A stretch of DNA of 64,000 bases from Chiloscyllium plagiosum (Eukaryota). This document shows positions 1 through 64,000 of this stretch, in pieces; within the stretch, counting starts at the first letter, position 1; every line of letters begins with the position of its first letter. The stretch lies in the NCBI RefSeq assembly GCF_004010195.1, contig NC_057744.1:8980416-9044415 (forward strand), written 5' to 3'. The notes under the pieces were generated by a model. The model did not search any database and was not told the origin of the DNA. It saw only the letters and a list, made by a program, of their open reading frames with translations. Position numbers and translations under genes: made by a program.

Positions 1-325
1 TATTACCTCCAAACAGTGAGGTTAGGCAGCGTAAGGAACGGTATAGCTATTAATGTTGGAACTCCACAGACCAATCTGAACAAGTTGGCAATAAATTTTG
101 TCAACATGAGAGAGAATGTACAATTTAAATCCCATTTTTATGACTTATAAGGAAGGTGGTCCAGGCTATATATAAAAGTACATCACAGAACTTCATGTGT
201 GTTGTATTCTATGCATTTTAGTTATTGCATATTTTGTGTCTATTCAACATTTCCCCTGAAGTCAGTTTTTTATTTGCAATTAAAAGTTCTCTTTAAAGTA
301 ACCGATCTGTTAAATCAGAGATTCC

Positions 326-650
326 CTAGAGTGTGGAAACAGGCCCTTCGGCTCAACAAGTCCACACTGACTCTCTGAAGAGTAACCCACTCAGACCCAT
401 TCCCTTAAATTTCCCCCTGACTAATACACTTAACCTACACATCCCTGAATACTATGAGCAATTCAGCATGGCTAATTCACCTAACGTGCACATCTTTTGA
501 TTATGGGAGGAAACCAGAGCACCCGAAAGAAACCCACACGGAGAATGTGCAATCTCCACAGAGACAGTCGCCTGAGGCTGGAATCAAACCCAGGTCCCTG
601 GCACTGTGAGGCAGCAGTGGTAACCACTGAGCCACTGAGCTGCCGTGCTG
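326..650 (-). mobile_element. HE1-like tRNA-derived SINE (elasmobranch V-SINE)
   Basis: The reverse complement gives a tRNA-like head (GGCTCAGTGGTTACCACTGCTGCCTCACAG...GGGTTTGATTCC), a conserved body and a CR1-like tail (GGGCCTGTTTCCACACT). Many copies occur in this window. Confidence 0.85.
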
Positions 651-1267
651 TCCATCAACTTGAGTTTTGGAACCTCTCTGTGCACATTACATTCCTCATT
701 GTTACTGTGAATGCACTTCAAAGAGTATTTTATTGAGTGTAACCACCTTGGGGACATCTTGAGCTGATATTTGTCCTACCTAAATACAAAGTTAATCTGC
801 ATAGTTTTGTAAATCATATCATTGGCATGCAGTTTCTATAAATGAGAGATTTTCAACAAAAGTATGGATTATGGAATTATTATTTAATTTTGTCTCTATG
901 CATAAATGGACATAATTAACCTAGGAAATATTGCTGACTTCTCAACCTGTTCCACCTCTCTCAGAACATCCTTGGGTGGAAAAATTCAAATTTTCACCAT
1001 TTTCACTTCAGAAAATTCATGTTGCCTTGATATTTCAATCCATTATCACACAAAACAAAATCATACAAACTTATCAGTTTCTTCAGCATTTACGTTTTAC
1101 TGTGCTTCAATTCATTAATGTTAGGCTTATTTCTGTGCATCAATTGCATTGTTCTAGAGGGAATACAGATTCCTTTACAAGAGATTTCCACCTGCTATGG
1201 TCACCATCTGCTAGAAATCTAACTCATTCTCTCTCTGCTTGAACTATATCAAATACAAATTAAGTAA

Positions 1268-4142
1268 TCTCAGGCTGATGGTTTTTCCATCCATCCATCG
1301 TATGGACCGCACAGCGTCCTCAGGTAAGACAAAGGGTGGAGGGATTTGCTTTTTAAACAACAACTTTTGGTGCATGGACATTGCAACCCTGGGAACCATT
1401 GCTCCCGAAAACCTTGAACGCCTCACCATCAAATACCACCCCTTTTATCTACCACAGAAATTTCCCGTTGCTATACTAACTGCTGTGTACATGCTGCCAC
1501 AAGCAAAGGTTGAGGAAGCTCTGGTTGTGCTGTACTCCACCACTAACACCCTGGAGATGGAACATCCCAAGGCCCTGTTTGTTGTGACTGGCGATTTCAA
1601 TCAAACCAGTCTAAGGAAGGTGTTGCCCAAATACCACCAAAAGATTACCTGCCCAACCAGGGGCCTGAACATTTTAGACGACTGCTACACCACTGTGAAA
1701 GATGCATACCACTCCATCCCCAGCCCTCATTTCGGGAACTCCGACCACACTGCCATGTTTCTTCTCCCGGCTTACAAGCAAAAGCTCAAGCAGGAGACCC
1801 CCTCACTGATACAGGTCCAGGAGAAGGAGGCAGAGGATCAACTCCGGTGCAGTCTGGAATCGGCTGATTTGACCATGTTCAAACAGTCCGCAGGTACCTT
1901 GGATGGGTACGCCACCACCATCACAGACTTTATCAGCAAGTGTGTGGAGGACTGTATACCGAGGGAGTCAATCCGGGTGTTCCCCAACAGGAAACCCTGG
2001 ATGAATCAGGACATACAGAACCTGCTAAAAACCAGGCGTGAGGCCCTCAGATCAGGAGACCCACTCAAATATAAGGAATCCAAGTATGACCTTCGCAGAC
2101 CATTAAGACAGCCAAGGACCAATACCGATCCAAACTAGAGACTCAGACAGATACCTGGCAATTATGGCAAGGATTGAATGACATTACAGGTTCTAAAAAG
2201 AGACAGTACAAGATAGCAGATGATGACATATTCCTCCCGGGTCATCTCAATGCTCTCTATACTCGCTTTGAGCAGAATTTTGTGGAGAGGTAACACCTAT
2301 TCCGACAAGTCCTGATGAACCTATCCCAGCAGTCACTGCATCAGGGGTCAGATCAGTTTTCCTTCGTGTGAATGCAAGGAAAGCGATGGGACCAGACGGA
2401 GTAGCAGGCCGTGCACTCAGAGAATGTGCAGATCAACTGGCAGAGGTCTTCTCGGACATCTTCAACCTCTCCCTGCAGTAGGTCACTGTCCCTGCCTGTT
2501 TCAAAAGGGCCAACATCATCCCTGTGCCTAAGAAGGCTCATGCTGCATGTCTCAATGACTACCACCCCAGTGGCCCCAACTTCGACGGTCATGAAGTGCT
2601 TTGCAAGGCTGGTCATGGCATTAATCAACTCCAGCCTCCCCACTACACTTGACCCACTCCAATTTGCCTAACAGACCAACAGATAAACGTCAGATGCCAT
2701 ATCACTTGCCCTTCACTTCTCCCTAGAACATCTTGACACCAAGAACAGCTACTTAAGAATCCTACTGATTGACTACAGTTCAGCCTTCAATACTATTATC
2801 TCCTTGAGACTGATTACTAAACTTAGTGATCTTGGATTAAGCCCCACTCTCTGCAACCTACAGGCCACAATCAGTGAAGGTTGGAGACAATATTTCATCG
2901 TCACTAACACTCAATACTGCAACCCCCCCATGGGTGCGTACTCAGCCCCTACTGTATTCACTGTATACCAATGACTGCGTCACCAAATACCAGACTAATG
3001 CCATTTGCAAGTTCACCGATGACACCACCATAGTTGGTCGAATCTCAGATGGCAACGAAAGAGACTACAGACGGGAGGTGGAAGACCTGGAAAAATGGTG
3101 CACTGAGCACAACCGAGCTCTCAATGCTGGCAAAATCAAGGAACTCATTATTGACTTTTAGTGGGATGTTACTCATGCCCCACTACACATTAAAAGCTGG
3201 AAACAAGTGGAGAGTGTCAAGCTCCTGGGTGTGGTCATCCACAACAAGCTTCTTGGACCCTTCATGTTGACGCACTGGTTACAAAGGCCCAACAATGTCT
3301 CTTCTTCCTCAGGCAGCTGAGGAAATTTGGCATGACGGCAAATACCCTTGCCATCGAGGGCATTCTGTCTGGATGTATCACTACCTGGTATGGCAACTGT
3401 ACCATTCAAGATCGGAGATGGTTATAGAGAGAGTGGTGAATTCGGCCCAGACAATCAAAAGGCCAACCTCCCATCTATAGAATCCAACTACCAGGCTTGC
3501 TGTCAAGGTAAGGCCGCCAGCATTCTCAAAGATCCATCCCACCCTGGCAATGTTTTTCTACAACCTCTACTATTGGAGAGAAGGTACAGAAGCCTGAACA
3601 CACGCACCAGCTGGTTTCATAACAGTTTTTTTTTAGATTACATTACAGTGTGGAAACAGGCCCTTCGGCCCACTAAGTCCACACCGACCTGCCGAAGCGC
3701 AACCCACCCATACCCCTACATTTACCCCTTACCTAACACTACGGGCAATTTAGCATGGCCAATTCACCTGACCTGCACATCTTTTGGACTGTGGGAGGAA
3801 ACCGGAGTACCCGGAGGAAACCCACGCAGACACAGGGAGAACGTGCAAACTCCACAGTCAGTCGCCTGAGGCGGGAATTGAACCCGGGTCTCCGGCGCTG
3901 TGAGGCAGCAGTGCTAACCACTGTGCCACCATGCCATCCCACCCTACTGTTGTTAGAATACTGAATGGACTCACAAACTCTTAACATTTGCCTGTGCCAG
4001 TGTTTTTGTTTTTGCTGCTGTTTACCTATTATTTACTGATCTATGCTACTTAACTCTGATCTGCCTGTATTGCTCGCAAGACAAAGCTTTTCACTGTGCC
4101 TCGGTACATGTGACAATCAATTTAATTCAATTAATTTAATTC
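1268..4142 (+). mobile_element. Rex1/Babar-clade LINE, degenerate (APE endonuclease + RT), interrupted by a SINE
   Basis: ORF fragments carry APE motifs (KTKGGGICF, VTGDFN, FGNSDH, NRKPWMN) and RT motifs ([42 protein letters not shown]). Several stops and frameshifts are present. An AATTC-like tail lies at about 4115-4142. Confidence 0.85.
3635..3940 (-). mobile_element. HE1-like SINE nested in the 3' end of the Rex1 LINE
   Basis: Near-consensus copy with A/B-box-like head (GGTGGCACAGTGGTTAGCACTGCTGCCTCACAGCGCCGGAGACCCGGGTTCAATTCC). LINE sequence resumes at about 3941. Confidence 0.9.
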
Positions 4143-4664
4143 ATATGATTCATTACTGTTGGACGCAAACTTGGATTTTATACTCGGAGTTTATTTTAAT
4201 TTTAAAATTAATCAGTTTAGAACAAACAAGTTTACCAATGTTAAAATAGCATGTATGTTTTGAGAGCGCATTGAAAGAAACGACTGCTCAAGATATGGAA
4301 TGATTCTTCCACTCACAGAAGACGGTCCTCCTCTCTCTTCAACTTCAGAATTGTCCTTGACAGAAACTGTATCACTCTTCTTTCCTTGCCCCTAGCTATT
4401 GTCCAAATCCTTGTCCTCTCTGTCCAAAAGCATTAATGGTGACATCATATTCAATCCATACAATAGATAAGATTGAAGGGGAGGAAGAGGCTCATTAAGT
4501 GTGTCATATACTCATGATGGCTGGAGAATCTTCACCAAACTTTTTGTTACCACTTCCCACCACCAGCCAATGCCCTCCCCATTCCCCTTGCAACCCACAA
4601 CCATGTAATGGGTAATTTCCTGGGAGAGGTAGGAAAGGAGAAAAACATCCTGGAAAACTTCTCT

Positions 4665-4972
4665 CAATGGCTCGGAGGTTGGTACTGCTGCCTTCCAGTG
4701 CCAGGGACCCTGGTTCGATTCCAATCTCAGGCAACTGTCTGTGTAGAGTGTAATCATTCTCCCCGTGCCTGCGTGAGTTTCCTCTCACAGTCCAAAGATG
4801 GTCAGGTTAGGTCGATTGGCCATGCTAAATCGCTCACGGTTTCCAGGTCTGTGCAAAATAAATGGATTAGTCATGGGAAATGCAAGGTTACAGGGTAGCC
4901 GGAGGGGGAATCTTTGGAAGGTTAGTGTGGACTTGGGCCAAATGACCTGCTTCCATACTGTAGGGATTCTTT
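4665..4972 (+). mobile_element. HE1-like SINE, degenerate
   Basis: Head ATGGCTCGGAGGTTGGTACTGCTGCC...GGTTCGATTCC; body GATTGGCCATGCTAAAT; tail CTGTAGGGATTCT. Confidence 0.75.
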
Positions 4973-7900
4973 GAATATTCAGATGAGCAAATGAGGCTAC
5001 GGTCTAGCATCAAATATTTACTACAAAGGCATATGACTTGCAAATGATGTGATCGCTGTCTAAGGCAAGAAGCAGCACAGCTCCCTCTTGAAGTTCAAGT
5101 TTCAGCATTCACTAAACCAGCGAGCAATATATTCCAGAGCTTCGTTACAAGCCATGTGTAAAGAAATGCCAGCATATCCTGACTCTTAAAGTATCCTATG
5201 GTCAGCACAGACATGGTGGACCAAAGGGCCTGTTCCTGTGCTGTACTGTCCCATGACTTGCAAAATGAGATCCTAGGGGAGAGCACTACCAAGGACACAT
5301 TCACTAAAAGTACAATGCTTTAGAAGTGCAATGGGCATCTCTTACCTTTCCAAACCTGGGAAAGGTACTGAACGTTTCTGACACTGAATTGCTCTGCATG
5401 GTATGATTACGTTGATCTTCATTGACCTGACCAATTCCTCCCACTCATCCTCAAGGAGCCATCTTAAAGCCTCTTGCTATTTACAACCTAACTTCTTGTA
5501 GCTTCACTTCAATATGATTGGGGTCTTTATGTATCACTGAACTGCAGCCCCATCCTCCTGCCTCTTCAAAGTTTGGATAAGAACCAAGTGATACCCTGCA
5601 GCCCAAAGTGATGCCAGCTGCTTTAAATCATTACATGCCTTTGTCCCATTCATTGTCTTTAAATAAATTTGACCCTAAGAATTAGCAGGACCACTGTTTG
5701 TGATAACCAGCCTGTCCCAACTTTTCATTGTCACATTCTGGTGAGAATCATGCCACAATAAGTGGATTAAGTGGTAGGCGCATTAATGGCCTCAGTGGTG
5801 CTGAAATGCAAGTTGTTGTTGTCTCAGGTAGGAGCCTTCATCAGAAGTTGAGCTGCTGTTTGTTTCCAGCATCTCTCCTTTTGTAAAGAATATTATTTAG
5901 CATATCGCAGTATTGAACAGAATACTGTAGAGGGACACTGTACATAAGGAATTGGTGGCAGCATCAGAGATCATTCTGAGATATGTAACATGAAAGGAGG
6001 AAGAAAATAGTACGACTAGGAGTTTGAGGTCGGCGAAGAGGCTGAGGGTGAATGATCTATTGGTACTATTCACCGTCTCCTGTTCAGCAGTTGCATCAAT
6101 GTATCAAATGCACAAAGATAGCACAGTTCAGCTTTTTAGAATGCCTGTTTATCTTCTGCCTAAGCAATCATGCCTGAGGCATTGCTCAGGTGCATAGAGT
6201 CAAACTGTTGTAAGTTCTACAACTTCACATTGTCCATCAGATTTTAAGATAAAGGAAACTAAACTTTCCAACAGCACACGCAAACAACTTTAACAGCTAA
6301 GAGCAATGAACCCAGAATTCAAAATACAGCTGATTTCAGAAGCCATATGGCCGTTTTTCTCCAAACCATAATAGTTGCTTTTTAGTGTTTACTTTGAAAA
6401 GATGTTCTGCTAAATGGAACTGAAATATTGGTAGCATGGTCCTCTCAGTGGCTGCTTTAAAGTCTGCTGTTGAGAATAAGATTTAACAACATTGAGTGTA
6501 AATGTGCAGAAGCACAATAATTCAGTCAGACTTAAAGTCACCTGTTCTGTGATTTGAAACCAATACCTTAACTAAAGATTGAACTAAAGAGACAAAATCT
6601 ACTCAAATGACTGGTATTATTATGATCTCAGATGATGGCATTACTAGACAAGGCAGATCCCAGAATGAAATTTGGCTTAATAGATCTTTTTTTCAATCAT
6701 TATAGTTCATATTTTTGACAGTTACTGAAACACAGTCACTCCAGGCTGCAGAGTTTCCTTAATAACAAAAGTTAATAAAACAAAAGATTAAAACAAAATA
6801 CAATCAGTTGTGCACATGCAAGATCTAAAAACACATTTCAAAACAAAGTATCATCCTGGGCCCTGATATATCTGTTTCAGAGTCTCCAGTCTGGAAAAGT
6901 TACCTCTCAGTATGTAATCTTTTAATTTTACTTAATAGATTCTCCCCAGGTCTTTCCTGCAAACTGTAAAATCATCTTCATAGGTACTCACAATACTGAG
7001 AGCTTAGAATTTCTCTGCTTTTAATAACCTGCAGATTTCTAATGAAACACTCCTAGCTTCGTAGTTGCACAAATTAACATTCTCTATTAGGCTTTCCCTG
7101 AAATGTTCTATACTCCTTTCTTGGATGGAAACTATATTTATGTCTAACCCCAGTCAGATCTTCTGCGGAATTGCTTTAAAAACTTTAAATCTTTGGTTTC
7201 CTTGATTATCCTGAACCAAGAGCAAGCTAATGGCCTTCAAAGTTTACCCTACTGTTGTAAACAAACAGAGTGAAAACAATTTTCCATTAACACTCCATGA
7301 GATCTCTGCTCTCTGACATATTCTGGATTAGCTTGCTGTTCCAAAAGACTGTCTCATCTAGCATTTTTGTAAACCCTTCAGAAAAGTAAGCAACCCCATG
7401 GGACACTATTTTAAAATCCAAAGTCGAAAAATGACAGTAAGATATACATAAATCGGATACCTTTCATCACACATGGCTCTGCACTGATTTTGTTTTAATG
7501 ATTGTGAACAGATAAAGCTTCATAAAGAATAGAGGTATTTAGTATGGATCTAGGGGTGATGCCCTTATTTGGGAAATCTATAGGAATTTCAAATTCCCTC
7601 ATGAAGGAGGCCCAATGAAATTAAATGTCCATCAGGCACTTAACTAGCTAATGTCATGGATTGGCAAGAATTGAGGACTGGGAATGTTGCTGTTCTGGGT
7701 AATGCTCTGAGGAAGCACAGACAGGAAATCTGCATCAAATCTCTAAGTGCAATAGAGGTGGGCAGAATGGGAATTTGTGGAGGAGAGGTGATGAGAAAGG
7801 AAGGACAAGGGCATTGTGAAGCAAGGGTAAGGGTATGTTTTTCAGAGATCTTCAATGCTGGGTTCAGCAATCAGGTACTGAGTGCCTGCGAATGCTCTCC

Positions 7901-8371
7901 CCCAATCCACCCTCTCCTCCACAGACAATGTGTTGGATAGGCACATGAACTTCAGGTGAATCCCATTTAATTCCTGACTAAGCATTAAATTTGGGACTTA
8001 GGGATTAACTATTGTCAAATGGCTCATTAATGAGTTGTTCACTTTGGCCCCTTCTTGCCTCTGACTTAATTATGGAAACTATTTCTCCCATCAACAGACT
8101 CACAGTGGCCTCCTATGTGATTCACGCTGTGTTTCCCAATACAAAGGGTTGGATTAAATTCCACTCAGAAACACTGCTGTATAATATGTAGACCACAAGC
8201 TGAAGAAAGGCCCAAGCAGCATTAAAACAGCTGTTTTGGAGGGAGAGCAAAGATTCAAACCTTAGGATTGACACCACCTCATAAATATTGCATTTTGTTA
8301 CTTCTCCTTTCTGTCCTACTTCTTCGAGGTGTACAGGCCCACAGTTCCCTGAAGGTGGCAACACAAATGGT

Positions 8372-8690
8372 CGTTGAGATCTTCAATTCAGATAACCTCC
8401 CTTCCCATTCCACGACTCCCTTCTGAGCCCCTCCCCCTGCCTTCCATTCCTCTGATTGACCCTTCCTTCCAGTCAGAGATTCATTCCTCCCATCGACCAA
8501 CCAGGTCATACCCTGTACCTGTCTCCACCTATCGCCGCCTCACCACTCTGCCCTCCTCCTCCACCGCCTCTCTATCTGCAGCTCCCCTTACACAGTCCTG
8601 AAGATGGGTTACATCCGAAACATTACTTCTGCACCTCCTGCTGCTGCCTGGCTTGCTGTGTTCTTCCAGCCTCCTGCTTGTCTTCTTTAG
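8372..8690 (+). mobile_element. Penelope-like element terminal (pLTR) fragment with degenerate hammerhead core
   Basis: A pyrimidine-rich tract is followed by CCTGAAGATGGGTTACATCCGAAAC and GCTGCCTGGCTTGCTGTGTTCTTCCAGC, matching the other pLTR copies in the window. Confidence 0.6.
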
Positions 8691-9240
8691 CATAGAGTAT
8701 AAAAATTGGCAAGTCGTGTTATAACTGTATACAACTTTGGCTCGGTGACATTTGGAATATTCTGGACAGTTCTTGTCATCAGAAGGTCATGGAGGCTTCG
8801 GAAAGGGTACAGAAACGATTTACCGGGATGTTGCCTGGTTTAGAGGGAATTAGCTATGAGGAGAGATTGGGAAACCTTGGTTTGTTTTCACTGAAACATC
8901 AAAAGGATGAGAGGGTGAGCTGATAGAAGTTTACAAAATGGTGAGAGACATGGATAGAATGGATAGTCAGAGTCTTTTTCCCAGGTTGGAAATATCAATT
9001 ACTAGGGTACATAGGTTTAAGGTAAAAGGGGGAAAGTTTAAAGGAAATGTGAGAAGCAGGTTTTTCACACAGAGAGCGGTAAATGCCTGGAATGCACTGC
9101 CAGAGGAGGAGTACAGGTAAATATAGTAGCAACATTTAAAAGGCTTCTCGATAGACACAACGTAAAGGCTAAATGTTTTTAATGTAGAAAGGTGCAGTCT
9201 TGATGGGCCTAAGGGCCTGTTGTTGTGCTGTTCTTTGTTC
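8690..9240 (+). mobile_element. CR1 LINE 3' fragment
   Basis: ORF2 C-terminal motifs (SLFPR, TRVHRFKVKG, FFTQRAVNAWNALP) and a GTTCTTT tail. Confidence 0.85.
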
Positions 9241-9484
9241 TTGAGCTTTCTGTCGTCAGGCAGGTCCTTGCTGGAGAGTAATAAATTTATAATTCCTTTA
9301 TGGCAAGAAGTCAAACTCTGGGTCTACCTCACCTGGGACAAGAACCAAACCTTGTTCTGTTGGTGTTGATATAATTGACACCTTGGATGCTCGCCAACTG
9401 AACTAACCTTCCCTTTCTATTATTCCTGACTGTATAACCCTTTACCTTGCGTGCCTTCATGATTTTCTTTTGCCACCTGCCCTC

Positions 9485-9700
9485 TGAAGAGTTGCACAGA
9501 AAGTAGGGGAGTTCTCTGAGTATCATGGTCAAGATTTATCACTCAACCAACATCATTGCAAACAGATTGTTTGATCATTTATCTCAACACTGTGTTTGGG
9601 ATCTTCCTGGGTTGAAATTACTCATTTTGCTTTCCAAAATTACAACATTGACTACATATATCAAAAGTAAATCTTTAGATGTGGGCACATTCTAGATGTC
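9485..9700 (+). mobile_element. Deu-domain SINE (SacSINE1/AmnSINE1-like), degenerate
   Basis: GGGGAGTTCTCTGAGTATCATGGTCAAGATTTATCACTCAACCAACATC resembles the Deu domain. Related copies lie at about 14960-15130, 16860-17160, 27600-27950, 42080-42330 (all -) and 58745-59020 (+). Confidence 0.6.
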
Positions 9701-10621
9701 TAAAGACACAATATAGAATATAGAACAGGAGAATCAGACAGCCTAGAATGAGGTTCTATGGCCCGTTGACTATAATTAGTCTCACTCCTCAGCTCTTTCC
9801 TGATAGGCATATTGATTTATTATTGTATTCATAACTTTTATATCTGCAAAACATTAATTAGCTCTAATTTGGGGCACACTTTTTATCAATGCATACCCTA
9901 TTGTGAAGAAGTAATTCGATCTATAAAAGGGGAATGACATTGGAAAATAACCAAAATGATACTGGGACAAGAGGTTAGGGTCTAAAGAAAAGCCTCATAA
10001 ATTGAGAGCAGAGAATATTAAAGGGGCATTCTGATGGATGTTTTCCAAAGTTATGAAGAGACAATGAATAGCATAAGACTATTTGGCAAAATCTCTAACA
10101 AAGGATGACAACACTTTGGATGATCATCAATTGCATAATTTTAATCGAGCAATTGTGCATTTCATTTGAACTGTAAGTCCTGTTGAAATCTCAGCTTTCA
10201 TTTAAATTGGCCAAGATGGCCCTTGTACAGATGACCATTCCAAAGCTAGCTTCAAGTTGACTTGTAAATGTACCCCAATCGGCAAAGCCAGCTGTTTATG
10301 TTATGAATCCATCCTACCTGTCCCACAAATTTTATGGTACTTCCAATGCGATCTCTCAGGAGAAGCAAAGACCAGATAAAACAACACCCCAAAATGACTG
10401 AACTAATTGCCCATCCTAATTGCCCTGGAGAAGGTGATGGTGAATAGTTCTTGAGGTGTAAGCACATGCATGGTGCTGTTAGGGAGCAAGTTTCAGGATT
10501 TTAATCTGGTGATAGTGAACAAATCATGATATAACTCCATATGAGGCAGTTATGTGAGACAAGGGGCACTTGTAATTGGTGGTGATGGTGTTACCCTGCT
10601 GAACCCTTGTTTTGACTCATA

Positions 10622-10905
10622 GGGTGGCATGGTGGCACTGCTGCCTCACAGCGCCAGAGACCCTGGTTCAATTCCCGCCTCAGGCGACTGACTGTGGAGT
10701 TTGCACATTCTCCCTGTGTCTGCATGGGTTTCCTCCGGGTGCTCTGGTTTCCTCCCACAGTCCAAAAATGTGCAGGTTAGGTGAATTGGCCATGCTAAAT
10801 TGCCCGTAGTGTTAGGGGAATGGGTCTGGGTGGATTGCGCTTTGGCGGGTCGGTGTGGACTTGTTGGGCCAAAGGCCTGTTTCCACACTGTAAATAATCT
10901 AATCT
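10622..10905 (+). mobile_element. HE1-like SINE
   Basis: GGGTGGCATGGTGGCACTGCTGCCTCACAGCGCCAGAGACCCTGGTTCAATTCC...GGCCTGTTTCCACACTG, ending in a TAATCTAATCT tail. Confidence 0.88.
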
Positions 10906-11704
10906 TTGACAGCACCTTCCAAATCCTGACCTTTGCCACTCTGATAGAGGCCACAGATTAGGAAGGTTCTGTCACAAGGGTTAGTTGCATCTTTGTTGAT
11001 GGTACGCACTGCTGCCACCATGCATCAGTGATGGAGGGAGTAAATTATTGTGGATTATAGTATCACTGCTTGGTGCTAGATACTGTTAAGCTTCTTTAAT
11101 GGCTGAAGCTGCACTTATCCAGGCAAATGGAGAATATCATATTTCTGACTGATAATTCAGTGACTGAATCATACAATCATTATTACATGACTGTTCAGGT
11201 CACTAGAGGCATTATTTTGAAGTCTACAAGATAGCTCAATGAAAAGTTGCTTAGATGCACGAAAATGGTGCATGCTGTTGACTTCAAAGAAGGGGTAGAG
11301 TTATGATAGTGATCTTCTCAGTGGTGTTGGTGAGGGTCATGGCCCATTAGGGAACTAGTTTGAGGAAAATCTGATGTGATTTCATTAGTATTGTAGTGTT
11401 GTGCTCCATTGCTTCCTTTTCCCTCTGTGCAGGTGAAGGGCCCTAATCCCATAGTTGAGCATCAGTGATGCAAATGCCCAGAAAATGTTAGACCTGCCCA
11501 TGTTAATTAGAATCAGCAAATGGCATTATTTTCTAGTGTGCAAGACCGCTTTTTAATTGAAATGTTAGGGCCCGTTCATATCATAAAAATGGACTGCTAC
11601 AGCCCTGAAGAAGAAAATTCTCAATCTGATCAACTGATCATGTTATTGCAATTCAATTTCATTCTTAGACATGTTTACGCTGTCATACACCATTTCACTT
11701 TTAC

Positions 11705-11930
11705 AAGTTTTTCACGCAAAGAGTGGTGTGTGTATGGAATGAGCTGCCAGGGAAGTGGTGGAGGCTTCTACAAATACAACATTTAGACATCTGGATGGGT
11801 AGGTGAATAGGACGGATTTAGAGGGATGTGAACCAAATTCTGGCAAATGGAATTAATTTAGGATACCTGGTCGGCATGGCCGGGTTGAACCGAGGGATGT
11901 GTTTCCGTGCTGTATAGCTCTGTGATTCGA
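11705..11930 (+). mobile_element. CR1 LINE 3' end fragment
   Basis: TTTTCACGCAAAGAGTGGTGTGTGTATGGAATGAGCTGCCAG...GTGTTTCCGTGCTGTA is the same 3' end as the copies at 22230-22466 and 59750-59982. Confidence 0.8.
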
Positions 11931-12064
11931 TATTTGCTCCCAAAGACAATATAAGGGAGAAGTGATAATAGTTCTTCCAGCTATACACTCTTGCATATTG
12001 TTGTTTATTTGCTGTTAAAGATGAGACTCACTTTGCTGTGACATGACCTTTTCATTTGCACATT

Positions 12065-14270
12065 CTTTGAGAATGAATGTAATGGAGAGCCAGTGAACGT
12101 GATTTATTTGGATATCCAGAAAGCCTGTGACAAGGTGCCACACAGGAGACTACTAAATAAGGTAAAAGCCCTTGGTTTTAGGGACAAGGCAGGGATAGAG
12201 GACTAGCTGACTGGCAGAAGACAGGGAGTGGTGATAAAGGGGTCTTGATCAAGATGGGAGCTAGTGACTAGTGGAGATCCTCAGGGGTCAGTCTTGGGAT
12301 TACAACTAATCACATGATACATTAACAATTTGAATGAAGGAACTAAGGGCACTGTTGCTACATTTCCTGAAAAAGGGTTATACCTGAAACTGTTGTCTAC
12401 TTCACCTCCTGATGCTGCCTGGCTTGTTGTGTTCTATTGGTTTCCTGCTTGTCTACATTGGATTCCGGCATTTGCAGTTTTTTTCTGTCTCTACCATTTG
12501 TAGATGACACAAAGATAGGTGATGGGGAGGAGAGTGGTGAGGAAGCGGGGAGACTGGAAAAAGACTTGCACAGGCAAAAACGTGAGAGATGGAATATAAT
12601 GTGGGTGTGAGGTTAAGCACTTTGGTAGGAAGAATAGAGGTAGAGACTATTTTCTAAATGGGGAAAGGCTTCAGAAACCTGAAGCTCAAAGCAACTTGGG
12701 AGTCCTAGCTCAGGATTCCTTTAAGATTAATGTGCAGGTTCAGTTGGCAGTCAGGAAGGCAAATGCAATGTTAGTATTCATTTCAAGATGGCTAGAATAC
12801 AAGAGCAGGAATGTATAGCTGAGACTGTATAAGGCTGTTGTCAGACAGCATTTGGAAATTTGGGAGCAGTTTTTTAGTACATTGGTTCGGTTCGGCCGCA
12901 TTTAGGATACTGTGTACATTCTGGTCGCCACATTACCAAAAGGATGTGGACGCTTTGGAGAGGGTGCAGAGAGGGTTTATGAGGATGTTGCCTGGTATGG
13001 AAGGTGCTAGCTATGAAGAGAAGTATGTGCAGGTTCAGTTGGCAGTCAGGAAGGCAAATGCAATGTTAGTATTCATTTCAAGATGGCTAGAATACAAGAG
13101 CAGGAATGTATAGCTGAGACTGTATAAGGCTGTTGTCAGACAGCATTTGGAAATTTGGGAGCAGTTTTTTAGTACATTGGTTCGGTTCGGCCGCATTTAG
13201 GATACTGTGTACATTCTGGTCGCCACATTACCAAAAGGATGTGGACGCTTTGGAGAGGGTGCAGAGAGGGTTTTATGAGGATTTGCCTGGTATGGAAGGT
13301 GCTAGCTATGAAGAGAAGTAAGGTAGGTTAGGTTTATTTTCATTATAAAAAAGGAGATTGAGGGTGGACCTGATTGAGGTTTACAAGATCATGAAGGGTA
13401 TAGACAGGGTGGATAGAGACAAGCTTTTTCCCAGGGTGAAGGATTCAAAACGAGAGGTCATGCTTTCAAGATGAGAGGTGGAAAGTTTAAGGGGGATACA
13501 CGCGGCAAGTACTTTACATAGAGGGTGGTGGGTGTCTGGAATGCGGTGCCAGCAGAAGTGGTAGAGGCAGGCACAGTAGATTCATTTAAGATGCGTCTGA
13601 ACAGATGCATGAGTAGGTAGGGAGCAGAGACATACAAATCCTTAGGAATTGAACGACAGGTTTAGACAGTACATTTGGATTGGCTCAGGCTTGGAGAGCC
13701 AAAGGGCCTGTTCCTGGGCTGTAAATTTTCTTTGTTCTTTGTTCTTTGTTTTGGGCCTTATATCTATGGAAAGGTCAGCTAGTGTTGGAGGCAGTCCACA
13801 GGAGGTTTACAAGAATGATCTTAGAGATGAAGGGATTGTCATATGGGGAGCAGTTCAGCAGTCTAGATGGAGCTTAGAAGGATGACGGTGCCATCTGATT
13901 GAAACTTGCAGATTACTGAGAAGCTTGGATAGAATGGGTATGAAGAAGATGTCTCCAGTAATAGGAGGGACTGGGACCTGAGGACACAGCCTCAGAGGGA
14001 AGGAACGGCCGTTTAGAACTGAGATTAAGGAGAATTTCTTCAGCTAGAGGTTGGTGAATCAGTGGATCACATTGCCACACAGGGCTGTGGAGGTCAAGTC
14101 ATTGAGTCTATTGAAGACAGAGATAGATCAGTTCATGATTATTAAGGGGATCAAGAGTTATGGAGGGAAGGCAGCAGAATGGAATTGAGAAACATATCAG
14201 ACACAATCAAATGGCAGAGCAGACCTGATAGGCTGAATGGCCTAATTCTGCTCCTATAACTTATAGTCTT
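12065..14270 (+). mobile_element. Old CR1 LINE (RT + 3' end) with a nested younger CR1 (about 12875-13750) and a pLTR fragment (about 12365-12495)
   Basis: RT motifs are present (DIQKACDKVPH, SGDPQGSVLG, FVDDTKIG). Host sequence GAGCAGTTTT|TGGGCCTTATATCT is split by a second CR1 3' end that ends in GTTCTTT repeats. Confidence 0.8.
12730..13319. repeat. Near-perfect 295-bp tandem duplication
   Basis: 12730-13024 is repeated at 13025-13319. The identical ORF translations at 12838 and 13133 confirm the 295-bp period. Confidence 0.92.
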
Positions 14271-14473
14271 GTGTTGTAATATCTCAGTGTATTTCTTCAC
14301 ATGACGTGTTACTTTTGAACTGGAGGAAACTTTGGTGTGTGGGTGATCTTTATCCAAGAAATGACATGCAATATCGAACCTCTCCAATGGTCAATTAAGA
14401 TAGATATGCCTCTGCTACCTGAATAACAGAGCAAATTCACTGTTTTGTACATGCATGAACATTACAAAAGTGG

Positions 14474-14757
14474 GAGCTCTGTACATGCTTGAGTTCTGTT
14501 TACATGAACATTGTACACACAAGGTCTGTGCATGCATGAATTCTGCATGCTTGAAATCCGTACATACCTGAGATCGCTTTATTCCTGAGTTTCCTATTTG
14601 CCCGAGATCTGTATATATGAGCTCTGTATGTGTCTGAGATCTGTACATGCATAAGCTGCATACTTGTGTGAGCTTTGTATGCACATGAGGTTTGTATATG
14701 GGTGAGATCTGTACGCGACTCAATTCTGTATGTATCTCAACTCTGTATGTGTATATT
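14474..14757. repeat. Degenerate ~17-bp minisatellite (consensus about GAGATCTGTACATGCAT)
   Basis: Successive units include gagctctgtacatgctt, gagatctgtacatgcat, gagctttgtatgcacat and gagatctgtacgcgact. Confidence 0.75.
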
Positions 14758-15894
14758 TAAACAGACAGACAGCTCTCATCTTCCAGCTGTTCAACTTCAA
14801 ATCTTTGGAGAGAATGGGCAGGTGCACTTTCTCAAAAGAGTTTAAAATAATCCTGTTTTAAGTTTATAAAGAGCCCAGTGAATCCAAAGACCCAAGAAGA
14901 TCTTTGATCTGTGACTTTGCCATGCACTGGAGATAAAGATCTTGTTATGTCAACCCAAAAGAAAGTATGTGTTGCATTAATAATGTCATTCACAACCTCA
15001 GCAAGCCTCAAAGCACTTTACAGACAATGAGACTCAATTGAAGAGTAATCTCTGTTGTAAAGTAGCAGCCAGTTTATGTACAATAAACCCCTACTAATAA
15101 CAACACAATAATGGTCAGATAATCTGTTGTAGAAACTGAGAATGCAGCAGGTGTTACTGTCTATCTCTGAAGGGAGAACTCACCTTGATAGACAACAGTG
15201 CAATGTTTAATTGAAGCTTTAGGTCAAGATTATTCCTAACAATTTTGTAATTCTAATTTGGGGATTTCAGGGTTGTATTGGAAGGTGCTGGAGGAGGTTA
15301 AGGTGAAGGAGTCTGTTTTCCACTTGACTTTTCAGAATCATGCAATAGCACAACACAGAGGAGGCTTCTTCTGTTCTAAGGAAAACCATCCAACTTTTGT
15401 CAGTGTCTTTACATAATCTGTAGTCTTTCCTTTCTGGAACCATGCTTTAGCTGGATCTAAACAAATGGTTCATATGGTTTTAGCAATTTCACAAGTGCAA
15501 TAAAACCTAATGACCACAAATCCATTAAAAGGGGCACTGTATTTATCAAAAGGTTCTTGCAAAGCAATGCAAAGAGAAGAAGCAAGTTATGCTGAAATGC
15601 TACTTTGCATTGGTTGTTTTCAATGAAAAAAAATTGTACAGATGAACTATTCTGCATTCCTTGCTGAAAGACTAACTGAATTTTTAAGATCTGTCATTAC
15701 CAATATCTATAAATTATTGTCAATGTTACTCGGTGGGAAGTAATGTAGTGATGTGAGGAAAATTGTAATAAGTACACTTTTAAATTCCAACATCTTTTCA
15801 AGAATGATGCAACTTCAAAGATGTCTATAATGATGGACTGGCAGAAACCAGTGATTGACTTACATTAGGAAATGTCCCATTATCAATTTTAATT

Positions 15895-16253
15895 TGGAGA
15901 GGCGATGGCCTACTGGTATTATCACAAACCTAACAATGCAGAGAACCAGGTAATGTTCTGAGAACATAGCTTTGTATTCTGCCATGACAGATGGTGGAAT
16001 TTGAATCCAATTTTAAAATGTCGAACTAAGCGTCTAATGATGACTGGAAAACTGCTGTGGATTTTCTCAATAAACCCATCTACCTCACTAATGTCCTGTT
16101 AGGGAAGGAAACTGTTGTCTGTACCCAATCTGGCCTACATGTGACTCCAGACCCACTGAAACGTGGTTGACTCTTAACGGCTCTCTGGGTAATTAGGGAT
16201 GAGCAATAAACATTGGCCTAGCCAGCGACACCAACATCTCAATAATGAATAAA
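15895..16253 (+). mobile_element. tRNA-derived SINE, second family
   Basis: GAGGCGATGGCCTACTGGTATT head, CTGGCCTACATGTGACTCCAGACCC body and GAATAAA tail. Further copies lie at 47500-47820 and 53180-53530. Confidence 0.75.
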
Positions 16254-16322
16254 CATTCTTGCAGAGACAAGTATGGCTTTAATGGCTTTGAGCTTCAACT
16301 GCTCCACAATTCTGAAATGGAA

Positions 16323-16339
16323 CTGCTGCCCCCTCCTGG
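16323..16339 (-). promoter_or_regulatory. Candidate CTCF-binding motif
   Basis: The minus strand reads CCAGGAGGGGGCAGCAG, one mismatch to CCASYAGRKGGCRS, in non-repeat sequence downstream of the cluster. Motif match only. Confidence 0.35.
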
Positions 16340-17454
16340 GGAGTGTGAAACTGACTGTATTCGAGGCAAAAGTGTATTTTCAGCAATCAGCGTAGACAGA
16401 ACAGGTATGGAGCACATTGGGGCTTAGTGCTTCCCTGAGTACTACATGGCTGACCCTATCAAACACAAATACAGATCCCATCCCCTTAAAATAATGGGAA
16501 TAAGTAGAAGGCAGCAGGAGTGAAACTTTAGGGAATATTTCATTTGTTTGTTATACTGAGAAAAAACCTGCAAATCCCGGAACTGAAACTCCAGTATTCA
16601 GGGATATAGGTTTGCATTAATAGCTCTGTTTATAATTCTCCAGCCATGCTGTGATTCGTCTTGATCATGTTTTTCTCTTCTACATTATAATAATGAGAGT
16701 TTTTGTTTAATCATTATTCTCAGCCTATAATCCTAGCAGTTTATCTGGCTCGTGGAGGTGGTGTTTGGCAGTCTCCTGATGGCCTGTTCCAATTGATATC
16801 ATATTCCACACTCCTGTTTATCAACAGACCATACAGGTTATTTGTGCCCTCAAAAGGAAAGAGCCTGCATTTATATAGCACCTTGCATAACCTCCGCACA
16901 TCTGAAAGCACTTTATAGCCAATCACTTACATTAGAAGTGCAGTGCACTATTAAAGGAAACATAGCAAACAATTTATGCACAGCAAATTCCCACATAATG
17001 TCCAAACGTTTTAGTGATATTAAAGGATATCTATCAGACAGGGTATCAAGTGTGACTCTTTATTCTTCTTAGAAATGGGATGTTTTATATTCACTAGGGA
17101 GGACAGACAGGGCTTTGGTTTAACATCTAATCTGAAGGATGACTTTTCTCTCACTGCACCCAGAGCTGTATAATATCCTCACAGAGGTAAAAACCTCAAG
17201 CTAACTTGAGGAAAAATAATCAGACAAAATCTTCTCTGCCTCTTTCGGCAATGAGAAACTAGCCCAGGAGATCCTATAGTGATCATGCACGGAAACCTCC
17301 ACTGATCTGCCATCCCCATGTGTTAGCAGTGGCTTTCCAGTGATTGGATTCAAAGTGGTAAGCCAACTCAACATACACACCACTGATCAAACCTGATCTA
17401 CAATTGCCTTTGTCCAATTGTCTCCTTTTCTGAGGAAGGATGCTCTTGCTCTCA

Positions 17455-17935
17455 AGGCAGTGAAGCAAAGGTTTATCAGGCTAATTCTGGGAATGGCAGG
17501 ACTGACATATGAGGAGAGATTGACTAGGTTAGGATTGTTTTCGCTGGAGTTCAGACGAGCGAGGGGGGGATCTCATAGAGACTTATAAAATTCTAACAGG
17601 ACTAGATAGAGTAGATGCAGGGAGGATGTTCCAAAGGGTCACAGTCTGAGGATCCAGGGTAGACCACTTAGGACAAAGATGAGGAGACAGTTCTTCACCC
17701 AAAGTATGGTGAGCCTGTGGAATTCATTACCACAGGAAGTAGTTGATGCCAAAACATTGAATGTATTCAAGAGGCAACTAGATATAGCACTTGGGGCGAA
17801 TGGGACCAAGGGTTTTGGGGAGAAAGCAGAATAAGGCTATTGAGTTGGACGATTGGCCATGATCATGATTAATGGCAGAGCGGGCTTGAAGGGCTGAATG
17901 GCCTCCAGCAGCTCTTATTTTCTATGTTTTTATGT
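17455..17935 (+). mobile_element. CR1 LINE 3' fragment
   Basis: Typical GATCTCATAGAGACTTATAAAATT, TTCTTCACCCAAAG..GGTGAGCCTGTGGAATTC and CTATGTTT tail. Confidence 0.8.
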
Positions 17936-19775
17936 GCTCTTTAGCGTGGTGTTAGGATGCTAAACTTCAGGGGATCCCAAAAGTGTGCTCCCATCCCAAC
18001 TTAATTGGGCAACCCAGCAAACATGGAGCTAGACTAAAAGGAAATACGTTGGAATACTGGTATGTACAACCTGCAATTGTCCATTCCTTTAGAAGGAGAC
18101 GATGCAGTTTGACACCCTGATTACCTCCAGATGCTGAATTTAATGATTGTCTTCTTCCTCAGTGTTCTCTTGAAGGCACATCTGAACCACAATGCTGTCA
18201 CCTCCACCGCTGCTACAGCAAGGAGAACACGTCCTCAATCCATTGCAGTCAGAACAGGGATCAGATCAGACCTTGTGCGTATAGGTGTCCATCTCATCCA
18301 CACAGCTGACCAGCTAACTAAACCAACCAGCACCCCAAAGAGATACAATCGCTGCATCAAAAGATACCTGTTAACACAGCTACGGATAGCTATGGCAGAC
18401 ATTCCAATTTCTTTCCTCTACTAGGCTGATCAGGAACGACTACCAGCATCTCTGGCAGCCTTCAGTATGTTTTGACAAGACTTACAGGTTACTACAGGTC
18501 ACATTATGAATGTAGATTCCACGACCATCAAGCCCTGGAGTGGGACTCGAACCCCAAACTTCAAAGGCAGAGACATGACTCACTGCACCACAAGACCTCC
18601 TCCGAATCAGAGGTACCATGAAATAGAGAGACAAAGAGAGACAAAGAGAAAGGTAAAAGATTGTGCTATAACATTTGTTATTCTGAATTACACATTTATT
18701 CTAATGATGTGATGTCACTTACAGGTTTTGTAAAATAACTTGATTGGCCCAATGGCCAATGACTGGCTTAACAAACGTTCAGTGGTCAACCACAAAAATC
18801 ACTGGAAGCAGTTCCTTCATTGGGAAATAAATGACAAACGAAATTATTTTGATCTCGTGTAGTAGATGCAAGACAAATGATTTTATTTATGTTGGGAATA
18901 TTTTGATGGGGTTAGAATAATATTTATTTATTCATGGGATGTGGATGTCACTGGCTTGGCCAGCATTTATTCTCCACAGGACGGTTAAGAGTCAACCACA
19001 TTGCTTATGGAGTAAGATGTAGGCCAGACAGGGTAAAAAGGGCAGATTTCCTCAACCAGGTGGATTTTTAGAACAATTGACAATAGTTACATGGTCACCA
19101 CTGGGCTAGCTTTTTATTCTAGAGCGTTTACTAATTGCAAATTTCACTAACTGCTAAGGTGAGATTCGAACCCTTGTACCCAGAACATCAGTCCAGGATT
19201 CTAGGTTTACTAGTCCAGTGACATTACCAATACAACACCGCCTCCCCTTTCGGAATGTTGGGAAGGTGTACAAATTTCATGAACCTTGCATTGGGTTGAA
19301 AAGCCTACTTTATGAAAAATTCTTTGCAAATACCATGTGCAGTATCAATTATAGGATGTGAAATGGAAAGAGAAAAGGTTGGAAATGGTCAGCACATCTG
19401 GCAGCATCTGTGGAGAGAGAACCAGAGTTAACCAGGCTTGCTGGTCATGATCTGAGTGGGTAAATTTTTGTTAAGCAGAGATATTAAGGGATAAGGGTCA
19501 AAGGCAAGTATACAGAGTTAGGCCACTACTCAGCCATGATCTCATTGAATGACAGAACAAGCCTGAGGGGCTGAATGGCCTTCTCCAGTTCCCGTATTCC
19601 CTTTGTGACCTATCATCAGAACTTTCTTGATTAACTCTCTTTCTCTCTGCCTCACTGGTGCCACAGATGTTACCTGGCCTACTGAGCATTTCCGTCATTC
19701 TCTGCCTGTATTTCAGAACATTTGCTTTTCAATAAAGAATGGGGGTTGATCCTTCTCACTTTGATTACTTTGAAG

Positions 19776-19781
19776 TTTAAT
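19776..19781 (-). terminator. Polyadenylation signal (ATTAAA), apolipoprotein-like gene 1
   Basis: ATTAAA lies about 55 nt after the stop codon, within a 3'UTR motif shared by all three paralogs. Confidence 0.7.
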
Positions 19782-19835
19782 TTGTGTTCGTTATCCCGAA
19801 TTTTCTTCATTAGTGTCAGAATCCATCAAATAACT

Positions 19836-20301
19836 TTATGGCAATTCTGGTGTTTCTGCACTTGGTTTTGCAGCTTTGGACAATTCGACAAGTCTCTTGA
19901 TTTCATGAGCTGCAGGCGCCACAGATTTCCTCAAGGTTTCAACTCCCTCTGTGAATTTTCCATGGAACAACTGAACAAAAGATCCAAACAACTGATGAAT
20001 ATGCTCCATGTTCTGTGTGAGTTCTTGATAAACCCCATCTCCTGAAATCTGCTTGAGAGGAACAGTTGTAAAGTTCAAATTGAACTGGTTGATGTTTTCC
20101 TTCAAATTCTCCAGATGCTGGGTGATGCCTTCAGGTAAATCCGGGGTCCTTTCAAGCAGGGAGCTCAACCTTTCTCTTATCATACTTGTCTGGTCATGAA
20201 GATTTGTGCTAAAAGTTTGCATTTGCTGTTGGATTTCTTTCGACAGCAGGGTCATGTTCTGGGCAAACTCTTTCAAAATGGGACTTGGATCATGGATATT
20301 C
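19836..20301 (-). CDS. Apolipoprotein A-I/A-IV-like gene 1, last coding exon (exon 4)
   Basis: Acceptor ttattttctccctccgcag|G is phase 2, and the frame is open for 466 nt to TAA. The translation is amphipathic-helical and includes an ApoA-IV-like segment, ELTQNMEHIHQLFGSFVQLFHGKFTEGVETLRKSVAPAAHEIK. It joins in frame to exon 3. Confidence 0.85.
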
Positions 20302-20439
20302 CTGCGGAGGGAGAAAATAATGCATAACTCTACCTTTCTAGTTTGTAAGTGTCAGTGCTTCTGTGGTACAAAGGTAACACAAGAATCAATGAAATACACT
20401 GGGATAATTAAAATAAACCGAAAATGCTGGATAATGCAA

Positions 20440-22466
20440 GTGAGCAAAGGCTGGTAGGTATACGGAATGCTGGATGACTAAAGAAATTGAGGGCTTGGTT
20501 AAGAAAAAGAAGGAAGCATATGTAAGGTATAGATCGAGTGAATCCTTAGAAGAGGATAAAGGCAGTAGGAGTATACTTAAGAGGGAAATCAGGAGGGCAA
20601 AAAGAGGACATGAGATAGCTTTGGCAAATAGAATTAAGGAGAATCCAAAGGGTTTTTACAAATACATTAAGGAAAAAGGTAACTAGGGGGAGAATAGGGC
20701 CTCTCAAAGATCAGCATGGCGGCCTTAGTGTGGAGCTGCAGAAAATGGGGGAGATACTAAACGAGTTTTTTGCATCAGTATTTACTGTGGAAAAGGATAT
20801 GGAAGATATAGAAAGTTGCGAAATAGATGGTGACACCTTGCAAAATGTCCATATTACAGAGGAAGAAGTGCTGAATGTTTTGAAACGCATAAAGGTGAAT
20901 AAATTCCTAGGACCTGATCAGGTGTACCCTCGAACTCTGTGGGAAACTAGAGAAGTGATTGCTGGGCCACTTGCTGAGATATTTGTAACATCGATAGTCA
21001 CAGGTGAGGTGCCGGAAGACTGGAGGTTGGCTAACATGGTGCCACTGTTTAAGAAGGGTGATAAGGACAAGCCAGGGAACTATAGACCAGTGAGCCTAAC
21101 GACAGTGGTGGGCAAGTTGTTGGAGGGAATCCTGAGGGACAGGATGTACATGTGTTTGGAAAGGCAAGTACTGATTAGGGACAGTCAACGTGGCTTGGTG
21201 CATGGGAAATTATGTCTCACAAACTTGATTGAGTTTTTTGAAGAAGTAACAAAGAAGATTGATGAGGGCAGAGCAGTAGATATGATCTATATGGATTTCA
21301 GTAAGGCGTTCGACAGGGTTCACCATGGGAGACTGGTTAGCAAGGAATAGATCTCACTGAATACAGGGAGAACTAGCCATTTGGATACAGAACTGGCTCA
21401 AAGATAGAATACGAGGGTGGTGGTGGAGGGTTGCTTTTCAAACTGGAGGTTTGTGACCAGTGGAGTGCCACAAGGATCAGTGTTAGGTCCTCTACTTTTT
21501 GTCATTTACATAAATGATTTGGATGCAAGCATAAGAGGTACAGTTAGTAAATTTGCAGATGACACCAAAATTGGAGGTGTAGTGGACAGTGAAGACGATT
21601 CCCTCAGATTACAACAGGATCTTGATCAGATGGGCCAATGGGCCGAGAAGTGGCAGATGGAGTTTAATTTGGATAAATGCGAGGTTCTGCATTTTGGGAG
21701 AGCAAATCTTAGCAAATCTTAGCTTATACACTTAATGGTAAGGTCCTAGAGAGTGTTGCTGAACAAAGAGACCTTGGAGTGCAGGTTCATAGCTCCTTGA
21801 AAGTGGAGTCGCAGATAGAATAGTGAAGAAGACGTTTGGTATACTTTCTTTTATTGGTCAGAGTACTGAGTACAGGAGTTAAGAGGTCATGTTGCGGCTG
21901 TACACGACATTGGTTAGGCCACTGTTGGAATATTGCGTGCAATTCTGGTCTCCTTCCTATCGGAAAGATGTTGTGAAACTTGAAAGGGCTAGAAAAGATT
22001 TACAACGATGTTGCCAGGGTTGAAGGTTTTGAGCTATAGGGAGAGGCTGAAAAAGCTGAGGCCTTTTTCCCTGGAACGTCGGAGGCTGAGGGGTGACCTT
22101 ATAGAGGTTTATAAAATTATGAGGGTAAATAGGCAAAGTCATATCCCTGTGGTGGAGGAGTCCAGAACTAGAGGGCATAGGCTTAGGGTGAGGGGGGTAA
22201 GATATAAAAGGGACCTAAGGGACAACCTTTTCACACAGAGGGTGGTACGTGTATGGAATGAGCTACCAGAGGAAGTGGTAGAGGCTGGTACAATTGCAAC
22301 ATTTAACAGGCATTTGGATGGGTATATGAATAGGAAGGGTTTGGAGGGATATGGGCCAGGTGCTGGCAGGTGGGACTAAATTGGGTTAGGATATCTGGTC
22401 GGCATGGACCGGTTGGACTGAAGGGACTGTTTCCATTCTGTACATCTCTACAACTCTATGAGTCTA
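20440..22466 (+). mobile_element. CR1/HER1-like LINE, 5'-truncated (RT domain to 3' tail), in gene 1 intron 3, antisense to the gene
   Basis: Motifs KPGNYRPVSLT, YMDFSKAFD, SGVPQGSVLGP, FADDTKIGG and FTQRVVRVWNELP, with a few stops and frameshifts. CTCTATGA tail. Confidence 0.95.
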
Positions 22467-22811
22467 TCTGGCAGTATTGATGGGCTGTGAAGAGAAAAAC
22501 TGTGTTAACATTTTGAGTCCACATGATTCTACTTCAGAATTTCAACCCAAAGATGTGTAGTTTGACGATTGGCCATGGCAAATTATCTGTCGTGCCCAGG
22601 GAGGTGCACACTAGATGGATTAGCCATAGGAAATGCAGGGTTACCAGGGATAGGTTGGGGCTTTCAGTCTAGGTGGGATGACGTTCAGAGCATTGGTGTG
22701 TGCTCAATATGCTGAATGGCCTCTTTCCATACTGCAGTGACTCTGCGAACCATTGTCAGATTATTTTACTTTCCTGCTAGAGTCTTGAAAAGCTATACCA
22801 CAGATTCAAAA

Positions 22812-23201
22812 CATTATTAGCAGCACTCACTACAGCAACAACTTATTGATGTCTTTAACTTCGTAAATCCACTGAAGGCTCTACACAGCATAATGATCAG
22901 ATAAGAAATGACAGCAGGGGTTAAAGAAAGGAAAATTAGGACAGTTGATTAAAAGCTCAAAGAGGGAGGTTTTAAGAAATGGAGGCGTAGAGGTTTGTAG
23001 AATACATTCTAGACCTTGGGGCTTAGATCACCATAGGTACCCACGTCAACACTGAGGATAGAAAATGGACGCTGCATATGAGGCTAGATTTAAAAGAACA
23101 CGGAGTTTGCAGTTGGTAGAGTTAGAGGAGTTTACAAAGTTCATGTGGTATGGGGAGACTGTGGAGGTAAAGAGCATGGAGGGCTGGAACTTTAAAAGTG
23201 A
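22812..23201. repeat. ~400-bp segment (old L2-like 3' end) duplicated at 25594-26015
   Basis: Long shared strings such as TGATCAGATAAGAAATGACAGCAGGGGTTAAAGAAAGGAAA and CACTGAGGATAGAAAATGGA. Confidence 0.85.
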
Positions 23202-24359
23202 GACATGCTGAGTTTCTCCAGCACACTGAAGTTTTTATATCAGATTTCCAGCATCCATAGTAGTTTGATTTGATTTATGTATTAGTTTAATGATCTTTTT
23301 GCATCTTGGCTACCCAGTTAGGAAGAATGAAGTGAAAAAGAATTAAGAATTAAGTTCCTGTTTTGCTGAAAAATGATGCATTTTGTCAAATCTTTTTGAC
23401 TTGCTGTCATTAGGATACCCACAAGAAATATAGATAGAAAGGGAAACAACAACTTATCATGCAAGACGGGTGGTTGACAAGTGAATTATGTTTGGTAGGG
23501 GCATTGCCATGGAGATGATGATGATGATGCAATCTCCATGGAAGTATCTGTACTTATCACAGTCCACTTTGTCAACAATGAACGCTTTCTTCTCTTACAG
23601 TTTAAACTTTGCTACCTTTTTACATTGGTATTCTTAAATTGGCCTGGCGAACACAACATGAAAGCCTTAGAAAAATATGATTGCTCCTCACAGGCCGTGA
23701 TCCTCTTATCTTATTGAATGGTGGAGCAGGCTTGAAGGGCAAAGTGGTCTACTCTTAGTTCTTGTTTGTATGTTTGTACAGCAACAAAATTGATTCCTGG
23801 TATTAAACGTTTACTTGATTAAATAAAAAAGCAATTGATGGCACTTGTGTTGATTTTGAGCTAATTAAATTGAAGTTTGTCAGCTTAACAAGAGGGGTAT
23901 AATTACATTAATCCATATAAGCCTAGACTTCCTGAACTTCCTGGGATTACGAGTCAGAATTAATTGCAGCCTTGAAAGCTCCAAAACACCAATAGCTGCT
24001 GTAGACCAAATATGAGCACCTGACTGGTCCCTTTAAATTCTCATTTCTTTAAATAGTGAGGTCTAATTCCTGTCCTGAAAAATCCCAGGAGAAGGTTAGG
24101 TGCTGTTAACTTGTAACGCTGGCAGTCCAAGCTGCTGGTCACGAGAACAAGACTACTGAGCCTGGGAAGCAAAGCAAAAGAGCAAGGTCAGGATGAAGGC
24201 CCCACTGAGAGGTTGGAATGGAAAGTGAGAAGCTGCAAAGCAGGAAGAGAGTCTGCAAATGGAGTAATGGGGCACAACTAATGCAAAGAGGAAAAAGTAA
24301 ACTTTAGACCTATCAATAAAGGAACATCTAACTGGAAAGAGGCAAATTAGTAATAGCTC

Positions 24360-24670
24360 CTGATGGCTCAGTGGTTAGCATTGCTACCTTACAGTACCAG
24401 GGACCTGGGTTCAATCCCAGCTTTGGGTGACCATCTGCATGGAGATCGCATGTTCTCCCACATCTGCATATGTTTCCATTGTGTGCTCAAGTTTCCTCCC
24501 ACAGTCCAAAATATGCAGGTTAGATGGATTGGCCATGCTAAATTGTCTCATAATGGTAAATGTAGGGTTATGAGAATAGGATGAGGGCTGAGTATGCGTG
24601 GGATGCTCTTTGGAGGGTTGGTGTCGACTCAGTGGGCTAAATGGCCTCTTTCCACACTTTAGGGACTCAA
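24360..24670 (+). mobile_element. HE1-like SINE
   Basis: ATGGCTCAGTGGTTAGCATTGCTACC...GGGTTCAATCCC head and GATTGGCCATGCTAAATTG body. Confidence 0.8.
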
Positions 24671-25009
24671 TGAATTCCTTGCAAAACAGTGTAAAGTCTT
24701 GAGATTAATACTGTAGGAATTCAGGAGAAGGGAAAATGTAGTAAATGTGACTGTTTATGATAGCATCAATTGAATAATTTAACAGTAAAGAGTTTTATTT
24801 CATAGAAGCATGCCAATTTTATATAAAAAAACTTTGTGCTGACTTATGACTGTAGTCTTGTTCAATTAAAGTACTGTGGTATCCACGAAATTAATGTTTT
24901 CCTGTGTCTGTTTGCTTTACATTTAATGGAGCAAATGCTGGACAAGAGCTAGTTTACTTTCTTTGCAGAGAGGTAACACCAATAGAAGAAAAGAAAATTA
25001 AGTCCTTAC

Positions 25010-25103
25010 ATTGATATATTGACAAAGTTAATATCAGTGAAAGGGCTTTCACCACGAGTTGATCCAGCATCTGATGCAACGGGAAAGGCACGAGCCACCA
25101 TTC
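25010..25103 (-). CDS. Apolipoprotein-like gene 1, exon 3 (94 nt)
   Basis: Acceptor ctttttctgttttcttgagcag|GA and donor AT|gtaagg give phases 1 and 2. Translates as (G)MVARAFPVASDAGSTRGESPFTDINFVNIS(M), completing the signal peptide. Confidence 0.85.
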
Positions 25104-25189
25104 CTGCTCAAGAAAACAGAAAAAGAAACATGCACATTTATCTTTGAAATCATGTGAATAATAATTTCACCCATCCTCATTAACATCAA

Positions 25190-25410
25190 AAATCACACAA
25201 CACCATGTTATAGTCCAACAGGTTTAATTGGAAGTATTAGCTTTCAGAGTGCTACTCCTTCATCAGATGGTTCATCAGGTCAACCACCTGATGAAGGAGC
25301 AGCGCATCGAAAGCTAGTGCTTCCAATTAAACCTGTTGGACTATAAGCTGGTGTTGTGGGATTTCTGACTTTGTACACCCCAGTCCAACACTGGCACCTC
25401 CATGTCATGA
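25190..25410. mobile_element. Fold-back (inverted) Penelope-type pLTR element with minimal hammerhead ribozyme core
   Basis: Inverted arms lie at about 25190-25272 and 25282-25364. The plus strand reads CAC-CTGATGA-AGGAGCAGCGCATC-GAAA-GCTA-GTG at 25285-25319. Confidence 0.75.
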
Positions 25411-25593
25411 TTTTCGTTAACAATTTATTTTCTGCCCTCCTCTCTAAAGATGCTAGAAATGGGCTGTGTTGAGTTGGTGACAGTAGTCCGTGGGATAAAA
25501 AGCAGATATCTAGACCAGATTATGCCACCCTCCATAGATAATACCATTGCCCAGCCAGATTTTATGAGTGCTCAAAAGTTCCTGCAATGCATA

Positions 25594-26015
25594 CCATCAG
25601 CAGTTCTCACTACAACAACAGCAGCTTATACCGATATTATGGTCTTTAACGTAGTAAACTCACTCAAGGCTACACACAGCACTGTGATCAGATAAGAAAT
25701 GACAGCAGGGGTTAAAGAAAGGAAATTAGGACAGGTGATTAAAAGCTCAAAGAGGGAAGTTTTAAGGAACAGCTTAAAGGCTTGGAGAGAAATTGAGATG
25801 TAGAGATTTGGAGAACACATTCTAGACCTCGGGGCTTAGATTACCATAGATACCAATGTCAGCACTGAGGATAGAAAATGGAGGGCACATATGAGGCTAG
25901 AATTAAAAGAACACAGAGTTGGTGATGGTGGTAGAGCTAGAGGAGGTTACAAAGTTCATGGGCTTATGGAAGGTGTTGAGGCAAGGCCATGGAGGGCTGG
26001 AATTTTAAAAGTGAG
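25594..26015. repeat. Second copy of the ~400-bp duplicated L2-like segment
   Basis: Colinear with 22812-23201. Confidence 0.85.
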
Positions 26016-26569
26016 TCAGTGGTGATTCAGAGCCAACCTAGCTCAGTGGATGCAGAGATGAAGGGACTTGCTGCAAGTTAGAACATAAGGGCCAGTGTTT
26101 TGGGGGAGTGTGTGGGGGGGGGCGGGGGGGGGGGCGGGGTGGAGGCTAACTGTTTCATGGAGAGTGGAAGATGAGAAACCAGCCAAAAGAGCATTCACAT
26201 AAATTAGTCTGGGTATAACAAAACCATCCATGAGAGTTTCAAAAGCACACGTGTTCAGCTAGGTCAACATTATAGAGTTGATCCTTGGAGACAATGATCA
26301 GCAGCACTTGATTAATTACACCTTTGCCTTATATTCCTATTTTAGAATTGGCCCATTCATATGCATGTAATAGAATTTAAAAATTGAATATTTGTCAAAC
26401 TAATTATATTGCAATTTTCTTTTAATAGTTCGGAATAATTATTTTCTGGTTTGCTTGTTCTACTTGTACAAACAGATTAATATCAAATTTGGGCCACATT
26501 GCTCAGCCTTCCACAAAGACTAATGTTTCCCAGACTGTAGTTACTCATTTCTTCAGTTATTCCAAGGTC

Positions 26570-27015
26570 ATAGAGCATAGAAACAGACAATTTAATTCAG
26601 CTCATCCATGCCGACCTGATATCCTAAATTAATCCAGGCCCATTTGCCAGCATTTAGCTTACATCCTTCCTATTCATATACCCATCCAGATGGCTTTTAA
26701 ATGTACCAGCCTCCACCACTTCCTCTGGCAGATCGTTCCATACAAGCACCACCCTCTGTGTGAAAACATTGTCCCTTAGGTCCCTCTTAAATCTTTCCCT
26801 CTAGTCTTGGACTCCCCATCCATGCTCTCCATGACTTTATAAACCTGTATAAGGTCACCCCTCAACCTCCGACGCTCCAGGGAAAATAGCCCCAGCCTAT
26901 TCAGCCTCTCCGTCTAGCTCCAAACCTCCAACCCTGGCAATATCCTTGCAAATCTTTTCTGAACCATTTCAAGTTTAACAACATCTTTCTTATAGCAGGG
27001 AGACCAGAACTGAAT
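26570..27015 (-). mobile_element. CR1 LINE 3' fragment
   Basis: Reverse complement of the CR1 3' end (TTCTGGTCTCCCTGCTATAAGAAAGATGTTG...GGGTATATGAATAGGAAGG). Confidence 0.85.
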
Positions 27016-27150
27016 ATTCCTATTGTCAATCTGTAAGAGTAATGAAAATACACCCTATTTCCAAAGTGGGGCTCGGACTCATGACATTCTGAATCAGGCA
27101 GGATCACATTGACCACCAGAGCTACATCAAAAAATATTTTTTGAACATAC

Positions 27151-27193
27151 CTTTTGCCAAGAATAGGACCAAAGTAACCACAAGTATCTTCAT
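27151..27193 (-). CDS. Apolipoprotein-like gene 1, exon 2 coding part (signal peptide, 43 nt; whole exon 27151-27211)
   Basis: Acceptor tgtcttttcacag|, Kozak-like atcATGA, translation MKILVVTLVLFLAK(G), donor G|gtatgt. A 43-nt coding length with a phase-1 intron matches APOA1 and APOE exon 2. Confidence 0.88.
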
Positions 27194-28079
27194 GATGATC
27201 AGTTTCTCAACCTGTGAAAAGACAATGTCACCTGTTAGACCTTGAAATTTCAACGATTAAAAGTGAGATGAATGATAAGCTTTGGACCACAAAACCCATG
27301 GAAACAAAACCTGGAATGCAATGGATCCCACTGTTTGTCCCACTGTGACCCCACTTTCAGGTGTGAGTGAGATTTGTGAAAGTGAAGTGTTTAAACTACA
27401 CTGCTTTTTTTAAAAGATAGAATCCTACCTTTTCACTGCTAGAGCAGAAATCAGGCTGCAGATACAGTCAGGCCTTCCCACCTGTTAAAAAAATCATATG
27501 GATTTAAGGGGGCCTTGCTATTCTTAAGACACAGTCCAATTGTCAAGGCAGCCATTGCAGTCTTGGAGCACAGATCCCAAAATATTGTCTCATAAGAGCC
27601 AATATAACATCGATATAACTTTTGACCTCTGAACGTGTCTCAGTATTCTACAGCCAATGTTTGAAATGCGGTCGCTCTTGGAACATCGGAACCACATCAA
27701 CTAATTTGTGCACAGCAAGCTCCCATGAACAGCAATGTGGTAATGACCAGATAACATGTTTCTCTAATGTTGATTGAGGGATAAATATTGACCAGGACAA
27801 TGAGGATCAGTCAGGCTTCTTTTCTGAATAAGGCCACATCCATTCACGAGAACAGAAAAGACATTAGATCAATATCTCAAAGACATTATCTCTGACTCCC
27901 TTAGTAATGCACTGGAATGTCACCTTAGCTCTTTGTGTTAAGCTGCTGGAGAAGGTCTACAGAGCCAAGTTTATTACACTGATACCAGACAATAAAACAG
28001 CAATTATTGCGGAAGAAACACACAATGTAGACTGGTTAATTATAGGAAATTGATAATTAGATTTTGGAAGCCTTGAAAA

Positions 28080-30650
28080 GTATGTGAATCATCCAATTAG
28101 AGGAGGGGCCATACTCTCAATGTATTGGCTAACAAGCCTAGTCAGGTGATTGCTCTTTCAGTGGGAGAGCATTTTGGGAACAATGATCACAACTCCTTAG
28201 ATTTTAAGATAGCTATGAATAAGGATAAGTCAGGGCCTGGTGGCAAGGTACTAAATTGGGGAAGGGCAAATTACATCAGTATTAGGCAGGAGCTAAGATA
28301 ATTAATTGGAAGGAGCTTTTATTAGGCAGGTCCACATTTGACATGTGGCAATTGTTTATAGACCTGTTGATGAGAGTTCAGGAGCAGTTCCATTAAGGAG
28401 AAGGACAGGATGGCAAGGTAAGGGACCCTTGGATAACGAGGGAAGTTGTGAATTTAGTCAAAGTTTTAAAATAGCATATATAAAGTTTCAGGAAGCTAAT
28501 GTTGGACAGGGACTGTGAGGAATATATAGAAAATAGGAAAAAAACTCAAGCAAGGATTTAGGAGAGCAAGAAGGGGCCATGAAATGACCTTGGCAAGTAG
28601 AGATAAAGAGAATCCCAAGGCATTCCATACGTACATACCTTAAAAACAAGAGGATGACTAGGAAGAAGGTAGGACCGGTCAAGGATAAAGTAGGGAACTT
28701 GTGCTTGGAGGCAGAGGATATGGGTGAGATCCTAAGTTAGTACTTTGCATCAGTATTCACCCAGGAGAAGGATATGGAGGACAGTAAGATTTGCGTGGAG
28801 TATGCTAATATCCGAGGGCATTTTGAGATCAAGAAATAAGTGGTGTTGGGTCTTTTGAAGAGCATTTAAGGCAGATAAGTCCCCAGGGCCTGATGGTATC
28901 TACTCCAGGTTATTGAGAGAGGCATAAGAGGAAATTGCTGGGGCCTTGACCAAGATCTTGATAGCCTTGCTATCCTGGAGGACTGGCTAGTAACTTAATA
29001 TTGTTCCTCTGTTCAAAAAGGAAAATATAGATAATCCAGGAAACGATATACTGGTGAATCGCACATCAGTGGTTGGGAAGCTATTGGAGAGAATTTGCTG
29101 TTTGTGATACATATAAATGGCTTCGATGAAAATGTAGATGGGTGGACGAGTAAGGTTGCAGATGATACAATGATCAATGGAGTTGTGGATAGTGCAGAAG
29201 GTTGTCAAAGGATACAAAGGGTTATAGATCAGTTGCAGAAATGGGTGGAGAAATAGCGAATGGAATTTAATCTGGGTAAGTGTGAGGTGCTGCACTTTGG
29301 GAGATCAAATGTTAAGGAAATGTACACTGTTAATGGCAGGACCCTGATCAGCATTGATGTACAGAGCGATCATGGGCTCAAGAATATAGTTCCCTGAAAG
29401 TGGCCACACAAGTAGAAAGGGTGGTAAAGAAGATATACGGCATGTTTCCCTTTATTGGTCGGGGAATTAATAACAAAAGTCAAGATATCATGTTGCAGTT
29501 TTATAAGACTTTGGTTAGGTGATACTTGAGAGTGCTACATTCAATTCTGATCGCCATATTATAGGAAGGATGTGGGGGCTTTGGGGAAGACGCAGAGGTT
29601 TATTAGGATGCTTCTTCGAGGAGAAAGTGAGGTCTGCAGATGCTGGAGATCAAAGTTGAAACTTTATTGCTGGAACAGCACAGCAGGTCAGGCGGGCATA
29701 AAGGATTAGTTTAATTTGGTATCATGTTCAGCACAACACCATGGGTTGAAGGGCCTGTTCCTGTGCTGTACAGTTCTATATATATTACTGACGATGACGA
29801 GGAGCTTGAATGTATGGTGGCTAAATTTACAAGACAGGTAGGAAAATGTGTTGTCGTAAAAAGGATGCTGACTGACACAGAGTTTAAATTGGTGGGCCAA
29901 GATCTGACAGCTGCAGTAGAATGTTCACTTTTCAAAAGAATAGAAAGGTAGAGTATTATTTTAAACAGAGAATTACTGCAGAATTCTGAGGTGCAGAGAA
30001 ACCTTGGTACTCTGTTGCATGAGTCACAAAATCTGAGTATGCAGGCTCAATAAGTAATTAAGAAGGCTGATGGGATGCTGTCTTTTTCATTATGAGAAGA
30101 ATTGAACATAAAAGTAAGGATGTTATGCTTGAGCTATAGGGCATTGGTGAGACCATAGCTCTAATACTGAGGGAAGTTTTGGCCTCTTTATTTAAGGATG
30201 GATATAAATATTGGAGACAGTTCAAAGGAGCTTTGCTAGATTGATTGGAATGTTGGATTGTTTTGAGGATAGATTTGACTTCTCTTCACTGGTGTTTAAA
30301 ACAATGAGAGGTACCTTGGTTGAAATTTATAAGATCCAGAATGTTCTTGACAAACTGTGTGTGGCAAGAACATTTAGCCTTGTCGTTAATCCCAGAAATA
30401 GGGGGTGCTACTTTAAAGTTGGGCCCACCCTTTTTAGGACTGAGAAAAGGGGAATTTGTTTCCCTCAGTGGCTTGTGTGAGTTTTGAACACTCTGCTGCA
30501 GAAAAGGCAGTACACTCGAGTTAATGAAAACTTTTTAAGACATAGATGGGCGGAGTCAAGGATTATCATGGATAAATGGGAATGTGGAATTCAGAATATG
30601 AACTGACCAGGCTGTGATCTTATTGAATGGGAGATCAGACTCAAGGCATC
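28080..30650 (+). mobile_element. Degenerate CR1 LINE fragments (at least two elements, plus a pLTR piece at about 29620-29692)
   Basis: Endonuclease-end, RT and 3' motifs (KENPKAF, ADDTMING, FNLGKCEVLHFG) with many disablements. Confidence 0.8.
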
Positions 30651-32386
30651 CTTCTGCCTTTTTTTTTATTTTTGTTCACATCTTTTGGGTGACAGAAATT
30701 CTATTAAAATATGTATCAGCGAACATATCACTTGGTTAAGAATACACTTCAGTTCAGGGATGTCACATGGCCATTTGGTCTAACTGATCTAGACCAGTGT
30801 TTATATTCTGCATGAGTCTCCTCCCATCTTATCATTACTGCCATCAGATTCACCCTCTTTCAATGGGCAGATTGATAAACACTCTTATCAGAGTGTGTCA
30901 GAATGTACGTTGATAATCGGATCATTTCAGCAACAGCTAAAGAGTAAATAGAAACTATTGATTTACAACAGTTCCCGACATTTTTCTTTAAAACAAACCA
31001 ATTTTCCATCACAAGCAAAACTGCAGTTGAATCTCCAGCAGCTGCAGTATTTTCCTTTTACTGTAACATCTGAAGGTGTACTGGGTTGGAGCTCTTACCT
31101 ATAAGCTCTGAGACATATTAGTTAAATAAGCTACCACTAAATCACCCATGTCTCTAATTAAGGTAATAATTAACAAGCACTGCCAAGCAGGAACAGTGGG
31201 ACATGGTTTTCAAAGTGCACAGCATAGTGGTATGGCAGCCTCACAATTGTGATTGTTGAAAGAATCCTGGAGCACATATAGTCGGTCCCTCAGTTTCTAA
31301 TAAATGATTGAAATCTCACGCAATTCAAAATTAATCACTAATTTAATAATGCAAAATGGAATACTCCACACAGGAGGTAGGCACATTCGTGCACAATTTA
31401 GAAAGATACCAATTACTCTATATTACGCCAATTGGAACTATGATTTTTTTTGGGGGGGGGGCGGTGGGAAATTGCAAATTTAGAAATGGAACCGGACCAG
31501 CATATAACTGGTCAAGGAGACAGTGCATAGCGATCATGTTATTGAACTAGAAGCTCCCGTTCGGGCTGTTGTGGAGGAGTGGTAATATCTCTTCCTCTGA
31601 GCCAGGAGGCCATATGTTCCAGAGATGTGTAATAACATTACCGATCTTATCGTCCAGGGACTCCAGACAATATTTTGACCTTATCTCCCCTAATAACATT
31701 ACCGAACAAGTTGACTAGGAAAATATTTAGAGGCTGGAGATTAAAACTGAGGACGCGAAGTCACACTGCCTCCAATGACGAGGGAACTTTAAATTCATTC
31801 TGGAGTTACATAACAATAAAATATTGCCCAGTTTCCAGTTCAACAATGTCCTTAAGGAAAGGATGTAGCATTTGGGAGAGAAATTAGCGCTGCTAATTAT
31901 CACTTTCAGCTTTACACTCCTGATTAAAACCGCAGACGTGTCCGATACTAATTTCCACAGTTTACCAAAAAAGGCCATGATTTTGTTCCTTTCACTTTTC
32001 CTCATCCCCAGGGCTGCATGGTCTCTTGGCGGATCACATCCTCCGGTGTCCCGCTCCACACCACAGTGAACATCAATCCCACATTGGGAGGAACAGGGGC
32101 TTGTTCCACCCCAGTGTCACCACACACACACACACTCACACACACACACCTGCATGACTGGGAGGAGAAATCCCAGGCGCAAGTCTCTGTCCCACCACCC
32201 ACCAAAGCGGCGACATCATGGGCAATTATAACTGCCCTACTCTCGGCACAGAGACTGAATCTGCTATTTTAGTCCAGACGCTTCACCACTGGTGAAAGTG
32301 AAAATTTCACACACTAAGAAGAACTATTCGTCAGGTCGCCACAAAATAAACTTTTTACAACCGTTAATTCATCCTGAAACACTTAC

Positions 32387-32420
32387 CTCTCTGTCTTCAA
32401 TCTATTGCTTTCTGTTCCAA
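32387..32420 (-). other. Putative non-coding exon 1 of apolipoprotein-like gene 1 (5' end estimated)
   Basis: A consensus donor GAG|gtaagt at 32387/32386 lies 62 nt downstream of GTTAATAAA. Gene 2 has the same geometry. Confidence 0.55.
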
Positions 32421-32448
32421 CTGATTTCCCAACTTCCCTTCCCTGAGG

Positions 32449-32535
32449 TTTATTAACCTGCTGTTATCTCTTGCGTCTGATAAAGAGGGAACAGTAAACT
32501 ACAGACGGAGCTTATTTTTCGTTTTGTAGCAAACA
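32449..32535 (-). promoter_or_regulatory. Putative promoter of gene 1 (TATA-like GTTAATAAA, paired GATA sites, FOXA-like site)
   Basis: GTTAATAAA at 32449-32457, AGATAA at 32464-32469 (-), TGATAA at 32478-32483 (+) and TGTTTGC at 32529-32535 (-). Confidence 0.5.
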
Positions 32536-32887
32536 TTGAATGTGGAAATCTGCATCAGCTGATGATGGTGATGCTACAGACCAAATACGATTGATCAAAA
32601 CTGCCAAGGAAGAAGCTACTGCTGTCGGCGATTTTAACTGCATCATTCTAAAATAATTGAGACTATTCCTATCCTTGGGATCATGGCAAGAATCCCTCCT
32701 GATCCAAAGTCATGCTGGGGATGAAGGTTGGAATCAGATTTGGATAGAAGAGGATAGGGTGAGAGGTAATTGTCTGCATGACCAAAGTTAGTTGGAAACC
32801 ACAGATAAATCTCCATCGCAACTATTAGCCTAAACACCTCAATAATCAAACGGAGAGGATCACAGAGTGGGCCCACTCTATTCTTGC

Positions 32888-33090
32888 TGAAACAAAACCA
32901 GAAATTGCTGGAAAAGCTCAGCAGGTCCGGCAGCATCTGTAGAAAGAAATCGTTTCAGGTCGAGTATCGTTCTGAGGAAAGTTCACTCCACCCGAAAACA
33001 TTAACTCTGGATTCTTTCCACAGAAGCTGCCTGACCTGCTGAGCTTTTCCAGTAATTTCTGTCTTTGTTTCTGATTTACAGTATCCGCTA
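32888..33090. mobile_element. Fold-back Penelope-type pLTR element
   Basis: Inverted arms CAGAAATTGCTGGAAAAGCTCAGCAGGTC / GACCTGCTGAGCTTTTCCAGTAATTTCTG with a central CTGAGGA...CGAAA core. Confidence 0.7.
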
Positions 33091-33129
33091 CCCTTGCTGA
33101 TCCACTACTGTTTGTGGTCGCTCCTGCCA

Positions 33130-33790
33130 CAAGATCAGCTGCCAATGGCCACACTTGCCTGCACTGTGCCATCCTGCCACAGGATTCTGCCCCCAGCTCC
33201 TCTGTGACATCTGTCCTCCAACTCCACTTCGGTTGAACGCACTTTCTGCTGCCCTCCACTTTACCTTCTTGAACAGATTTCTGTAAACGTTTCTGCACTG
33301 GTCGACTTACCTAAAATACTGTTTTTTTTCTGAGTGTTAGTTTTTCCAAGTTCTTTTTGCCCTTGCAGTTTCAAACTTTTCTTCGTTTGTGATAAAGGCT
33401 GCATATGGAACTTTAGCATACGTTTTAACAACCACATTTCAAAGGTCTCCAATTTCTCTCATATACCTTGATGTGGCAAACGTGGAAGTGGATACAAATG
33501 AGCAACTTATGGTTTTCCCTTGTTACAAGCTGGTGTTTTTTTTGTAAGCATTTTATCCTTCATCTTCCACCAAACTACTTTTAGCTTTCTTTGTCCTTCT
33601 AACTTTTGAACCACATCTAATATGTTCCGTTACAATTTGTTCTAAATAGATATACTCTCCTTCAGGAGCTGACACCATCCACTTCAAGCTTCACTCTCAT
33701 CTCTGCTAATGTATTCCTTCTAACTACCGTTGTTTTGGCTTTTTCGTGTGCATCCTTAATCCATATTTTTGTTCAATATCAGACAACAGT
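33130..33790 (-). mobile_element. RTE-clade LINE 3' fragment, degenerate
   Basis: ETFEMWLLKRMLK and QEGKVEGSRK...KWSW resemble the RTE C-terminal motifs (AFEMWxxRRML, GKIEGKRxRGRP..W). Confidence 0.7.
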
Positions 33791-33979
33791 AATGTTCATT
33801 TATATAGCACCTCTACAGTGGCAAAGCTTCATAATGTACTTCACAGGAACACTAAGCAAAACTTGATTTTTGAGCCACATGAGAACATAGTAGGGCAGGG
33901 GTGATGTAAAAATTGAATCAAATAAGAATCAGCAAAGATAGGGGTGATGTCAGAATAGGAATTGCTATTTAGAATACAA

Positions 33980-34638
33980 GCGCGGGTAGATAGGATAGTG
34001 AAGAAGACGTTTGATATGCTTTCCTTTATCGGTCAGAGTATTGAGTACAGGAGTTGGAAGGTCATGTTGCGGCTATACAGGACATTGGTTAGGCCACTGT
34101 TGGAATATTGGTGCAATTCTGGTCTCCTTCCTATCGGAAAGATGTTGTGAAACTTGAAAGGGATCAGAAAAGATTTACAAGGATGTTGCCAGGGTTGGAG
34201 GATTTGAGCAATAGGGAGAGGCTGAACAGGATGGGGCTGTTTTCCCTGGAGCGTCGGAGGCTGAGGGGTGACCTGATAGAGGTTTACAAAATTATGAAGG
34301 ACATGGGTAACTAGGCAAAGTCTTTTCCCTGGGGTCAGGGAGTCCATAACAAGAGGGCATAGGTTTAGGGTGAGAGGGGAAAGATATAAAAGAGACTTAT
34401 GAGGCAACTTTTTCACACAGAGGGTGGTACGTGTATAGAATGAGCTGCCAGAGGAAGTGGAGGAAGCTGGTACAATTGCAACATTTAAGAGGCATTTGGA
34501 TGGGTATTTGAATAGGAAGGGTTTGGAGGGATATGGGCCGGGTGCTGGCAGGTGGGGCTGGATTGGGTTGGGATACCTGGACAGGTTAGACCGAAGGGTC
34601 TGTTTCCATGCTGTACATCTCTATGACTCTATGACTCT
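33980..34638 (+). mobile_element. CR1/HER1-like LINE 3' fragment
   Basis: LYRTLVRPLLEY, QFWSPSYRKD and RRRLRGDLIEVYKI, followed by a CTCTATGA repeat tail. Confidence 0.92.
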
Positions 34639-35939
34639 AAGCAGCTCAAATTTACTGGAGAAGGTGAGTCCCAGCCAAGAGAGCATTGGAGCAACTAAGG
34701 ATGAGAGATTTTCAGCAGCACATGAGTTGAGGCGTGAATGGTGAAGGTGGAAGAGGCATCAGTGATGCAGCAAAAAAAATCACAGTTTCTGAATCTGAGT
34801 TTTCACCAGCCCAGTCTGACAATTCTGAGAACCTTGATCATATCTCAGAGAAGGCATTTACAGATGCAGTACGCAGGGATCATTGAGTACATGTTTTTAA
34901 TCAATAGCTCAGGACAAATGACTCTTGTTTCTCATATTTTTATTGGGTACTACAATTAAAGCAGTACATAGACTACCAAAATCATTCAATATTCATTTGC
35001 AACATTTGATGACTTTAAAGCAATTCTGCACACCTATTGGTGAACATATAAATGCAGTTACTAAAACAGTGACATAGCATGTTGTATGTAAAATACTGCT
35101 CTAACATTATTAATTGTTAGTAGTTTATTTGTTAGCCACTTTTTAAAATTTCAATCACTGCATGTGTGTGTCATTGCCTAGTCCAGCATTTATTGCCCAT
35201 CCCTAATTACCCTTGAGAAAGTGGTGCTGAGATGCTGTCTTGGAACTGCTACAATCCTTGAAGTAGAGGATTCCCGCAATGATAATAAGGAGGGACTTTC
35301 AAGATTTGGACACAGCAATATTGTACAGTGATATCTTGCCAAGTCAGGACGATGAGTAGCTTGGAGGGAAACTTGACGTTCCCATTTATCTGTGACCTTT
35401 GTCCTTCTACATAGAACATAGAATACAATAGAGAACAATAATAGCACAGAAGCAGGCCCTGCAGATATATGGTGCCATTCTAAAATAATCCCAACTGCGT
35501 GCACAAATCAATTTCTCTCAATTTATTCAATTCTGGATGGTAGAGATTGCAGATTTAGAAGATGCTGTCAAAGCAATTTGGGTGAAGTGCTGCAATGCTT
35601 CTGATAAATGGTTATTCGGTCCAGATTTACATTTTCTTTTGACTTAACTGAACTGAAGTGACAGTGTTTGGGAGGAAATGCAGCATCATAAGACTTTTTC
35701 AGTGGATTATCTCAGTTCAAACATCGTAGAGTTAATAGAGACAGCACAACTCCAGAAAAGACACTGTCTAGCCTCCCCATCTTTCCTTCTCCTTCAAATA
35801 CACAGTGAAGATAATTCTCTGCAGAAGAAATACGTCAAGTCAACAGGTAATACATACAGGGTTGGTCATTCACAGAAATATGTTGTTGGATTTAAAATAA
35901 AGAAAGCATAATTATTTAACTATTATGATTGGTTGGAAA

Positions 35940-35945
35940 TTTAAT
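35940..35945 (-). terminator. Polyadenylation signal (ATTAAA), apolipoprotein-like gene 2
   Basis: Lies 45 nt after the stop codon, within the shared 3'UTR motif. Confidence 0.7.
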
Positions 35946-35990
35946 TAAGTATTCTCTGTGCCCAGTGAACCTCATTGGAGTCAGAAACCA

Positions 35991-36447
35991 TTAAGCTTTT
36001 TTTTTCAATCGCTGCGATTTCAAGAATTTTATCATGCCTTCGTTTACCACGTCAACCACAGATGTAAAATATTCCTTCATCCCTTGAGTGAATTGAGTGA
36101 AGTTTCCAGAGGTAGGAGTGGTTATGTTGTAAATTTCTTCCACCCGGTGGGTGGCGCCCTCATATATCGAATCCAAACCATTAATCAGATTCTCACGGTT
36201 AACATTGAGGCTTTCTGAAAGCTGTTCCAATTCCTCATGAATGGAGGATATTGTTTCATTGTCAACTGCCTCATATAATTCTTTTGTTGCCTGCTCCATC
36301 CTGTCATAGATCAAACTGGCCTGCTCTAACAGAAGAAAATAGGCATCCTCCCCTTTCCACTTGATGTTCGTTAACCATGGGAATAGTTCCACTGATGAAT
36401 ATTCAACCAAAATTTTGAGAAATGTCGTAACACCTTCTAAATTTGAC
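35991..36447 (-). CDS. Apolipoprotein-like gene 2, last coding exon (exon 4)
   Basis: Acceptor tgttttttttctataaag|G is phase 2, and the frame is open for 457 nt to TAA. The acidic amphipathic-helical translation (SNLEGVTTFLKILVEY...IHEELEQLSESL...YNITTPTSG...KKKA) is homologous to exon 4 of gene 3. Confidence 0.85.
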
Positions 36448-36977
36448 CTTTATAGAAAAAAAACATAAAGTTCTCAGTTTCACATAGACATGTATAGAAC
36501 ATGCAGACCACAAACAGTGCATTAAGACCCACACAGTTATTCTGGTACTTAAACTCCACACAAGACACCTCCTACCCTCCTCCTGTATTCTTCCACTGAA
36601 TGCTGTCTCAAGCATGCAACAAGTCTCCCTTTAAATTTGGTAATTCAATTTGATTTTCTAAAGCTACTTTTCAAATATTTTTCTTCCTCACTCTTTTCTT
36701 GGTGTAAATATACAAGAGAATAATAATGGAATAGTTCTAATCCCATTTTTTGGGCACAGGGGCCATAGACCCACCAGGAACTGCCAGTTGCTGAAGGATG
36801 CCTTGTACTGACATTGGCTTTGAGTGAGAGCTACACGGATAGAGAACTAGAAGAGAGAGGCTGGAGACCTTGGTGGTAGGGGTCAACAGGAAGAATGGTG
36901 ATGCTTCTGCTGCATAGGGTCATGCCCTAAGGACCTGGCGGCAGTACAATAAGAAGTTTCCTAATCTGTATCTGACT

Positions 36978-37505
36978 TTTTAGGAATGGGAGTTGGTTGT
37001 CCTTTTCTTCTTCTCTCGTGAATCGGATTCCTGTGAGTGTGGCGTTGATGATCCGGTGTGTTTTTTCTATTTCCGTGTTTTTAATGATTACAAACGTGTC
37101 ATCGAATATCTGACCCAGAGTTTGGGTTGAATTTGTGGTAGGACTGTTTGGTCTAACCTTTGCATAACTGCCTCTGCTATGAGTCCCGAGATTGGTGATC
37201 CCATGGGTGTTCCGTTGATTTGTTCGTATATCTGGTTGTTGAATGTGAAGTGTGTTGTGAGGCACAAGTCCAGTAGTTTAAGTATGCCGTCTTTGTTGAT
37301 AGGTTCAGCGTCCTGTTTTCTGTTCTGTATGTCCAGTAGGTTGGCTATTGTATCTCTGGCTAGGGTTTTGTCAATCGAAGTGAACAGTGCCGTCACGTCG
37401 AATGATATCATGGTTTTTTCTTTGTCTATGTGTATATTTCTGATGATGTCCAAGAATTCCTGTGTTGACTGTATAGAGTGTTTGGATTCGCTGACCAGGT
37501 GTTTC
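36978..37505 (-). mobile_element. Penelope-like RT internal fragment inserted in gene 2 intron 3
   Basis: SFDVTALFTSI, FTFNNQIYEQINGTPMGSPISG, DDTF and FTREEEKDNQLPFL are Penelope RT motifs. The fragment is flanked by the 13-bp direct repeat AGTTTCCTAATCT. Confidence 0.9.
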
Positions 37506-38710
37506 AGATACAGACCACCAGTCAACAACCCAGTTTCCTAATCTCACATGGGCGGCTAATGTCAGTGGATACACCTTCAGACACCATCACCAAGATGGCC
37601 CATAACTGATGGGAGCAATGGAGAACCTGGATGCTTGTATCTTCTGAGCTCGCTGGAGAAAATTGTCTTCCACACCATGGGACCATCTGCATGCCTGTAG
37701 GGTCCACTTTCACTGAGCATACTAAGGCTGGCATTAGGTTCCTCTGATTCACCTTTTCTCAACTCCCAGTTCACTCTCATCTTGTTACATGACACGATGA
37801 GCAAGCTGCGAATAAGGTGGACTCCATCTTTCCCTTTCCAATGTTCTGCATTCACACGTATGAGAGGTGTTGCCTTCCCAGCCATAGCCAGAAGAAGGGA
37901 AACAACACCATAGGCCTGAGAAGAAGGCTGCATCACTTAATCTGACCCTCACACTTTTAGCCAAACTCTCCTGTGTCTTTGAATGATCAGAGCAAGTGTC
38001 TCTGCGGCCCAATGCACTCTGAGAATGCAATGTGCACATCAGGTCAGCCAGTTTGATCATGATCTGGTAATTTCAAAAGCGGACTGTGATGCACTACCGC
38101 TGCATGCTCCAAACATGTTGGAATTTTCATACATAGTCAGTTCAACAAATCCTCGGCTCTTGCTATGAAACAGCAGGAACACTCTCAGTCACACCCATCA
38201 GTTCAAAATAACAGCCCCAAAAATATTTTTATAAAATGCTTGGCATCAATTTCAGAATTTCTGGTTTGGGGGCTCCCACTGCCTCGTCTTCACCATGGAC
38301 CTGCAATTCCCTTTACAAATCCATCTCCCACCAGGGTGGTCTCAGGGCTCTCCACTTCTTCATGGAACAAGAGCTTAACCATCCTCATTCACACCCATTC
38401 TCCTCTGCCTGGCCAAGCTCATCCTCACTTTAAATAACTTCTCCTTTAACTCCTCTCATGTGCTTCAGGTCAAAGACGTTGCCATAGGAACCCTCATTGC
38501 CCCAGCTATGCCTATCACTTTGTGGGATACGTGGAACATTCCTTGTTCCAATCCTACTGGGTCCTTCCCTGTATCTCTTTCTTTGGTGCATCAATGGCAT
38601 CATCGGTGCTGCTTCCCACGCTTTTCCGGAATTGGAAAAACTTATCAGTTTCACTTCCAGTTTCCATCTTACTCTCCCCTTCACCCTATCTGTCTCTGAC
38701 TCCTCCGTTC

Positions 38711-38950
38711 TGTAGTGACTGGAATAAGGTCAGCCAGATGGACCACATAGAATATGAGTTCTCTGACTGCGGCTATTAATCTGGTCCAATCAGGGAGCTC
38801 TGGCTATCGGATTAAGAACTGGAGTGTCAGATATCACTGACCCAACTCAGACAGCTGGCTCTTAGGGAATTGGATCAGTGAAAAGGACTCTCCCTATGAA
38901 AATAAAGGGGGTCTTGGTGATGGGGTACTGGCCTCTGTGGAGTTATCTCA
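38711..38950 (+). mobile_element. Putative solo LTR (~240 bp)
   Basis: Starts TGTAGTGA, ends TTATCTCA, contains CCAATCA and AATAAA, and interrupts Penelope sequence. No clean TSD is visible. Confidence 0.5.
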
Positions 38951-39464
38951 CCTTTGTTTCTTTGGCATCTGTGTTTCCAATTCTGTTAAATGGGCTCTCC
39001 TCCCCTCCAACCTATCACAACCACCTTCCATCTGCATCCACCCATCACCTTCCCAGCTACCTCCCCCCTCACCCCAAACATCAACTCTCCTACTCCTTGG
39101 ATGCTGCCTAACCTGATATGCTTTTCCAGTGCCACACTTTGACACCAATATCCATTACAAGCTCACTGACTCCCACAGTTACCTCAACCATACATTCTCA
39201 CACCCTCCTTCCTGTAAGTACTCTTATTGTATTCTCCCAGTTTCTCCATCTGTTCAATGATGCCGACTTCTACAAGGGGCACCTCTAAAATGCCCAGCTT
39301 CCCCCTCAACCAAGAGCTCCCCACCACCGTAGTTGACAGGGCCCTTAGCTGGGTCCAACACAACTCCCACACTTCAGCCCTCACCCCCTTTCTTCCATCC
39401 CCTAACTGCGATAGTGTCCCTGGTCCTCAGCTGTCATCCCACCAGTATCCTCTTCTTGGGTGCA

Positions 39465-39810
39465 TATAGAATCATAGAATCTCTACAGTGTGGAAACAGG
39501 CCCTTCAGCCCAAGAAGTCCACACCAATCCTCCAAACAGTATCCACCTAGACTCATTACCCTGCCCTATTGTCCTATACTTACTATACTATTGACCTAGT
39601 CTACACTTTCCTGAACACTATGGTCAATTTCCCATGGCCAATTCACCTGACCTGCACATCTTTTGGATTGTGGGAGGAAACCAGAGCACCTGGAGGAAAC
39701 CCATGCAGACACGGGAGAATGTCCAAACTCCACACAGTCGCCTGAGGTTGGAATTGTACCCAGGTCCCTGGCACTGTGAGGCAGCGGTGCAAACCACTGA
39801 GCCACCATGT
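39465..39810 (-). mobile_element. HE1-like SINE
   Basis: Same head, body and tail as the other copies, in reverse orientation. Confidence 0.85.
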
Positions 39811-40827
39811 TGCCCCAAGCCACCGTGCCACCCTGATCCACAGCCAGAGGATCACTAGCCACCATTTCTGCCACCTCCAGCGGGATGCTATCACCAGACA
39901 CATATTCCCCACCACTCCCTTGTCAGGCTTCGCAGGGACTGTGCTTTCCAGGACATCTTGGTCCTTTCCTCTTTCATTTGCAACATCTCCTCAGAGCCCC
40001 ACAATCATAGAAAGTGTAACATCTGCCTGTGCACTTCCTCTCTCCTCAGTACCCAAGGTCCCAGTTACACCTTCCAGGTGAAGTAGCGATTTACTCTTCA
40101 CTCAATCTAGCCCGCTCTAATCACTGCAAATAGGCTGATTCAGGCTTAGCCTGGAAGATTACTTTTTTTAATAAGGTAAATAAGGTAAGGGTTCCCTCTT
40201 CGTCATAACACTTTGGCGAGTGATCAGAGTGCAATAATTATCCATTCTGAGCTTGCCTTGAGAAGATGATAATGAGCGGTCTTCTTGAACGTTGCAGTCT
40301 TTAGAATGTAGGGACATCCAAAGTGCTATTATGGAGGACTGACAGGATTTTGACCCAGTGACAATTAAGGAACAGCAATATATTTCAAAGTCATGTTGCT
40401 GTCTGACTTGGAGGGGAACTTGCCTGTGATGGTTTTCCCATGTATCAGTTGACTTTGTCCTTCTAAATGGTAGAGTTTGCAAGTTTCAAAGAAGCCTTGA
40501 TAAGTTGCTACAGTGCATTTTGTAACTCCTGCTTTGCAACCCTCATGATTGGGGAATCAGCCCTCTTGCGTACATTCCTGTTTTAGATTACTGTTACAAC
40601 AATAGGGTAACTTCTATTGATACACTGACTTTAAATTGGTAAAACATCACAAACTGGTTCACAGGATGACGCTCAAACAACATTTGATACTGTAACATGT
40701 TAGAAGATATTGGGACATGCGATTAAAATCATGGCCAAAAAAGTAACTTAACAGTGAAGAAAGAAATAGAATCATCAGCTGAAGATAGTTTCTTCATAAT
40801 TAAAAATGCTAGTAGCTAAATACTCAC

Positions 40828-40981
40828 TTTGCGAATTTACTCATCTCAGTCTGTGACAGAATATCAGAAACAGCTCTGGTTATGTCAGTCCCTTGTTTTA
40901 ACAAGTAATCAATGGATTGTTGCGTGTGTACAGATTTGTTCGATTTGGATTCATCCTGTGGGATAACACCACCCTGAGTTC
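40828..40981 (-). CDS. Apolipoprotein-like gene 2, exon 3 (154 nt)
   Basis: Acceptor ctttctttctatgttcctgcccag|GA and donor AA|gtgagt give phases 1 and 2. Translates as (G)TQGGVIPQDESKSNKSVHTQQSIDYLLKQGTDITRAVSDILSQTEMSKFA(K), resembling the ApoA-I pro-segment/QDE and the exon-3 block ending 'SELGKQL'. Confidence 0.9.
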
Positions 40982-41274
40982 CTGGGCAGGAACATAGAAA
41001 GAAAGACTACTTAGTATGGTTAATATTGTAAAGATTATGTGAATAGCTACCAGTGTAACGCTATTATTAATGTATGCATTTCTCCTCAGTGCCCTCTCCA
41101 GACAGGAATTGTCCTCAATGCAATATAGGTTGATGGATGCCTACAATTTGGGAAATGTTCTTGCGCCATGTCGATAAACACAATACCAGGCCACAAATCC
41201 AACAAGAGGTCCTTGCACTTCTGGCAACAGAATTAGAATTACTCAAATACAGGAGTACAGTGAAAAGTGTACAA

Positions 41275-41605
41275 TCATAGAATCTCGATCGTGTGGAAGC
41301 TGGCCATTCAGCCCATGCCAACCCTTCAAAGGGCATCCCACCTTGGCCCACCTCCTTACCCAATCCCTGTAACCCTGCTTGTTCCACCTAGTCTACACAT
41401 CCCTGAGCACTGAGGGCAATTTCCCATGGCCAATCCACCTTCCCTGCACATCTTTGGACTGCAGGAGGAAACCAGAGCACCCAGAGGAAACCATGCAGAC
41501 ACTGGGAGAATGTGCAAACTCCACACAGGCAGTCGCCTAAGGGTAGAATTGAACCCGGGTCTCTGGTGCTGTGAGGCAGCAGTGCTAACCATTGAGCCAC
41601 CATGA
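41275..41605 (-). mobile_element. HE1-like SINE
   Basis: Reverse copy with tRNA-like head ending at about 41605. Confidence 0.85.
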
Positions 41606-41755
41606 CGACTCATTCTCTTTTACAATGTTGCCATTCCCAGTGCCATCTTAAGTACAAACGTACTAGGTACAAAATCATAGGTACAAAATAGAAAAATAAG
41701 GAAATATAGTTAAATATTGGTAAAACAGATTGGTCAGAACAAGTGTTGTGTGCCA

Positions 41756-42012
41756 TGGAGCGCATGTACAGCGCATCATCCGCCGTCACTTCCGCCACCT
41801 CCAAACAGACCCCAGCACCAAGGATATATTTCCCTCCCCTCCCCTATCAGCTTTCCGTAGAGAACACTCCCTCCGCGACTCCCTTGTCAGATCCACACCC
41901 CCCACCGACCCAACCACCACTCCCGGCACCTTCCCTTGCAACCGCAGGAGGTGCAACACTTGCGCCCACACCTCCCCCCTCACTCCTCTCCAAGGCCCCA
42001 AAGGAAACTTCC
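41756..42012 (+). mobile_element. Penelope (Neptune-type) internal fragment flanked by a perfect 38-bp duplication
   Basis: Translation IIRRHFRHLQTDP..IFPSPPLSAFRR..SLRDSLV..GTFPCNRRRCNTC matches the Cys-rich linker before the GIY-YIG domain. Direct repeats lie at 41718-41755 and 42013-42050. Confidence 0.85.
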
Positions 42013-42964
42013 TGGTAAAACAGATTGGTCAGAACAAGTGTTGTGTGCCAAACTGTTATTCAGATATTTCCAACACTTATCTGAATAAATGAGCTTGTCC
42101 ACATTTCTAAATGCTCCACACACAACTTATTACTTGGAATCAGCCATCCTGCACACAGCAAGATCCCAAAAATGAGCAGAAAGAATGAAGACAGATGATC
42201 ATGTTGACACAGGAATGTTGGCCTGGGAAAGCTTGGAGCTTTTCTTATAGAAAGTGACCTGAGGTCTTGACACCATCAGATCAACCAAGATAGCAGTCTC
42301 AAGTCTCATTTAAATCACAAGGCTGTAATCAGTTCCTCATATCAGTGCCAATATTAATCTCATGGCAATTTATTCTGAAGATAGCCTTCAGTAAAGGAGA
42401 ACTGAAGACTCATATCAAAGAGATTTTGCTTTAATTATGGACAACTTCACAAATTAACCCTAATTTTAATAAAACACTGTGCTGTATTGTAATTATCACT
42501 GTATTATGATTGCTTATATTTAAAGACATCAAGCAATTTTACTGTATTAACTGGATCCATGGTCTGCATTCTGGTGACAACTAGAATGGACAATCTAATT
42601 CCAGTCTGACTGGGTCACATAATGGGTGACCTTGGTGCTTCTGATCCTAACGTGACCACTTCGAACTGATTTGATCAGAGGTGCCAGAGGTGTGTTGTGC
42701 CAGGCCCAAACTTAGTTCAACTTCAGTTCCTTCTACAGAAAGATCAGCCATTGAACTCATCCCTTTTATCATTGCAGTTGAAGTCATAGCCTCAATGGAA
42801 GTCACAGCCTGTTAGGAAGTGTGTTCCATTCACTTGTACTAATGTTCTTCACTTGGTGAAACCCATGGGTGCGGGTTAGAGGAAGCTACATTTTAAATCT
42901 GGAACATTCCATGCTGAGCTGGGTTTACTGAACAATGACCCAGAGTGAAGATATGGATATAAAT

Positions 42965-43590
42965 AGAGTGGCTACGAAGGCGTTTAGCATGCCTGCCTTC
43001 ATTGCTCAGACCGTTGAGTATAGTAGTTGGGACATCATGTTGAGATTGTACAAGACATTGGTGAGGCCTCTTCTGAAACACTGTGTCCAGTTGTGGTCAC
43101 CCAGTTATAGGAAGGATATTATTAAACTGGAGAGGGTTCAGAAGAGATTTATCAATATGTTGCCAGGAATGTTGCCAGGGCTGGATAGGCTGGGACTTTT
43201 TTTCACTGGAACAAAGAAGGTTGACAGGTGACCTTATAGAGGTTTATAACATCGTGAGGGGTGTAGATAAGGTGAATGGAAGGTGCCTTTTCCCTAGGAT
43301 GAGAGATTTCAAGACTACGGGGCAGATTTTTAAGGTGAGAGGAGAAAGGTTTAAAAAAGGAAATGAGGGGCAATTTTTTTACACAGAGACTGGTTCATGT
43401 GTAGAATGAACTACCAGCGGAAGCAATGGGTAAGGGTACAGTTACAATGTTTAAAAGATATTTAGATGAGTACATGAATAAGAAATGTTTGGAGCATATG
43501 GGCCAAGCACAGACCGTTTAGTTTGAGATTATGGTTGGCATGCACTGGGGCGATTTCCAAACTGTATGACTGTACAATTCTACTCTATGA
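42965..43590 (+). mobile_element. CR1 LINE 3' fragment
   Basis: LYKTLVRPLLKHCVQLWSP and GDLIEVYNI. Confidence 0.85.
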
Positions 43591-43768
43591 ATATTTGATC
43601 CCAGCAATAAGACCCCTCACTCCATTGCATACATTATAACTTACAGAATACAAGCTCCGCAGAATCTACAAACTGAAAATCCATCAGTATAGAATATTGC
43701 TGTACGTTATAGTTTTGTTTTCACTATTAGTTGAGTTTTGAGTAGTGTGAAGGATTTTTATTATATAC

Positions 43769-43811
43769 CTTTGATGATAAAGAGCACTGAAGCAACTGCG
43801 AGAATCTTCAT
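43769..43811 (-). CDS. Apolipoprotein-like gene 2, exon 2 coding part (signal peptide, 43 nt; whole exon 43769-43834)
   Basis: Acceptor tctctattaattgcag|, Kozak accATGA, translation MKILAVASVLFIIK(G), donor G|gtatat. It is paralogous to gene 1 exon 2, including the TTGAGAA in the 5'UTR. Confidence 0.88.
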
Positions 43812-44094
43812 GGTAGTGTCAAGTTCTCAAAACTCTGCAATTAATAGAGAGCTGGATGAATGAATGTAATCATACATTTAGAATGATATAAAGAAGAGAG
43901 GAATAATTACAAATTATGTAAAATAAACATAACATTAAATTACTAATGAAATCTATTGTTAGGTCTGTTAAGTGACAAAAGCAACCATTGGAGCCTGATA
44001 GATGATAAGGTGTTCCTAGATTCTGGGTAGTTAAATCCATCGATATCTTCCCCTGACATTCTATTCTTCCAATCTTTGCACACTGAGAGAGAAG

Positions 44095-44365
44095 GACACA
44101 CCCTCTCTGTCACACATACTCTCTCACACTTTCTCTTGCACCATCTCACTTTCTATCTTCCACACTCTCTCCTCAAATTCTCTCACCCTCACAAGTGCAA
44201 CATTTTTCCCTTTCCTTCAACCATAAATTCTCTCACCCTCACAAGTGCAACGTTTTTCCCTTTCCTTCAACCATGCACGCACACCCTCTCTCACACTCAC
44301 TTTCTCTCACACACTCTGTCTCTCCTTCGAACAGCCTCTCTCTCTCTCATTTGCACACACACCTA
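44095..44365. repeat. CT/CA low-complexity tract containing a 50-bp tandem duplication (44175-44224 / 44225-44274)
   Basis: AAATTCTCTCACCCTCACAAGTGCAACRTTTTTCCCTTTCCTTCAACCAT occurs twice, with one mismatch. Confidence 0.85.
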
Positions 44366-45104
44366 CGACCTTTCTCTTTTTGTCTGTCCAATTCATGAGT
44401 GTATCCCCTCACACCCTCCCCTTAGATCTGCCAGGACGGAATAGTTTCCTGCTGTGGATGTTTCACTCTACCCTGCCTAACACTGTAGTTGGCATCGCTG
44501 TGCACAGGTAACATTCCCAGCCATTGCCACCATCTTGTGCTCCTCCTGGGTCTGGCAGTTGCTGGAGGGCAGGAGCACGGTCACACATGGAGAGAGAATG
44601 GACCTTGTGGGAACTGGAGAAAATCTTCCAACAGACTCTTTCTCTCCCATGTTTGCTGCTGATTGGCTTATTCTCAGGAAATGATGTGGGCCTGCCATTG
44701 AACAAGCTACAAACATGTTTTCAAATCTACTCCCTTACCTGTTGTTACCACATGCCATGAACAAACCTCCTTGGGTCAGGTTGTGCCCCTGGACAGTTCA
44801 CATTCTTGCCCTTGGGCCAATTGTTGGGCAGGTCTGTTGTCACCAAACTTTAATAATGCCTTTTCTATTCACCCTTTTCTCTTTTCAGGCAATCACTTCC
44901 AAGTCCATCAAACTGTGGGACTTCCTCTTTCCCCAAGTCATTTCTTCTTCCTCCAATCAGAATACATCAGATATTGGATATCAGTATATCCAACCTTATA
45001 GAACTAGCCCCCAATTCTGAATTTAATTTTTTTAACCTTACTGTCACCCTCCATCAAAGTCTCAATTCAAAATATCTTACAAAGAATGTAATAGATGGAA
45101 TGAC

Positions 45105-45365
45105 ATAGATACAGAAAATAGGGCAGGAGTAGGCCATTCAACCCCTTCAGGCCCGCTCCACCATTCATTATGATCATGACAATCATCCAACTCAACCCAT
45201 TTTGTCCTAGATCCTTTGATCCATTTAGCCCCAAATGCTGTATCCAACTCCTGAAATCATACAATGATTTGGTCTCAATTGCTTTCTGTGGTAATGAATT
45301 CCATAGGCTCACCACTCTGTGGGTGAAGAAATTTCTTCTCATCTGAGTCTTAAATAGTTTACACT
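45105..45365 (-). mobile_element. CR1 LINE 3' fragment
   Basis: RRNFFTHRVVSLWNSLP on the minus strand. Confidence 0.8.
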
Positions 45366-46084
45366 GTATCCTCTTTCCTTTCAATGTTCCCCTTATCATA
45401 GTCTATGATAACTCTGTAAAAACCCCTCTCATACCTGATAATGACCTGTTTCATTGTCATCATTTTTTTCTAATTCACCTGTTCTGAGATGTTATCACAC
45501 ATCTCTAGAGCTGTTGGAACTTGAACCTGGGCTTCCTGGTTTAGAAATAGGGACATTACCACTGCATCACGAACGACCATCTGTATCACAGTCTAGAACG
45601 ACCCCTTTCATATTTGTGGCTCGTTGCTATCATGCAATAAACTACATCTTGTTTAAGAGGGGAGGCTCTACTTATTAGGCCATTGTTTGTTAGTTCACTA
45701 AAACAGTGGACCATTTGGCCTTGTAGATACCCATAAAGAAAGAGGATGTTGGCAGCTAATCTAAAGCTACATATGAAAAGATGAGGATTGACTGTACCTC
45801 CTCTGACACTAATGTGGTGAAATTATGTGTGTTTATTCTGTGATGTATTGATATTGGGTTGCCCATGTGCTTGTCAGCATCGCCTGACTGACTATAGTTT
45901 TTCTTGCTGAAGCTCCTGGATCCATACTTGATGCCCTGGTCCCAGCGTCTGTGGCCATTTCAGGGAAATTAATGGCCATGCACATTGTTTTGTGTTTGGA
46001 GTCACATATGGACCAGATTTGCTCGAGATGATAGATTGTCCACCCTCAAGAATAGTAATACCACAAGACCGTCAGGAGCTCAGG

Positions 46085-46420
46085 TAGGGTAAATGGACAA
46101 GATCGCTCCCCCGGGGTTGGGGAGTCCAAAACTAGATGGCGGGGTTTAAAGTGAGAGGGGAAAGATTTCAAAGGGATCTAAGGAGCAACTGTTTCACACA
46201 CAGGGTGGTGTGTGTATGGAATGAGCTGCCAGAGGAAATGGTGGAGGCTGGTACAATTGCAACATTTAAAAGGCATCTGGATGGGTACATGAATAGGAAA
46301 GGGTTTAGCAGGATGTGGGCCAAATGCTGGCAAATGGGACTAGATTTAGCTAGGATATCTAGTGGCATGGATGAGCTGGACCAAAGGGTCTGTTTTTGTG
46401 CTGTACATCTCTATGATTCT
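46085..46420 (+). mobile_element. CR1 LINE 3' fragment
   Basis: FTHRVVCVWNELPEE..FKRHLDGYM followed by the tail. Confidence 0.88.
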
Positions 46421-47499
46421 GTGTCCTGTGCTGCTCGTGTCTGATAGAAAATGTTATGCTCCAAATGAAATCACCACACCTTTTAAAAAAAGAACAGGCC
46501 AATAAAACACAGTAGTCATTTCAGAACTCTTGCATTTTTTTTGGAATGTTTCTTATTTTTATCCGTTTTGTCTATTTCCTTCAGTTGAAATTGAGTAAAT
46601 ATTGCTGACTTCTATACTGTGTGGACCTGAGTTTTAATCAAACTTATACTGATAACGTGGGAGCCTCTCTCTCTGTTAGCTGTTAGATTCTGTGTGAAGC
46701 AAGTGGGTTACTCAACACAATAGATGTTTTGAGAATTCATTCACAGGATGTGGGTGTCACTGGCTGGGCCCAGCATTTTGTTGTTTTTTTTTTAATTGCC
46801 CTTGTGACAGCGGTGGTGAGCTGCTTTCTTGATCAGCTGTAGCCCTTACTTCGAGGGGTAGAGACAACCACAGCACTGCAAGGGAAGAGCTGCGAGGAAT
46901 TTGTTCCAGCCATTGTGAGAGAATGGCAATCTTGTTCCAAGTCAGGATAGTTTGTGACTTAGAGGGGAACTTCCAGGTCCTACACCGCCTGTCCTTGTCA
47001 TTGTATCAAATAACCATCTCTGCAGTTATATCACTCTTAACCAATTTTATCATCTCATCCACTCATTTCCTTTGTCCCATGAACATTAATGTATGAAAAC
47101 AAAATTTGAAAACTGCGCTCTGTGCTAAAGTTAGTGGTTCAATGGATTTGAATGAAAAAGGTTTTTGAAAAGCTGTTAGATGTATTGAATTAATATGACA
47201 ATCCTTCAGGGTTCCTGCACAGTCTAACACTCTTGGATGTGCACAAGCATAGACTCAAGGAAGAAGCAGTAGAGAAATCTGAGTCCTAAAGAAGCATGGA
47301 ACAAGATGGTTAGAATGTTGGTTCCTTGATGATGGACCCTGTGAAATTCTAACAGGCTGATTTCAAGGTAATAAGAGTACGTATTCCTCAATCCTTCAAA
47401 CATTCTTCAAATAATATTGTGCCCAACAGCAACAAAATGCTGCCTTTTCACCTCTTGGAGAAAACAGTTCTCAATTAAATTTTCATATTCTATGACAAG

Positions 47500-47820
47500 G
47501 CTAATCCAGAAACCCAGATAATGTTGGGGAGACCCAAGCTCAAATCCCAACACAGCAGGTATGGAATTGAATCCAATAAAAATCTGAAAGTAAGAGTCTA
47601 ATGATGACCATAAATTCATTGTCAATTGCTGGAAAAACCATCTGATTCACTAATGTCCTTTAGGGAAGGAAACTGCCATCCTTACCTGGTCTGGCCTACA
47701 TGTGACTCCAGACCCACAGCAACATGGTTGATTCTTAACTGCACTCTGGGCAATTAGGGATGGGCAATAAATGCTGGCCTAACCGGTAACATCCTCATCC
47801 CATGAATGAATAAAAAAAAA
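47500..47820 (+). mobile_element. tRNA-derived SINE, second family
   Basis: Same body as 15895-16253, ending GAATGAATAAAAAAAAA. Confidence 0.78.
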
Positions 47821-48477
47821 ACGATAAACCAGTCCCAAGGTCAGAACTTTGTTTCTATTCCTGGGTCAGCTTTCACGCATAGGCATATTTGTCAGTTTCT
47901 CCACAGTCAGAAGGTTTGAGTCTATTAAAGTCTTTGGTAAATACGAGAAATAGGAACGTGGCTATTTGGCCCCTCAAGCCTATTCCACCAAATGTATCTT
48001 TGCAATAATCATGTTAAATTGATTGCAAAGGTCATTTGGTTCTTCGCTGGATACTAATTCTGAATGCGGAGAAATATAATTAATGTTTAAAGGTTGCTTC
48101 ATTTCAAGCCTATCATCAAAACATTTTACTTGTACTTGCTAACAATTTAAATTTTGCTGCATTACTTGTTTAAGAAAGCATTCAGTTTTGGATCAATGTG
48201 ATCTGGTGGATTGGCACCTTGTCCTTTTATATTTCAGCATAAATTCAGCTCAACTCAACCAGATATTAAAGGTGACATTTTCCCAATCTTTTGTTGCTCA
48301 CTACCACATTGGTAATTTAACCACAGAGCCATTTGGAAATGTGAACAAAATTGGATATGAAAGAAAACAGAGCTTTTCATTGAACTTATCAAAGAAGAAT
48401 AGATTCTTATAATTTTGGTAGTTTTCATGCACTACATTTTAAAGCTCTTGAAACATTAAAACAAAAGCATTCCTTAC

Positions 48478-48512
48478 CTGATTCAAGCTAGTCGTCTTGC
48501 TCACTGTATTAT
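48478..48512 (-). other. Putative non-coding exon 1 of apolipoprotein-like gene 2 (5' end estimated)
   Basis: Donor CAG|gtaagg at 48478/48477 lies 64 nt downstream of GTTAATAAA. Confidence 0.55.
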
Positions 48513-48541
48513 GCCCGCTTTGTAAACCACAAATGTTAAGA

Positions 48542-48630
48542 TTTATTAACTTGATGTCATCATAAGATCAAGGAGCAAGATTTTTGACCTTGACATGTTT
48601 GTGTTGAGCAAATATTAACAGAACAAAGTT
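48542..48630 (-). promoter_or_regulatory. Putative promoter of gene 2 (TATA-like GTTAATAAA, NR5A/ERR-type TCAAGGTCA, FOXA-like and HNF1 half-site)
   Basis: GTTAATAAA at 48542-48550, TCAAGGTCA at 48585-48593, TATTTGC at 48608-48614 and GTTAATATT at 48611-48619, all on the minus strand. Confidence 0.5.
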
Positions 48631-48699
48631 TCCTGTCAATGTCTGTTTAACCTAATCCATAAACTAGCTACCACTATGGCCAATTCTATCTGTGTCTGA

Positions 48700-49540
48700 C
48701 ATAGGAAGCATGGTTAATGAATTTGCAATTGATACCAAAATTGGAGGTATAGTGGACAGCAAAGGAGGTTACCTTGAGTAAAATGGAACCTTAAACAGAT
48801 GGGCGAATGGGCCAAGGAGTAGCAGATGGAGTTTGATTTAGATAAATGTGAGGCACTGCATTTTGGGAAAGCAAATCAAAACAGGACTAATACACTTAAT
48901 AGTAAGGTCCTGGGGAGTGTTGCTGAACAACAAGACCTTTGGGTGCAAGTGCATAGTTTCTTGAAAGTGGAGTCTCCAGTAGACAGGATAGTGAAGAATG
49001 CATTTGGCATGTTAGCCTTTATTGGTCAGTGAACTGAATACAGAGTTGAGAGGTCATGTTGCGACAGTACAGGACATTGGTTAGGCTACTTTTGGAATAC
49101 TGCATTCAATTCTGGTCTGCCAGCTATAGGAAAGGTCCTGTGAAACTTGACAGGGTTCAGAAAAGATTTACAAGGATTTTGCCATGGTTGGAGGATTTGA
49201 ATCATAGGGAGAGGCTGAATACACTGTGGCTATTTTCCCTAGAGTGTCAGAGGCTGAGGGGTGACCTTACAGAAGTTTATAAAATCATGAGGAGCATGGA
49301 TAGGGTGAATAGACAAGATGTTTTCCCAGGGTAAGGGAGTCTAAAATTAGAGGCCATAGGTTTAAGGTGAGAGGGGAAAGGGACCTAAGGGACAACATTT
49401 TCATGTTGAGGGTGGTATGTGTACAGGATGAGCCGGCTAAGTGCTGGCAAATAGGGCTAGATTAATTTAGGATATCTGCTCGGCATGAATGAGTTGGACC
49501 AAAGAGTCTGTTTCCATGCTGTACATCTCTATGGCTCTAT
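48700..49540 (+). mobile_element. CR1 LINE 3' part
   Basis: MEFDLDKCEALHFG, YRTLVRLLLEYCIQFW and the 3' tail. Confidence 0.88.
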
Positions 49541-49649
49541 AAAGTGGCCTATTCTTGAGCCAGAGAATTAAATCCATAGTTAGAGTGTTTGATTTGCAAA
49601 ACTCCTCAATAATAAAGATAGAACAGTCTAACAAGATAAATCACAGAAG

Positions 49650-50390
49650 AATCACAGAAGTCTTACTGTGCAGAAAGAGGTCATTCAACCCATCATGTCT
49701 GCACCAGCTCTTCCAAAAAGCACTTACCCAGTGACAATCCTGTGTTTTTACTCTTTACCCTGTGTGCATTATTTTTATCTAAATAATCATTCAATGTCCC
49801 TCTTGCATGCCTCAATTGAACCTGCCTCCACCATATTGCTAGGTTGTGCACTCCAAATTCTAACTACTCACTGGGTGCTTCTTTTGGAAATCATTTAAAA
49901 TCTATGCCCTCTCATTTTTGTCCCTTATACAAGCAGGAATAGTTTCTTCTTACCAACTCTATCCAGTCTGCTCATGATTTTGTAAACCTCTGTCAGATCT
50001 CTTCTCAGCCTCTTCTCTTTTGGGAAAACAGTTCCCAACATCTTCAATCTATCCTCATCACTGAAACCTTTCTTGTAAATCATTTTTGGGCTGTTTCCAA
50101 TCCATTAAAATCATTGCACTGCTGTGGTACCAAGAACTATATACATTACTCTAGCTGAGGTCTAACAAGTGTCCTGTACAAGTTCAACATTACTTCTTGC
50201 TGTTGTACTCTAAGCCAAGGACACTGCATGCTTTATTAATTGCTCTCTCTACCTGTTCTGCTGCCTTCAATGATTTGTGTGTATATACACCCATGTTTCT
50301 CTGCTCCTGTACCACCTTGAGAATTGTACCCCCTATTTTGTATTGTCTTTCAGTGTTCTTCCTGCCAATATCCATAACATTCTGAAAGTA
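49650..50390 (-). mobile_element. Old CR1 LINE 3' part
   Basis: VQEQRNMGVYTHKSLK..QVERAINKA on the minus strand. Confidence 0.75.
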
Positions 50391-51019
50391 GTGAGTCCCA
50401 ATCTTTTGTTCTTTTCCCATATCTCTGAAATATCTGTCACAAACAAGTACTTGGTACCAATAAAATGAAGGCTATGGGATCATTTTAACTTATTCTGCCT
50501 GGTGGGAAACTGCTTTATGTTGGACCCCTGATGTTACGCCTCACTCCGTTTAACTTTTCACTGAATTTTGAGGAGATAAAAATCGGGCAGTTTGTAAAAG
50601 CAGTGCCAAGTGATTCTATCAAATTCTGGGAAGAGTTTAGATTAAAATTACCTCCAAACTCAATTCCATCTGCTGAAGTCACATTTCAACAGCTAGTCCA
50701 TAATAATATTTTAATAATTAAAGAAGTTGATAATGATATGGATGCTGAGCCATGTACAATAAGATTTATAATTGTTTATTGAATTGCTGAAAGTATAACC
50801 ACAATGAACTTCAATTTACAGAGATTTTCTTTAAGATGATTATCACAGTTGTTAGTAACAACAATCTGTATGCCATAAATTTCTCTAATAGATGCAAATA
50901 AAACATTCATTTAAATTATTTCTAACATTCTGGAACACATTTTATAAAATACACCATGTTTATGACTGTAAGGTATAACAGCATTTGACTGAGCTATCTG
51001 GGCTGTTAGGTAAGCTAGT

Positions 51020-51520
51020 ATTTTGTTCAGGTCTGGTCATTGCACAATAGCAAATGTGTTATTGCACCAGAGAGAGTGCAGAGGAAGTTCACCAGGATGT
51101 TGCATGGCCTTGATTGTTTCAGCTGTGAAGGGAAATGACATAGCTGGGGTTGTTTTTCTTGGAGCTGAGAAGGCCGACAGGTTCATTGAGGTACACAAGA
51201 TTATGAGGGCCATAGATAGGGTCACTGGGAATAAACATTTCTCCTTGGTAAAGGGGTCAATTACCAAAGTGAAAGTTTTAAGGTAAGGAGCATTTAGAGG
51301 GGATTTAAGGACATACTTTTTCACTCAGGGGATGGTGAGTTTCAGGAACTCACTGCGTAAAAAGATGATGGAGGAGGGAACCATTGCAATATTTAAAAAG
51401 TATTTAGATAACTATTTGAAATGCCATAGTATATATGGTTATGGGTCAAGTGCTGGGAAATGAGCTTAGAGTAAATAGGTGTTTGATGACTGGCATGAAC
51501 ATAATGGGCAAAAGGGACTC
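51020..51520 (+). mobile_element. Old CR1 LINE 3' part
   Basis: IEVHKIMRAIDRV and TTTTTCACTCAGGGATGGTGAG. Confidence 0.75.
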
Positions 51521-53179
51521 TTACCATTTTATAATAGTTTTTAATGGCACTCTGAATGGTTCAGTTAGTAATACATCCTACAGAAGAGCCATTACCTCAC
51601 TTAGACCTCTGTTATCTTTTGTTCCCTAGTAAACCCTTCACTGCAGCCTCCTTGTTCCCCTGCGATAGCCTCCATCTCCACTTTGTCAAGTGTTAGTGAG
51701 GACAACGGTTTAGCCGACCTTAATCAGACTGCACTAAACACAAGTTATCTCACCCTTCTCTGCCAACACTGCACACTACTCCAAGATTGTTCTGGGGAGC
51801 AAAAGCAATCCTTGGTTTCTTGGATTCTGTCTCACTTCACTCCTTTGCAATCTCGACCCTCCTCTCACATCCCAACAATGGCCTTCAAAACCAATTGATA
51901 TTATTAGTACAACTCTCTCTGATACATCCCTTTCACTTACAAAACCCTAGCTTGCATCCATGTTCTCCAAAAGCTTCTACATAATCTACACAATACACAG
52001 GCATTTAAATCCTGTGCCTGACATCAACTAACTGGTGTGGCACAAAGTCCTGTAATGTGTCTTCAACCATCATGTGAGTGTATCTAAAGGAAATAGAATG
52101 GTCAGCGTAGAGTACAGAGCATGGAATTGAGAAATTGTCACAGTCTATTCCATTAGCTTTTATCAAGTTCAGGAGTGATTGTCTTCAGCATCAAAGGGTT
52201 ACTTATTCAGATTCCCTCTATGGCACAGCGAGAGACCGAATTAAAGTAAGCTTTATAAACAACTGAAATATAAAAATAGAAAAAGCAAATCAAAACAGCA
52301 TATAAAATCAAAAATAATAACCTGTCTAAAACAAGTCAGAAAGCCAAAAAATGTATGTAGTTCAGCCAACTACTCACCAGCAGCCAATTGATTGAATGGA
52401 CTGTTCTAACTTCCTTCAGATTGTGGATCATTGGCTCGGGGGCTCTTGTGGTATAATGGTAGTGTCTGTACCTCTGAGCTATGTGATCTGGGTCAGTCTC
52501 ACCTTCAATACTCCGGAGGTGTGTAATAACAGCTCTGAACAGGTTGTTTAAAATAGCTGTCCCATTTCTGAATGAACTCAATCCATTCAGCAAGGAGGTG
52601 TGATCTTCCTAAGAGGTACAGAGCTCCAGTTCAGGCTTTTCAAAGGGAAACAACTGAGTTGAGGGGAATGGAATGCCTCCTCGCAATGGACTGTGGAGAG
52701 GACTCAGCAGAGGGTTAGAATCAAAGGTTATGGCTTTTCTTCTCTGGCAAAGTCTCTATTCTGTGGTGATCTCTCGTAGTGAAACCACAGCAACAGGAGA
52801 CAGAGAGGGCAACTCGATAAGAAATGATAGAAATTCCATCCTCGATTTTCCCTGTAGCTGATTGAGAGCCCCACACTCCCACCTCCACAAGGTGGTATTT
52901 TTATTTTATGATCGCTGATTCAACACGAGCAGCAAGTCATTACCTCATGGCTCAGTTTGAAAGTCTGTATCCAACAATCTTCCAATACAGTTGGCTTCCA
53001 GTATATTGGCTTCTGCTGTTAATCGAGCAGATGTAACGAACCAAAAGCTAAAATAGGTTTTCAGAATATTATGTAGATGTAAAGGGCAACTGCTCTTCTA
53101 TGCAACGCAGATGAGAACATTCTAATAACAGTCTATAGCGGAAGTTCTATAAATTGAAAGGTTACAACATTCAAAGGCA

Positions 53180-53530
53180 TGGGAAGGCAATAGCCCAGTG
53201 GTATTATTGCTAGACTATTAATCCGGAAACCTGGGAAATGTTCTGGGGACCCAGGTTTGAATCCTGCCATGGCAATTGGTGGAATTTGAATTAACAAAAG
53301 TCTGCAATCAAGAGTTGAATGATGATCACGAAACTGTTGTTGATTGTTTGGGGAAACTCCATCTGGTTTCCGAATGTCCTTTATGGAAGGAAACTGCTGT
53401 CCTTATCCAGTCTCTACATGTGACTCCTAACCAATAGAAATATGGTTGACTCTTACCTGCCCTCCAGGTAACTAGGGATGGGCAATAAATCCTAGCCAGT
53501 GACACCCATATCCTGTGGGTGATGAAAAAG
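53180..53530 (+). mobile_element. tRNA-derived SINE, second family
   Basis: GGCAATAGCCCAGTGGTATT...GGTTTGAATCC head and a body shared with 15895 and 47500. Confidence 0.78.
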
Positions 53531-53914
53531 AAGTCCACTTTTACCAGTGGCCTCGCTAGAGACAATCTCATGGCAAACTCATGGTATGTGGGAACTGTAA
53601 ACACCAGGAAGCAGATCTTTTAATGTGCTTACAGCAGTTATTGAATGAGATTAATACCGAATTTTGTAACAATTTTACCATCCACAATATGCATGAAATC
53701 CAGTTATACAGGGGTTCAGTACAGCTCAGCAGACCTACACTGGTTTTGCCCAATCTACAACAAAAGGTCTTGTTGTTTGAATTAGTAAACTGTATATCTA
53801 ATGACCATGAACATTTACCCTTTTCTATGATATTGCAATTCACATCTGACATGATATGTTTTCCTGATTTTTGTTTAGGCTTCAGTTTACTAGGCAGGCT
53901 CAGTTCCTGCAATT

Positions 53915-54150
53915 ACATCGAACATCACAGCGCAGTACAGACCCTTCAGCCCTCGATGCTGCGCCAAGCTGTGGAATCAATCTGAAGCCCTTCTATCATA
54001 CACTATTCCATTTTCATCCATATGTTTATCCAATGACTATTTAAATGCCCTTAAAGTTGGCGAGTCTACTGCTGTTGCAGGCAGGGTGTTCCACACCCCT
54101 ACTACTCTCTGAGTAAAGAAACTACCTCTAACATCTGTCCTATGTCTATC
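53915..54150 (-). mobile_element. CR1 LINE 3' end
   Basis: FFTQRVVGVWNTLP on the minus strand. Confidence 0.8.
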
Positions 54151-54469
54151 ACAAGTACCCCTTTGGAAATTGCTCTGTTTTACAATTGAGTTGTCTCTTG
54201 TTTCTTTGCCTTTGGGCAACATGAATTTGACAAGTTAAGTAATTTAATGGGAACATTCAGACTCAATGACACCTCAGGACTGGCAGAAACACAGTGTTCT
54301 TCTGGTGTACATCAGAGGAAATTTCTCTTCATTAGCTCCACTTGATGGAAGGGACAAGAACAGATACTGAGCTTTATCATCTGCAGAGGACTAACTTGTG
54401 GAGAACTTCATGGGTTGAGATGCTTCTTCCCATAAAGGTAAAGAGTACAGTGGCTTTAAACCTTAATGT

Positions 54470-56975
54470 ACTACAACCCTTCTGCGTGACCTACAACCCT
54501 CCTCTAACCGGAAGAAAAAGACTCTGTAAGGTAAGGCTTGTATTTTTTCTTTATCTTTCTTTTTCTTATATTTAAGTGCATTGTTTGGTTTTTAGTTAGT
54601 TCACATAAAGCAAAGCTTACAATGGCAGGGGACCTCAGACCCGAGGCATGTGCCTCTTGCGTGATGTGGGAGCTTAGGAACGTGTCTGACGTTCCTGACT
54701 CTTACACTTGCAGGAAGTGTGTCCAGCTGCAGCTGTTGTTTGACCGCATGAAGGCTTTGGAGCTGCGGATGGACTCACTGTGGAGCATCCGCGATGCTGA
54801 GCAGGTCGTGGATAGCCCAATTAGTGAAATGGTCACACCGCAGGTTAGAATTGCTGAGGGAGAAAGTGAATGGGTGACCAAAAGGCAGAGAAAGAGCAGG
54901 AAGGCAGTGCAGGTGTCCCTTGCAGTCATCTCCCTCCAAAACAGGTATACCCTTTGAATACTGTTGGGGGAGATGGCTCACCAGGGGAGGGTAGCAGTTG
55001 CCAGGATTATGGCACCGTGGCAGGCACTGCTATTCAGAAGGGCGGGAAGATGACTCATAGGGCCATAGTCATAGGGGATTCTATTGTGAAGGGAGTAGAT
55101 AGGCAGTTGTGTGGCCGAAAACGGGACTTCCGGATGGTATGTTGCCTCCCAGGTGCTCGGGCCAGGGATGTCACCGATCGGCTGCAGAGCATTCTAAAAG
55201 GGGAGGGTGAACAGCCAGTTGTCTTGGTGCATATAGGCACCAACGATAGAAGTAGAAAACAAGATGAGGTCCTGAAAGAGGAATTCAGGGATCTAGGAGA
55301 GAAGTTAAAGAGGAGGAGCTCAAAGGTAGTGATCTCAGGGTCACGACCAGTGCCAGGTGCTAGCCAGCGTAGAAATGAAAAAAATAGACAGGATGAGCAC
55401 GTGGCTTGAGGGATGGTGTAAGAGGGAGGGGTTCAGATTTGTTGGACATTGGGACCGGTTCTGGGGAAGGTGGGGTATTACAAAATGGATGGTCTACATC
55501 TGAACCAGACCGGAACCCATGTCCTTGGGAGAGTTTTTGCTACTGCTGTTGGGGAGGTTTTAAACTAATGTGGCAGGGGGCTGGGAACCAGAAGAGAAAA
55601 CAAGTAGGCAGCGAGGTGGAGACTGGAGACTGTAAGAATTGTGAAGATAGCATTAATAAGGGAAAGAGTCGGCAGAGAGCAGGTGAGCGCAAAAAAAATG
55701 GTGGCCTGAAATGCATCTACTTTAATGCAAAGAGTATAGTGTGTAAGGCAGACGAACTTAGGGCTTGGATTGGTGCCTGGGAGTATGACATTATTGCAAT
55801 CACAGAGACTTGGTTGAAGGAAGGGCACGATGATTGGCAACTAAATGTTCCAGGATATAGACACTTCAGACAGAACAGGGAGGGAAATAAAAGGGGGGGG
55901 TGGAGTTGCATTGCTGGACAGGAACGATATCACGGCTGTGCTAAAGGAGGACACTATGGAGGTCTTGGGTACTGAGGCATTATGGGTGAGCTGAGAAATA
56001 AGAAGGGTGCAGTTACATTGTTGGGGCTGTATTACAGACCTCCCAACAGTGAGTGTGAGGTAGAAGAACAAATAGGTAAACAGATTATAGGAAGATGTAG
56101 AGGCAATAGGGTAGTGGTGATGGGAGATTTTAATTTTTCCAACATTGACTGGGATACACTTAGCGTCAGAAGTCCGGATGGGGTAGAATTTGTAAGGAGC
56201 ATCCAGGAGAGTTTTCTAGAGCAGTATGTCAATAGTCCGACGAGGGAAGGGGCCATATTGGACCTGGTACTGGGGAATGAGCCAGGCCAGGTGGTAGAAG
56301 TTGCGGTGGGGAACTTCTTTGGGAACAGTGACCACAACTCTCTAAGTTTTAGAATATTCGTAGATAAAGAAGAGAATGGTCCTAAGGGAAGAGTACTAAA
56401 CTGGGCCAAGGCCAATTATATCAAAATTAGGCAGGAGCTTGGAAATATGGATTGGACACAGCTATTTGAAGGGAAGTCCACATTTGATATGTGGGAGGCT
56501 TTCAAAGATAGGTTAAAGATAGTGCAGGATAGGCATGTCCCGTTGAAAGCAAAGGATAGGAAGGGCAAGATTCGTGAACCATGGATGACAGGAGAAATTG
56601 TACGACTAGCCAAGAGGAAAAGGGATGCGTACATAATGTCTAGGAAGCTTAGAACAGAACGGGCCCTGGAGGAATATCAGAAGAGGAATCAAACGGGCTA
56701 AAAGGGGTCATGAAATAGCTTTGGCAAGCAGAATTAAGGAAAACCCCAAAGCATTTTATTCTTATATAAGACGTAAGCGGGTAACTAGAGAAAGGATTGG
56801 CCCACTAAAGGATAATGAAAGAAGGCTGTGTGTCGAACCTGAGAGAATGGGTGAGATTCTGAATGATTACCTTGCATCAGTGTTCACTGAGGAGAGGAAC
56901 ATGATGAATGTTGAGATTAGAGATAGAAGTTTGATTAGTCTGGATCACGTTGACATAAGTAGGGATTCTATGATT
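54470..56975 (+). mobile_element. CR1 LINE 5' half: 5'UTR, ORF1 (zinc finger + SGNH esterase), ORF2 APE endonuclease; RT missing
   Basis: ORF1 motifs CASCVMW..CRKC, IVIGDSIV, CLPGAR and VVLVHIGTND. Endonuclease motifs YFNAKSI, IAITETWL, GLYYRPP, MGDFNF, LDLVL and SDHN. Frameshifted. Confidence 0.93.
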
Positions 56976-57019
56976 CCAGGAATGCAACTACTTTCCTTAA
57001 TTATCCGGTTGTTAGAGAT

Positions 57020-57106
57020 GAAAATGGGTTGCTGGAACAGCGCAGCAGGTCAGGCAGCATCCAAGGAACAGGAGAATCGACGTTTCGGGCATAAGCCCTT
57101 CTTCTT
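57020..57106 (-). mobile_element. Penelope pLTR fragment flanked by a 13-bp direct repeat
   Basis: GGTTGTTAGAGAT occurs at 57007-57019 and 57107-57119. The insert is similar to the arm at 60665-60736. Confidence 0.75.
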
Positions 57107-58744
57107 GGTTGTTAGAGATCACAAGTTTGGAAAGTTCTGTCGAAGGCCATTGCAATCTTCAATATTGAAAGTCTATTGATTGTAGGAGAATTATTTGGCA
57201 AGGTATATCAAAGAAAACTCTGCTGTGTTTTAACTATTTCCCTTACGCTATTGATTAATCCTGAAAGGTCTCATACCTGCCTGAGTTTAATCTTGCAGAT
57301 TAGAATTGTGACTGATTTCCCAACCTTCCGTCTCTAAGTTTAATGAAGTTTTTATTAAGATGCAGGGTAAAGAATTTTGACCTTTTGATATTTACCTGCA
57401 ACAAACATTGAATGTTGAAAGAATGCTATCAGTTCATGTTGTTCTAATGTTTCAGACTAAATGCAATCAAATTAAATGGAAAATCCAGATATCAGTGTTG
57501 TTAATTGTATCTGGCTGTAAGTTTGTTCTAAACAGATCTGTCCTTGGAATCAAAAATTAAATGCATGACAGCAACTAATTCTCCAGATCTCAACTTGCTG
57601 GTGAGGACAGGGTGAGGAGAGAAATAGTAGATTCTGGTAATTCTTCTGTTTTTCAACTCCTTATCCCCACCCTACCTAATTTGCTACAAAGTAAAATCAT
57701 GAAAGTCAAAGCAAAACTTGTTTTTTTAAATTCAGCAAATGTCAAAAAGAATCATCAACAAGTGCCTTTTTGCTTAAGAACCAAAGCCAGAGAGAGAGAG
57801 AGAGAGACAAACAGGCTAGGCCCTACATCCTGATTACCAAGGGAGGGGGAGAGGGACTAGGGCTGAGATAAGCACTCAGAATTAAATAATCTTGTGTTGC
57901 CTTTTGGCGGCACACACTCTGAGCTGGTCTCAGTGGAAATTGTACAGAAGTGGTTCAGCCTGAGGTTTACCACTCTCCTGGCCCACTATGTGGGTAGGTT
58001 GTTGCAGAGGGGGAAGGAGGAGGAGAAGGGTGTGTTCTTTCCCACACTAAACAGCCTGTGTGTCTGAACGTGTGTGTCTGGTTCACGTACAGCTACACGG
58101 CTTTTTTTTCCATCTCTCTCACGCTCAAGACGTAACTATCCTGGAGCCAAGGCCTAAGTTGTGGGTCCACTTGTCTCGGTAGCAAGATGCAATCTGGGTA
58201 AAATAGCCTCCTCCTGGCCATGCTCCCACCCTTCCTAGACATGCTCAATTAAGGATGACAGTGGTTAAGATAGTAGGGCAGGCTAGGAAAGTCACTCTCA
58301 CTGTCCTTCATTCACTCACACCCTCACTCCTCTCTGGCCCTGAGGTCTTTTGCCAATTTGAACCCTGCTGTCAAATGGTGGCTCAGTGCTACAGTGCCTC
58401 ATGTAACCAATACATTGAGTTATGTTTTGACACCGACCACTTCCTTCAGAATGTCTTACCAGTTTCAGTCAGGATACTTCCTTATCTATTCTGTTGACCT
58501 GAACAGGTAAATGCATTTAAACGCACGACCTATAAAGTGTATGCCAAACATGTTGTTCCCTACACACCTGACAGGTAAGTGATTACACAGATAGCTTTCA
58601 AAGGTATCATAGTTTCTCTTGTGATATAAAACACATAGAGATTAATAGTACTGAGGAGATGTGAAGTTGCGAAATTAATCACAGCTCAATGCAGGACTAA
58701 GCTTCAAGCCAGATAGTTCAGGTCTTGTGATTGAAGTTGACAAT

Positions 58745-59020
58745 GCAAGTCAGTACTGAGGGTGTGCCACACTGTCTCAGCTGCCATCTTTCAGATCAAT
58801 CATTAAATAAAGGTCTTGTTATCTCCCATAGTGTGATTTCAGGGAAAATGATGTGAGTTGTCCATGGTGCATTGGTGAATATTTATCTCTCAATCAGTAT
58901 CATAAAAACAAATGACCTTGTCACTATCACATCGCTGCTTGTGGGAGCTTGCTGTGTGCAAATTACAACAGTGACTAAACTTCAAAAAAAGTACTTTATT
59001 GGCTGTAAAGAGTTGTGGGA
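58745..59020 (+). mobile_element. Deu-domain SINE, degenerate
   Basis: CAGTACTGAGGGTGTGCCACACTGTC...AATATTTATCTCTCAATC...TTGTGGGAGCTTGCTGTGTGCAAATT. Confidence 0.65.
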
Positions 59021-59597
59021 TGTCTGTTTTGTTTCCAACTTTTATTTTTCTTTATATTTCATTAAATAGAGTACATACGCTATAGAGAATATTGAAAATT
59101 CAGCATTCCCACTAATGGTAATGCAGTGCACAAAGTATAAGCATTTTAAATGGTTACATAGTTTCAGAAAGAACAAAGTATTAATTGGACTTGTTTTACA
59201 TAATTATATGGCCTATTTATTTTAAAAGTATCTTTCAAATCTTGACAGAGAATATTATAACCAAAACATCTCATGCATCCATTCCAGCTGGCTGTTGGCA
59301 TTTCTTTTTACTTTTGATTCGATAGACAATCATCTCTAATCAGTGAATTATTAAACAATCAAATTCATGAGCACTCAACGAATGGAAAGCTGCCTGATTA
59401 TTTTTATATTGTCTGTAACAATAGACAATAATTACTGTGACATTTCAATTACTCTCCCTTCTGTGTCTTTGCAGCTACATACTCCGTATTTTCTGAATCA
59501 CATACAGAAAGATTTGATGAAACATGATGTTTCCCCTACCTTTTCCAGCAGACCCTCCAACCACATTCATCTTTCTCAACCACCTCACTTTTTGTCA

Positions 59598-59982
59598 GAG
59601 GGTGACCTTATAGAGGTTTATAAAATCATGAGGGGCATGGATAGGATAAATAGACAGTTTTTTCCCTGGGGTGGGGGAGTCCAGAACTAGAAGGCATAGG
59701 TTTAGGGTGAGAGGAGAAAGATATAAAAGAGACGTAAGGAGCAACTTTTTCATGCAGCAGGTGGTACGTGTATGGAATGAGCTGCCAGAGGAAGTGGTGG
59801 AGGCTGGTACAATTGCAACATTTAAGAGGCATTTGGATGGGTATATGAATAGGAAGAGTTTGGAGGGATATGGGCCGGGTGCTGGCAGGTGGGACTAGAT
59901 TGGGTTGGGATATCTGGTCGGCATGGACGAGTTGGACGAAAGGGTCTGTTTCCATGCTGTACATCTCTATGACTCTATGACT
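59598..59982 (+). mobile_element. CR1/HER1-like LINE 3' fragment
   Basis: GDLIEVYKIMRG and VVRVWNELPEEVVEAG, followed by a CTCTATGACTCTATGA tail. Confidence 0.92.
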
Positions 59983-60610
59983 TTAACAGGCCTGAAAATA
60001 TCTTTAGTGGCTTCCAAGTAGGATGTCATTTTCTGAACATAATAGTTTCCCTCTTAATCCAGTTTCACAATCCTCTCATGAGCCAATTAGTTTACAGAAG
60101 GTGAAGTAACACCAAAACGTAATATCTCAGGGTGGGGCTAACATAAGAACTAGAAGCAGGAGTAGGTCATTCAGCCCATTGAGCCTGCCCCACCCTATTT
60201 ACATTCATGGCTGATTTGATAGGGGCTACAACTATATTTTCCTGCCTACCCTCATACCCTTTGCCTTCTTTTTCAATCAAGAAACGCATATTAACACTAC
60301 AATTTGAAACCATATTCCCAGAGCAGTCTGTAGACCTGTCAATTACTATTCCATCTCATTCCCTTACCCCACTAAAATATTTACACTTGATTTTCCAATT
60401 ACACTAAATTCAGGGACAGGCAAAATTCTGCTTTAAAATTAATTCTTAAGGACTTGTTTATTTGGCTATTTTGTTCCAGATTCACATTTTTTGAGACTTC
60501 ATTTGATTGGGTCGGCTGAATAAATGGTCTTTGTTAAGAATGCACAGGCATTATGTACATCCTAGTGTTTCTGGGAAGTGTTGATCAAGCCACTCACTAA
60601 CTAAAGTATA

Positions 60611-60830
60611 TTAGGCAAAAGTGAGGACTGCAGATGCTGGAAACCAGAGTTTAGATTAGAGTGGTGCTGGAAAAGCACAGCAGGTCAGGCAGCATCCAAA
60701 GAGCAGGAAAATCGACGTTTCAGGCAAAAGCCCTTCATCAGGAAGGGCTTTTGCCTGAAATGTCGATTTACCTACTCCTCGGATGCTGCCTGACCTGCTG
60801 TGCGTTTCCAGCACCACTCTAATCTAAACT
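60611..60830. mobile_element. Fold-back Penelope-type pLTR element (89-bp inverted arms) with hammerhead core
   Basis: Arms at 60648-60736 and 60742-60830 with loop ATCAG. The minus strand reads CTGATGA-AGGGCTTTTGCCT-GAAAC-GTC. Flanked by AACTAAAGTATA at 60599-60610 and 60827-60838. Confidence 0.82.
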
Positions 60831-60969
60831 AAAGTATACTGTCAGTTTTTCTTAAAAAAAGACTTGTTTCATTCGTGCCAATTTGTAAAGCTATTAGAAT
60901 ATGTTTGTTTATATTAATTACAACTAACAACATCAAATGGAGGTTGGTTATGTAATGGTTGATTGGTAG

Positions 60970-60975
60970 TTTAAT
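60970..60975 (-). terminator. Polyadenylation signal (ATTAAA), apolipoprotein-like gene 3
   Basis: Lies within the 3'UTR motif shared with genes 1 and 2. Confidence 0.7.
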
Positions 60976-61057
60976 TTGTATTCCTTAATTCACCGCTTTG
61001 GTTTCAGAAGCGATCAGGTGTATACTCAAGTTGCAGTTGATGGTCCTGTGTTCACTT

Positions 61058-61481
61058 TCACCAAGTTTTCAATTCCTCTGTTGCGTTATGAACAAGAGAT
61101 ACAAGATCTTGTAGTTTTTGAACTATTTTTCCAGAGTAAGGAGCAGTTAAGTTGTAGCTTCTCTCCAAATGATGGGCAGCGCTCTGGTATAGCTGATCCA
61201 GATTATTAGTTGTGAGCCTCTGGGTCACATTGGAATGATGGAGGATTTCTTGAAGCTTCTCCAATTTCTCATGAATGGTGGCGTATCCTTCCTGTCCAAT
61301 TACTCCATGTAGCTCTTCATCAACAAACGCCAGTTTCTTCCAAACCAAAATGGTCTGGTTGAGAACCTTATCAATGAGTGGCTCCTCTTTCCATGTGAGT
61401 TCTTTTGCCAAGGTGGAAAGTTGCTTTGTTGAACTAACAACCCAGTCTTCAAGAATTCCATCAATACCTGCTATCTTTGCC
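61058..61481 (-). CDS. Apolipoprotein-like gene 3, last coding exon (upstream exons presumably beyond the window)
   Basis: Acceptor tatttctccccctacaaag|G is phase 2, and the frame is open for 424 nt to TGA. It aligns with gene 2 exon 4 (WK.E, IHE.LE.L.E.L, LD..Y..A.H..E..YN.T.P.SG). Confidence 0.8.
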
Positions 61482-61942
61482 CTTTGTAGGGGGAGAAATA
61501 ATATAGCAATGTTTTCACAACTTACATGTAAAACCGACAACACAAGAACAGGTCAATGAGACTACTTTGTCTGTGATGGTGTTTATATCCTAATCAAGGT
61601 TCCTCCCATCCTGTCTCTGTATCCCACTGTTCCATTCTGTGTCAAATAAGTAGCAAGCCCTGCCTCTGTAAAGTAATCTGTCCTTCACTTCCTCACTTAT
61701 TTTTTGATGAAAATATACAAGGGGATACACAAAGGTAAAAATTGTTGTTGACCTTTCTTTTTTGAGTGTGGGGGTAGCAATGCCAGATCTCCACCATTAC
61801 CTCCCCACCCTCTTCCCCCACCTCCAAGGCAGCATTGCTACCTCATCATTGATCTGAGCCTGTGCTGCTGAACACTCAGTGGACGGTTGAGCAGTGTGCA
61901 CTGCTGCCAGGTGGTACGGACCTCTGAAAGGCACTCTGTCCC

Positions 61943-62276
61943 ATAGAATCGTGGAATCCCTTCAGTGTGGAAACAGGCCCTTCGGCCCAACAAGTCCACA
62001 TTGACCCTCTGAAAAGAAACCCACCCAGACCCATTCCCCCTACCATATTACTCCTGAGTAATACATTTAACCTACACACCCCTGAACACTATGGGCAATT
62101 TAGCATGGTCAATTCACCTAAATTGCACATCTTTGGACTGTGGGAGGAAACAGGAGTACCCGGAGGAAACCCACAACGTGCAAACTCCACTCAGACAGTC
62201 GCCCAAGGTTGGAATCGAACCTGGGTCCCTGGCGCTGTGAGGCAGCAGTGCTAACCACTGAGCCAGTGTGCCACCC
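61943..62276 (-). mobile_element. HE1-like SINE
   Basis: Near-consensus reverse copy. Confidence 0.88.
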
Positions 62277-62950
62277 GTTGAAAGAGGAGCTGCCAACTGA
62301 CTGTTCTGGCACTGGCTATAAATAGGAGCCGCACAACAGAGCACCTGAGAAAAGAGAGGTGTCCTGGGGTCATGATGTAATGCTGAAGGCCTCAGTGGCA
62401 GACATCAATGAGAGAAATGCTGATGTTTCTATAAGAACTTGGCCGCAGAGCCACACAAAGTTTCTTCATCTCACATGGGTGGCTAATGTCAGTAACTACA
62501 CCTTCAGATAACATTTCCTATCCCATATAGCACCAACCACTTTCTTTGTCCAATGCGTTACAGCCCAAAATAACACATTAGTGTCCCCTGGCATTCATGA
62601 TTCTGGCCTCATCTCCAAATATTCCAACTCACCCCCATACACATCCTACTGATGCCAGTCTTATCTCCAGCACTCATTGTTTTGACATACCTCTGGCTTT
62701 TGAGCATAACCCAAACACTATGCAACACAATTACTACATATGCTTGCTATTGCAAGATCAGGTGCCTCATGACCATTTGGAGCTGAGCAAACCAATGAGG
62801 GATAGAGATACATGCACCTCCCTACCTCTATCAGCGTCACTAAGAACATTGAGGACAATGGTATGTTTCTGCCTTCTGCCCCATCTCAACATACATCTAT
62901 CGCACTCTTACCCTGCTCTCTGGTGTGAAGTGCAAGTTAGGGATGTTGTG

Positions 62951-63087
62951 ACATATAAAATCTACAACACAGGAACAGATCGATGAGACTGTGATGGTGT
63001 TTATATCCCATTCAAGGTTCCTCCCACCCTGTCTCTGTATCCCACTTTTCCATTATGTGTCAAATATGTAGCAAGCCCTGCCTCTGT
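62951..63087. repeat. Duplicate of gene 3 intronic segment 61524-61669
   Basis: Shared strings CTGTGATGGTGTTTATATCC, TCAAGGTTCCTCCCA.CCTGTCTCTGTATCCCACT and GTAGCAAGCCCTGCCTCTGT. Confidence 0.88.
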
Positions 63088-63373
63088 CAGAGTTTGCTTT
63101 GTATCTGAGCCCCTTCCCACAACCAATCAAGTCGCTCCTTCCAGCCATCTAAGAACAGCCACCTACCAAGTCACAGAAGGTCCAGGAGAAATGGAGTCAA
63201 CCCATCGAACAATAAGCACCAACAGCTCTGACACTGGCATTGCATGAATTCTAGAAGCTAATATAGAGTTAGGATCTGCATTCAGTGAAGTAATGGGTTC
63301 TACTGGCTGCAACCACACCAGAGAGAACTCCTAGTTTAGGAACAGGGTAACCAGAAAATGAGATGAAACTTCA

Positions 63374-63388
63374 GCTGCCCTCTAGAGG
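63374..63388 (-). promoter_or_regulatory. Candidate CTCF-binding motif
   Basis: The minus strand reads CCTCTAGAGGGCAGC, one mismatch to CCASYAGRKGGCRS. Motif match only. Confidence 0.3.
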
Positions 63389-64000
63389 CTAAGATAATGA
63401 CTGCAATGGGTAATGAACCAGAGTATACTGACGTTAGCTCCCCTGCAAGGGGGGATAAGATGATATCTTGGGTTCACTGATAAGGATGCAGAAAGAGGTC
63501 CTGGGGTATGGGCGATAGCTTCAAGTTACTGTCAAGGGGCTTGGGGATTTCCACTCCAACTTGGCAGAGGATATCACGTAGAGCTCTACCTCTCTGTAAC
63601 CTCTGCTTCATCTCTCTGTATGGCCAGAAAGATTGCTGTTGCAATGCCAACAGCTTTAGAAGCCTTTATGTGGCCATGCCACCAAATTCCCTGAGCAAAA
63701 CCCCCCACCCACCACACAATACACACCACTTCCCCTTCACTCCCAGTAGAGATGCAGGACCCTTTTCTATCACACCTATAAAAAAGTCAACTTCCTGAAA
63801 CACTCCACAGTACTACCTCTGCAAACACCCAATTTGGTCAAAATCAGTTTACTTGCAAGTTGGACAATTGGCCCTCTAACCATGCCAGTGGGGGGAATTC
63901 CCTTTTACAATGACACTCATCTTCATTGCTGAGTGACTCAACACAGCATTTCTGTGGCCCCGTATGGTCCAAAATTGGAATTCACCAGGAATGGCTGCCT

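Follow-up and report, generated by a model that had tools for sequence, protein, structure and literature searches.

A tandem cluster of short, diverged apolipoprotein-family genes with predicted N-glycosylation sites in the shark Chiloscyllium plagiosum

A 64,000-nucleotide stretch of contig NC_057744.1 of the whitespotted bamboo shark, Chiloscyllium plagiosum (the window), was found to carry three tandem minus-strand genes which, judged by sequence, are an undescribed branch, nearest to ApoA-IV, of the ApoA-I/A-IV/E family and not a new kind of gene. The products are probably secreted, N-glycosylated, shortened exchangeable apolipoproteins, and the tandem cluster probably predates the split between sharks and batoids. 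Genes 1 and 2 are already annotated by NCBI as 'uncharacterized' LOC122540631 and LOC122540630, respectively; the cluster genes are unnamed rather than hidden, and an earlier note on this DNA, which had called them hidden, overstated the case.

Gene 1 has three coding exons. The signal-peptide exon (27151..27211, minus strand) contains the ATG at 27193, 43 coding nt (27193-27151), and a phase-1 GT donor. The middle coding exon (25010..25103, minus strand; 94 nt, phase 1 to 2) is shorter than its gene 2 counterpart, the exon of the 33-codon block described below. The last exon (19776..20301, minus strand) holds 466 coding nt (20301-19836) ending in a stop at 19838-19836, encodes amphipathic helices with sequons at N61 and N122, and is followed to an ATTAAA at 19781-19776. 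A splice acceptor lies 18 nt upstream of the ATG, and these 18 nt match the N-terminal extension of a Hemiscyllium RefSeq model. A probable upstream 5'-UTR exon was placed at 31966..32019 (minus strand; GT donor at 31965; 5' limit approximate) by its similarity to the first 19 residues of the same model (74%, E 7.7e-8), with an in-frame stop in C. plagiosum. A possible alternative 5'-UTR exon (27429..27481, minus strand; 53 nt, AG..GT) is a weak prediction, its sole basis being its use in a fused C. punctatum prediction. The spliced product is a 200-aa protein without internal stops, identical letter for letter to RefSeq XP_043532539.1.

The same arrangement was seen in gene 2. The signal-peptide exon (43769..43834, minus strand) has its ATG at 43811, 43 coding nt (43811-43769), a phase-1 GT donor, and a splice acceptor 23 nt upstream of the ATG. 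The middle coding exon (40828..40981, minus strand; 154 nt, phase 1 to 2; sequon N29) encodes an N-terminal block with a counterpart in a canonical ApoA-IV-like protein, to which it aligns. The last exon (35940..36447, minus strand) contributes 457 coding nt (36447-35991) that end in a stop at 35993-35991; it encodes amphipathic helices with sequons at N129, N173, and N181, and has an ATTAAA at 35945-35940. The spliced protein of 217 aa has no internal stops and equals RefSeq XP_043532538.1 letter for letter. Gene 3 is represented by its last exon (60970..61481, minus strand), with 424 coding nt (61481-61058), a stop at 61060-61058, four sequons, and an ATTAAA at 60975-60970. It is preceded by a pyrimidine-rich AG, encodes 140 aa up to a TGA, and is 87% identical over 141 columns to a 202-aa C. 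punctatum protein (XP_072449399/400). The N-terminus of this orthologue found no proper match in 61.5-64 kb, and the first two coding exons of gene 3 are outside the window.

All four coding introns of genes 1 and 2 are GT..AG, phase 1 then 2, and ATTAAA hexamers lie 55, 46, and 83 nt past the stop codons of genes 1, 2, and 3, respectively. A hydrophobicity scan supported signal-peptide-like N-termini for genes 1 and 2, the 43-nt exon encoding a basic and then a hydrophobic segment. Local alignment of the last exons gave scores of 71 (genes 1 and 2), 65 (genes 1 and 3), and 170 (genes 2 and 3); scores at least as high occurred 0, 1, and 0 times, respectively, in 2000 shuffles. Scanning both strands for ATG-initiated hydrophobic exons with a phase-1 GT end, using thresholds chosen after the two exons were known, returned two matches, the signal exons of genes 1 and 2. 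A family profile ranked the seven claimed exons above the rest of the 3326 stop-to-stop ORFs of the window and revealed no fourth paralogue among them, a scan that is partly circular given that the profile includes the genes' own proteins. No flanking gene was detected among the 233 ORFs scanned. The observation of the earlier note is confirmed: the spliced ORFs of genes 1 and 2, with their GT-AG sites and intron phases, give the RefSeq proteins, and the homologous last exon it had assigned to gene 3 is borne out by the full C. punctatum protein and by the alignments to genes 1 and 2.

The gene layout is that of vertebrate apolipoproteins. Canonical apolipoprotein genes have a phase-1 and a phase-2 coding intron, and the cluster genes share with ApoA-IV, ApoA-I, and ApoE the 43-nt signal exon, these two phases, the large last exon, and tandem clustering. 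With acceptors preceding the ATGs by 18 nt in gene 1 and 23 nt in gene 2, a 5'-UTR intron is added (the upstream exon of gene 1 being inferred from the Hemiscyllium model), which gives the four-exon layout described for ApoA-I and ApoE (PMC6854765). The APOA1/APOE-type architecture first proposed for these genes therefore stands. The cluster genes differ in this respect from mammalian ApoA-IV, described in the same source as having no 5'-UTR intron.

Sequence searches placed the family nearest to ApoA-IV. For the last exon of gene 1, the best Pfam match was PF01442 (E 2.8e-8, under the cut-off), and the best 12 of 16 PDB matches were ApoA-IV or ApoA-I (E 2.5e-4 to 8.6e-3). An 18-member profile searched against the PDB found human ApoA-IV at E 1.1e-20 (best single stretch 1.3e-7) and ApoA-I at 5e-8, with the first unrelated bundle at 5.8e-4. 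Human ApoA-IV (PDB 3s84, 9hx4) also came first for the gene-1-type profile (E 6.4e-10; first unrelated bundle 4.9e-3) and for the gene-2/3-type profile (E 1.1e-9; next unrelated bundle 6e-4), the latter score being summed over ApoA-IV repeats of which none is significant alone (best single stretch 0.11). The two subfamily profiles aligned to each other with a probability of 98.5%. The alignment of the gene-2/3-type with the canonical ApoA-IV-like control (Rhineura XP_061453871.1; 90.7%) spans residues 1-209 and takes in the block that precedes coding intron 2. It runs colinearly through the common 33-codon block that closes the third exon; the gene-1-type is missing ~20-36 columns in this region and has lost much of the middle-exon block. 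These results uphold the apolipoprotein ancestry that had been suggested.

The Pfam check proposed with that suggestion gave a divided answer: 12 of 21 family proteins matched PF01442 at E<=1e-3, genes 2 and 3 had no match, and none of the 21 reached the cut-off of 90 bits. Gene 1 scored 32.6 bits, gene-sized proteins at most 39, and the best, a fused two-gene model, 64.6, compared to 129 for the canonical control. Two AlphaFold models were all-helical with poor pLDDT (40.7 and 53.1), and a fold search with them gave at best a generic bundle (Z 10.5, rmsd 3.6, 167 aligned residues), within the range for unrelated bundles. In the ESM Atlas, both gene queries led to apolipophorin-III and ApoA-I/A-II/A-IV/E clusters at 0.76-0.89, which we treat as leads.

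Amphipathic character is retained. Helical-moment z values were 5.0, 4.5, and 4.3 for genes 1-3 (6.4 for the control), and 11-residue periodicity gave lag-11 z values of 3.7, 3.9, and 2.1. The charge layout is class-A-like as in the control but fuzzier, with acidic residues centered 122 degrees and basic residues 102 degrees from the hydrophobic axis (control 132 and 93). The 22-residue self-similarity fell to z 1.0 in gene 1 and 1.4 in gene 2, vs. 4.0 in the gene 3 orthologue and 9.2 in the control. The regular Pro-punctuated tandem 22-mers and length of at least 250 aa that mark ApoA-I and ApoA-IV proper were not found in genes 1 and 2, and gene 2 has three prolines in the whole protein. The loss of regular repeats noted earlier holds in C. 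plagiosum, whereas in several relatives one or two prolines at 22-residue spacing survive close to the C-terminus.

The conserved sequons are a feature absent from the earlier note. Eighteen proteins contained 77 sequons compared to 30.4 +/- 5.0 in shuffles (reached by 0 of 5000), a test that counts related sequences as independent and uses a single control. Each of 24 family rows had 2-6 sequons, and the canonical control had none. One site is kept in 12 of 12 gene-1-type proteins and another in 9 of 11 gene-2/3-type rows; N61 and T63 make up two of the eight invariant columns among nine gene-1-type proteins. Mammalian ApoA-I, A-IV, and E are not known to be N-glycosylated. Sequon Asn showed no preference for the polar face, with 56% of 64 lying beyond 90 degrees vs. 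69% of 130 other Asn, and so some of the predicted glycans might hinder lipid binding.

A profile search of 1.84 billion representatives returned 22 matches at E<=1e-3, of which 11 carried no organism; 10 of the 11 named were sharks, skates, or rays, and one was a non-elasmobranch. Orthologues or paralogues occur in C. punctatum, Hemiscyllium, Scyliorhinus, Heterodontus, Pristiophorus, Leucoraja, Rhinoraja, and Narcine, under the automatic names 'uncharacterized', 'hypothetical', 'ApoA-I-like', and 'ApoA-IV-like'. The tree contained two old subfamilies, gene-1-type and gene-2/3-type, each with sharks and batoids. Family members are 191-231 aa long and paralogues share 18-30% identity, in line with the short length and deep divergence previously remarked. 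The Logan contigs that carry full-length relatives of both types measure only 1947 and 1191 nt, which suggests spliced mRNA. What had been proposed as a lineage-specific family is better described as an elasmobranch-wide subfamily than as a local cluster. A literature search, including 12 identifiers of automatic family models, found no paper describing the cluster genes; 'uncharacterised' is apt to that extent, with genes 1 and 2 in RefSeq and some relatives automatically named.

Insect apolipophorin-III (PF07464; Locusta apoLp-III) is of similar size and is likewise an all-helical, amphipathic, exchangeable apolipoprotein. It was the top ESM Atlas feature match for both genes (0.89, a lead only), with weak sequence support (profile E 0.026 and 0.097 in the PDB) and no PF07464 match at E<=1e-3 in 21 family proteins. 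The locust protein is reported to be glycosylated at two Asn (PMC9581338). The cluster genes have the vertebrate layout, and apolipophorin-III is an analogy of how such proteins may work, not of family membership. Lamprey LAL2 is described as a 191-aa secreted serum apolipoprotein, possibly glycosylated, with eight clustered loci reported as intronless, unlike the intron-bearing cluster genes (PMC7431520). No named LAL2 was among the 22 profile matches (11 without organism).

In the reading we favor, the window would hold the 3' portion of the cluster, whose tandem genes encode mature proteins of ~180-200 aa. A tandem duplication before the shark/batoid split would have produced the two types, with the gene-2/3-type duplicated again. 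The proteins would be secreted through the ER, N-glycosylated at several sites, and folded as loose helix bundles while lipid-free; they may coat or modulate lipoprotein or other lipid surfaces, binding them reversibly by their hydrophobic helix faces. Higher solubility, slower clearance, and lower lipid affinity are the probable effects of the glycans, and would leave the proteins readily exchangeable. Expression in liver or gut and a location in plasma would be expected from family knowledge only.

The genes could instead be fast-evolving elasmobranch orthologues of known apolipoproteins (ApoA-I, ApoA-IV, or ApoA-V/A-II-like) at an ordinary shark locus whose names are missing. The automatic names 'apolipoprotein A-IV-like' in Heterodontus and Pristiophorus and 'apolipoprotein A-I-like' in Leucoraja fit such a reading, and the canonical side of our comparison was one ApoA-IV-like protein. 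Nevertheless, we consider it unlikely, given 17-24% identity to the single canonical control, lengths of 191-231 aa, low PF01442 scores, largely lost 22-mers, sequons that the control lacks, and the one named non-elasmobranch among the profile matches. Somewhat less likely still is co-option from plasma lipid transport, the products being secreted glycoproteins of innate defence (binding bacterial lipids) or of mucus, egg cases, or reproductive fluids. Rapid change between congeneric C. plagiosum and C. punctatum (gene 1 is 93.5% identical, gene 2 85.4%, and gene 3 87%, in a comparison of these genes alone), repeated duplication, dense conserved sequons, and eroded repeats would suit it, as would an ApoA-IV-named protein reported to change in nurse shark plasma after immunisation (PMC9207270). 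However, amphipathic periodicity and the class-A-like charge layout are retained, and defence and lipid-carrier roles are mutually compatible.

Convergence of amphipathic helices in a family unrelated to apolipoproteins is very improbable. The sub-threshold Pfam scores, the generic helical bundles from fold searches, and an insect apolipophorin-III on par with ApoA-I in the ESM Atlas would fit convergence. Against it are the intron in the 5'-UTR, the phase-1 and phase-2 coding introns, the common 43-nt signal exon, and colinearity from residue 1, and ApoA-IV stood ahead of designed bundles by at least five orders of magnitude in three profiles. The exon-intron match already largely refutes it.

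The significance of a shortened, putatively glycosylated apolipoprotein branch is modest, since apolipoprotein clusters often expand in fishes, RefSeq already lists the genes, and the function is a candidate one assigned from sequence alone. Adding a cluster of three or more deeply diverged genes, common to sharks and batoids, would nevertheless revise the apolipoprotein repertoire and the account of how repeat number changes in this family. The ApoA-I/A-IV/E family would not ordinarily be expected to conserve N-glycan sites, which would echo locust apolipophorin-III. Shark and ray plasma is reported to show no albumin band (PMC9617420), and a link to albumin replacement is speculation: it is doubtful, though conceivable, that sharks and rays evolved small N-glycosylated apolipoproteins of their own as abundant soluble shuttles of fatty acids and other lipids, a vertebrate counterpart of the apolipophorin-III shuttle, and that this cluster encodes the non-albumin fatty-acid carriers of elasmobranch blood. 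The cluster genes would in any case be named candidates for lipid carriage in animals without a plasma albumin band.

The coding exons of gene 1 (27193-27151, 25103-25010 and 20301-19836, minus strand) splice to an intact 200-aa protein, and those of gene 2 (43811-43769, 40981-40828 and 36447-35991, minus strand) to an intact 217-aa protein. All coding introns run GT..AG, in phase 1 and then phase 2, exactly as modeled in the earlier note from sequence alone. The third homologous last exon proposed there was also recovered: it lies at 61481-61058 on the minus strand, encodes 140 aa and is related to the last exons of genes 1 and 2 beyond shuffled expectation, the pair scores being matched by 0, 1 and 0 of 2000 shuffles. 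An ATTAAA follows the stop codon by 46-83 nt in genes 1, 2 and 3. When the 3326 stop-to-stop ORFs of the window were ranked with the family profile, the seven claimed exons came out on top in this partly circular test, and no fourth paralogue was found among those ORFs. A splice acceptor precedes the ATG of genes 1 and 2 by 18 or 23 nt, and the Hemiscyllium model (P0007) suggests that gene 1 has a further exon upstream, close to 32019-31966 (minus strand). Upstream of this putative 5'-UTR exon, unique sequence at 32384-32483 (minus strand) has a strong GT donor at about 32388 and is a possible further first exon of gene 1; it is used by a fused C. punctatum model and is weakly similar to the extension of a Narcine model. 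The first two coding exons of gene 3 are beyond the window. A weak tblastn hint at 63611-63519 (E 0.77) was rejected as its middle exon because the N-terminus of the true orthologue does not match there.

Genes 1 and 2 were described as hidden; they are better called unnamed, because RefSeq already lists both as "uncharacterized" on the 42.3-Mb C. plagiosum contig (gene 2, LOC122540630, XP_043532538.1; gene 1, LOC122540631, XP_043532539.1). Their last exons match C. plagiosum RefSeq proteins at 100%, and the spliced products equal the RefSeq proteins in length and letters. Consecutive accessions (XP_072449399/400, 401 and 402/403) belong to the C. punctatum orthologues of genes 3, 2 and 1. The gene 3 orthologue is complete at 202 aa, signal peptide included, and shares 87% identity with gene 3 across the last exon. 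Orthologues of the two species share 85-94% identity, and paralogues within the cluster share 18-30%. Two models, P0009 (C. punctatum GCC23143.1) and P0011 (Pristiophorus, 420 aa), fuse two neighboring cluster genes; the Pristiophorus fusion bears the name ApoA-IV-like, and its length mimics true ApoA-IV.

Pfam PF01442, the apolipoprotein profile named in the earlier note, matched the last exon of gene 1 (E 2.8e-8) and gave no match for genes 2 and 3. Across the family, 12 of 21 proteins matched at E<=1e-3 and none of the 21 reached the 90-bit cut-off, while the single canonical control, the Rhineura ApoA-IV-like protein XP_061453871.1 (P0027), scored 128.8 bits. In profile searches of the PDB, human ApoA-IV came first for the family as a whole at 1.1e-20 (its best single stretch reached 1.3e-7, and the first unrelated bundle 5.8e-4), for the gene-1-type proteins (6.4e-10) and for the gene-2/3-type proteins (1.1e-9, summed over repeats whose single stretches were all non-significant). 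The two subfamily profiles aligned to each other with a probability of 98.5%. The gene-2/3-type profile aligned to residues 1-209 of the control (90.7%), a span that takes in the block immediately preceding coding intron 2. Section 8 of PMC6854765 places the last intron of canonical genes at the end of that block, and it gives the four-exon layout, which genes 1 and 2 share, for ApoA-I and ApoE but not for ApoA-IV.

The proteins retain amphipathy, with helical moments above shuffles (z 5.0, 4.5 and 4.3 for genes 1-3; control 6.4) and a helix charge layout similar to that of the control. An 11-residue self-similarity is kept (z 3.7, 3.9 and 2.1 for genes 1, 2 and the gene 3 orthologue; control 6.8). 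The 22-residue repeat is eroded in genes 1 and 2, as had been proposed (z 1.0 and 1.4 vs. 9.2 in the control), and scores 4.0 in the gene 3 orthologue; one or two 22-spaced prolines are kept near the C-terminus in some relatives. Insect apolipophorin-III was the top Atlas feature match for genes 1 and 2 (0.89), which is a lead only.

A five-protein profile run against 1.84 billion representatives gave 22 matches at E<=1e-3 and 15 at 1e-10. Eleven of the 22 were tied to an organism, and the apparent elasmobranch restriction rests on these: ten were elasmobranchs (Chiloscyllium, Scyliorhinus, Heterodontus, Pristiophorus, Rhinoraja, Leucoraja and Narcine), one was the lizard Rhineura (E 1.4e-4), and none was a chimaera. 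The Rhineura protein (252 aa), ApoA-I-sized and the sole named match outside elasmobranchs, may mark the bony-vertebrate lineage nearest the family or be a chance match among many apolipoproteins. Word searches added no named species because their matches were so few (two close relatives per single-protein query; five of 2943 candidates for 18 sequences). No alignment includes the likely false positives P0025 (an 886-aa coiled-coil repeat) and P0029 (419 aa, lacking any apolipoprotein match), the fragments P0028 and P0031, or P0024, whose N-terminus looks like intron; the tree omits these five and the duplicates P0009, P0010 and P0014.

The 25-row tree separated gene-1-type from gene-2/3-type proteins with 96/99 support on a long inner branch; the control is itself a long branch, making the root position unreliable. 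Each group holds both sharks and batoids, the fused Pristiophorus and C. punctatum annotations run from a gene-2-type into a gene-1-type protein, as in the window, and two Rhinoraja genes are near neighbors by locus number on one contig. We therefore infer that the cluster is older than the shark-batoid split. The tandem genes of the earlier note are real and correctly described there, and the branch is somewhat broader than the note supposed, with members in sharks and rays. Logan contigs as short as 1947 and 1191 nt carry full-length members of both types, which suggests spliced transcripts in relatives, since the coding part alone spans >7 kb in the window. Two gene-2/3-type proteins, P0016 and P0020, are basic (pI 9.3 and 9.8), against an acidic to neutral 4.6-6.4 in the other family rows, a hint of functional divergence.

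Each of the 24 family rows carries two to six N-glycosylation sequons (N-x-S/T), and the control carries none. With six close orthologues or fragments dropped, 18 sequences held 77 sequons against 30.4 +/- 5.0 in shuffles, and none of 5000 shuffles reached 77, a test that overstates independence among related sequences. One site is common to all 12 gene-1-type rows; another is present in nine of 11 gene-2/3-type rows, the gene 3 orthologue not among them. N61 and T63 are two of only eight columns invariant among nine gene-1-type proteins. Retention of a sequon between sharks and skates at ~30% overall identity points to selection. Sequon Asn showed no enrichment on the polar side of the helix (56% of 64 vs. 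69% of 130 other Asn), which gives no support to a model with every glycan on that side. Mammalian ApoA-I, A-IV and E are not known to carry N-glycans. In a review of human plasma N-glycosylation, the passages found under these names dealt with ApoD, ApoF and references only (PMC4891372), and locust apolipophorin-III is described in part of PMC9581338 as an 18-kDa five-helix exchangeable apolipoprotein glycosylated at two Asn.

AlphaFold runs on 5 and 18 sequences gave pLDDT values of 40.7 and 53.1. Foldseek returned no matches at E<=1e-3, and the 50 entries from VIA-align were generic helical proteins without any apolipoprotein; these structural results are uninformative either way.

A Pfam search for flanking genes among 131 ORFs of at least 52 aa at 1-19800 and 102 at 44500-61000 yielded nothing beyond retroelement domains and a single weak DUF; Rfam and ARAGORN returned nothing in the window. 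A broken LINE copy lies between genes 2 and 3 (54535-57176, plus strand); it contains part of an ORF1 of esterase (GDSL-like) type and endonuclease pieces that change frame. Another broken retroelement (1215-3424, plus strand) combines reverse-transcriptase with endonuclease-like pieces. The match of Pfam ALKBH8_N to its 3' end (E 1.9e-7) is probably repeat-derived rather than a gene. Reverse-transcriptase-like fragments at 20619-22376 (plus strand), which we take to be LINE, lie antisense inside the last intron of gene 1, beginning ~320 nt from the last exon. Fragments in the gene 2 introns at 36930-37537 (minus strand) and 41724-42089 (plus strand) resemble Penelope-type retroelements. Two head-to-tail 295-nt copies, 99% alike, lie within a LINE remnant at 12730-13320 and represent a recent duplication or an assembly artefact.

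Descent from the ApoA-I/A-IV/E family is well supported; the ancestry first proposed is borne out by the ApoA-IV-first profiles and the shared exon layout, and a convergent origin of the likeness is highly improbable. Length and repeat structure both speak against calling the proteins ApoA-I or ApoA-IV proper. It is unlikely that these are true though eroded shark ApoA-I/A-IV-type orthologues, a reading that would be compatible with lipid-carrier function. Co-option for defence or secretions is quite unlikely. PMC9617420 and PMC5570055, citing Metcalf and Gemmell 2005, state that elasmobranch plasma shows no albumin band; replacement of albumin by the shark-and-ray proteins is an attractive but distinctly improbable idea. 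We consider the proteins probably to be secreted, N-glycosylated, shortened exchangeable apolipoproteins, whose amphipathic helices would bind lipid surfaces reversibly and whose glycans would tune how soluble they are, how fast they are cleared and how strongly they hold lipid. The gene structure, homology, amphipathy and sequons were observed; that the proteins are secreted, carry glycans at these sites and bind lipid, and in which tissue, is inferred.

No description of the family turned up in literature searches, which also used 12 database identifiers and covered few subscription journals. The accessible portions of several sources report ApoA-IV, E, M and O among catshark pancreas transcripts (PMC4362833), nurse shark plasma proteins named ApoA-I/A-IV together with ten that are uncharacterised (PMC9207270), where cluster proteins may be listed, and ApoB with uncharacterised UniProt ids in Greenland shark plasma (PMC13701976), neither of two known C. 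punctatum ids being among those shown. The available text of PMC10015161 holds nothing on the family, and that of PMC7431520 describes the lamprey serum apolipoprotein LAL2. The name and length of the 420-aa Pristiophorus fusion could mislead surveys of apolipoprotein repertoires. The cluster apparently represents an undescribed shark-and-ray branch of exchangeable apolipoproteins with conserved N-glycosylation sites.
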